Positions 1-64,000 of a stretch of DNA of 64,000 nt are shown in pieces. The stretch is from Bugula neritina. Lineage: Eukaryota; Animalia; Bryozoa. The translations under genes were made by a program, and so were the position numbers. Location of the stretch: assembly GCA_964035545.1 (NCBI GenBank), contig OZ037772.1, positions 7,114,889-7,178,888 on the forward strand. The letters are read 5' to 3'. The notes beneath the pieces were generated by a model. The model had not been told where the DNA came from and ran no database searches. It saw nothing but the letters and a program-made list of their open reading frames with translations. Position 1 is the first letter of the stretch; each line of letters opens with the position of its first letter.

Positions 1-836
1 TTTCCTTTTGTGATATAGACTTTTAAAACACGAACATTTGTATAAATGTATGCATCCTTAAATTATTAGGCTTTAAAAAAAAATTAGGTCAACATTAACA
101 ATGTGTAATGAATTTAATGTTACTATCTTGCATATTTATATATATTCTCATTAGGTCTTTGAAATCCGTAATGGCTATATACAACTTCACACAAGTTTGG
201 CTTACTAAACAAAGTGATAAATAAAGTAATTTGTAATGGCATCTTTTGCACTTTTTAATAGATAACAATTGTTGTAATATTATGTTCTTAGAAGTTGGTT
301 AGTGTATTATATTTTGAAAATAAACAGGAACACCTAAACAAGGGAGTTATAGATGCTTCATATACATATAGGCTACTAGAATATATAATTAACAGGAATA
401 AATGCTTCATACATATACTAGAATACAAAATTTATTTGTGACAACTAAAAAACTATTGATTGTTAGCCAATAAACTGAACTGAAAGTTTTGTGGGTGAAA
501 ACAAAAGTATCTTCAGTGGACCCAAACAAACTTTTCTCAATAAACTTTTAGTCAGAAACTAATCCAGAAATGTAAAAATTCAAATCAAACATTTCACGTC
601 AAGAGATATTTGCATTTTTGCTAAATATTTTCAAATTAGACAGAAAGACATGTATAAATATTAAAATAACTATTTTTCACTAAATTAAAATTTTCTGCAA
701 CTAAAAATCTTTTCTTTGAACTGATCAAAGTTTACCATATAAAGTCTGAGCTTGAAACAAAGCTGAAAATGTAATTAAGTCTAAATGCATTCATATAAAC
801 CAAGTAAATTGTCTTTTCGAACTCATATTATTTCAG

Positions 837-3013
837 ATAAAAAGAATAACCAATGAGAGTCAAGAGCTGATTGACAGAGTTACAAACCACAAAGCTAAGG
901 TGACTAATCAGGTGGAAGATTTCTACAACAAGCTGATGCTGAAGAAAGATGGGTTGGAGAAGACACAAGCTGAGGTACATCGTCTGCTGAAAGATGGTCA
1001 TGTGACTGAGAAGATCAGACAGAAGAAGAGAGTAACAGAAGAGATGAACAGACATGATGCAGATAGACTAGATAACTGTGAACTTGTTGATCCGCCAACT
1101 GTAATTAATACAGGTTTGTGAAGTTTTTATTAGAAAATATCTTGGCTATAACAATCAGAAAACATCTGCCAGTTAGTTGGCTCTCTCAAAATGATGACTC
1201 ACCATATTTCATTATGGTACATTTTAAATAATAAAGTAGTATGTATCTCATATCACTACCTACATACAAGTATATGCTGTGAGCAGCAAGCACATTACAT
1301 ATGCTGAAAGATCATAATTATTTCTCAAAGAAGCTGCTAGAGACCTACAACTGTTAGTCATTACATTCCATGTGTAGCCTCTACTGCATGACAATAACTT
1401 TTACTTTAAATCATGTTGATAATTCACTTTGCAGTTTGTTTATTGAAGTTGAAAAATTACAGTATCAATAAATTATTATTTTTTCGTTGTATATGACGAG
1501 CAGCGTTTTAACTTAATATCTCCTGCCAAACCATTATATGCATTACTATATTATACGAAGGGCACACGCACACACACATTTAAACACATACATAAATACA
1601 TACTGCAGTACATACGCATATACCTGACATGCACATTATATGCATGTACACACATAGATTAGACATATGTATATAATCTTTAATAATTACAAGCATATAT
1701 AAGCAAAAATATACAACTTTTGTAGCAATTACATCAGATGATTATCTCATTTTCTTATTTATAGATTTATTCTAACCATCATAAAATCAGGAAACATTTT
1801 TGAAAAAATAAAATATACTTTCTAATAAAAATTGATTTCAAATAAACATATTAAGTGATTACCACTATATAGCATTTTACAGGTCAAATCACAAGTAAAC
1901 TGCTGAATGTTAGTCTAGTAACAGTTCCTTCTTCACTGACATTCATATCTGAACATGAGACAAATGGACAGTGTATGTCAGCTCATCACAGACAAGATGG
2001 TGACATACTCATAGGTACTCAGAATGGAGTACAGTTACTGAGTAGAGATGGTAACGAGCTGAGTGAATACAGTACAAGTGAGAAGAGAGTAACAGGAGTG
2101 ATTGAGACTCCTCAGAATGTCTTCATTCTACACAGAGAAGGTGACATATCTGAGATAGAGATGTGTTTAGCTGATGGCATCACAAATAGACAACAACTGT
2201 TTCAGTTTGATAGAACAAGTACTGATGCAGCAGTAATGACAGTCTCTGACAGATATGTTGTGGTGAATCTTCCAGATACTAGACAGCTGATCATCTATAA
2301 CTTCACCACTAAACAGACAGAGACTATTCATCCTGATGTGTATGCAGTTGGTCTACACTTTCTACCAGATGGTCATCTGCTAGGAGTTGGTGAATATAAA
2401 CTGATAAAGTATAAAGTAGGGAATGGAATGCTGACTACAGTCTGGACATGTGATGGTGTAACCGAAGGATACAGTGTCTGTGCAGATTCTAATGGTCTCA
2501 TCTATGTTTCTGGACAAAGCTTGAAGTCGCTTTACATCATTTCTCCATCAGGTACGGTTGCTTAAGCATGTGTATATTGTGAGTAAAAAACTCCAAATAT
2601 ATTTTTAGAGTTCATCAGAGGTGTTAGAAATGTCTAAAAATATTAGAAAAACAAATATTGAAAGTCTTTGAAATACTGTTTTTTGCTGCATCAAATTACT
2701 GTCTCCATAATATAGTCACATTGCTGGAATCTAATTTTGAGTATCCCCACATTTTTTCACCTAATTTACAAACCTTGTCTATAAATTATGAAGTAAATTG
2801 AGTGCATTTTGATAATTTTTTCTAAACCTTTTAGCTTACGTTATTCCCAATGCAGTGTATATTTTTAAATATTACACAGGTGTTCTTCTCAAGACACTGA
2901 CTCATGATAAGTTACCATCTCTATTTGCTGGAGTACCGAGTATCAGAGATGGAATACTGGCTGTACCTGGTTGGGGAGACGAGAAGTTATATCTTTTTAA
3001 AATAGAAACCTAA
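837..3013 (+). CDS. TRIM-like E3 ligase paralogue 1, 3' part only (coiled-coil exon 837-1113, beta-propeller exon 1883-2551, last exon 2880-3013)
   Basis: GT-AG junctions join in frame (phases 0/1/1) and end in TAA at 3011-3013. The 277-nt coiled-coil exon has the same size as in copies 2 and 3, and the protein is clearly paralogous. RING/B-box exons presumably lie upstream of the window. Confidence 0.88.
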
Positions 3014-4872
3014 GTAATGTGCTAAGCCTATGTTGGACTTGATTGTTAATATATGTTCTACATTTTACATTCTGATTCTATTGCTAAACACTTAGATTTA
3101 ATGGGATAATATTTTGTTCCTATATAACTATAATATATTCTAAATGAATTGACTTTTCGCAAGTCCGACAACACTTTTTTAAACAAGCCATATAATGAAT
3201 GTGATGTCATAAACTTACCAGCAGCCACAGAAACTATTTTCAGTATGATTCTTACCCATAGTACAAATCCTGATAAACCCATATTCAATACTATCTATAG
3301 GTAAGTGTGTTTGTTAGATTGCTTTAAATTATATTCAGGTTGAGTTTAATCAGAGTCGGTTACCAGAATAATTATTACTTTAATATATAATTTTTGCATA
3401 TATATTATGTTATATAACTATATTTACTAATTTTTGGAAGTTGCTTGTTTAGCATAACATCCAAGCATGTACTCATAAACTATTATTATATTAATAATAA
3501 AAAATTCATGTTATTATACTATATAACAGTATATTTGTTATAGTTATTTACTTTTCAACTGAAGTCAAAGCTTTTTCACAAAAAGCTGTTTTAACACTCA
3601 ATGAAATTTAAAAAGGAATAAAACACAAAAGTTTAAAGCTAGTTATGTGGCCATTAATTGTTTTCACTGAGCTAGCTAAAATTATAATATGTGTGTTTGC
3701 AAATAGTTCTCGTCTTAACTTATATAATGCTTGCAACTGTTTATTGCTGCATTCAAATGTTTTTTTTATGTAAATTTATAAAAGAAATTTATAAAATATT
3801 GTAGCTTATCTATACACACTGTTTTAACATCCAATACTAACCGTTTCACAATCTATAATAATATATGCGATTGCGCATACAACCAAATTCTTAAATAATG
3901 AATATATAATGATCAGCAAGACTCGCATAGAAGTTTTTAAGACAATAATCGAGCAGAAAAAAGTGGTCAGTTACTATGATATAGAGTGAAAAATTGTGAT
4001 GCTTTTTATAACATATTGCACAATAAAAAACACTCAGTAATTATCATTATGCTATATAAACTTTTTTTATAACTTCCTATATCTCAATAACTGTATAATT
4101 ATAACATGAGAGCATAACTGCTATAATTTTGGAGGTTATATATCACTAACAACATTCAAACTAGTTGACCTAAATTCAATAGTGCTATAGGATTTTATTA
4201 ATACAATACCTAGACAATTCTTATAACACATTGTGAGACGTTATTGTTGATTAGGTCTTTTTTCACACAGTCTATACCAAGTTTAAATAAATTTTTATGG
4301 AAAAAGACCGGTGTACAGTATGTGTATACATGATAATTTTAAACTATTCTTAAAGTGATGAACATTAAGCAAATAATAAAATATAACAAAATTGTTAAAA
4401 CATGATGTTCTATATTTACCACCACATGCTTATTTGATATACAATTTTATTATTGATTCCAGCTATTGGCTATATTGGTTATATTGGCTATAAAAGCCTA
4501 TTTTTTTAACGTTCAAGTACAATAGTGACTGTTTCAATGCTCTTGCTTTTGGTATAGAAAGCTAGTCCCATACATTTATAACAGTAGCATAATTTATGTT
4601 GGTTGGAAATATGTAGCCATTATAGCTAGCTATTTTATCCAAATGTGTAGCATATGGTTAATCTAGAAAATTCATCTTCTGATTTATGTTGTTTTTACAA
4701 AATACATTGCTGTTTTTTATTTAAAGTTTGAAAAATTTTATAAGTAGACTTTATTTTATTTAGCTCTGGTTAAAGTACACTTTGAAATTTTCAATTCTTT
4801 AAAATTAAAGAGACTGTGACAATATTAGGGACCAAGGTGTTGCACATCAAGAAAGATTATAGAAAAAACAAA

Positions 4873-8126
<3,254 letters not shown>

Positions 8127-8903
8127 CTTTTGCACCAGAAAAAAAAATATTGTCATTTAGTTTTGTACAAGGAGTTTAATATTTTAATGACTAATTTTAT
8201 AGTTTTTTTATTTTACAGTTGCTAGATTTAGTTGGGTATAAATAGGTTCTATAACGTGCCTTACAGCGTACTTAATTGCTGAAATTGAAAGTTTTTATAT
8301 AACTTACTTTGTAACAGCAATTTTTAACTTGGCTATATTTTAATTTAATTGTTTTCTAATTTTATTATTGGCTGAACATTTAGTCTCACTAATTTGAGTA
8401 GCAAAGTTTATATACAAACCTAACGCTTTATCTGCTAAACTACTAAACAATAGGCATGAGGATGTATAGCAAAAGTTATTTTTATTGTTTTATTTATTAT
8501 ATTTTGATTTCAATTTATATAAACCCTACTAAAAGATAAAAAGCTATTAAATTTAAAATATTGCCTGTTTAATTATCTGTTACCGCGAGTCATAAATTTA
8601 CAGAAACGTAGGTTCATATGATCCTGTTTCTGCCATCAAAGCAATTTGAAAAAAAAAAACATGATGGAACATTGTTCTAAAAATGGTACACTCCAAACTG
8701 AAAGCTAATATAACTTTGGAGGCAGTTTTAAATTATGCTTTTATTTATTTAGATTTATTCCGTTTTATTGTTCACAGTAACTGTTTTTATTTTTGTCAAG
8801 ATACACTCAAAACATACACAAATTATAAGATTATAATATATTTATATCAACAGCAAATACTTGATAACATTATAGGAGCATATGACAGAGCATTACTATG
8901 AGT

Positions 8904-10616
<1,713 letters not shown>

Positions 10617-12370
10617 CTCTATGTGTGAATATCAAAACTAGAAAACATAAAAAAGTATATTCCTATTACCAAATGTGTTAATATGTGATCTAATAAATAT
10701 TGTAATATATTAGTTGTTGATTAAATAATCAAGCAGACAAGTTATAAAATATGTCACCATTTACAATATAGTTTGCCAGCAATAAATTCTGAAAATCACA
10801 ATACAAGTTTTACTTGTAAACCGTAAAAACTTCGTTTAGGTGTGTGATAAATAATTTTGATTGTTATCTATAGATGTGCTATTTCTGCTTTAGGTACTAG
10901 ATATTATAATTCTGGGTATCCAAAATGCTAAACTTTCGGAGTTTTTACAAAAATACAATAACTCCATTACTATAATTTGTCATATCATGTCTAAATAGAT
11001 AAACTCACATTATGAGCAAGTGTCAACTTCCAATTTTAACTGCGTTGGTTGCTAAGATTCTTATTTGCAGCAAATACTCTAATTCCTAAAGACACAATAA
11101 TATATTTGCAATGCTCTGAAATATAATTATTTATGGCAGAAAGCATCTATAGTATATAATTTACTCATCTCTTTAGAATTGAAATAATTTCAACATATTA
11201 GAGCTTATGATTTCTAAAATTTTAATGTATAGGATATTTTTCTTTTAGTTTAATATAATTTACTGTTTACATAAACCAGTTTAATTAAAATAATGTGTGT
11301 TTCAGCTTGACTGCATTACGAATTATAGCATTAAAGCATTAAATATTTATATCTTTTACCAACAAGCTACCACTTTATATATTCCTAAGCTTCAACCTTG
11401 GATAAAATATTATATGACCTTAAAAATATCCTGCTTTAACTTTACATTTTATATAAAGAGCTACATTGCTTGAACTTCAAGTACAATCTAACTATACTTT
11501 CATTTCCTACTTGTCAACCTCACATTTATACCTTTATAATGATGACAAATTAATTCAAGTACTTGCACTCCCTATTCCGTAACTTCTCATTTGAAATAAA
11601 TACTTACAAAGGTTGTGCCTGCTATTCCACTAGAAGCTCCAAGGAAACTTAAATGTAGGCATCAGTTAATACGTCTTCTCAGGTATAAGCTAATAGCTGC
11701 AGCTGAATAGAGATGCTCATTTATGTTAATTAGTGTAATCAGCACAGGTAGACTGCTGAGTGCTACCTACTAATTAGTGCAACGTAATCATTATGTAAGA
11801 CAATTAGGCATTCTATTTATAATAGACTAAGTATGTCTATACTGCCCTTTTAGTTTAGGTAGAGATGCAACTTGCATCTTATATGTTGAAGAAAGTTGAT
11901 TTTTCTTTTTACTTGAGAGTTATGTTCACAATAATCTAAAAATTATTGCCTATTTTTTGATCTTTATGTATAATAAAGAGTATTTGAGAGGTCATGAGGG
12001 TTGAAGACATCAAAGTGTTGGTACTATACAACCATGAACATATTTATTAGTTGAAAGGATTCATAGATGACAACTCTTTATCTTATTTAAGATTGTTATT
12101 CAACACCCTTACAAGTTATACCAGAAATTTTTTTTAGTAAATATTCAAACATTTTGCCACATGTGCATCCTGCCAAAACAACCTGGTGTAATGCAAAGGT
12201 TTACCACTACATGTTATTTCTAGTTCTGGGGGTATAGAACCTGATGGTTTGCCATTTTGCCAGTCTTCAAATTTTTTTGAAGAAATACAGAAACATGATA
12301 AAACTCCCAATTGTTCCTTTTTAAAATTATAACATGCAATGTTGAGAGAAGCACTCACTAACCAAACAAG

Positions 12371-12495
<125 letters not shown>

Positions 12496-12661
12496 CAGTG
12501 TCCTCCTCAAAGGACATATATATATATAATATAGATTATCAACAGAAACCCTTTGTAAGCATTAAAAACCAACTGTCCCTCTCAAGGGACAGTTGGGGAG
12601 TTGTTTCCTTTCGGTTTTGTCTTTTTACCCTTCTTCATCAAAGAGCTACAACAACTTCAAA

Positions 12662-15600
12662 ATGGCTTCCCAAAGAGATAGAGCATGTGTTTCAACCTCT
12701 GCAGGTAAAATATATTTTTTTATCCCATAGGTCAGGTTATCAAAATTTTTAATCATCTATTCTTGTTTACAACATGTTTCTACACATTTAAATTTTAGAA
12801 TATGCCAGATATCATATTTTCCTTTGGTTTTATTGACAAATTTTTTTCATGTCCCCTGAGCAGGACATGGGGATCTGATAGCTATAATTTGAGTAAGAAG
12901 TGTAGTGTTTTGAATGTTTACAGCATGCAATAGAGTTGTTTGTTATTACTGCATGAATCAGACAATGATTGACAACTGTATGATGTCATGTCCTGTGTAT
13001 ATATATGATGAAGATTTACAAATAAAGAAGTAGTTTTTAGTCCTCAACCGAGTGTAGTCTCTACAGCATAAATATAGTAACTTCAACTTAACGCAACATA
13101 AAAAGAAGTACAATAGAGGCTTTTCACAAGCCCTTTGGGGACATTCGTATTTTGAAGTTGTCTCCTCCCAGAAGGGCGAAGTGTAGTCTCCATGATTTAT
13201 AGAACAAGCACATAAAATCAGTAAAAATTTAAGGTTTGTGTGAAGACTATTGCTAGTACGAGTTTCATTTTTTCTGAGATTATTATTTTGTCATAAGCAC
13301 ACAGGTTAGCAGTTCCAGAAAATTTTTAAAAATTTTCTTTCTTCAAAAATCTTGAGAAAAATTAACTTCAAAGCATGTTTGTGGTTTTGGTTACTGCATG
13401 AGCAAGCTGAATTGGCAACTATGAGATAAGTCCCATTAATCAGTTGTTATGCTGGCTGTCATATTCAATTTATAGCTGTTGACCTTTCAACTCTTTGGTC
13501 AGAATGTGCTGTTAACACAGTGTTAGAGCACTGCTACTCTGCTAGTGCACTGAATGAGACAGCAGATTAGCTGTGTTATCATTTTCATTACACTTACACA
13601 CTTATGCTATGATAATAGCTAGACTATAACCTCAACATCCATCATTTTCACAAAAAGCATTTTTACAAAGCTATAGATATATATTAAATATAGACAGATT
13701 AAATTTGTAGTATCAAAATGATGCGTGATAGCATGTGCACTTAATTACACTTTGAAGAGTTTGTGCTACATTATGTTCAAAGGACCGTAAATGCTTTACA
13801 TAGTTTCATGTTATGGCTAAAACTTATTTAAAAGAAAAATATTACCAAGAAAAGCAAAGCTCAGTTCATGCAAAAATTTATTAAAAATACTTTATATTTA
13901 GGCAGGCATCTTTTCATTCAGTATCGATCCATCTTGAAATATTTTGTCTGCTCTAAATCTTCATTGCATATTTTACAACAGGTCTAATAGTTTTATTTAA
14001 AAGATTTAATTGAAATGTTATACTTGATTTTAACTTACATATCCCTGCGCATGCCTATTTTAAGATAATACCTGTAATATTCTAATTGGTGCTGTCGTGA
14101 CTTATAGCCACACTCTAAAATTTTATGTCATTCAAATATGAGTCTCAAATTTAAGATAGGCTTTATATTTTATAACATTTTGTGACCCATGGGATCAGCC
14201 AAGCTAGTTGCATGATTGCAGTTGAGTGTCAATAACACTAGCTCATGATATTTGAAGCATGAGAAGTTGAGGAGCTATAACATTAAACAGTTTAACTGAA
14301 AACCCAAGCAAAATGTTAATAACCCAATTTTATCAACATGCTTTCACTGCTTCACTTGTAAGAATCTGCTTAATACTTTTCAACCAGAATTTCCTTCTAA
14401 AGTAATTGTCAGAGAATTCAGTTTATGCTGCAATTTGATGAGTTGGGAAACTTGGGCTTTCAGGTGCAGTAGTGATTAGCTTAGTTTACCTATTTTATAT
14501 TGTATATCCATTTTATTATATAACTATACTTTAACCTACCATACATTAACTAGGATCTTGAATCTACCGCAGTTGACAGAGATGACTATACTACACACAA
14601 GGTAGATGCAGTACTAATGGAGAAATTGAGAAAAGCCTTTTTTCTAGATTAGAAATGTAGCAAAAAAGTTGTGTTATACGCAACACCAACATTCGTAAAG
14701 AAAGTTAAACAACTTAGGCTATCTCAATTTCTTCACTACTGCATGCTCCTAAATGCTACAAGCCACAGGCATAATTAAGAAATAACAAAGCTGTAACCCA
14801 AGGGCCTGAATGCCAACTGCTAAAAGGCTATCTCGGTTTCTGATTAAATTATCTAGATATATATTTATTTGAGCACAATTGTTACAATTGCAATAGATGC
14901 ATTTAACCTGTATTAGAAAATTAACCGACATGTATCAAAGCACATTTCATATTCGTTCTATACTACCAATTTAATCTGTCTATTTAATATATATCTATAG
15001 CTTTGTGAAAATGCTTTTTGTGAAAATGATGGATGTTGAGGTTATAGTCTAGCTATTCTCATAGCATAAGTGTAATGAAAATGATAACACAGCTAATCTG
15101 CTGTCTCATTCAGTGCACTAGCAGAGTAGCAGTGCTCTAACACTGTGTTAACAGCACATTCTGACCAAAGAGTTGAAAGGTCAACAGCTATAAATTAAAT
15201 ATGACAGCCAGCATAACAAATGATTAATGGGACTTATCTCATAGTTGCCAATTCAACTTGCTCATGCAGTAACCAAAACCACAAACATGCTTTGAAGTTA
15301 ATTTTTCTCAAGATTTTTGAAGAAAGAAAATTTTTAAAAATTTTCTAGAACTGCTAACCTGTGTGCTTATGCCAAAATATTAATCTCAGAAAAAATGAAA
15401 CTGGTACTAGCAATAGTCTTCCCACAAACCTTAAATTTCTACTGATTTTATGTGCTTGTTCTATAAATCATGGAGACTACACTTCGCCCTTCTGGGAGGA
15501 GACAACTTCAAAATACGAATGTCCCCAGAGGGCTTGTGAAAAGCCCCTACTGAGTTCAGTGTATGTAAAGGCATGTAATAGTTTAGTATATCTTGTCTTT

Positions 15601-17451
15601 GTTCTTTTTTAATATTTTACTTCTAAGTAATGTTTCAAACATCAATTTTAGTTATTTTTCTCTTGTCTGATCATTTAAATACTTGAATATCATATGTTTT
15701 GACTTTGTTTTTAGGATCATCAAACCATAGGACCTCAAAGAATCTCTCAGCAAATGATGCTATTCATATGTTGGACATGCTTGACAATTCTGACATAGAT
15801 TTTTGCTCAGATGACAGTGATGATGACAGTGATTTTGAACCTACCTGCTCTGACACTCAATATGGTGACTTCGATGAATATGAAGAATTTCAACCACCAC
15901 CCACCAAGAGATCCAAAAAAGCATCAAAAAAAGTTTACCCCTTTAAGAAAAGCGCTCATTTTACCAGTAAATTTGAGCAAGCAACACAGCCTTTACCAAC
16001 TCCAACAGATAACAGTGCAGTAGAAAAACTTAGGAAATATTTCACTGATGACATTTTTTCTTTGATGGCTGACCTAACAAATCGCTATTATGCTCAAAAC
16101 ACTGGGAAGTCTCTCGGAATTACCCCTGCTGAAATTGCAGTTTTTTTTGGTATTTGTTTGTTAATGGGCTGCATCAACATGAAACAGATAAAGATGTATT
16201 GGGCAAGAAAGACTAACATCCCAATAATTGCTAATGCTATGCGAAGGGATCGATTTTTCAAAATTAGAAGCAACTTAAAAGTGGTAGACAACAACCCTGT
16301 AACAGCAGAAATGAAAACATCAGACAGGTTGTGGAAAGTAACACCCTTTGTTAAACATATCCATGAGGTCTGCAGTAATGAATTACCAAGAGAAAGAAAC
16401 ATGAGTATAGATGAGCAGATGATCTCATTTACTCGTAGATGCCCTACAAGACAATATGTATCACGAAAACCATACCCAACGGGTTGAAAAAACTTTGTTC
16501 TTGCAGGCTGTAATAGCGTAGTATACGACTTTGAAATTTACTAAGGAGAAAGGAAATTTCAAGACTTTAAGTTGAAAGATGGATCAGGAGGACAAGGAGT
16601 GGGAGCTGTACTGCGATTAACCAATGATTCAGGACCAGGACCAGGGAAACATGTGTTCTGTGATCGATTTTGTACAACCATCCCATTGATTGAACACCTT
16701 GCACAGACAAACATTTCGCTAACAGGAACTATAGGCTTCATGTATGTACCTGTGCAATTTTCATCAGACAAGCAGATGAAGGCTAAAGGAAAAGGATCTA
16801 TAGAGCAGTTTATAACAAAAACAATGATGATAAACCGATCAGCATATAGTGAAAATTTGACACCAAAGGGCTTTAATGGAATCGTCATTGCTTGGATTAA
16901 AACCTGTAGAGGACTGTCAAAGATGGTGCAAGCATAAAAAAGAATACATTACCATCCCAAGACCGGCAGTTGTTAGTAGATACAATGCATCAATGGGTGG
17001 CGTGGATCTCTGTGACCAAGCTATTTCATACCATAGACTGGCTGCAAGGTGCAAGCGATGGCCAGTTCGAGTCATTATGCATTTTCTGGATTTGGCTGTA
17101 AACAACTGCTGGCTATTACATAGAGCTGCCGACCCAGAAAACAAGTCTGTGCAGCTGTTTGACTACATGTTTCTAATGGGGGAGCAACTGCTTGCTACAG
17201 CTAGAGATAGTACTTGCAGTGACACAAATGATGGTGAGACAAGGAGACGTAGAGTACCAGTGTCGCTACCAGTCAATTGCAGCAGAAGTAGAGCAGCTAA
17301 ACACCTGCCAGAATTTATGAAGCTTACGAACAATGCTCGCTGCAAGAGAGAAGGCTGCTCATACAAAACGAGTGTGCGCTGCACAAAATGCAATGTCTTC
17401 TTGTGCATTAATGCAAATAGAAACTGTTTTCTCTTGTTTAACAAAAAGTAA
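12662..17451 (+). pseudogene. piggyBac (PGBD-like) transposase, frameshifted; putative exon 1 12662-12704, exon 2 15715-17451
   Basis: Acidic N-terminus, SIDEQM / FCDRF / MGGVDLCDQ DDD motifs and a C-terminal Cys-rich domain (RCKREGC...CTKCNVFLC...RNCF). Breaks in frame occur near 16487, 16542 and ~16870. Confidence 0.92.
13111..15552. mobile_element. Foldback-like non-coding element with ~600-bp terminal inverted repeats (13111-13712 / 14961-15552)
   Basis: The two arms are near-identical reverse complements starting CAATAGAGGCTTTTCACAAGCCC / CAGTAGGGGCTTTTCACAAGCCC, with a ~1.25-kb spacer lacking a convincing ORF. No clean TSD was found. Confidence 0.7.
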
Positions 17452-17901
17452 TCTAAAGGACTTATTTTGAATTAAAGATGATATTGTACTAGCTCAAATA
17501 TATTTCACTGTTTTCTAGTTTTCTAGTGTCAGCGTCCCACACAGGGGACACCCTATTACAGCAATAGTAAAAAAAATTCATGAAAAGTTATGGTTTTGTG
17601 TTAGTTTGCATGAAAAAGTAATAGAAAATTGGTTGTCACTGCTATTTTCTCACTGAAACTCTCTCTGGGTCTCAAAGGGATATACATGTTTTAGGACAGC
17701 AAGAGAACAACAATTTATATCATTTATTACACAATTTGAAACAAAATTGTGTGATAAATTGTGTGGTATTTTCGTATTAAATAAGTAATATAATATATCA
17801 GCTAGTTTCAAGCAAATGCAACTAATGTAAAAGGAGTAATTGGAGATGAAGTTCAATAAATTTACTAAACATATTTGGTTATGCAGGCATCCATATTCCT
17901 T

Positions 17902-20900
17902 TTAATTTGTTCTAAACAAACGTAGCATCTTTTCACTCCAACAAGCTACAGCTAACATGTCATCTTTCACACTGATAGCTCCAACAATCTTTGGTAGTTT
18001 CTCATGAATCAGTTTTTTGAGTAAATTACCTGAAAATATACAACCAGATTTGTAAAGACCCTGCAAATAATTCATATTAAAAAAATTGGTGCATATTTAT
18101 ACACTTTTGATTTTATATAGGCGAAACTTCTACATTTAAAAAATTAATATACATTTATGCACAATTAGGATTTCAAAGTTCCTTAGATAGCTTCACCTGT
18201 AACTTCTCTATGCAAATTAAAAAACTTTTAGAATAGCTCTGCTGAGCAACAACTCATTGTAAAAAAATTCTCAACGCTTATTTAATAGTTAAATGTGTTA
18301 TGCGATAACTGTTACATGGATTTAAACATATAAACACAAATATACCTATATAATTTCGCACTGTTGCAGCTTCAGAAACAATAACTGCAAGCAGAACGCA
18401 AAGTTTCTACTATATCAAACCGCTTTTTTAAATTGCAACATGCATGAGTACAACTTTTTTATAAACACATTTTTTTATGCAAAAGAGATATTTCAAAAAC
18501 CAACCACTTTGATGTGATTTTAATAAATAAAAAAGTCTAAGTTCCTATTTGTTTTGTTTCAAAGTATCTCGACAAACTATAATATTAAAAGCGTGTATAA
18601 ACACCACTATAACTATAATAGTCAAAAAAGTTAGAATTAATTGCATAAAATAAAACATGCAACTTGCATCATCATAATATATACCTAATTTTATCCTTTT
18701 AAAGTGTAATACCAGTATTGTAGCGGAGGCTTACCTTTGGGTGATATGATGTAAACAGCTTTTACACTTTTGTTTGCACAAACAAAAATGAGACCATTAG
18801 GATCTGACCAGACACCATATCCTTCTGCTACACCATCACATGTCCAGACTGTAGTCAGCTTTCCATTCTCTACTTTGTGCTTTATCAATTCACCTCTGCC
18901 AACTGCTAGCAGATGACCATCTGGTAGAAAGTGTAGACCAAGTAGAGGCACATCAAGATGAATAATCTGTGTCTGTTTAGTGATAAAGTCATAGATGATC
19001 AGCTGTTCAGTATCTGGATAATTCACCACAACATATCTGTCAGAGACTGCCATTACTGGTCCAATGTTATTTGTTCTATCAAACTGAAGCAGTTGTTGTT
19101 TCTTTGTGATGTCACCAGCTAAACACATCTCTACCTTAGATATGTCACCTTCTCTGTGTAGAATGAAGACATTCTGAGGAGTCTCAACTACCCCTGTTAC
19201 TATCTTCTCACTTGTACTGTATTCACTCAGCTCATTACCATCTCTACTCAGTAACTGTATTCCATTATGGGTACCCACGAGTATGTCACCATCTTGTCTG
19301 TGATTGGCTGAGTAACACCCACCACTTGTCTCGTGCTCAGATATGAATCTCAGTGAAGAAGGAACTGTTACTAGACTGAAATTCAGTAATCTACTTCTAC
19401 ACTGACCTGCAAGATATTATGAAGAAGAAGTCATACAAAATGAGTATAAAAAGTTGTTTTTCATGCATACATACTTTATATAGGGTACATTATTTTGAAC
19501 TATGTTAAGCAAACTGTCTAATAAACTAGCACTTTCTACAAATAATATGCCAACCTACGTCTTTACAATTGTATAGTTATGTATATTTTCTTGATACCAA
19601 TTATCATAAAATTTTGCCTAGACTTCTAGACTTAGGGTGTGGTTGATTTGGTAAAAAAATATCAAAAACACATTTTATATAAACACATGGCTTCATTGAT
19701 CTATAGCGTCATTTCATATATTATGGGAGAGTGGGGCTAGTTGAACCATAGGATTAATTGAACCACATGCTCTAAATTTTCTCCTCTAAATCATTGCACC
19801 ATCTAACTCCTTTACTTATCAGCTTTTTAGATGAACTACCAGACATGTTAAAATATATGAAATCAAAGCAGAAGTTATTAGGAGAGCGAATATTTTTCAC
19901 AGTTTTTGCATAAAAAAGGAGCAATCCAAAAACATTTGTCATCAAAAGTTGCATAGCTTCGTAAATTTTAATAGCTGAGTAAAGTAAATTCAGACATGAA
20001 TGTGTTGTCAGGAAGATATCAAAACTTGACAATGACCTAAAGTTGCAGATATAGCTCATTCACAGCAGATATTGGCAATAACTTTTAATATACGGTGATG
20101 GCCAGGGAATATGTCGTGCGACCCTGTTCTCCTCTTTGTACTTTGAGCCTAGCCCATGCATTTTATATTCTGGACAATCTACTCATGCCACATGCGGCGG
20201 TCTGAGAAATGCCTCATGTTCTACCATTAGCCGCGGCAGCACCCTGGGATGCTGTACCGCCGCATGAAAGCCCTATGTGATGCCACAGCGCTGCACAGCG
20301 ACCCATGCTACATCTTGACAACCAGAACCCGTGGGGCCAATCAGCATGAAGCTCTCCTTTATAAGCAGGACATCCTGTACACCCAGTGACACTTAGCTAG
20401 TAAAATTACTAATGCAATAGTAGTAGAGAGTGGTTGGTTCTGGGGTCACTTTTTCTGGGACCCCCCCCCTATTTTCGTGAACGCCTTAATAAAAAGTTAT
20501 TATATGGTAGGAATATAAAAATTTATTGCGACACTTATTACTTATTTTTGTGAACAACAATTAGTAGAGACGCCTTAATAAAAAATTGTTATAGGCCTAT
20601 GGTAAAAATATAAGAATTTACTATTACCCAGACCAATTAATTAGGTATATAAAACTCATCTAACCCGTGCCTATACCTTTGAAAAAATAAGTTTTAATCT
20701 TGAATCGTTAGTGATTCCATTATATTACCATCGGACGTCGATATTACTAATTTACCTCCAACCGCTCCTTGCAATTTTGGAATAGTGTAACTGTATATAT
20801 TATTTATTGTAATAAGATCAACAATATTTATACCAGTTTCTACGATATTACCATCGCTCGAAAGCATTAATAATTTACCTCCGATTGACGGTTGTACTTT

Positions 20901-23900
20901 AGACATAGAAAAATTAAATACATTAGTTTTCGTAATAACGTCGCTAACACTTAAATTACTATCAACGATATTACCCGTACTAGTCGATACGGTTAATTTT
21001 TCGTTTGGATTTTGTATAAGAGATATCGAATAATTAGACGCGTTAATTTTTGTAACAATATTGTCAACTTTTAAATTACTATCTATAACGTAACCGTTGT
21101 TAGTCGATATAGTTAATTTTTCACTCGGGTTTTGTATAAGTGGTACGTAATAATTAGATACATTAGTTTTTGTGTCAACATCGTCAACTTTTAAATCACT
21201 GTCTATAACGTAACCCGCGTCAGTCGATATAGTTAATTAGTTAATAGGACTCGATATGAGTGGCATAGCGTAATTAGATGATTTTGTAATAACGTCGTCA
21301 ACTTTTAACTCGCTATCTACGACATTACCTTCTTCATTCGATACGACTAATTTTTTACTCGGGTTTTGTAGTTTAGGTATACTCGTATCATCAACGTATT
21401 TTTTTTTGCAGCGGCGTCTTGAGTGTCAGCGGGGTCAACGACTCTAGATATTTTATTAACACCCATATCTAAAGTACCCGTAAGTGTATTATTACCATTT
21501 CTTAAAACGAAATCTTTATTTATTTTAATAATTATGTCATTATTAAGCTTTGACGATCCTTCAAATTTGTATACTGTACTCATTTATAATAAAGTTTTAT
21601 TATAGCGTGATGAAATGAAAGAAAATTTTGTTGAGGCGTATAATCCGGATTTTCAAAATTTGTAAGAATAACGTCACCCGGTTTACAGCTAGTATGAGTT
21701 GTTGAGCATAATATTACTATTGAAAAGTTTTTATTAGCCTCAATAATTTTAAAAATTGAAATTTTAATATAAGGAACGTTATGCTCATTACCATTAATGT
21801 TATAATCAGTGTATGATATATTAGAATCTGTAATTGGCTCCGCATTATTCCAAGTAATTAATCTAAGTTTTTTATCGGTCCCATATATTTCTTTATCATT
21901 ATACGCGTTTTAACCGTGAAATTGTATTAACACATGAGTTAGTTCAATTCGTTCATCAACTATATAGTCTTGAATTAAAAAACCTATAAATAGGCTCGGA
22001 TTAATTGTATAAATAAACTCATTATTTTTTATAATACCCGTAATATGCGCAATATTAGCTTTAGTTAATATTTCAAATTTATATACCATTTATTATACGA
22101 ATTTATAATAAAGTTTTAAAGACACGAAATCAAACGGAACGCGCTTTTCTTGAGACGTAGTTGATACGTTTGAGGGTTTACAATTCCGAACAATTCATAT
22201 AACAATAAATTTCTTTATTAGTATTAACAGCTACTAATGAAAGAGGAACTTCAACGTACGGAATATTATGAGCGTCACCTCTAATTATATAATTTATTGA
22301 AGGTTCGCGTGGTAATAAGTTATTCACTATATTAATAACTAATATTTTATTGGTCCAATATATAGGTAAATCGTCATAATGTTTTTCATTGCCAAAACTA
22401 ATTAGCATACGCGTTAATTTTATTTTTTATCGACTATAAAACCTTTAATTAAGTTGGCTAAATAAAAACTAGGTTTTTCAATAAATTCTTCTTTTTCAAT
22501 CAGCCTTTCAATGAAGTTTTCATTTATAATAACTATTCGGCTGATCTTTCAAATTTGTATACTGTACTCATTTATTATAACAGATTATTTATAATTAATT
22601 GAGGTGGTTTATTTTTAGACATTTTTTAAGCCAATATAAACACAAGTGTCCGCATATAACTGTACCAAATTCTTGTAGTCGTTCCGTATTATAAGACACG
22701 GGTGCTTTTAAATATCTCGTTATTTCTAGAGGGGGGTGAAGTCCAAAACTATCGAAATAATATTTTTTATTATTTTTTTTATACCAAGCGACCCAATGAG
22801 TGCCGCCACTCGGTAAATCGTCTAAATTTAATATACTGCATTCTTTTGTCGCGGCGTATTAGGTAATTCGTCTTTCGAAAATAATCCTCTAAAATTAGAG
22901 ATTTTTAACTTTTTAATCGCCGACTCGAGTTAGACATTTATAAGCACTTTATTAGGAAGATTAATCATTTATTATAACCATAAGGAATGGTAGTTATACC
23001 ATTTTCTAGTATAATTCTCTTATCGTCTTCGGCCGACAAAGCCACTTTGTTTATCGTTTTGACGTACATCATATGCTTATGACTTCTCAACACGTTCATC
23101 GTTCTAAGTTGATCTCGCTGCGTTAATAGACACTCTTTATAGTCGTCAAACATTATACGATTGTCGCATGTATATTTATTAATTCCTTTACACTTTTTTT
23201 CTTCCACAGAGTCATCTATCTTATACTAGTACAACTTGGCTCTTAGGCCTACAAACTCAGTAATTTGTCTACCACCGGCTTCGTCCTTAAACATACCGAT
23301 TACTTTTTATTTACGCCCGCTGGTAATTTATGATCTTTTAGATAATTACTCGTATCAAACGTAGTTTTAACGTCTAACGATATATCTTCGTAAAAATCAT
23401 CGGTTTGCACGTGATACATCAGGCTGTCCGTGTCCGTAAATAATAATTGCGCTTTTTTATTATATTTCGGTTTAATATAACCGTAATGAAAGTTATACAT
23501 TTTCGTTTTGCTAATATCCAAGATTGCCGCTCTTAAATATACCGGTTTATCAAACTTTAGTTTCCTTACGTTCATATGAACGGCTACGAGATTTTCAAAA
23601 AATATAGTAAAACCTTTCTAATTAGGTTGAGCCGTTAATTTACTAGCTTCGCTTTCATTGCTAATAAGTTTAATGTCTACTCGATTACGAATATTTTCCA
23701 TCGTTTTGCCAAACACCAAATTATTCATGAGCTTAAAAAAATCTTTTTCAAAATCGCTTTGAGCCAAAGTTCTTAATTTAGTATTTATGTCTATATAATT
23801 TTTAAGCTTATTGGATTCATTAAAAGTTACAACTCCATGAATTTTCGTAAGCTTTAAACCGTATTTAGGACATTGCTCTAACGCTTTATAATGTATAGCG

Positions 23901-26900
23901 TATTTTTTTTAATTTTAAATTTGAAACTAATTTTTCTACTTTATTTATTGTTAATCTTTCCGGGCAAAATGAATAATCTTTATGTAAGTTGTGTAACTCG
24001 CGAGGATATTCTAAATCTACTTCTAAAAAGCTAGGCAGAAAGTTTAAACTTTTTTCCAAGTCTTGGCATTGTTTTTCGCTTAGCCACTTAAAATTACCGA
24101 CCGGCAGCATTTGAGACATAGCCCACCCGTATAGATTATTAGCGTCCAAGTATTTAATAAAACTACTAAGTTTATTGGGATCAAAGTTTTTCATATATTT
24201 ATTTTAAGCCTTGGCGTATCTATGACTAAGCATACTTACACCGCCTCTAATAGCTCTTTCAAAAAAGAGTAATAAGTTAATGGCGGTAATTGGGTCTAAC
24301 TCTAATTTTGTAATTTTAGGCATGGCGTCCCACGATAGTCCGGGAGTGGTATAATACCAAGCGGGGTCTAATTGATAGTATTTAAGACACAAGTTTCTGA
24401 AGTTTTCAAATACGTCAGCCAACTGTAACACATCGACTTTCATATACAAGTCATGATAGTCTTTAAACGTTTTCATATTAAATTTACGCCAAACGTTTTG
24501 AGCGTGAGTATAGTCCTCGCAAGATTTTTTTTTCGGTTAAACTCGAATAAAAATTTTTTTTTGGTGGTAAAGACGTTTCATTTAATACGCTTAAGTTATT
24601 AAAATAGTAATACGGAAATACTCAATTTTTTAACAATAAGTTTAATTGTTTTTCAGAGTAATGCTCTTTCAAGTGTTTAAAGTTGTCACGTTCTAAATTT
24701 TCTACTAAATTCGCTAAACTCGTACTCATAAATTTAAACGTGTCTATAAACTAAATTTCTCGGTTAATTTTAACATTTTTACCTTCTTTAATAATAAATT
24801 CGTCTACTATTAATTCTTTACTAAAAGATATATATTTTTCTTTGGTTTTGGGTGTACACTCAATTTTACCGCCTAAATTTTTAATAAACAGGTGAGAGTC
24901 ATATCCGGACAAGCTGTGAATAAATATCGGATAAAATTTTGGAATTTTGTAATTTAAATTACAATTAGCGTGAGCCGCTCCTCTATAGTCTCCGGTTAAG
25001 TGGCAATGGTCTCTCACTCTATCTTCACCCAATTCTTCTTCGCATATGTGACAAACTTTAGCTCGTTAAAAAATTGAATCTTCTATTGTCTTCAAGGTTT
25101 AGGAAATTTATGCTTATTATACGTTTGTTTAGTTTTTTCTTCTAAGCTTTTCATAAATATTTCACCGATATTTTTTTTTCATCTCGTTTAGTATAACAAA
25201 AGTATTCACATTCACCGATAACGCTAATAAAATAACATCCAAAACCCGACGGTCGGTGTTGTTGATATTGATTAGTATAACTTTTTCGATAATTAGGTTA
25301 ACATCTTTGTATAGGTTTAGTGAAGCATTCAAAGTCAGCGTATATTACAAACGGTACTTTCATTTTACGGCGATAATGACTAGGGTTAAATTTTATTTTA
25401 TCTTCGAATTTAGGAAATGTTACGGCTACGCTATCATTTAACAAACACCATTCTTGATGCTTTTTTACAAACTTTTCTGATTGAAACGATTGTATACAAT
25501 TTAAGCAAAAATTAGTACGCTTATTTATTTGCGAGCCAATTAGTCTACTTAAACTTTTAATACAAGTATAATGACTTTTTTCTCCGTCAGTTATAAGAGG
25601 TAAATTTACAACTTTTTCTCGTTTTTCGGATAAACTCCACGGATTTATCATTATACCGTTGTACGTAAACACATTAACGGCGATATTAGGATTAGCTTTT
25701 TCAAAAGCTTCGATAGATTTTTTATCAGCCGGAAATTCGACTCTTTCCCACGATATTTTATTAACGTGTTTTTTATATTGAGAAAGTCTTTCACATTATT
25801 TTTATCCGAATAAAGTGAGATTAAAACGGCCCACACAAAGCATTCGTTATCCTTATTTTTAGGATTTAATACGGCCTTTTTATCTTTTATTTTTTTTGGG
25901 GAGATCAATCCACAATGACCCTTTGAGAGGTTGATATTTATTAATAATAATTTCCATCGTTACAATATATTTAAATATCCAATTACTTCCTTTAGCGTTA
26001 AACGCAGCTAAATTTTCTTGAATTTGTTCAATCATTACGTCGTATAATTCATCGACATTCGTAGACTTTAATATAATTTTATTACGCAATGAAAATACCG
26101 TAGTTATTAAAGTAGTTTCACCGGTAGCTATATTAGTTTTTTCCATTAATACATGTTAATAATATTTTAACTTTTATGGAAGGTTTTAATAACTCTAATA
26201 CTTCCGGTTTTACTAGTTTACTAAACGAGTCTATATCGTATTTTAGTAAACCAATAATTTCATAAGTTTGAAACCAGCCTTTAGCCGCTTGATCTTTTAA
26301 TACGGGCTTAGAGTGATTATATAATTTTTTTAATCTTTTCTATAAACAAATTTACGATTAAGAGTGGTGTAACCCAATCTTCTAATTCGTGTTTAATCTA
26401 TTTTCCGAGGTCGCGTATTTTAGTCGCTATACGTTTAAATGGTTGGGGTTTTAAGGGGGATTGTCCTATATTCGGAACGGGTTTGTCCATAATATTTACG
26501 GGCGTTAGCAGCCACATAAGTTCGGCTTTTGTTAATTGAGAGTAAAGTTTTAAACCTCTCTGTTTAGCCAAAACTTTTAGGTTTTTGACCGTCATAGATT
26601 TCATGTTAGATTTCATTTATAATATAATTCTTTAAGTGATAAAATCAATTTTTATACCTCGAGGTATAAAAATCAGCTTTTTTTGCTTTTATTCATTTAT
26701 ATTAAACGTACAAGCTAATATTTCTTGAACTTTAAATTTTTTACGTCGGGAATATCCTTTTATACCGTAATATTTAATTACGTTTTCAAGTTCATTGCCA
26801 TTCATACAACAACTAATTTTTCTTTTAATACCTAGTTTCATATTATTATCAAATGAACTCGGAGGTTCTATTAATGCCGCGACATTTTGTTTTGTAAGTT

Positions 26901-29900
26901 TAACGTATTGTTTTTGCTCGGCTCGAACTATTAGTTCGACAATTACTGTATTCCACTCCATAATGTAATAATATAGCGTTATAAAAATCAATTTTTTTTT
27001 TTTTATAAATGGAAAGTGCCAAAAATTTTCGTAAAACCAAATTACAAGCAATAAACGATGAAATAAAAGAAATGGAAAACAATTATAAAAAAAAGTTAAA
27101 AAAATATAGCACGTTGTCATCGGCTTTAAGATTTTGCATAGGTATAAGCGGTGTAACTACAGTTATATGTAGCACTATTAGCGCGGCGACTGGCGTAGGC
27201 ATAATACCTATTAGTATAGTAAGCGGAATACGTCTCAAAACGCTAAAGTAATAAAAAAAAATACAATTATATTTAGATACATACGCGCTTATAAAACAAT
27301 ATAAAATAAAAATTAATGCTATGTTGTCAAAGTTTTTAAACGCCGACTATATAGACGACTCGGAATATAACGCTACAGTCAACAAATATAAAGACATTAA
27401 CGCTATAATAGTAAATCAAAAATCTGAAATAATCGCGTTATAATAAAAACTAACAATGGGTTTTAATATAATGGAGTATAACAAGAATGCTATGCGGGCT
27501 GCTAAACTAGCATGCGAAATAACCGGTCATGAGAGCAGGTCGCGTGTGCCGTATTGCGTAACTATTCCCATTTATAAATATAATGTTTTTTAAACTATAA
27601 TTGCTTTATTTCAAGTATTATTTGTAAAACGGGTCCTATTTTTAACAAAATCACCTATAATTCCTCCACCTTCAATATAACTAGAACCTCGTTTTAAATA
27701 TAAACCGTCACCCTTTATCGTGCTAGGTAATGTAGCGGGTCTTAAAGTAATAGAATTATCCGAAGTTGTTTCTAAAGAGCATACGCAACCACCGGTTTTC
27801 AAATATAAACCTTTACCTTTAATAGCCCTTTAAACGCCCGCGCTAGCGGTTCTCAAAAGAACGCCTGAAAGAACGCTCGGTATAATTTTAGCCAATGACG
27901 GTAACACTCTCGTACCCAATATACCTAAGCGTCAAAACGTAATACGCTTTTTAAAGAATTTTCAGCGTTAAAGTCTATTAAATAATCGGGTTTTAATTTA
28001 AGTATCATTTTTAGAGTAACTTTATTTGGTTGAATTATAATACCCATTTGATCATCGCCTTTTTTTACTATTTCGTTTTGAATAGCTTCTTTAATATCCT
28101 CGAGTTCATAAACTCCTACGGGTAATGAAAATTTGTGCCACGTAACTCCAGCGTATAGAGAACACTTAAACGTATTTCTATCAGTGTCAATATTAGGAAA
28201 AGAATAATAAGTTTCTAAATCTATAAGAACCATTTCCTCATTTTTTTCTCTATCAAGTTTAATAGGCGGATTAAGATGCGTAATTATTGTAGTAGTAGCA
28301 TCATTAACCGCAATGGTCCTTTTTTTTTTAGGAGCCGTATTAGTAACAATTTGTTTCAATAAATTTGTATCTATTTATATAAGAAAAATTATTCTAAACC
28401 TCTGTCGGATCTAAGAGACATAGTTTTATCAAACAAAATTAGCGCGTAAGCTTGAGTATTAGCGGGTACGTTTTGACTAAATTTAACTCTTAGTTGAATA
28501 TCCGCTACACTATTTTTAAGAGCTTCGCTTTGTTTACTAACGTCTATTACGAACAAAGAATAAAGATCTCTATATTTGGAAGGTACTACATTTGAATAAG
28601 CAATTAACTCGTTTATACCGTAATATTCACCGCAAAACCTCGATGCGTCTTCGTAGATTCTACTAAACTTTATTTTAGCGAAATCTATGTCGTAATTGAC
28701 CTCGGGATATCACTCGCTATTTAGCATCGCGTATATACTTTTAACGTTGACGTGATCGAATAATGCGGGATTAGTTACTTGACTTTCGTTTTTACAGTAA
28801 ATGGGTGATGCTGAGTAGGAAGACGTTGGAAGAGAAGACATTGGATTGAAAGGTGGACCACGACCGGAGAATGCAGAGGGCATGGACCCTACTGCAGGTG
28901 AGCCAACAGCCTTTGAGGCTGAAAGCAATCTGTTCCTCTTAGGAGAAGAAGCCGACAAGGCACCACCTGGTGACAGGACACCACTTGGCGCCAGGTACTG
29001 CTTGAAAGCTCCCTTCTTCAGTGGGGAAGAAGATGTTGAGCAATTTATATCAGATTTCAGTAATGTGGCAGCCATCTCTCAATGACTGCCTAGAGTCACG
29101 CTTTTGCATTTGCGGCTGTCGTTCACAGATCAAGTCAAGCCCTATGGGCTGAGAAGCAACATCAGCAGCGTCTTTGCCGCTCTACAAACTTGATTTGGCA
29201 TCTCTGCTAGTGATGCCAGGGTTTCCATGCAAGGATTGCAACATGATTCTAAAATATTCTGGTAAGATCATGCAGCCACTGTAAAATGGCTAGCACAGAT
29301 TGCTCACAGCAAACTGTTGCCAGCTAACAGAGAAAAGTGCACCTATGAGGCTTTTGTGCAGTCTTTGAATGACTTCAGGCTACACCACCAGTTAGTCTTG
29401 GTGGCAGGAGTCACAACAGTCAAAGCTGCATTCAAGCAAAGAGAGGCTTACCTCCAGGCTAACAGTCTGCATAGACCCCACATGAGTTTTCACCAGGTTG
29501 AGGCAGAGATATGAGAACTAAAACTTGAGTCTGCCTCAACCACACATGTGGCCACTACCTCTGAACTTTCATTGGCCACAGAAGTCGCTACAATGACAGC
29601 TGTGGTGGGGAGATTAGTGGTGGCACTGATGCAGTCTCAACTGACTGATCCATCCAGGGACTTGTGAGGTCATGGGCGGCTCCTGTCGAAAGACGGGCTG
29701 TAATCTGCTGGGGCTGCAGCAACAACAACGAAGGGACTGTCCGCACAATATGTGATGGAATTAAACTACTGCAGCGTGCGGCCAAACTCACCAGCCATTC
29801 TAAAGCTGCGGGGAGCCACCCACAGGTCACAAGTGTATATGAGGCACCACCACCTGAGTGGCAGGTCTCAAAAAGACCTAGCAAGCCACACGGCATGCCT

Positions 29901-32900
29901 GTTACTCCCACTTGGCTACTCAGGAACTGTTTCGACGGGTTGCAGGACGAGTGGTCTGAGGAAGAGGTGGGGTAAGACCCAGAGTCTGTTTGTTTGTTTG
30001 TCGGACGCGGGCCCCGCTCAAACTCAAGGCTTGAGAAGTGTTATCTGCAGAGATAGGTAACACTAAAAGAGTTCAACCCTACAGTAGCAGATATTTTTTG
30101 CCTGGTAAAATAGCGGGCAAAACTGCTATCTTCTTGCTGGATTCAAAGTGTGCTACAAACCTCTTAAGCCATTGTCTCTGACACACTCAGCACACGAGAC
30201 CAGGCGGACCTGAAGCCATATAAGAGTGAACATGGTTGGTGGATGGGTCATGTTTACCCTTCAACAGCATCATTGACCTGGCTTTAAGAGTTCAAGATCG
30301 AGTGATCTATGAGAAAATTATCATCAGCCAGATTAAGAAGGACGCCATTTTAGTTAAGTATCTGGGGCATATTGTTGGCTGCGACGAGGTAGCTACCAAC
30401 CCCGAGAAGGTACAAACAGTTAAAGACTGGGCCACCCCCGCCGCCAGGATCTCACTGGCTACATGTTTTCTGGGACTGACAGGGTAGTATAGGCAGTACA
30501 TACCAGAGTTTTCGGGAATACCGTAGCCGTTAAATCACCTCACTGCAAAGGGGGTCTACTGGCAATGGACCCATGCTGAACCGCAAGCGTGGGATCACCT
30601 CAAAGGTTGCCTGGCAGAAGCACCTATCTTGGCATACCTGGATCCTACTAAGAAATACAACCTGGATATTGACGCCAGTGACCACAATATGGGGGCAGCA
30701 CTGTCGCAAATCCAGGATGGAAAGGGGTGGTCGTCGCTTACTACAGCAAAGCTCTTTCCGCTGCCAAAAAGAATTACTCTACCACCAGGAAATAACTCCT
30801 GGCAATAACCAAGGTTTTTAAGCAATTAGGCCATATCTGTATGAGATGATGTCCTGTCTCTGGATGGATCATGCCTTGATAATACGGTTGTGTAAAAGAG
30901 CTTAACCCTCCAGTCCAGTAGCACGATTGCTCGAAATCTTGGTCGAGTTCTCCTACCGGATTGAACACCGACCCGGGAAAAGGCACGGTAATGTGGATGG
31001 GCTACGCCGGTTTTTTAAAGGAGGGTGCAAACAATGCTTAAAAATTGAGCAGAGAAATGGGAGGCTCTCATGCTCTGACATTGCGGCACAGTTTGGATCG
31101 GCCGGAAGTTACAGCTGGGAGCAAGGTCAGCTTACGACCCGCTCTCATATGGGTACTGTAAACGCTCTGCCGCAGATTATGCACACATCACACAGTACGC
31201 CTGACTCCAGCACTTTTGAAACTCCCAACTTTTGGATGCTAGGTTGAGAGACCGGAGTTCCAGACCACCTGACTTTTCATGTTTCAGCCCAAGAAAACTC
31301 AGTTCACGGGTATGTGGGGGAGCTGATAGAGCACATAGAGCACAAGATGTTTAAGTTTGAACTCTGATTTTATATGTTTACTAATAAAAAGCCTGCAATT
31401 ACACATGAATGTTATTTGGTTGAAAATAGCTTACCTCTTTGTATCAGAGTTGGAGGATCAGCAAGTTCACAACCATTCAGCTTATCTGCATCATGTCTGC
31501 TCAGCTCTTCTGTTATTCTCCTTTTTTGGCTGATCTTCTCAGTCACATGGCCATTTATCAGGAGACGGTTCAACTCAGCTTGAGTTTTTTTTAATTCATC
31601 TTCTTTATTTAGCATCTTGTTGTGAGAGCTTTCCACCTGATTGGTCACTCTTTTGCTATGATCTGTAACTTTGTCTATCATCTCTTGACTCTCATCCGTT
31701 ATTCTTCGTATCTAAAATTTAATCAATGTCTTACTACAATTGCTTGTTAGCTAGCTTTCAGGAAACTGAGCGATGCATTTGATGTTGGAAACGAGCTTTG
31801 AATTATTGCAACTCATATACATAAAACATAAAGCTGTAGATAATATTTTGCAATAAGTGACTATACAACCATATATATAAAGAGTTCCATATATAATCAG
31901 ATTATTTGTCACAGTTTTTGAAAACTCGTACAGTCCAGATTTCAACATTGCATTATTACATCAATATTATTTTTTGGTCTTTAAAAGACTATTGATTTCA
32001 TTGTATAATTGTGACTAATTTGACGACTTTCACCAAACAATTTCGTGACTAAATCCTCACCATCTCATCCCTAACTCTTTCTATCTCTATTATAGTATCT
32101 CCACATTTCTCTCCCTGAACATCCAACTCTCTCCAAGCCTTCTTGTCCAGGGAATACACTTCATCTATCTTCTGTGAAGTTGTCTCTAGCTTCCCTCTGA
32201 GATATTCATTTACTTCCACTTTCAGGGATGTAAGAGACTTAAAGTCATGTTGACCTCCATCTGAAATGTACAGCCATATCTTACCACAGTGCTTTTTTAT
32301 TATAGTCAGTATATGAAAAACTATCATACTCTATTTTTGATCAAAGTACATGGTATAAGTATAATCTTGAAATATGATTGTAAGCAACCATTGTGGTCAA
32401 TGTTATAGCTGTACTAATTGAATCTTTATAAAGCTACTGTATATATTTTCTGTTTTGAAGTTGTGTTTGCTGTGATTAGTTGTGTTTTCCAAATAAGGAT
32501 GTATCGTTGAACTTTACATATAATATTTGTTATAGTGGCGCATTGAAAACAAAAGTTGCCTTTACACCTTCACGATTTTCAGTCAAAAATTCAATTTGGC
32601 CGGGTAGAAATTTCTCTGAGTTGCATTGCATTGTAGAAGTCACTCGTAAAAAGTTTTGTACTGTGATAACTTAATTGGCCAATTTCAGAACAATACTTAC
32701 AATGACCAATAACTCTTTGTAAACATTGTTATTTAGTTATGATTTTGGCGATTAGATGGTGTACTTGTATTTTATTAATTATATCACCTACGCCTTCTCA
32801 GTTGTCGCTTTTATGCTGTCAACTTCACTAATTCACGATGTTTACAAAGGGCATCAAATAGCGAGTAGGCAAATCAATTTTTAATTTTAGAAAGTGGGCT

Positions 32901-35900
32901 TCCGCATCAATATGATTTCAACCCGGGGAAGCATTATTAACTTAAACCCGGTACTTTTTTTTTTCGGCAGAGGTAGAAACGCAACTTAAGCCTATGATAA
33001 TAGCCTATTAGATATGGAAGCTATCTGTTACCAGGAGTCATCACACTAGCCATTGCATAGCCAATATAGCTACAAGCAGCCAACTGATATAAACCATGAT
33101 GAACCTAGTGAAGGGCTCTTGCATTTTGAAGCTTCGGTGAGTAACTACTATATAGTAATCTAACAATATTATTACGTGTTGAGAAAATTGAAAATTTAAG
33201 CAAAGTGAATGACCGCCCAGTAAAAGATAGACAAGCACCTACGTAGTTGACAGAGTTTATGTGGATGAATAAATGTTTTTTTATATTGTATGTTTGTTTG
33301 ATCTGATAAGATCAGGAAGAAATGCAATGTGCAGGATCGTTGCATTATGCAGTTATATTCTATACTATATTTATGCTGTTTTTCTTTTACGTTTTAAATA
33401 GCCCTTATCTTTGTGGTGGTTTTGCAAGCAACCAGTGCGAGCAATGTTATAGCCACAATAATTGAATCTTTATGAAACTACTGTATATATTTTCAGTCTT
33501 GAAGATGTGTTTGCTGCTATTAGTTGTGTTTTTTAAATAAGGAAATGTCATTGAACTTTACGTATTGTGATAGTTTTGTGGGTTGAAAACAATGAATTGG
33601 TAAGCATAACTCTTTGTAGGTGAAAAGAGAGAACAGAGAGTGCTTTTTCCAGATATATAAGTCTTTATTAGGTAGTGAGTATCTCATAATCTTTATCCTA
33701 TGGCCATACTCAGTGAGCTCCAGTGGTACACTGATTGTATACAGGAAATTTGCCTCTGTATATACTCTAAAAACTGCAGCACAAATTTTGGAGCTTCGAA
33801 AATTGGACATGTTCGAATTCTAAAATATTCTACTGATCTTTGGCCAAAATTTGAACCACCAAACTTTGGGTGCAGCTATCGGACGCCCACACTTCGGTCC
33901 CTTCCAACTTTTGGTCAAAAAATGGTTAACAGTACACAAAAAAAACTGGACAAGCAAAACAAATAATTACGTCATGGGGCTAAAAATTAACTATACTAAT
34001 AGTAGTTGAAGTATTCAAAAAATCAGGCCGAGAGTTTAACAATGAAATTACTGTTGGTTAATGTTAACGCTCCCCCTATCAAAAGCTACCTCTTTGTCAA
34101 TAAAAATAAAATAACAAAACAAAATTGACTTTTCACCCAAATGAAAATAAAACTCACACTAATACACAATACACAATAACATACTAATATACAAGAAAGA
34201 ATGCTAACTATGTCAAAACAGTCTACAACCAGTAACAGGCAAGATTAAAAACCAAATAAAATTAAAACAAATTGTACATATGGAAATGATATTTGCACAC
34301 ACAGAAGGAAAAATGTCAATAACCTTTCCTTTCTAAGCAACAGACACGCTGTTTGATGTAGGCCCGCTCGTTTTCACAGTGACGCATATGTCACCTTAGG
34401 TTGTGTACTTCTTCTTTGAGCTCCGCATCAACTGCCCCTTCATCCAGGATGGTTTGTTCCTCTCCTGCAGAAAGCTGGAGGTCTACGGGATTAGAAACAG
34501 ACTCACCTGAAGTGATGAGGAAGTAGAATTCATTTTCTTAGGACCCCTCAGGCTAATACTAGCAGTACCAGGGTCCTGGTCTAGTGTGGAAAGGACTGGA
34601 GTCAGAACGACTCGGCCCTGCCTCGTCATATTCCATGCTAGAATATGTAATAGACAGCATAGGCTGATTGACGCTGGATTTGCTTATGCCAAATTTTGGC
34701 ATGCTCTTGTAAGGAGCCATTCTATACACAGGAGGCTCAAGCATACCCAGGAGAGTTGCCAAATCTCCCTCCTGCTCCAGGAGATAGTCATGAAGAGGTT
34801 TCCATCCCAGTTCTGCCTGAGCAGTCGCAATGATTTTGTCTCGATATGACCAGCAGAGGAAGTCTGGCTAAACTCCAAAAGTGGAGATCTAGCCCTAAAG
34901 AAATATCTGGCTGACTATTTGTTTATTGGTTTTGGCTTGTAGTGACTCCCATGTAGTAGATTTCAAAGTCAGAGAAAGCTTTTCTGTTCATTGTTAAATT
35001 TGGAATGAAAATGACTAAACCGAGTGTTGTCAGAATTTCATATGACAACCCCGCAGTCACATGTCTGGTTACCTAATTCCTTAAATTTTGGAGAGACAAC
35101 TGTGACAATTAGAGTTTCTCCAACTTCTAAGGCTGCTTCGTAGTAACTCCATGGAAATTTCTTACACTTCCAAGGTTATTCCGAGTATGAAATTTGGAGC
35201 ATTTACACGTACTGAGCGCAGTACTTCTCCCTGCTTGTCTCTTCCTTCTTTGTAGTTCCAGGTGGCAACAATGGTGGTCAGTCAGGTAGCCAGGGGTCTT
35301 TTAATACATAGGCCTCTCTCTAGATCTGCTTTGGTAACCTGAGGTAATAGAACACATGTTGGTTCTGGGCCCTGACTACTCTGGAGGCTGATGCATCTGC
35401 AACAGCCAAGGCGTCTGCCCTCCGTGTGAAGTTATCTATGAGCACCAGAAACTAGGTGCTTGCTCTGGCAGATAACAGCATAGGTCTGATTATATCTACC
35501 CCCACTATTTGCCACGGTCGACCAGTGTACAACCGGCATCGACCAGTGGTTTCCGTAAAGCGGCCGTGTTCGCTAGCTTGGCAGACCTTGCATTGCCGTA
35601 TCTGCAGTCGCACATCCTGAGTCATTCCAGGCCAGTACCACGGCAGCTGTAGACGTCTGATGACCCAACTTGCCCCAGCATGGGCCTGTTTATGGGTGTC
35701 CTAGATCAAATCTCGTCAAAAAGCGCGTGGACAAGACACCTGTTCTCTTTTCTGGTGACGGGTGTCAGCTGCCAGCAAAATGGTCAGTAGGCCATCCTGA
35801 TTGATCTTCAGGGAGCCCCAGCAATGGCAGAGATGTTGGAACTCAACATTTCCCTGTTGCTGCTGCTCCTCGCTAGATCGTTGTCACTTCTTCTTGGCCT

Positions 35901-38782
35901 GGGAGATGCCAGCAACCGCACCTGTTAGCATCTTCTTTAGTCAGCACAGCTTCTTGAAGTTTTGGCACGTAGTGGGGTTAACAATGTCTGAGTGGGTTTC
36001 GAACCAAAGATTGCTGTGCTCTCAGCTATAGACGCCTCCTCCCGCAACTGCTCCTTAACGTCAAAGCGAACGGGTCTCTCTCTATGTGCAGGAACTGCTT
36101 ACCGTCCTCCTTCGACCGGCAACTAATACCGTCGGCATTCTTGTGCTTCTCTCCACCACAATGCTCTATCCCGTAGGAGAACTCAGCAAGGATCTTCAAC
36201 CAACAAGCCACCTTACTCAAAAGTTCAGAATGCTTACACAGCCACATCAGTGATGCATGGCCTGTTTGTAATCTAAACGTTCTCCAATACAAATGTGGCC
36301 AAAAGTGCTTGACTGTCTTGACTACCGCTTGGAGCTTATTCTTAGCGGTGCAGTAGTTCTTCTCTGTGGTCGAGAGAGTTTTGTTGTAGTAAGTCACTAC
36401 CAGCTCTGTTTCACACTGGACTTGGGACAGGGCAGCCCTGCGGATATACTCCTGGGCCGAGTCTGAGTATGCCAAGATGAGTGCTTCCACTAGCCGGTCC
36501 TTGAGATGATCGAATGCCCGTCGCTTCTCCGGTGTTCACTGCCACCAGACCCCCTTGGCAGTTAGTCGATTGGAAAGCTGCGCCACTCCCGGTATATACT
36601 ATAAAAATTAGAGCATGCCAAATTTCAGAGCTCAGAAATTTAGCGCGCTCCAATTTTCAAAATATTCTACCGATCTTCACCGAAAATTTAACACTGGAAC
36701 TTTAGGCGCACCTATGAGAGGCCCCAATTTTGGTACCTTCTGACTTTTGGTCAAAAATTGGTTTCCAGCACACAAAAAAGTAGACAGGTAAAAGCAAACA
36801 ATAATTTACACCAGTGGCTTACCTATATTAATAGTAGTTAAATTATTCAGAAAATTACGCCAAAAGTTTAACAATGCAATTGCACTCAATTAATGTGTTC
36901 TAGCACTTTCCAGAATATAATGTAATGATAACTCCCAAAATCTACCACAGTATTATAATATTATTACAATGATGTTTGGCTAGCTTAGATAATACACACA
37001 GTATTAGAATTTTATTGTACTCAAAACACTCTAAATAGTAAAGTAACGTCTCAACTAGAAAGAGTAAACAAAACAACTGACTTTAAAATGTGCTTTTTCG
37101 ACAATAAAGAAAAACACTAGAGCAATTTTTCATTTCATTGAAATATATGTTCAAATTTTGCCATCTACAAAAAAAAGAAGAAAGAAATTTTTTAAATCTC
37201 TTAATTTCTGAAGGCCAAAACTAATGCTACTCGGTCGGTGTGAAGTGTTATAAGTCTCTCAATCTCAGTTTATGTGTGCAAAATAAGATAAGGCTACATG
37301 ATTGGAGCCCTTAGACATAACTTTCCTCTTCTGTTGTAATAGCTATTTCTAGAACATTAGCAGGATTTGCTCATACACCACAGTTTTTAATTACAAACGT
37401 TACAGACATTTCTTGTAGCTCAACTACTTGTATCAGCTTTTTAAAAGCCACCATTGTTTTATTAACATTCATTATGAAGTAGTTAGAGTAACTGAAGAAC
37501 TTTACATGCGCTATAGTCAGCTCAACAAATACAGCTAGTGATACTGTAAGAAGGACCAAATAGCACTTCAACTTCTGTGGTTTATTAGCAACTGCTCAAT
37601 AACCAATAACCTGGAATAATTAACTTTCCTAAACAGTTGGTAAGTTACTACAATATTACCTGTGCAATCGTATCCATCAATCTCACACTCAAAGCAAATC
37701 AGTTTATCACATTTCTTGCAAGCTCTCACCAGAACCTCTTTATGATGTTCACATGTAGGTTGATGGAAGTTTGTTGGTGAGCTCTTGTAGATATCAATAC
37801 CCACTACTTTGTGGGCCTCACCAAGAAATGTCTTATGGACCTATAGCAATATTATAAAAAGAAACTAAAAAAAAACATATCTACATTAGCAAAATTATAA
37901 AATAATCAAATTCATTAACACATGTACATATCCATACATCAAAACCTGTACTATAGCATGTTATTGAATTCACTCATATATTATTTTGTCTGTAACGCAA
38001 GTGGAATCATAAATAATATTTCAATAATTTCAATGAATCAATTTGGAGATACAGTAGTTGAACTATACCTGCTGATGTTGAATACAAAACATAACTTCAC
38101 ACTTCACACAGTAGCATGTAGCTATTTGACCTTGACATCCATGAGCTGTACAATACAGCGTACCAGAATCATCAGTTTCTCGGACAGCCTTCAGTAAACC
38201 TTCAAACTCTAGTGAGACATAAACCTCCCTGTAACATATTATCGAGTTAAGTATACAGCTTTCAAACATTTGTATGTGCAGGACACTTAAAAAATATCTT
38301 ACAATTAGCTACAGCCCATCCTATAATCACTTGTTGGCTCTACATAATTGTTTAAAATCGGAATTTCTGACAAGGTTATTTTAAATTACTCAATATATAA
38401 TTAAGCAACTCACGCAAAGACAATTTGGTGTAGCAATTTCAAAAAAGATTAATATAGAGTTTGACGCTTTGTACTAAACTTTCAGCAGATACTTTTTCAG
38501 TTCTCCCAAATACTGCCTCTATATCTCCCCCTACAGGTGCCTAAAAGGTTATAGTATAATTTGTAATATGGGCTATATAGGAAAAAACATGTATGCTGTA
38601 CATAACACTCACCCACAAGTTTTAATAGGGCAGGTCACAGTTCTATGTTTACTGTAATGTCCTTGAATACAAGTCAAACAGAATACATGCTGACAAGGCA
38701 GCTCTCTTGGATCTCTCATGTCATCCCTCTTAGAGGCACAATAACCACACTCATACCATTCTGGTAGTTGCTGGGCAGCCAT
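17902..38782 (-). CDS. TRIM-like E3 ligase paralogue 2 (~595 aa: RING-Bbox1-Bbox2-coiled coil-NHL-like beta-propeller); exons 38782-38613, 38228-38069, 37840-37660, 32260-32061, 31711-31435, 19406-18735, 18029-17902
   Basis: C3HC4 RING (CGYC...LPCQHVFCLTC...CPIKTC), B-box1 (CTAHGC...CVKCEVMFCIQH...H), B-box2 (CEHH...CKKCDKLICFEC...H). All six introns are GT-AG with compatible phases; 1788 nt open frame. Confidence 0.88.
20694..21583 (-). pseudogene. Polinton fibre-like repeat protein (six ~40-aa repeats)
   Basis: LDMGVNKISRVVDPADTQDAA-KKYVD motif followed by ~120-bp tandem repeats encoding KLTIST..G.V.DS.LKVD.V.TK. Frameshift in the T-run at ~21400 and an in-frame stop at ~21237. Confidence 0.62.
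21600..22571 (-). pseudogene. Cluster of small decayed Polinton ORFs (starts 22571, 22523, 22089), two of them mutually related
   Basis: All start at TAAATG. Motifs GNEHNVPYIKI and GDAHNIPYVEV are related. Internal stops and frameshifts are present. Confidence 0.5.
22575..22968 (-). pseudogene. Adenain-like cysteine (capsid maturation) protease of Polinton
   Basis: Read across frameshifts: FRGLFSKDELP...ILNLDD...GTHWVAW...YFDSFG..PP...Q...TVICGHLCL. Its ATG overlaps the pPolB TGA (ATGA). Confidence 0.88.
22965..26616 (-). pseudogene. Protein-primed family B DNA polymerase (pPolB), multiply frameshifted
   Basis: VIYADFE (ExoI), RVRDHCHLTG.YRGAAH..CN (endonuclease-VII-like insert), GYDSHLFIK, YLDANNLYGWAM, KLMNN.FGK, FTDTDSL and DDKR motifs appear in the correct order. 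The N-terminus has a Rho_N-like helix-extension-helix (MTVKNLKVLAKQRGLKLYSQLTKAEL). Confidence 0.95.
26689..26961 (-). CDS. Small Polinton ORF with a Rho_N-like motif (ELENVIKYYGIKGYSRRKK)
   Basis: ATG at 26961 lies within the tracked ORF 26689-27120; the motif resembles the pPolB N-terminus. Confidence 0.45.
   Translation of the reverse strand: MEWNTVIVELIVRAEQKQYVKLTKQNVAALIEPPSSFDNNMKLGIKRKISCCMNGNELENVIKYYGIKGYSRRKKFKVQEILACTFNINE
27009..27443 (+). pseudogene. Polinton hydrophobic-hairpin protein (gasderminX-like in adintovirus nomenclature)
   Basis: Coiled coil...KKY, then a Gly-rich hydrophobic segment, then after a frameshift KINAMLSKFLNADYIDDSEY. This matches my recollection of the conserved Polinton ORF. 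Confidence 0.55.
27605..27924 (-). pseudogene. C-terminal remnant of a Gly-rich Polinton core/pVI-like protein
   Basis: An amphipathic VLPSLAKIIPSVLSG segment and repeated G.GLYLK motifs. It is joined to the truncated penton gene, implying an internal deletion near 27925. Confidence 0.45.
27925..28374 (-). pseudogene. Polinton minor capsid protein (penton), C-terminally truncated
   Basis: LLKQIV.NTAPK...NPPIKLD...LETYYSFPNID...W....LP.G.YELEDI pattern; the start codon reads ATA at 28374. Confidence 0.82.
28389..28795 (-). pseudogene. Polinton major capsid protein (double jelly-roll), C-terminal fragment
   Basis: NPALFDHVNV...LNSE*YP...LFVIDVSKQSE.LK....DI.....F..NVPANTQAYALIL.D. It is cut at ~28795 by Gypsy sequence. 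Confidence 0.85.
28800..31320 (+). mobile_element. Ty3/Gypsy LTR retrotransposon remnant 1 (gag, protease, partial RT, RNase H)
   Basis: PFFSGEEDVEQFI gag, FLLDS protease, KYLGHIV...NPEKV RT end, LDIDASD and IEHRPGKRHGNVDGL RNase H. Many stops and large deletions. Confidence 0.88.
32399..33563. repeat. Diverged ~125-bp direct repeat pair (32399-32520 / 33443-33563)
   Basis: Both copies read AATGTTATAGC...TAATTGAATCTTTAT.AA.CTACTGTATATATTTTC...TGTGTTTGCTG...TTAGTTGTGTTTT..AAATAAGGA...TTGAACTTTAC; probably old LTR/TE fragments. Confidence 0.7.
33758..36949 (-). mobile_element. Ty3/Gypsy remnant 2 (RNase H, integrase Zn-binding region) between diverged LTR-like repeats 33758-34070 and 36592-36949, in intron 3 of TRIM copy 2
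   Basis: EKNYCT...KHFWPHL...IEH..G.KH.NADG.S and H...H.G......LQ..WYWPGM..DV......C..CQ motifs. The flanking repeats align with each other and partly with the LTR start near 50603/60706. Confidence 0.8.
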
Positions 38783-39453
38783 CTTTATTATTCTCTAAAC
38801 TATGTTAACAAAGAACTGACATTACTTTAAATAGTTTTTAGCTTGCACATGTTTTACCTGTTACTATAACAACAGAAAATCTTAAAAACTCACCTTTTTA
38901 GATTTTGGATCAAATTACACTAAGTATAGGAACATACTGATGCACTTGACTGCATGTGCATTGAGTGAATAAGAAACTGTAAAAGGTGGTTTCTTTTGAA
39001 AATAATGTAATAAAAAGAAACTGCTTTTTACATATTATGTATTGATTGCACAACTCGTGGAGTGTTAACTATGTAAACACATAATTAGCACTCTAATTTC
39101 TAATACTATAGAAGTTGGATCATTAGTATTAGGTCCTCACACATTGAGCTTGTATATAACTGAATTATGTGGGGATTCCTGATTTAAAAGTGGATATATA
39201 TAGAGTTTGGTAGAATTAACCAATAACAGTATGTTACAGCCAAATTATCTTTTTTTATTAGTAAGTGTTGTAAAAAATATTATTCAATTATTCAACCCCC
39301 CCTCCATATGACTATATATAACAGTTCTTATAGATGACATAGCATATTCATGTTATATAAATTTGTATTGAGTTAAGTTATACAAGCAAACTTTGTCACT
39401 AACATTACATTACCATTATTTTTTGTTATTACAAAAAATCTTATAGCTTTGCT

Positions 39454-39871
<418 letters not shown>

Positions 39872-42740
39872 TTTTGCAACTTCAAAGAAATGTTTGTGCT
39901 ACTAGTGAACAGAATAAATAAAAAGTGTTATATAAACCATGCAACAAATTAAAGTACACTAATTACTCCCAGCACTGCTAGTGAAAGATAATTTTCTGTA
40001 TTTAGTCTTTAAACAATAGCCCAGCTTTAAATATACAAATACAAAAAAATTAAAAGAGAAACAATAAGTACAGTAATACCCTTCTAGTAGTTTTTGAGCA
40101 GCCATTAATAATGGATGTATAAATCAAGGAGTTTGAGTAACTTCATGCAGTATAAACATTTTTTTTACAAAATTATGTGAAGCAAATATATCGCCTACCA
40201 GAAGGCAGGTCCTCTACATATAAAAAATTTAAAATGTGTACTTGTACAATACTGCATGCTTTAAACTAACCCTGTTATCCCTTAGAAGAAAAACTATGCT
40301 CAACAAATTTTCAGTAGACTGTAATAATTATGAGCATATGCTACTCTGTATTTTACAATATAGAAGTGGAGCTTTTTGCAGTATGATAAGTTGTAGAAAA
40401 CAACTACTGTTAAGTAAACTGCGTTAAGAGTTGTCATACATATTGAAAAGACTTTCATTAAGACTTAACTATCAGCACCTTGTTCTATTCTATTAAAATA
40501 CTCACCTTTATTTCTCTTACAGTAGCTGTTCTAACTCGTAATCAAGTTTGAACACAAATCAATGCAGCTACTGAAACGTATAGTATGCAGTTTCAGTTTA
40601 TCAATTACATTGTAGCCTCAGCTTCAAATATTATACTAGACTATATGATGATCTATTAGAGTAATATAAGAGGGTTATATCAATCTCTGGTAATCAGGCC
40701 AAATAGGGATGCCCCTTTACCATAATGATTATTGTTCTTGTTCAAATACTGTATTGAGAACTATGTCGTTTTAGCAAGCAAATTATGTGTTTGCCTATAG
40801 ATGCAAGATAAATGTAAGTCAACAGCCAAAAACACTGTAGCCTCTTTTGTTGCTTTTATTCTCAATTATGTGAAAGGAACAGGCGAAGTACTCCTTTGCA
40901 TAAATCTGAAGATGTCAACCCAATTGATAATACTTTCAGCTCAACTTTGCTCATCACTTAAATACCCCGTCAATAAGACTGTACACAAAGAGTGCCAGTT
41001 TTTTAGTTAGTTATTTGAGTACTCAGTTTACTAGCATAACATGCGACTTTTCCTGTGCAATAAGGTTTGAACAGAATAGTCTGCACAATTTCCATTAAGC
41101 TGTGTTGTAGCTGTGTTAGAGCATTTGTAACTTAAAAGCACTTCATAATGTTATGCTTTAGCAGTACAATTAGCAGATTGGCCAATTTCACATCTGCATG
41201 ATTACCTAGCTTAGCTGGTTTTTCAAAAACTCAGGCTGACAAAGAAGCAGTATTTTAAACTGCGTTATTGAATGAAGTTTTACTATATCTTAAGCTTTCA
41301 TTCACATGCAATTGCCATTATAACTAATTAATTCATTTGTTTGAGACGTAAAAATTCCCAAAGCATGGCAATATGCACATTTAAAAAACTATTCTCAAGG
41401 TCACCAGCACTTGCTAGCCCATTTGCAAGTGGTAACATCTTAGTAATAAATAACATAATCAGCATTTGGGAGCAAATCTTATATATACATTGCATTGGCA
41501 AACTAACTGGTATGACATTGCATAACTGTCAGTCATGACTCATGCAAGTATAATTGGTCAGCTATTGATGCATCCACAATATTATAATGCAGTTAGGTAT
41601 TGCATGTGCAGTGTTGAAATAAGAGGACACGTTGCAAAGTTTATGTACAACAAGCTCTGAGTTTTTTGTAAATTTTGCATGTTTTCTTTTTTTTTCAGAT
41701 TAAAGAAGGTTCATTTATATGTGCTTTATAGAGTCGACAAAAAATTTGTTGAATGTTTTATACAAAAAATTCCAGGCTATCAATGATAGTTCTGCACAAT
41801 TTTTCTAAATTCAGAAACTAGTATTATCTCCTCTCCAGTGCCAGGCACAACTCTAGAAGCCCTCTATAGAGCAACTTAAGTACAAAAGCTGTTGATTACC
41901 TACAAATATGTAGTCAAAATTAAACCAATTGGTGCACTAATAATAGCATTACTTAAAAGACATTATTTTTAATTATACTACTATTATAGAAAAACTATAA
42001 TAGAAATAAGAACAAAAAATCTAACATAATAATGATACTTTTACTATCTTCATCGAAACCAGCTTCTAACTATGTTATCATCTTAACGGTCTTCTTGTTA
42101 CATGTGAGTAATAAATTAATTAGTTAATAGATGAGCTCTACTTTAGCAAACATATGTTTTGTGAATTCATGAGATAATTAAAGCTCAGTATAGGTTTGCA
42201 ATAAACATAAACACAAATATTTCACTTCTATTCCATTTTATGTCAAATGAATGTTTATTTGAATAAGTTAAATCAAGACATTACTAAAGTACTATTTATA
42301 TAAGTCATTTGTGGATTAAAATATATTTTCGACAAACAGATAATTTTGTAACAAACCATTGTCACCCCTGGGCAACCAAGTTAAAGTCTGAGCTTTGTGT
42401 TACCTAAAATATGTTAGAATTCAAATCAAATTATCTTCATTCTTTTAGTATAGATGTTTATCAATAGATATAAATTATATATATTGTATGTATTAAACAG
42501 ACAATTAGCATCTGTACAGACGCTGCATGTAGGTATTAATTAAACTTCCACATGAAAAAATGCAATCATATATTTTGACCAAGTGCTTAGGGTAAACTTG
42601 GTTGCCATTATATAGTATCATAATATTCTTGGCAAATGGCACTAAATCCACAAGAAATGGCTATATATAAATATAATCAAATTCTGAGTATAGTTAAAAG
42701 TTTATATGTATAATTTACTTCACAGCTGTGCAGTTTACAT

Positions 42741-45700
42741 TCAGTTCTCCTTATACTGCACTTTAAACAGGCGCAGCTTCCGATCACTCCAACAAGGAAC
42801 AGCTAATATGCCATCTTGAAAACTGATCATTCCACTTATGTTTGGCAATTTGTCATGAACCAGTTTTTTGAACAAAGTACCTGTAAAATACAAAAAACAA
42901 TTTCTTCAGATTGTGTGGGCCAGTATTCTAAGCAGCTCCATATTTTTTACTCCAATTTTTCATTATACAAGCTTTTCCATGTTTTGGATTGCTGCAGGGA
43001 TTTTGTTTGATACTGTGGTATTTATATGTTGAGGAATGGAATCGAAGGTAAAGGTGGATTTTTTATTTTGCTTATATCAAAAAACTGTTATATAAAAGTG
43101 TTTCATGAACATACGTAGCAGCTCTGTAACATTTGCTATGAGTTATCTGAATGACTTCAAATTAGTATGAGAGAGTAAATTACCCTCAGGTGAGATGATG
43201 TAAACAGCTTTGACACCATCTGTTGTACCAACATAGATGAGACCATCAGGATCAGAGCAGACACTGTATCCATATGTTACATCTTCACATGTCCAGACTG
43301 TAGTCAGCTTTCCATTCTCTACTTTGTATCTTATCAGTTTACCTTTACCAACTCCTAGCAGATGACCATCCGGTAGAAAGTGTAGACCACGTGGATACAC
43401 ATGAGGATGAATAGTCTCTGTTTGTTTAGTGATGAAGTCATAGATGATCAGCTGATTAGTATCTGGATGAGTCACCACAACATATCTGTCAGAGACTGCC
43501 ATTACTGCTGCACCTTTACTTGTTCTATCAAACTGAAACAGTTGTTGTCTCTTTGTGATGTCACCAGCTAAACACATCTCGACTTTATCTATGTCACCTT
43601 CACTGTGTAGAATGAAGACATTCTGAGGAGTCTCAATCACTTCCGTTATTATCTTCTCACTTGTACTGTATTCACTCAGCTCATTACCATCTCTACTCAG
43701 TAACTGTATTCCATTATTAGTACCTATGAGTATGTCACCTTCTTGTCTGTGATTGGCTGAGTAACATGAATCATCTGTCTCATGTTCAGATATGAATGTC
43801 AGTGAAGAAGGAACTGTTATCATACTGATGTCCAGAAGTCTACTTGTGTCCTCACCTTCAATATATGATGTAAAACTGGTCATGTATGTGTATGTATGCA
43901 TCTGACAAGTCATTCTTATGCAAAATAATGTTGCAAGCTTATTTTAAATTTATTAAGTAGACTAGCAACTTTTACAAATAATAGTTTAACCAAGTTTTTA
44001 CAGCGAGCTTTTCAAATTATTATTCAACTTGAAAGCCGCCTACAGTTTTGGTATTTTCGACATTTATAAAAAATTTAAAATGTCACTGTGTCATTGTTAT
44101 ATTATATTGCGGTTTTATATTATCATTGTCATATAGTAGTAACTCAATTAAATTTTTAATAATCTGTATCCGCCTTTGGTTACATCGAAAAAGAAGATTT
44201 GGTTCATAAAAAGAAAATATTGCAGATGTTATGACTGCTAGTTTTCAGCAAAAGATTCTAACTCAGACGTTGACCAAAAATGAAACAATTGTATTCCATA
44301 TCACATGTGCTTATGCAGCAACAACACTTTACTATTATTGTACTCTATGTTTCAAAATATATTGTATACTCAAGTATTATTGAACACTAGTGTAATGAGC
44401 ACATTTTCATTGAGTGATATTGGTTTACTATCTAAAATTTTAGCAGATTACTCACACGGCACTTGAGTTGTTATTCTAACACATCTTTAAGATCGCCAAA
44501 CATGTTTTTTGCTTAAGTGAGCAGTTAAATAATTTGATAAGCTTTACTTGTATACACATGCAATTACAGCTAATAAATATCAAGTGCTTTGTTGAATATT
44601 CTTTGCATGTATAAGTTTTGCATTACGTTTTCTGAGCTGCAAACATTCTGAGCAATGACTATTTAACTTAATTGAGATCATTATTCAAAAATCTGCAGGT
44701 TATGTCATACACACTATATAGTGTATTCTAATGTTTTGAACTATTTCTGTTTAAATTAATCTTCAGACAACAACTTTGTAAATTTATTATATTATCTCAC
44801 GTATTGTAAGGTCTCCTTATAATAAACCACAAGTAACATATTATATTATATTGTAATTGTAAAGGTGTAATAGCCATTTCTTTGTATGCCTGTGCTTTCT
44901 CAGGATTTGTGGTTGGCAAAGATTATAGTTTTTGTTGCAGCCATTTTTATACTGAGATACCCTTAATCAAAAATATCACAAATAAAGTAATTGTAAATAG
45001 AGTGTCAGCTGCAGGAAACCAAAAGTCAGTAGAAATTTTTTTTTACTCGTTAATTTTGGTTGCATAAATTCCTGTAATTTAGATTCTTATATATTCCATA
45101 CACTAATATTTTAAACCATCTGAATTTATCATTTTTATCTGCATTTTTTTGCTGTTTACTTTTTCAAACATAGTTTATGCAGGTTTGTCGGCCTACTATA
45201 GATCTGAATGATTTAAATTACTTTAAACATATCTACAACAAAGAGCAGTGAAACAACTCTATATACAGCACACTGACACCTTCGGTCAGTGCAAATGAAA
45301 TTTTGTATAAAAAACAAGCAAAACATCATATTATTGTCTAATTTTGAAATAGTTGCAAGTCAATAAATAATTAAATCTTGCAGCTGCATCTGTCTTAACA
45401 GACGTTGATAACAGAAACTGAAACTATGCTGAGGTTAGCTAATCTTTCCCAGTCTACACAGAGTTTCTGAATTAACAAATATCAATTTTTATAACCATTT
45501 TCTCTAGTTTATTTAGTGAACTATTGTGCAAGTATCTGCCAGAATATGGAGGGGGAGAAATAAAATTTAATTCAATAACCATATAATTTATAATTTCATG
45601 ACTACATTAAAGCATTTTCAAACTAAGCGGATTTGCGCAGCATACCTCATATTAGTATTGGGAAAAAAGAACCTATATAATATATCCCAGAATGACACAA

Positions 45701-48578
45701 GAATAGTTTCATGTAATGACAGCTTACCTGTGTGTATCAGAGTTGGTGGATTAGCAAGTTCACAATCATCCAGTTTATCTGCCTCATGTTTGTCCAGCTC
45801 TTCTGCTATTCTCTTTTTCTGTCTAATCTTCTCAGTCACATGACCATCTTTTAGCAGACGAGTTAACTCAGCTTGAGTTTTTTTCAGCCCTTCTTCTCTT
45901 GTCATCAGCTTGGTGAAAAAACCTTCAACCTTAGCTGTCATTTTTTTCTTGTGGTTTCCAACTTTGTCTATCATCTCTTGACTCTCCTGCCTTATTCTTT
46001 GTATCTGCATAGAATTTATAATCAATTTTTTCACCATTTCTTGTCAGCTAATTTTTAAAACACTGAGCAAAGAACTTGATGTTGACAATAACCATGATAA
46101 TATTGTCTCTCAAATATATAAAGCATGAAGCTTCATATAGAAATTTGTAAATAGTGAATACAACCATATCTAATATGTCATGCAATCTGGTTAAATTTCT
46201 GGCATGTTTTTTTGAAAACTTGTTAAGTAAATTTCAACATTGCCTAATTTCATGAACGTTTTTTGCTTTGAGAAGGCTAATAATCTTATCATAATATGAT
46301 TTGCCATTAGGTAATTTTTTGTTATAAAGAGAACATTGATTTTATATTGAAATACTTCCAGAAAATAATTTCATAATTATATAGAATGACTGTACCCACC
46401 ATCTCATCTCTAACTCTTTCTATCTCTGCTGCCATGGCTCTACATTTCTCTTCCTGAAAATCCAACTCTCTCCACGCTTTCTTTTTCAGAGAATACACTT
46501 CATCTATCTTCTGTGAAACTTTCTCCTGTTTACCTCTGAGATATTCATTTACTTCCACTTTCAGAGATGTGAGAGACTTGAAGTCATGTTGACCTCCATC
46601 TACATTGTACATCAAAATCTTACCACAACATTCTTTATTCCTGACTGTATATGAAAAGCTATCATATACGCTATTTTTTGATAAAAGTACACGTTATAAG
46701 TGCACTTTTGAGATATGATGTTCAGCATAGCTTGGATAATATAAAGTATTAGGGTTGTATTGTACTCAAAACACTCTAAATAGTAAAGTAAGGTATGCCT
46801 TAACTGGAAAGAGTAAACAAAACAACTGACTTCCAAATTTATACATTTTTTTCAAGAACAAAGAAAAAACATTATAGAACAATCTTTTTGCCTTTTTGAA
46901 ATACTTATTTTTAATCTTAGCCATTTACAAAATAAAGAAGAAAAAATATGTTTCAAATTCCTTATTTTTAGAAGGCCAAAACTAGTGCTACTCAGAAAGT
47001 GTGAAGTGTTATAATGAATATCTCCATTGTGTTATCCACAAAATGCCAACTAAGCCTATATGGCACCACTAAACATACCAAGAACGCCTTCATGATGACA
47101 ATGACCAGAAGCCTTAGCTACTTTTAAAACTCTGGCAGAATTTTCTTGTGCATCATAGGAGATTTAATATGCTTTTAGTAAATGCTTGACTATTTCTAAG
47201 TACAGATATTACAGACATATTTTCTTATAATTCAACCACCTTTACCAGCTTTTTAAAAGTCATCATTATTAATTTATTAACATTCAATGTGAAGTAGTTA
47301 AGGTAACTGAAGAACTTCACATGTGTTATAGTCAGCTCAATGAATACAGCTGGTGATACTGTAAGAAGGAGCAATTAGCGCTCCAACTTCTAGGTATCTT
47401 AACAACTGATTATTAACAGGTAATCTACAATAATTAACTTTTCTCTAATAGTTGGTATAACTTATAAGTTACTACAATGTTACCTGTACAATCTTCTTCA
47501 TCAATCTCACACTCAAAGCAGATCATTTTATCACATTTCCTGCAAGCTCTCACCAGAACCTCTTTATGATGTTCACATGTTGGTTTGTTGAAGTTTGTTG
47601 GTGAGCTCTTGTAGATATCAATGTCCACTACTTTGTGAGAGTCTCCAAGAAATGTCTTATGGACCTGTAGTAGTTTTAATGAAAATCAATATAAAATAGC
47701 ATATTTACATTGGCAAAATTATCAAAGAATCACATTCATTCACGCAGATATATTATATACTTCAACATTTGTACTATATAACATATTATGGATTTCATTT
47801 ATTGATTTTGTCTATAAAGCAAATGGAACCATAACTATTAATATTGTAAATGAATCAACTTGGATCTACAGTAGTTGATGCATACCTGCTGATGCTGAGT
47901 ACAAAAAATAACTTCACACTTCACACAGTAGCATGTAGCTATTTGGCCTTGACATCCATTAGCTGTGCAGTACAGAGTACCAGAATCACCGGTTTCTATG
48001 GTAACCTTTGGTAGACATTCAATCTCTAGTGAGTCGTAAACTTTCCTGTAACATATTATTGAGCTAACTGTAAATATATCGAACAATTTTGTGAGCAGGA
48101 AACCTACATAACATTTTAGAAATAACAGCTCATACATTGGAAATTCACTTGTTGGCTTGAATTGTTTAAAATGGGAATTTCTGACAAGGTTATTTCAAAT
48201 TACTTATATAATTATACAACTCAATCAGGGACATCTGGGTGTAGTAATTGAAAACATTTCAATAGAGAATAACTATTTTAATACGCGCCTATCAGATACT
48301 TCTATATCATTTTCTTAACTACTGCATCTCTTGTCAGGAAATTCTAAAATTAGACTGCAATGTCTCATAACATCAGCTACGTAGAATATTCTATAGATTT
48401 TACTTTATACTCACCTACAAATAGGGCAGGTCACAGATCTATTTTTACTGTAATGTCCTTGAATACAACCCAAACAGAACACATGCTGACAAGGCAGCTC
48501 TCTTGGATCTCTCATATCATCTCTCTTAGAGACGCAATAACCACACTCATACCATTCTGGTAGTTGTTGGGCAGCCAT
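42741..48578 (-). CDS. TRIM-like E3 ligase paralogue 3 (~597 aa); exons 48578-48415, 48045-47886, 47664-47484, 46599-46400, 46004-45728, 43855-43184, 42880-42741
   Basis: Internal exon sizes (160/181/200/277/672) and phases are the same as in copy 2. Canonical RING ending in CPIC; 1794-nt open frame. Confidence 0.9.
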
Positions 48579-49299
48579 CTTGATTGTTCTCTGAACTATA
48601 ATAACAAAACACTCATACTATTTCAAACAGCCTGCATGCTCTTATGCTGTTATCATTATGTAAATTTCATAAACAGAAAAGCCATATTAATTTAAACTGT
48701 ATTGTTTTTTATACTATTTCAAGTCACTAAAATGTGACTCAAACTATTAATAACTATAAGAAAATCTAAAAACTCACTTTTCCAGATTTCAAATTAAAGT
48801 TGCAGTAGGTAGTACATATTGCCAGAGATAATTGATATCAGAGTGGCAACTTTACTGCATGGGGACATCATTATGCGGCGTTTTGTGTCGCAAGTTTATA
48901 TAAGTTCTGAAGAAAATTTTGCATGTGTGTGCGTGTGTGCGTGCATGTACGTGTGTGTGTGTGCGCATGTGCGAGTATGTGTTATATTTGTTGACAGGGC
49001 TTGGTAATTTTATCTGCGTTAACCTAATAATTTTGCATATTTTGTACTTCTTGTTGTTTGAAAATATATTTCTTAATAATAAGCATTCATTAAAGATATT
49101 GTCTATTTTTAAGGAATTAATGTTTTTTGTCCCACATAACTCCATGGAAATTAGAATATTATTCCAGATATTTCATTTTAGCTGTTCTAGCTATTAGCAT
49201 ATTGGCTGTTATTAACAATCAATACAACAGTTATATAGGCATACATAGGCATATTATTATATATGGTACCATAATAAAAAATAGCCTCGATTTGAGAAG

Positions 49300-50030
49300 C
49301 ATTTATCTGGGGTGAAACCGTAATCATACAAAGTATTTTAATGCAAGCATTGCATCAAATAAACTTGGATCACAGTTGTGTGCTGCACTTCCGGGATTTC
49401 ATGCTTTCACAGGTTGTTATTTGACTAGTGCTTTTTTCTAGAAAAGAAAAGCGCACAGCCTTCTCTCTTTTAAAAAAATATCCAGAATGTATTGGAAGCT
49501 TTGAACAGCTTATAAAGTATTTTAAGCTACCAGCCATTGCAGCGGCTCAAGTACAAGGATTTGCCTGTAAACTTTATGGAGCCGAGGCAGGAATTTCGAA
49601 TATAGATGGTGTCCCATGTACTGTATTTTGTTCACCATCTAAAATAACTCAATACAGTTTGCCCCCAACAAAAGATGAATTCAATTTGCACATAAAAGGA
49701 GCAAATTGTAAGGCAGCCATTTGGAGAAGGTCAACAACAGCCTATATTGATGAACCACCCCAGAACATAATAGTGGATTGTTGAAAATGGCAGCATAAGT
49801 ACAAAGTGAATGATTCGAGCGCCGGCACCTGAACATGTATTGAAGAGCACATACTGCTCCTGTAAGACCAGCTGCAACACATCAAGATGTGGATGTGAGA
49901 AGTCTCAAATGCAGTGCACTGAAGTTTGTCAAAGTGAGGATTGTCTGAAAATAAGCGCAATTGTGGAAGAAAAAGCTGATGAAACTGACCACAGTGACAA
50001 TTATGATGAGAATACTTTTTCATGGCAAAG
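49300..50030 (+). mobile_element. Academ-like DNA transposon remnant (XPG-like region plus Cys-rich finger)
   Basis: ALPGFHAFTGC..TSAF...K, LPPT.D.F.LH...AN...AIW, and C.CK..C....C.C.K....CT..C...C across frameshifts. Confidence 0.7.
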
Positions 50031-53000
50031 TGATTATTTTATACATGTGTTATATATTTTGCTGCAAACAATTTGATTTTGATCATCTCTCATGTTTCTG
50101 TTTATTTAAATAATTTTACAAGATCTTGTTGATTTTTTGGTGATGTTTAACAGCTACTGACAGACCAGCAAATAATTAACATAGGCTGTGCTCAGAAAAT
50201 TTCAATATTTATTCATTCAACAATTTATTTTAGGCGGTAACTTTTCGAAATTTACTTTTCACACATCAGCATAAATTCTGCTGCGGATGCTTGCAGATTA
50301 ACAAAGAATCTTTTGTTCCGAAAATCGAAGTGCCGACTTTTGGCAAAATGGAATTGGGTAAATAAAGACAACTCTCACAAAAAACTATTCACTACACTTA
50401 AAGCTTTAACAATAGTCACAATACCTAAGGCATTAAAAAGATACCCCAAGCTTAGCTATAATTGAAAGCATTCAAAGCTAAGCGAAAAGCTCAGTTATTA
50501 TTACAGTATTCAAAACGATATGCAATAAGTAATTATAATACTGAAGCACATAATTACTAGAATTTTCCAGAACATCAAGCGACGACTCTCAAAATCTATT
50601 ACATTCTAATTATTTTTGTTATCGAAAAGAAGGGCGCTTTTCGATAACAAAAATATTTGGTTTACACAAAACAAGACAACATAAAACACACAAAAGTGGA
50701 GAAATATGTAGTTAAACAGAAGAGTACATCATGATTATTCAACTAAACAGACGTGTTACAATAATATAAACAATGGTAGTAGCACACACAATAAATACAG
50801 ACTGGGTGGCTAATACCGGCAGCGCCTAGCTGTCTGGTTTAGTCATTGGAGGTAGTGCACCAGGCTTCCTATCTCTTCTGTACATTGGTCAAGGAGACGG
50901 GACCAGGCCTTGATCGCACTGTTTAAAGCGCTCTCTCGGTAAGGAGGTGTCCTACTCTGCCGGTGACGGGACAACTGTGGGAGGGCCGGCCAAGTCGTCT
51001 CTTCTATCTGGCTGCTTGGTAGTCTGGGATCATTGCCTAGCCGTGCCAATGCAACCTTTCGAAGCTGGGTGATGGTTGGTTTGGTAGTGGTTGTGGTAGT
51101 ACCATATCTGACCAGCTAGTCAGGTAACATGGCCGTGGCTTCATTTTCCTTTTCCTGAGTGGAGTCTAAGCAGTTCATGAGGATGGGGTATTGCCGCCTA
51201 CCTCGACCAACACGACCCAAAAATGGGTGACTGTTGGCCAGGTGACTATGCCTGTCTGAGGGTTGTTGCTTTTGGAATCGTCGTGTACTGTCAGAGCTAT
51301 TTTGCATCCGAGGCTAGAATTTTTTACCTGTAAAGAGTGTACCACTCCTTTGTGAGGACATCTCCATGTGTCCAACATAGTAGTGGGCCAAACAGATGAT
51401 AGACGGCCCTCTCCCCTAACTGCGCCTCAACATAAAGGCGAGTGGGCCCAGTCCCGCTTTTCAATGTGCAGGCATTGCTTGTAGTCCTCCACCAGCTGAT
51501 GGCTTATGTCGTCGGCATTCCTGTGCTTTCGGCCAACACGATGCTCTATCTGGTAGGATAACTCAGCAAAAATCTCGAGCCACTGAGCCACCTGGCTCGA
51601 GGGCTCAGAACATGTACACAGTCATAACAGTGATGCATGTACTGTTCGTAACCTGAACGCTCTTCCATATACATTTGACCAAAAGTGCTTGACCACCTTG
51701 ACTACTGCTAGGAGCTCCTTCCTAGTAGTGCAGCAATTCTTCTCGGCGGCCGAGAAGTTATTGCTGTAATAAGCCACCACAACCTCACTTCTACCTTGGA
51801 CTTGAGACAGAACAGCTCCCTCGCTGTGGTCGTTGGCGTCGGTGTCCAGGATGTACTCTTTAGATGAATAAGGATACGCCAGAACTGACTTTTTTAATTT
51901 TTTTTTTACCTACTTATATTATAGCCAGTATTTACACTGAATTTTGTAACGTGTTGTCATGTTTGTAATATGCAATAAATCAGTCAGAATTGGCACCTCC
52001 ATTAGTCAATGCTTGAGGTGGCCGAATGCCTGCAGCTCTTCCTGTGTCCAGTGCCACCGGACTCTCTTGACAGTTAGCCGGTTTAAAGATTAAGCCACCC
52101 TTGCAAACCCAGGTATGTGCTGCCGGTAGTACCCTACCATGTCCTAGAATGCCCGCAACTCAGAGAGTTTCCGAGGAACAGTCCACTCCTTCTCAGCTTG
52201 CACCTTCTCCGGGTCGGTAGCGACCCTGTCACAGCCAACTACAAGGCCCAGATACGTGACTTCCGGCTGCAGGAGCGCACACTTGGAAGGCTTCAACTTC
52301 AGTCCAGCCGCCCGGAGACGACGACTGACATGAGTCGTAGAATCTGGGGAGATAACAATGACGTCATACAGATAGATTCAGAGGGTCTTCCAGTGTAATC
52401 CACTGAGAACCTGTTCCATGAGCCGCTGGAAAGTTGCCGGGGCGGACATAAGCTCGGATGGAAGTACTTCTCATTTCCAGAGCCCGTCGCGGGGAATGAA
52501 TACTACTTTGTCCTGGGCATCAGGACTGAGGGGCACTTGCCACTACCCGCTAAGCAGATCCAAAGCACTGAAATACTTGCTACTCGCGAGGGCATCCAGA
52601 GACTTATTTATCTGTGGGAGAGAGTAGGCGTCCTGGATGGTAACACTGTTGAGTCTGAGGTAGTCCACACAGAACCTCCAGCTGCCATTCTTCTTCTTGA
52701 TCAGGACTACTGAAGAGCCCCACGCACCGTGGGCAGGTTCAATCAAATCCTGGTCAAGAAGATCCTGTAACTGTCAGTTCACCTCCTTCTCCAGGCCTAG
52801 ACGTCAGGTTGGCTGCATGATCGGGAGATAACCGTAATCAGCCCATGTCTCCATCGCAGCGACTGAAGACATTACCGTACTCCATGAGTAGTTGAGCCAG
52901 TACTTGGCGTTCAGTACAACTCGCACAGTTGTCACACTTATACAGGTCTGCCAAGTGCTCCGGGACTGCTTCTCGACTGGCTCGAGGGGGTTTTCCATGG

Positions 53001-54904
53001 GTGTCGGCCGCTGTTTCCGGTGCCGGCCCCACATTTGCTTCTCCACCAGCGCTCCAGCCAATAATCGGATAGGCTTCTTGAAGGGGTTTATACACTCAAC
53101 GAGGAGCTCTCTCCAACAGTTTAGCTAATTCAGGCTTTTTGCCTGTCGGATTGCTTCGTGTGTTCCCTCAACTACTCCCAGACCGGCAATCTTTTTGCAG
53201 CTGACACTGCAGCAAAGAGTTGCCTGGGACCTCTCCAAAACCGTGCAGTCCCACACTACCTGGACTCTGCTCACCAAGGGCCTGCCAAACTTGTCAACAC
53301 AGACAAGTTCCATCTCAACCATCACCACCGCCATGTGACATTGGTGTTTCTCTAGAAATGGCATCCCCAAGATGGTGTCCCCCTTCAGCTGGCTGAGTGT
53401 GAACGCCTCGAGAATCACCTGATCATGGACACCTCCAGGTAATGTGATGATGCTGTAGAAAGGTATACATGATTCGCTCGCCAATGTACCATGTGCACCT
53501 TCGTATGGCTCGAGGCTCGCTCACTCTCGGGCGCCAAGAGTGTCAAAGAGACGCCTACTCAGCAGATCTGTAGTGCACCCAGTGTCCAGTAGGAATGTGG
53601 CAGCTTTATCCAAAAGTTTTTCTGGGCAGGAAATAGCTGCTTTCATGTGGCTGGGTGCTCCTGAAGCAGTTAGTCTCTGGGGAAGACACAACTTGGGTCC
53701 GCACAGCAGGCCTCTTCTTTATCTTAGAGACAACAGTGGTTTTCTGAGGTTGGGAGTGTAGCTTGGGATGCTCTTGCGAGTAAGCTGAATCCTCCTCAAC
53801 AACATCTTCAGGCAACCGCGCAAACCGGTTACGGAGTGGCCAAGCCGGGGGATTGGGTAGACTTTCTGGCCTTTGAAGTATCCAATGTGCCTGCTACTCA
53901 GTATCAGCAGACTTCATAGAGGCCCTTCTGGTTGTCCTCTGCTCCCTCTCCTGAATGGGGTTGGTTTGGGGCCCACGGTTAGTGGAAGTTACCGTGAGCC
54001 TCAGTGGTTTAAAAACAGTCGTCCTCTCTTGGGGCAGTGCCTTCTCACATGTCCTAACGCACCACATTCCCAGCAGGTGAGTTGCGAGAGGCAGACAGGT
54101 TCCTTCTGCGATAGAGGAGCCCGCCTGTCAGTCTGGTCGCGTTGCAGCTCAGTCACCGTAGCCCGCAAGGCCTTCACCATGTTCATCAACATGGTGAGCT
54201 GTGCTTGCTCTGGCGACTTTGTAGCTGCTGCCACCTGTAAGGTAGAGAGTGTGGTGGTCTTCTCTTCTTTCTCGGCCACCTGGTGGGCAGCAAAGTCCGC
54301 CCCATGAGGCTCATCAACCTGAAAATGAGGCTTGCCCATCTTCAAGGCCATCTCAATGCTGCTCACCTTGGTTATTAATGGTTCGAAAGGATGCATTATA
54401 TACCAAGCGTCTCTTCTCATCTTCTTTGGCCTGACTTAAAGCGGTCTGGGCCAATCTCTCAATAGCATTGGCATAATCTTCTAAGGGCATCCTCCTATCC
54501 CTTCTGAGCATTTGCAACTTGACTGTGGTTTCTTGGGCTGTCAGACCGAAACGACTTTGGATTACCCGCATGACGTTGGTTTCATCGGGCCCAAGAGCAA
54601 AGCTCCTGGCCCAGCCTGTCAAACAGGCCGGGAGTTGGAAGACACGCACTGGTGCTGGCCATTCAGCAATGGTGGCCACATTCTCGAGTTTCTTGATGAA
54701 TTGCTCCACATCGCTGTTCCCTCCAAAAGTCGAAGGCTCGAGGGAGTACCTGTCACAAGGTAGGGCCTAACCAGCCTCTTGAACTTCTCGGAGGGTCGTC
54801 ACCAGAGTCTCCAATGTGAGGGCTTGTCCTCCTGGAATTTCAAGTGCTGATCCTCTCTCTCCCCCTTCAGCTATTTTGTTCTTCTCTCCAGTTAACTATT
54901 TGGT

Positions 54905-54922
54905 ATCCCACTGCTGCCATCA
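54905..54922 (-). promoter_or_regulatory. Primer-binding site of Gypsy remnant 3 (tRNA-Leu-like)
   Basis: TGATGGCAGCAGTGGGAT lies 1 nt after the LTR end ...CTACA; 16/18 match to the complement of the tRNA-Leu 3' end (TGGTGGCAGCGGTGGGAT). Confidence 0.7.
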
Positions 54923-55644
54923 ATGTAGTAGCTTGTTGATCAAATGTAATTGAGTGTGGAACATAACTCTAATATGAGAAGAACAAGAAGAGTTGTAGTT
55001 GCCAAGAGTATCAATCTTCATTGTGTAGTGGATGTTTTAATAGGTCGTCTGTATCAGGCAAGCTCCAGTAGTAGGCTGAATCTACACTGCGAGCTCACAG
55101 GTTAGAGAAATGGTTGTTTCAGTAGCTTTTTGGCAGCTTTCCAAAAACCATTGTGTAACGAAAGCTATTTGTGAAAGCTTTCGCAATAGCTATTTACTGA
55201 CAGTTTTTGGTTGATGAGTCAGTGTAGCTCAGTTTTCCTCCTGCTAAAGATGCAGGCAATCTATACTTAATTGTCAAAATAATTGTGAGTATCAAGTATT
55301 ATATTATCTTTTGTTTTGAACTTCATTAACTAAATGTTTTGTCAGCTATGTAATTAATGTTAAGTTAACAACATGTTTGTAATTTTCATGGTTATAGGTT
55401 ACAGTAAAGTAAAGTAAAGTAAAGTAAAGTAAAGTAAAATACGAGTAAAGTATGAATTCAAATGTGAGTCTGAGTTCAAATATACTGTTGGCAATAGACA
55501 AAAAATAGAGTTGTGACCTGCATCTGTGTCCTCCATCCATCTCCCTTCATTAAGTGAATTACAATACATGGGCATCCGTGCCAAACAGCATCCGTGCTGA
55601 CACAGTAACAGTTATTCTGAAAGATAGTAGTCTACCCACTCAAC

Positions 55645-58600
55645 ATGGAGGACAAAGAGGAAATTGTCCAACTGAAGTTACAAAGATCGAAGTTGAAGAC
55701 CAGGATAACTTCATTGAGCAAACAGCTAAGTACTAATTCCAACTCCAGTGACTTAGAACTTTTTCAGCAGCTATATAGACAGTTAAATGAAGCTTACTCA
55801 GAGTTTAATGACGTTCACGCAATTTATTGCGAACTAGTTGAGGCAGATGATAAATATGAAGAGTACAGAGTTGCCTCCTCTCTAGACTTAAATGCTTATT
55901 ATGATGTGGTGAAACAAACATATAATGAAGCTGTTGCCGCTTTTAATGGAGTTAAGTTACAGTCAGTAGAGTATGACATAGAGTTTGCATGCATGTCTGC
56001 TAAGCAAATGTTACATAAGTCAAGTAATTGTGATAATTTAAATGAACATATTATTTTATGTAAAGAATTGTCTAAGAAATATTATGATATAGCTAGGAAA
56101 TTTCATGTAGATCTAGAAAATGTAATATCAGAGATGCAAACCTCATCTCAAGCGCAAGTTAACATTTCACATTTGCCTGTTAGTCGCAATAGTAGTTCAA
56201 CTGTTTTGTCTGGCACCGATATCGAGCATGCGGCGCAGGATCGGCTGGGGCGAGGCGGTGTTCGTGATGTAGCCGGCGTTTCATTCAGTGGGGCTTTGCA
56301 ACTTGAACCAACACTAACTGATGACAACTTGAATAAATATCCTGTAAATAAAGATGAGCAAGTAGATTATTCTTATTTAGCAAACAATAGCGCAAGCAAA
56401 CTCCAGTCTCAGCGTTATGCAATTTCATCTAGAGATCTTACCAGCAAACGATTCTCTATTGTTTCAGCGTATGCAGGGTACGAACCTCCACCCATTAACC
56501 TTTCATTGAGTAAGTCACAGCGCGAAAGCAATGAGCCTGTTAATCGTGAAAATGTTTGTAATTCTAAATTTAAGAAGTACCCCCCACCTACATTCAGTGG
56601 CATACGCCGAGAATGGCCCGAATTTCGCACAGTCTGGAGGCGTTATGCGGCTTTAGAGTTTCAAACAGAAGAGGAAAGAGCAGCAACTCTTAGAAGCAGT
56701 CTTAGTGGTGCAGCATTTGACTGCATAAAATCCATATTTTCACACCAGCCTAATGCTTATGAGCGACAATGGGATAAGCTAGAGAGAAAGTACAGTGATG
56801 TGAGCTTGTGTGTGCAGAGTGTACACAGGATAGTTAAGGGCAACCTTTTAGCTGCAACTGCCTTGCTGAGGTTTGCATTGTAATCATATAAGAATTCAGT
56901 ACCAGTAAAATAAAATCTCACCTAATTGTGCTAGAGTCAAAATTTAAAAACTATGTTGTAGATCTCTTTTTTCTCCAGTGTAACTTTTTTGGAAATTTCA
57001 ATTTTCATTTTTTTTGCGAAGTTATAGACAAAAAACTGCCGAATTTTGGCCAATTTTGCCTGAAAAGCTGACTTTTCAGTACCAGTAAAATATCTCAGCA
57101 GCAAAGCATGATATCTGAATAAAAATTGCACTGCTGGAATCCTGAGATATTTCTCCAGTGTAAGTTTTTTTCTTTTTTCAATAACTTTGCTAGATTGCTC
57201 ATAAATTGGTGATTTATACACTGAAAATGCCATATTTTCTCATAAGAAACTAGTAGCGCGCAGCACTTCACGCTTCACTGAGCACGTAGGGATGAGAAGA
57301 TATTGGCGCCTACATAATAATTACAGGCTAGCTAGCTGGCAGGCTATAATGAATAGCTTGCTTTGTACTTTGCTTATGTAGCACCAATAATGGAATGTTG
57401 ATAGATAACGCAGCCCTAACGAAGGTTGCTGCTTATTGGTTGTAGTTTAATCTTAGGCTAATCAATTACAAGTAGGCAACACGCATGCCACCCGCAGAGC
57501 AATATTATTCAAGAACCCGAACTACATTTTGTGAGAAATTTATGATATTCTTAGTGAGGATGCCCTTAACTATCCTGTGTATATGATGAGTTAAGCAGAT
57601 TAAAACCAGTGTTGAGCGAGGACCACAGGGCGCTAGTTCAGTTTGTTGATGAGATAGAGCAATGCTACAGCCAACTTGCAGAAATTGGTCAGACGTCTGC
57701 CATCACAATGTCACATATTGACGAACTGGTTGATAAGCTACCGAATTCTATCAAAGAGTAATGGTGTGAGATATATGAAAGCTTGAGTGTTGAGTGCAAA
57801 GTTCACCCGTTGCCAAGTTTCATGGGATTCATGGAAGACCGCAGACGAACAGTATCACGGTTAGCTGAACGTCAGATATATATCAATGAAAACAAGACCT
57901 ATGTAGTAAAACAGAATAAAACCCATGCAAAAACGTTGACTTTTTATACAAAATCTCAAAGCGATGACCAAAAGTGCTTAATTCATATTAATGCTAAGCA
58001 TTCAACTGAAGAATGTAGAGTGTTTCAGGGCATGTCAATAGATGATAGATTTAAGTTAATGAAAACCAACAAAGCTTGTTTTAGATGTTTTGGTGCTCAT
58101 AGACGGAAAGATTGCAAATCGAAAAACAGCTGCAGTAATTGTAATGACAATTACCATCATTTATTGCTATGTAACAGACAGAAAGATCATGCTAAAGTAG
58201 GAAATGCATGCCATAAAGCTGTGGGAAAAATTGTCAACAATCATCTGGTACAACCTACTGTAGAGGAGATTATTTTTCCCGTTCAAGAGGTTCCTGTAGA
58301 AGGGCTTAGTGCCACAGCACTACTCATGTACGACAGTGGTTCTAATTCATCGTACATCAGTTTTGATGCAGCCCAGCGAGTACAAGCAAAGCCAGTGAAA
58401 AGTGATATTTCACTAAACATTGCAGTGTTAGGGGGCAAAACTAAGGGTCTCAAAACGAAGCTATATGAAGTAAAGCTGATCAATCAGGAAGGTAAAACAG
58501 AAAGAGTGACTGCTTATGGCATTGACAACATAACAAGTCCTGTAAAGATACCAAACAACACTAAGATAGCCAAGATCTTCCCTGACATCGACCTACGACT

Positions 58601-59780
58601 TTTGTACAGGAAGTCATCGACTGTTGACATCCTCATAGGGTTAGACAATGCGCACATGATGCCAGAAAGGACAGTGGTCAAGACAGAACAAGGATTAAGG
58701 ATTATGGAAAACACATTCGGAATTATGTTGCAGGGGCCGATGACTGATTCAATTCGATCCTCTTCAAGATGTAATGTGACACAAATTGAAGGCAGCGATC
58801 GGGTTTCTCATGGAGCTCGTGAGCTTCAAGTACAAAGCAATGTTAACGCTCATGAGAACTTAGAAGTATTGGAAGAAATACTGCCTGAGCACTATCTACA
58901 AAGTCACAGTGTAAATGGGCTTGGTCACAGTAGTGAAGTTAGTCATTCAGTGTCTGGCACAAGTTCCAGCCAACCACCTGAATCTCAGTTAGGTCTCTCG
59001 CAAGTGAAACGAGAGGAAGGCGAAGCTGATACTGAGCATCCAACAACGTTGTTGCTGCAGACTTCAGATAGTTCAGCAGATGAGCATGACCTCCAGTCTG
59101 ATGACAGCAACCAATCCGTCATTCCTTCCACAGTAGAAATAGACGAGTCCAACAAACTACTGAATTGTGAAGAAAATACTGCTCAAGTTTTTATCTCTTT
59201 TTGGAAGTGCGAAAACTTTCTGAAAGAACCAGAAGTAAAATTGAAAGAAGTCACTCCTCAAGATCCACACCAACAAAAAGTCTTCACAAATCCAGTGTAT
59301 GATAAATCTCAAGCAAGTACTGCAAGACATTTTTACAAGGCTAAAATAGGAAAGATTCAAATTGCTACGGAAGGTAAAGTGGATGAGTGGTGGTGGATTA
59401 AGAGCAATAGCAATTTATCGGATTGGGTTAGCAGAAAGTTAAAAATCATTATAGCAACGCCCAGTGATCATAGAGAAAGTTGGAAATGTAGTGGCAGTAG
59501 CAGACAATTTCAGTACAATACGAAACATTTAGAGTTGGCTCAGGGGTTGGGGTTCGTACAGGGTGCGAAGAGGCCGGGTGATTCATGCGGTGCAGAACCT
59601 GGCATTGCTTGTCTCTGTCGATTAGGTGCGCTTTTAGGTTCGTGTCGGTGCCAGACCAAACAATCATTTTACACTAAATTTAACAGTGAGGTTTGCAATA
59701 TATCTGATAAGCCAAATAGTATTTTTGCTTACTGTTTAGTATTCTTTTACATTCTAATGTTATGTTTTTGTTGCCATTAA
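55645..59780 (+). pseudogene. BEL/Pao gag-protease ORF (~1125 codons once the MITE is removed; one premature TAA at 57759)
   Basis: PTFSG..REWPEF...W (BEL gag), three Cys/His knuckles, YDSGSNSSYI...VDILIG aspartic protease, and a short RNase H-like remnant (WWWIKSNSNLSDWVSR). Confidence 0.88.
56824..57579. mobile_element. 756-bp MITE / non-autonomous DNA transposon, 19-bp perfect TIR, TA TSD
   Basis: TA|CACAGGATAGTTAAGGGCA...TGCCCTTAACTATCCTGTG|TA. Internal repeats TTCAGTACCAGTAAAATA x2 and TTTCTCCAGTGTAA x2. Superfamily (Tc1/mariner or EnSpm-like) not resolved. Confidence 0.92.
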
Positions 59781-62339
59781 TTTTTATTCTACTGCTATTT
59801 TTTGATTAAATTAGAAATTCAATTTAATCAACCCTGCCCCTCCGGTGTTTCAGTAGCTTTTTGGCAGCTTTCCAAAAACCATTGTGTAACGAAAGCTATT
59901 TGTGAAAGCTTTCGCAATAGCTATTTACTGACAGTTTTGGGTTGATGAGTCAGTGTAGCTCAGTTTTCCTCCTGCTAAAGATGCAGGCAATCTATACTTA
60001 ATTGTCAAAATAATTGAGAGTATTAAGTATTATATTATCTTTTGTTTTGAACTTCAATAACTAAATGTTTTGTCAGCTATGTAATTAATGTTAAGTTAAC
60101 AACATGTTTGTTATTTTCATGGTTATAGGTTACAGTAAAGTAAAGTAAAGTAAAGTAAAGTAAAGTAAAATACGAGTAAAGTATGAATTCAAATGTGAGT
60201 CTGAGTTCAAATATACTGTTGGCAATAGACAAAAAATAGAGTTGTGGCCTGCATCTGTGTCCTCCATCCATCTCCCTTCATTAAGTGAATTACAATACAT
60301 GGGCATCCGTGCCAAACAGCATCCGTGCTGACACAATGGTTCACAAAACAAATGTAAAGTAAACCAAGAATCCTTTGTTCTCATTCTGTCCAAAAGTCGG
60401 GGGCATGATTATTAGTCTTTCGATAATCGAAGTGCCGACTTTCGGCAAGATAGAATTACATAATTAAAAACAGTTGTCACAAAGAACTATTTATTATGCT
60501 AAAATCTTTACCAATAATCACAATACCTAGGGCATTAGAAAACTCCCTTAAGCTTAGCTATAATTGAAAGCATTTAAAGTTACGCCAAGAGCTTAGTTAG
60601 AAAGACAGTATTCAAAACGATACACAATAAGTAATTATAATGCTGAAGCACATAGTTACTAGAACTTTCCAGAACCTCGTGGTGACAACTCTCAAGATCC
60701 ATCACACAAGAAAAGATAGATTACATAATTGATAGTAGTAGCACACTACTTGGTTAAGCAAGCACCACTTTGCGACAACGTGGAGCTCGCGCATCACAAT
60801 CCTTATATACACGCAAAGCTGGTATAAGATACTAATGATTAAACGATCATTATCCAATCTAAGTGTGTTGATCATCAAATAGCTACGAGATAGTGTGGCG
60901 TATCATAGTGATAACTTCTAAGTACTACGCTAATATAACAGAGCGTAGTATGAGAGTTGTGTCATTTCTGATGAAACTGCAATTCTTTGATCTCCTTCCT
61001 ACTGGAAGGTATGGCTGATGATAAGCCAAGCCATCAGAAGTCAAAGAAAGGACGAGCCAAAAGCACAAGCAGGATATTTAACACAGTGCCGGCGACAACA
61101 GTCTGGTGTCGACGTCAAGCGGAAATTGTTGAAGAACGATAAAAGAAATCACAAAACACACAAAAGAAAAGATAAAACTTACAGCACCATTAGCAATGTC
61201 TGCAAAAGGCAGAGTAAAACATAAAGTTTTACTCTTAACGCGTTGCCAAAGTAAGAGTAATATGAATATATATATACACAAAGATAATAGTTGAAAATTG
61301 GGACAAGAAGATGATGTTGAGCTTTCACTTTGAGTTACGTCACCACCAGCCGGCCACAGCCACTGAGAAAGAAAAAAAGGCATCCTTTGACAGCTAGCTT
61401 ACTATAGAATAATAACATCCACGATGTCTAAACTGGAAGTGGAACTTTGTCTCCTCTTGACAGAAATCGAGGATAGACAGAAAAATGGGGAGGAGAATTA
61501 CAGTCGGCCAAGCCATCCACACGAGCTGCAGATCTGTGTGGCATGTGTGGGTTGATCCAGGCGGCTCATTAGGCATGAAATAACTCAACGAAATGCTGGC
61601 TGTTGTCATAGATCGGGCGAACGTAAGGGGGTGACTGCGGGGCTAGTAGTCGTGGAGACAGGTCTTCTAGTTCTCACAACCTCCGAGAACTAAAAACATT
61701 CTCACCTGCAACAAAGCATATAGATTCTACTGGAATCACATACTCTCCTGTAGGAGACTCCACCAGTCAGTACAACACTCCGACCAAGTTAAGTAATCAA
61801 TCAACCTCCTGATTTTAATAAATCATCGGGTGATTATTCATCTCCAAGTTGCCAGTGAAATCATCTCACATCAAGAGTTTCAACTCTATCATTATGACAA
61901 AGTGAGACCGCAGTTGGCTACTAGGCTAAATTGTAATTAAATAAAAGAATTTCACAAGTAGACTTATCTTTACCACAGTCGCCGGGCGAGTCACACTGTC
62001 GACTTAGAGCTCCGTAGTCGCCAGCTGACACAAGTGCGTGCTCTCACTCTAAAAGTTACACTTGAAAAGGGCGCTCCACTTGGTGAGAGTGATCATGCAA
62101 TAATCCCTCGGCCAGTAAGCTGGCTCCGCCTCACTGTGTTCCCAATTGGAAGAGTTTCCGATATTCCGGCTTGGAAACGCACTCTTAATTGTTGGTCTCA
62201 GATTTCTATTGCAACGACTTTCCACAGACAGAATAACATGTCTGTCTACCAAGTCACAAAAGAAATATTTAAAATAAGATGGAAGAGCCATAGTATATGT
62301 TGACTACGTTCCAACATTACTGGGAGAGCTGTTGCACCT

Positions 62340-64000
62340 GGTTAATCCACAACTATGAGTGGTGTCTCTGATGTGGGGAGTTCCGCCAGTGCGGGTGGGT
62401 CCTTGACAGCTCCATTACCCTCATTATTTAAAGAAGTATCGGTCTGATTTGGGACTGCAGGTGCGTCGGCCAGCTCTACTGGCGGTGCGGCTGGTTACGG
62501 TCGGTCCGGCAGCTTGCGGCCGCCTCTTCCAGTCTCTGTACTAAAACCTCCAACTCCCTGTCGGCCCTAGCCCTCTCTTTCAAGTTGGGACGTCACATAA
62601 GTTCCAAAAGTAGAGGAACCTGCCCTGCTGCATCAGTGCTCGTCAGATATGGAATCAGGCGGGCCTTGTTCTCGATCAACACTTGACCTGAAAGTTCCAA
62701 CTTAAATGTGTAATTGGGCATCACCTCCGTTACGCAATAAGGATTCACAAACTTTAGCTGTAATTTAGCTGCTGCACGGAGTAGAACTTCCCTACTAACA
62801 AACCAGGCAACAACTCCACCGGCTCCGTGAAGAGGTTCACGCATTCTATCAGAAACTCTCCATGCTCGTCAAGCCGGTTCAGGCTGTTTGCAATCTGAAC
62901 TCTTTTAACTGCTTCTTCCGCCACTCCTCAGTCAGAGATTTTCTTACAGTTCACTTTGCAGCGAACTGTAGTGTAGGAGCGTCCAGAAAAAGTGAGGCGC
63001 CGCACCACCTGCACTTCTCTCACCAAGGGCCTGTGAAACTTATTAATTCAAGGAAGCTCACACCCAGCCAACATCACTGCCAACTTGTTACAGTCAATGT
63101 GGCAATTGTGTCTCTTTAGGAACGGCATCCCTAAGATGGCATCTTTCTTCAGCTGACTGACGATGAACGTTTCACCGATCACCAGATTGCAGACTCGTCC
63201 TGTCAGCTCACTCACTCTATAGAATGGAATGCACGACCCGTCCGCTAATGCGCTGTGCTCCTCTTTGTATGGTTCCAGGTTAGCCCCGTCTCATGTACCT
63301 ATTGGGTCAAAATTACGCCGGCTCAGGCGATTGGTAGTACACCTGATGTCCAACAGGAATGTTGCAGCTTTGCCGGCAAGCTTGCTTGGCAGGAGACAAC
63401 TGCTTTCAAAAGTCTGGGTGCTCACTAAGCGGATTGTCTTTGGAGACGACACTTCATATGCATAGAGTTTGGGATGCACCTGTGATTTCCTGTTGCGAGG
63501 TTTCTGAGGTCTCGTAGGCAACTAACGGAAATCTTGGCCCTGCCGTCACTCTTCGTACACTCCTTCCTCTTGCAATCCTTCAAAGCGATTTTTGAGTGGC
63601 CAAACCAGGGGTTTCGCAAACCTTGCGATCTGCTAACTTTCCGTGGGTCTTGCCACTCCGGCGAAGGCAGTCTTCTTACCCTGTTGAACTTGGGCCTTGG
63701 CCTTAATCCCGGAAGATTAAACCAAAACCAATGATTGGCGGATTATAGCGTGGGCCATATAAGTTCAACGGTTTCCTTCCACCAAGAAGACAGCTTCGAA
63801 GAAAATATCCTCCACTACCACACCCCCAACAAGTAGGGGTGCGTCTCCCAGCGGCATCTGTCAGCAACCTAGCAGGTCGCTCCACTTTTGATTGTTGCCG
63901 CAGACGCCTTATTTTGGCTGGCTATAAGCGACTTGCACCAGCCATTCAACTATCGTTGCGTGTTCTCGCAAAGGTGTCTTAGGAGCCCGCCTAAGCCCTT
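62340..64000 (-). mobile_element. Ty3/Gypsy remnant 4 (gag knuckle, protease, integrase C-terminus), running off the window
   Basis: CWGCGSGGYFLRSC knuckle, LAGKAATFLLD...TTN.LS protease and KLQ.KFV.PY.VTEV.PN.T integrase tail. It is related to remnants 1 and 3. Confidence 0.82.

Follow-up and report, generated by a model that had tools for sequence, protein, structure and literature searches.

The locus considered here raises the question as to whether a cluster of TRIM-like genes in the bryozoan Bugula neritina, whose C-terminal beta-propellers differ at short patches, encodes a diversified set of recognition receptors. The window, by which we mean the whole 64,000-nt stretch of DNA that was analysed, carries three paralogous TRIM genes; g2 and g3 are complete with seven exons each, and g1 is truncated by the window start (Table 1). 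In the seven-exon genes the order is RING, B-box1, B-box2, two coiled-coil exons, a propeller exon, and a short terminal exon, and the same layout is found at other B. neritina loci. All exon junctions of the gene models are GT-AG and the open reading frames are intact; neither g2 (595 aa) nor g3 (597 aa) has a stop codon or frameshift across its seven exons, and the splice sites are all canonical. An earlier, sequence-only reading had placed the three propeller exons at exactly the AG/GT borders found here and had overlooked the terminal exon of each gene (128-140 nt), which encodes the last four propeller strands. For g3, an alternative propeller donor at an internal in-frame GT (43228) costs 15 residues and was rejected; the donor homologous to those of g1 and g2 was used instead. 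The g2 coiled-coil and propeller exons are split by a 12-kb transposon-filled intron, and the array is heavily invaded by transposons, including a Polinton within a g2 intron.

Table 1. Exons of the three TRIM genes in the window.
Gene	Exon	Coordinates	Strand	Remarks
g1	Second coiled-coil	837..1113	+	tblastn to g3 exon, AG/GT bounds; exons further upstream precede window start
g1	Propeller	1883..2551	+	Blade 6 strand D, blades 1-4, blade 5 strands A-C; AG/GT bounds
g1	Terminal	2880..3013	+	Blade 5 strand D, blade 6 strands A-C, stop codon; tblastn with full-length Watersipora relatives, frame check
g2	RING	38613..38782	-	6-nt in-frame insertion; last zinc-ligand pair C-P-I-K-T-C, not C-P-I-C
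g2	B-box1	38069..38228	-	
g2	B-box2	37660..37840	-	Pfam zf-B_box E=2.4e-4
g2	First coiled-coil	32061..32260	-	
g2	Second coiled-coil	31435..31711	-	
g2	Propeller	18735..19406	-	AG/GT bounds
g2	Terminal	17902..18029	-	tblastn with full-length Watersipora relatives, frame check
g3	RING	48415..48578	-	Start codon at 48578; Pfam RING families above gathering score
g3	B-box1	47886..48045	-	
g3	B-box2	47484..47664	-	Pfam zf-B_box 23.7 bits
g3	First coiled-coil	46400..46599	-	
g3	Second coiled-coil	45728..46004	-	Pfam TRIM_CC E=0.0025
g3	Propeller	43184..43855	-	AG/GT bounds
g3	Terminal	42741..42880	-	tblastn with full-length Watersipora relatives, frame check

The TRIM architecture proposed earlier is borne out, with the RING exon above Pfam thresholds, B-box2 slightly below, and the coiled coil matching weakly. 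The g3 RING exon scores 34.5 bits with zf-RING_2 (cut-off 27.3), 32 with zf-C3HC4 (21), and 34 with zf-RING_UBOX (25.2), and the g2 RING is 92% identical to it, with C-x4-C as its last ligand pair; the RING match ends at the same point in two B. neritina copies, which is consistent with a variant of the g2 type. B-box2 scores 23.7 bits in g3 and 21.6 bits in g2 with zf-B_box (cut-off 24.1). B-box1 has no Pfam match and shows a Cys/His pattern in the translation, and both B-box exons align with the B-box region of a Watersipora TRIM-like protein. The coiled coil has a heptad-like composition and matches TRIM_CC with 18.1 bits (cut-off 30). All of these domains are under purifying selection, with site models giving omega 0.28 and a likelihood-ratio statistic (LRT) of 0 for the RING and B-boxes, and 0.38 and 0.44, respectively, for the coiled coil. 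The protein begins with the RING, and neither a signal peptide nor a membrane segment is present.

The C-terminal domain is a predicted, very divergent NHL-like six-bladed beta-propeller. An AlphaFold (AF2) model, made not for a window copy but for a relative from B. neritina with 86% identity to g1, has six blades and 24 strands (pLDDT 94.2, pTM 0.90). Its top structural matches by VIA-align are the NHL domains of Mei-P26 (Z 26.2), Brat (26.1), TRIM2 (25.9), and Lin41 (25.4); the NHL matches have Z of 24-26 and rmsd of 2.6-2.9 over ∼240 residues at just 10-13% identity, and other six-bladed propellers follow close behind (Z 20-24). A Foldseek search of the PDB was uninformative and was set aside, as it gave only generic seven-bladed WD40 proteins (TM ∼0.6-0.67). 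Pfam NHL (PF01436) has no match at E<=1 in the window exons, B. neritina P0173, or the Watersipora proteins, and the only Pfam matches on the propeller are weak and generic (COPA/B, WDR35); SPRY/PRY (B30.2) has no match in the family proteins. A Bugula-only profile has no match in the PDB; a bryozoan-wide profile reaches Pizza (7e-9), the Thin NHL domain (0.006), and the TRIM3 NHL domain (0.008), and TRIM3 is reached at 1e-20 only with a broad profile that takes in distant matches. The TRIM-NHL label of the sequence-only reading thus stands by fold and by weak profile similarity, but not by PF01436, which was never matched.

The family is large and fluid, as opposed to a few stable copies. In B. 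neritina and associated contigs we found 81 distinct relatives (90% clustering), none more than 86% identical to any window copy, the paralogue DNA having been gathered protein by protein, and there is structural variation between the window and a syntenic B. neritina contig. Sequencing runs matching the locus gave DNA contigs only, many of them 90-99% identical and piled on exons; this pile-up indicates only a multi-copy family. A related-locus search of metagenome contigs gave a single distant locus (31% identity). The nearest named relative is Watersipora subatra XP_067933727 ('E3 ubiquitin/ISG15 ligase TRIM25-like'), and there are uncharacterised Watersipora paralogues too; because XP_067933727 matches over RING, B-box, coiled coil, propeller, and terminal exon, the family is common to cheilostome bryozoans, although propeller identity with the Bugula family is merely 29-36%. 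The 'TRIM25-like' name is an automatic label; TRIM25 carries a SPRY domain and no propeller.

How are the differences among propellers distributed? All of the conserved blocks and variable patches quoted in the sequence-only reading are present in the three window copies, and variation is concentrated in the D-A and B-C loops, which form the top face: 24 of the 44 top-loop columns vary among these copies, versus 43 of 162 in the remaining fold (p=9e-4), and all three copies differ from one another at 10/44 versus 4/162 columns (p=4e-5). The patches recur twice per blade in the D-A and B-C loops, as had been correctly proposed. The description of the framework between them as invariant was overstated, because variation extends to 76 of 225 columns (34%), including 37 strand columns, and a runs test shows only mild clustering along the sequence (z=-2.2); framework omega is ∼0.5.

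Codon site models were fitted to 14 propeller sequences (the three window copies and 11 from Bugula neritina contigs), a set that may mix paralogues, orthologues, and alleles. Our own maximum-likelihood code, in which branch lengths are fixed up to one scale factor and posteriors are naive empirical Bayes (NEB), reproduces the IQ-TREE lnL of -4197.90 for M0 (omega 0.78). The models identify sites with omega above 1: M2a (lnL -4080.35) is preferred over M1a (-4122.34; 2dlnL=84, p=6e-19) with 10.4% of sites at omega 3.7, and M8 over M7 with 2dlnL=116. Gene conversion can inflate such LRTs, and the recombination control consists of three fixed segments only; with a separate tree for each segment the signal persists in all three (LRTs of 18.6, 23.3, and 13.1), and it is absent from the N-terminal exons. 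Of 22 selected sites within the fold, 18 lie in top loops, one in a bottom loop, and three in strands (Fisher p=3.5e-5), with faces assigned from strand order and loop lengths in the AF2 model of the g1 relative, and the selected residues thus lie on one face. With structural classes defined a priori, omega is 1.44 for top loops (bootstrap interval of the mean 0.87-2.25, which spans 1), 0.53 for bottom loops, and 0.52 for strands, at equal dS (∼0.2). Two ortholog-like pairs provide a tree-free comparison: top-loop dN is 0.199 between g3 and L010, versus a flank divergence of 0.065-0.077, and 0.187 between g1 and L004, versus an intron divergence of 0.09-0.14, from which the propeller-terminal intron was left out as unalignable (50% identity). 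The top loops evolve under positive diversifying selection, and therefore almost every copy has its own loop set; strands and bottom loops are under purifying selection. In canonical TRIM-NHL proteins, ligands bind the top face.

Selection is accompanied by recombination. Within the propeller exon the PHI test is significant (p<0.001), segment trees disagree, and loop variants are distributed among copies in a non-tree-like pattern. Across the family, dS is 0.19 for the RING and 0.21 (sd 0.06) for the propeller, versus 1.29 for the first coiled-coil exon, which falls into two deep clades; coiled-coil and propeller dS are uncorrelated. Similarity among the window paralogues is limited to exons (BLASTN), and global alignment of their introns is no better than a shuffled control. 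The low and uniform RING and propeller dS, deep coiled-coil clades, unalignable introns, and recombination together point to exon-scale gene conversion, which holds the scaffold uniform and reshuffles loop variants; the near-uniform framework is due to gene conversion, rather than to absolute constraint.

What, then, is the array for? The family has many copies, a conserved effector module, and a contiguous, putatively ligand-binding surface under positive selection, as a diversified recognition-receptor family does. Taking the evidence as a whole, we consider it reasonably probable that the window carries a section of a tandem TRIM gene array from a bryozoan-specific family, that the top-face loops are positively selected for diversity, and that the family is a germline-encoded intracellular recognition repertoire, probably immune. 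The variable top face would bind a diverse range of ligands that change fast, with proteins or RNA of viruses or other parasites as the most likely candidates, and the constant RING, a predicted E3, would then ubiquitinate the target or signal, as in TRIM5alpha and fish finTRIMs.

The alternative that survives best, though we think it unlikely, is that the family diversified for a non-immune task, such as RNA binding on the top face to regulate endogenous or transposon transcripts, colony allorecognition, symbiont control, or reproductive conflict; as any of these could explain it, one-face diversification could arise without pathogen sensing. In structure the propeller comes closest to TRIM-NHL domains that bind RNA, transposons are dense in the array (including the Polinton in g2), and Bugula is colonial and symbiont-bearing (PMC7576161). 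However, a RING-first protein lacking a signal peptide and membrane segment would be a poor direct cell-surface allorecognition molecule, and canonical TRIM-NHL genes are conserved and of low copy number (PMC2533329). We regard as distinctly improbable a second explanation, that the elevated omega is an artefact in an ordinary birth-and-death array, with conversion or recombination and relaxed surface loops mimicking positive selection. Recombination is indeed significant and segment trees disagree, the bootstrap interval includes 1, and a framework omega of ∼0.5 is itself rather relaxed; but the LRT is significant in all three segments with their own trees, top-loop dN exceeds flanking noncoding divergence in both ortholog-like pairs, no signal comes from the N-terminal exons of these genes, and the reading frames are intact. 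Bottom loops are equally exposed, yet differ sharply in omega from top loops at equal dS, and we reject pure relaxed constraint on loops. That the window copies are decaying pseudogenes, varying without present function, is very improbable and was rejected: the long transposon-filled intron and unusual RING pair of g2, and runs whose DNA contigs hold no spliced joints at exon borders, could be read this way, but g2 and g3 are free of stops and frameshifts with canonical splice sites, purifying selection acts on strands and N-terminal domains (omega 0.28-0.52), and in two other B. neritina copies the RING match ends at the same point, as would be expected if they carry the C-x4-C variant too.

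[quoted passage not shown] The Bugula family differs in that this domain is a six-bladed NHL-like propeller and not B30.2, B-box1 is present, and gene conversion makes the scaffold uniform one exon at a time; moreover, 'group 2' TRIMs are described as absent from invertebrates, whereas the present host is a bryozoan (PMC2533329). With the canonical TRIM-NHL proteins (Brat, Mei-P26, LIN-41/TRIM71, TRIM2/3/32) the family shares the order of RING, B-box, coiled coil, and six-bladed propeller, but it lacks a filamin domain, and in place of a conserved 'group 1' with low copy number and low Ka/Ks (PMC2533329) it comprises dozens of copies whose loops are positively selected. We read the Bugula array as a repertoire of the finTRIM/TRIM5 kind that uses an NHL-like propeller. 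A further likeness, in mechanism only, is to the MHC and to plant NLR/LRR clusters. There, gene conversion among clustered paralogues goes together with selection that diversifies the ligand-contacting positions in a repeat scaffold, in unrelated protein families and cellular contexts. A more tentative extension, which we offer as possible rather than probable, is that gene conversion confined to exons shuffles loops in the germline, keeping one scaffold and one RING uniform across ∼100 genes and combining about twelve top-face loop variants into near-unique sets; this would be an anticipatory intracellular receptor repertoire on an NHL-type propeller in a colonial invertebrate.

Our literature search found no paper linking bryozoans with TRIM diversification and no direct precedent among invertebrates for an expanded or positively selected TRIM-NHL family. 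Fast-diversifying TRIM repertoires have hitherto been tied to B30.2/SPRY domains and to vertebrates, and TRIM-NHL proteins have been seen as conserved developmental RNA regulators. If our interpretation is true, the variable-recognition strategy arose independently on another fold in Lophotrochozoa, and it did so on an NHL-type propeller, for which a role as a recognition scaffold in immune diversification has not been described before. With its short single-exon variable domains and defined loop positions, the family would give a tractable model for the interplay of conversion and selection, and would open up the almost wholly uncharacterised innate immunity of bryozoans.

In the TRIM genes of this window the effector module is constant, the scaffold is homogenised and a single face is under positive selection. 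Their most likely function, as the analysis suggests, is a germline-encoded intracellular recognition repertoire tied to ubiquitination; the main rival is that the diversity serves to regulate RNA or transposons, to mediate allorecognition or to control symbionts.

Six-frame translation and tblastn with exon peptides identify three paralogous genes (see the table): g3, with seven GT-AG-bounded coding exons (597 aa); g2 (595 aa), with the same exon set and a 12-kb intron packed with transposon sequence between its coiled-coil and propeller exons; and g1, which is truncated at the window start and has three exons inside. Each of the three propeller exons named in the sequence-only reading is a precise splice-bounded exon, and all of its quoted conserved blocks and variable patches were located, although it overlooked the terminal exon, detected via full-length Watersipora relatives. 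The RING scores above the Pfam gathering score, and B-box2 and TRIM_CC slightly under theirs. The sequencing runs searched for this locus gave DNA contigs alone, none of them joined across introns. We note that the g3 propeller exon has an internal GT in frame with the terminal exon; its hypothetical use as a donor would drop the exon's last 15 residues, including the B-C loop of blade 5.

Genes and other features in the window
Feature	Positions	Strand	Remarks
g3 RING exon	48578-48415	-	
g3 B-box1 exon	48045-47886	-	
g3 B-box2 exon	47664-47484	-	
g3 coiled-coil exons	46599-46400 and 46004-45728	-	
g3 propeller exon	43855-43184	-	
g3 internal GT	43228-43229	-	
g3 terminal exon	42880-42741	-	
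g2, seven exons	38782-17902	-	
g2 RING variant carrying an insertion	38613-38640	-	6 nt
g1 second coiled-coil exon	837-1113	+	
g1 propeller exon	1883-2551	+	
g1 terminal exon	2880-3013	+	
Polinton/Maverick-like element	20700-28700	-	run of ORFs in 12-kb intron of g2
Type-B DNA polymerase fragment of this element	24207-24536		protein-primed; PF03175, E=7e-4
piggyBac-type transposase	15687-17448	+	DDE_Tnp_1_7, E=1e-31 and 4e-8; frame break gives two ORFs; just downstream of g2
PDZ-domain exons, unrelated gene	9758-10631	-	PF00595, E=2e-10; between g1 and g2; (TA)n microsatellites on either side
LTR-retrotransposon remnants	29000-31300, 34500-36600, 49400-64000		two in g2 introns
RT RNase H (LTR remnant)	36029-36535		PF17917, E=1e-15
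DUF1758 peptidase ORF (LTR remnant)	57762-59777		
(CA)n microsatellite	39450-39880		~430 nt; g2-g3 intergenic
(TA)n tracts	6160-6600, 10330-10480, 12360-12500		

The family is large and specific to bryozoans. A HMMER search against 1.84 billion representatives yielded no more than 194 relatives, of which 81 fall below 1e-10, the named ones being Watersipora subatra proteins, including 'TRIM25-like' XP_067933727. Most of the 81 relatives in the 90%-clustered database are single-exon ORFs of Bugula neritina (GCA_010799875.2) or of metagenomes associated with Bugula; identity of the 81 to g3 ranges over 45-83%, and none exceeds 86% identity to any window copy. Eleven B. neritina loci have the identical seven-exon layout, arranged as tandem arrays. 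The literature searched held no precedent for bryozoan TRIM diversification, and papers beyond it are possible.

The propeller was modelled on residues 14-281 of P0173, a B. neritina relative 86% identical to g1, with the terminal exon included and a 116-sequence alignment. The model (pLDDT 94.2, pTM 0.90) has 24 strands, and thus six blades of four strands, with blade 6 closed by the N-terminal strand. Among 48,161 PDB representatives compared with VIA-align, TRIM-NHL domains rank top, sharing 10-13% of residues (Mei-P26, Z 26.2; Brat, 26.1; TRIM2, 25.9; Lin41, 25.4), and other six-bladed propellers follow closely (Z 20-24). The TRIM-NHL label of the sequence-only reading therefore holds for the fold but less so for sequence: Pfam NHL did not match the propeller in any search, and a bryozoan-only profile resembles NHL-type structures weakly (Pizza, 7e-9; Thin, 0.006; TRIM3, 0.008).

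Codon site models were fitted to 14 aligned propeller exons (225 codons), three of them window copies and 11 taken from B. neritina contigs, on an IQ-TREE tree (GY+F3X4), using a custom likelihood that matches the IQ-TREE M0 lnL of -4197.90 and is simplified to a single global branch-scale factor and NEB posteriors. M2a was favored over M1a (2dlnL=84, p=6e-19), with omega 3.7 at 10.4% of sites, and M8 over M7 (2dlnL=116), so sites with omega above 1 are present, as a diversified receptor family had been proposed to show. The same genes gave no positive-selection signal in RING and B-box exons (omega 0.28, M1a/M2a LRT 0) or coiled-coil exons (omega 0.38, LRT 0.44). Out of sample, in the 11 other copies, columns variable among window copies have omega 0.86-0.92 and window-invariant columns ~0.47.

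In a propeller with four-stranded blades, consecutive loops alternate between two faces, and a 2-residue turn cannot bridge strands D and A of adjacent blades. Because loop classes 4k, 4k+2 and 4k+3 all include such turns, the D-A loops must be those of class 4k+1 (4-12 residues), and odd-numbered loops are D-A plus B-C, the conventional top face; faces were thus assigned on the P0173 model from topology (strand order and loop lengths), not coordinates. On this assignment, all seven variable patches are predicted to lie in top loops (L1, L5, L9, L11, L13, L15, L19), where the sequence-only reading had placed them, and the 24 selected sites (M8 posterior >0.8) map predominantly to one face: 18 in top loops, one in a bottom loop, three in strands and two in the N-terminal tail (top versus bottom loops, Fisher p=3.5e-5). 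With structural classes fixed a priori, omega is 1.44 in top loops (bootstrap 0.87-2.25), 0.53 in bottom loops and 0.52 in strands; because dS is ~0.2 in all three, a mutational hot spot does not explain the higher top-loop value.

Recombination is evident in the propeller exon (PHI 0.462 observed versus 0.517±0.011 expected, p<0.001), and trees of its three segments are mutually discordant. Loop variants are almost unique to each copy (12-13 distinct among 14 copies at six loops), and the few that are shared have a non-tree-like distribution. M1a/M2a was therefore rerun with the alignment divided into three 75-codon segments and a separate tree for every segment, and even with this coarse control LRTs were 18.6, 23.3 and 13.1 (p<0.002 in all three), such that a recombination artefact is unlikely to lie behind the omega signal. 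A tree-free comparison used the two ortholog-like pairs with alignable flanks. Between g3 and locus L010, intron and intergenic divergence is 0.065-0.077 versus a propeller dN of 0.104 and top-loop dN of 0.199; between g1 and locus L004, intron divergence is 0.09-0.14 versus a top-loop dN of 0.187. Protein change in top loops thus exceeds neutral divergence in both pairs.

Nucleotide similarity among window paralogues ends at exon borders, even though their propeller exons have a dS of just ~0.2. Averaged over nine genes, dS is 0.19 in the RING exon and 0.21 (sd 0.06) in the propeller exon, 0.38 and 0.61 for B-box1 and B-box2, and 1.29 and 0.36 for the first and second coiled-coil exons, the first forming two deep clades; dS of the coiled coil shows no correlation with that of the propeller (r=-0.06). 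Together with recombination in the propeller exon, these patterns indicate gene conversion among the copies.

The window copies could be decaying pseudogenes, but this is unlikely, given the uninterrupted reading frames of g2 and g3, their canonical splice sites and purifying selection on propeller strands and N-terminal domains. Pairwise NG86 comparisons between window copies give omega ~0.3 for RING, B-box and first coiled-coil exons (dS 0.17-0.39), 0.27-0.51 for the second coiled-coil exon (dS 0.4-0.8) and ~0.7 for the propeller exon (dS ~0.2). The g2 RING has C-P-I-K-T-C in place of C-P-I-C. RING HSPs ending at residue 53 in two B. neritina copies (L002, L006) fit this variant, and the insertion sequence recurs at 48420 in loose contig ends of two sequencing runs, X1 and X3. 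It therefore seems to be a widespread variant, and a defect limited to g2 is improbable.

The B. neritina contig VXIV02003415.1 (locus L002) shows synteny to the g3-g2 region, with 82-93% identity, and has g2-like coiled-coil exons immediately behind a complete g3-like gene; window 37609-42476 (4.9 kb, with the g2 RING and B-box exons) corresponds to 234 bp there (11415-11649). On another B. neritina contig, extra partial propeller- and terminal-exon copies downstream of a complete gene (L005, 11849-14823) look like cassette remnants.

If these proteins do serve as such a ubiquitination-linked recognition repertoire, they would work in a mode similar to that of the TRIM5alpha and finTRIM families (PMC2657112), with an NHL-like propeller instead, a type of TRIM gene otherwise found among the conserved 'group 1' genes (PMC2533329).
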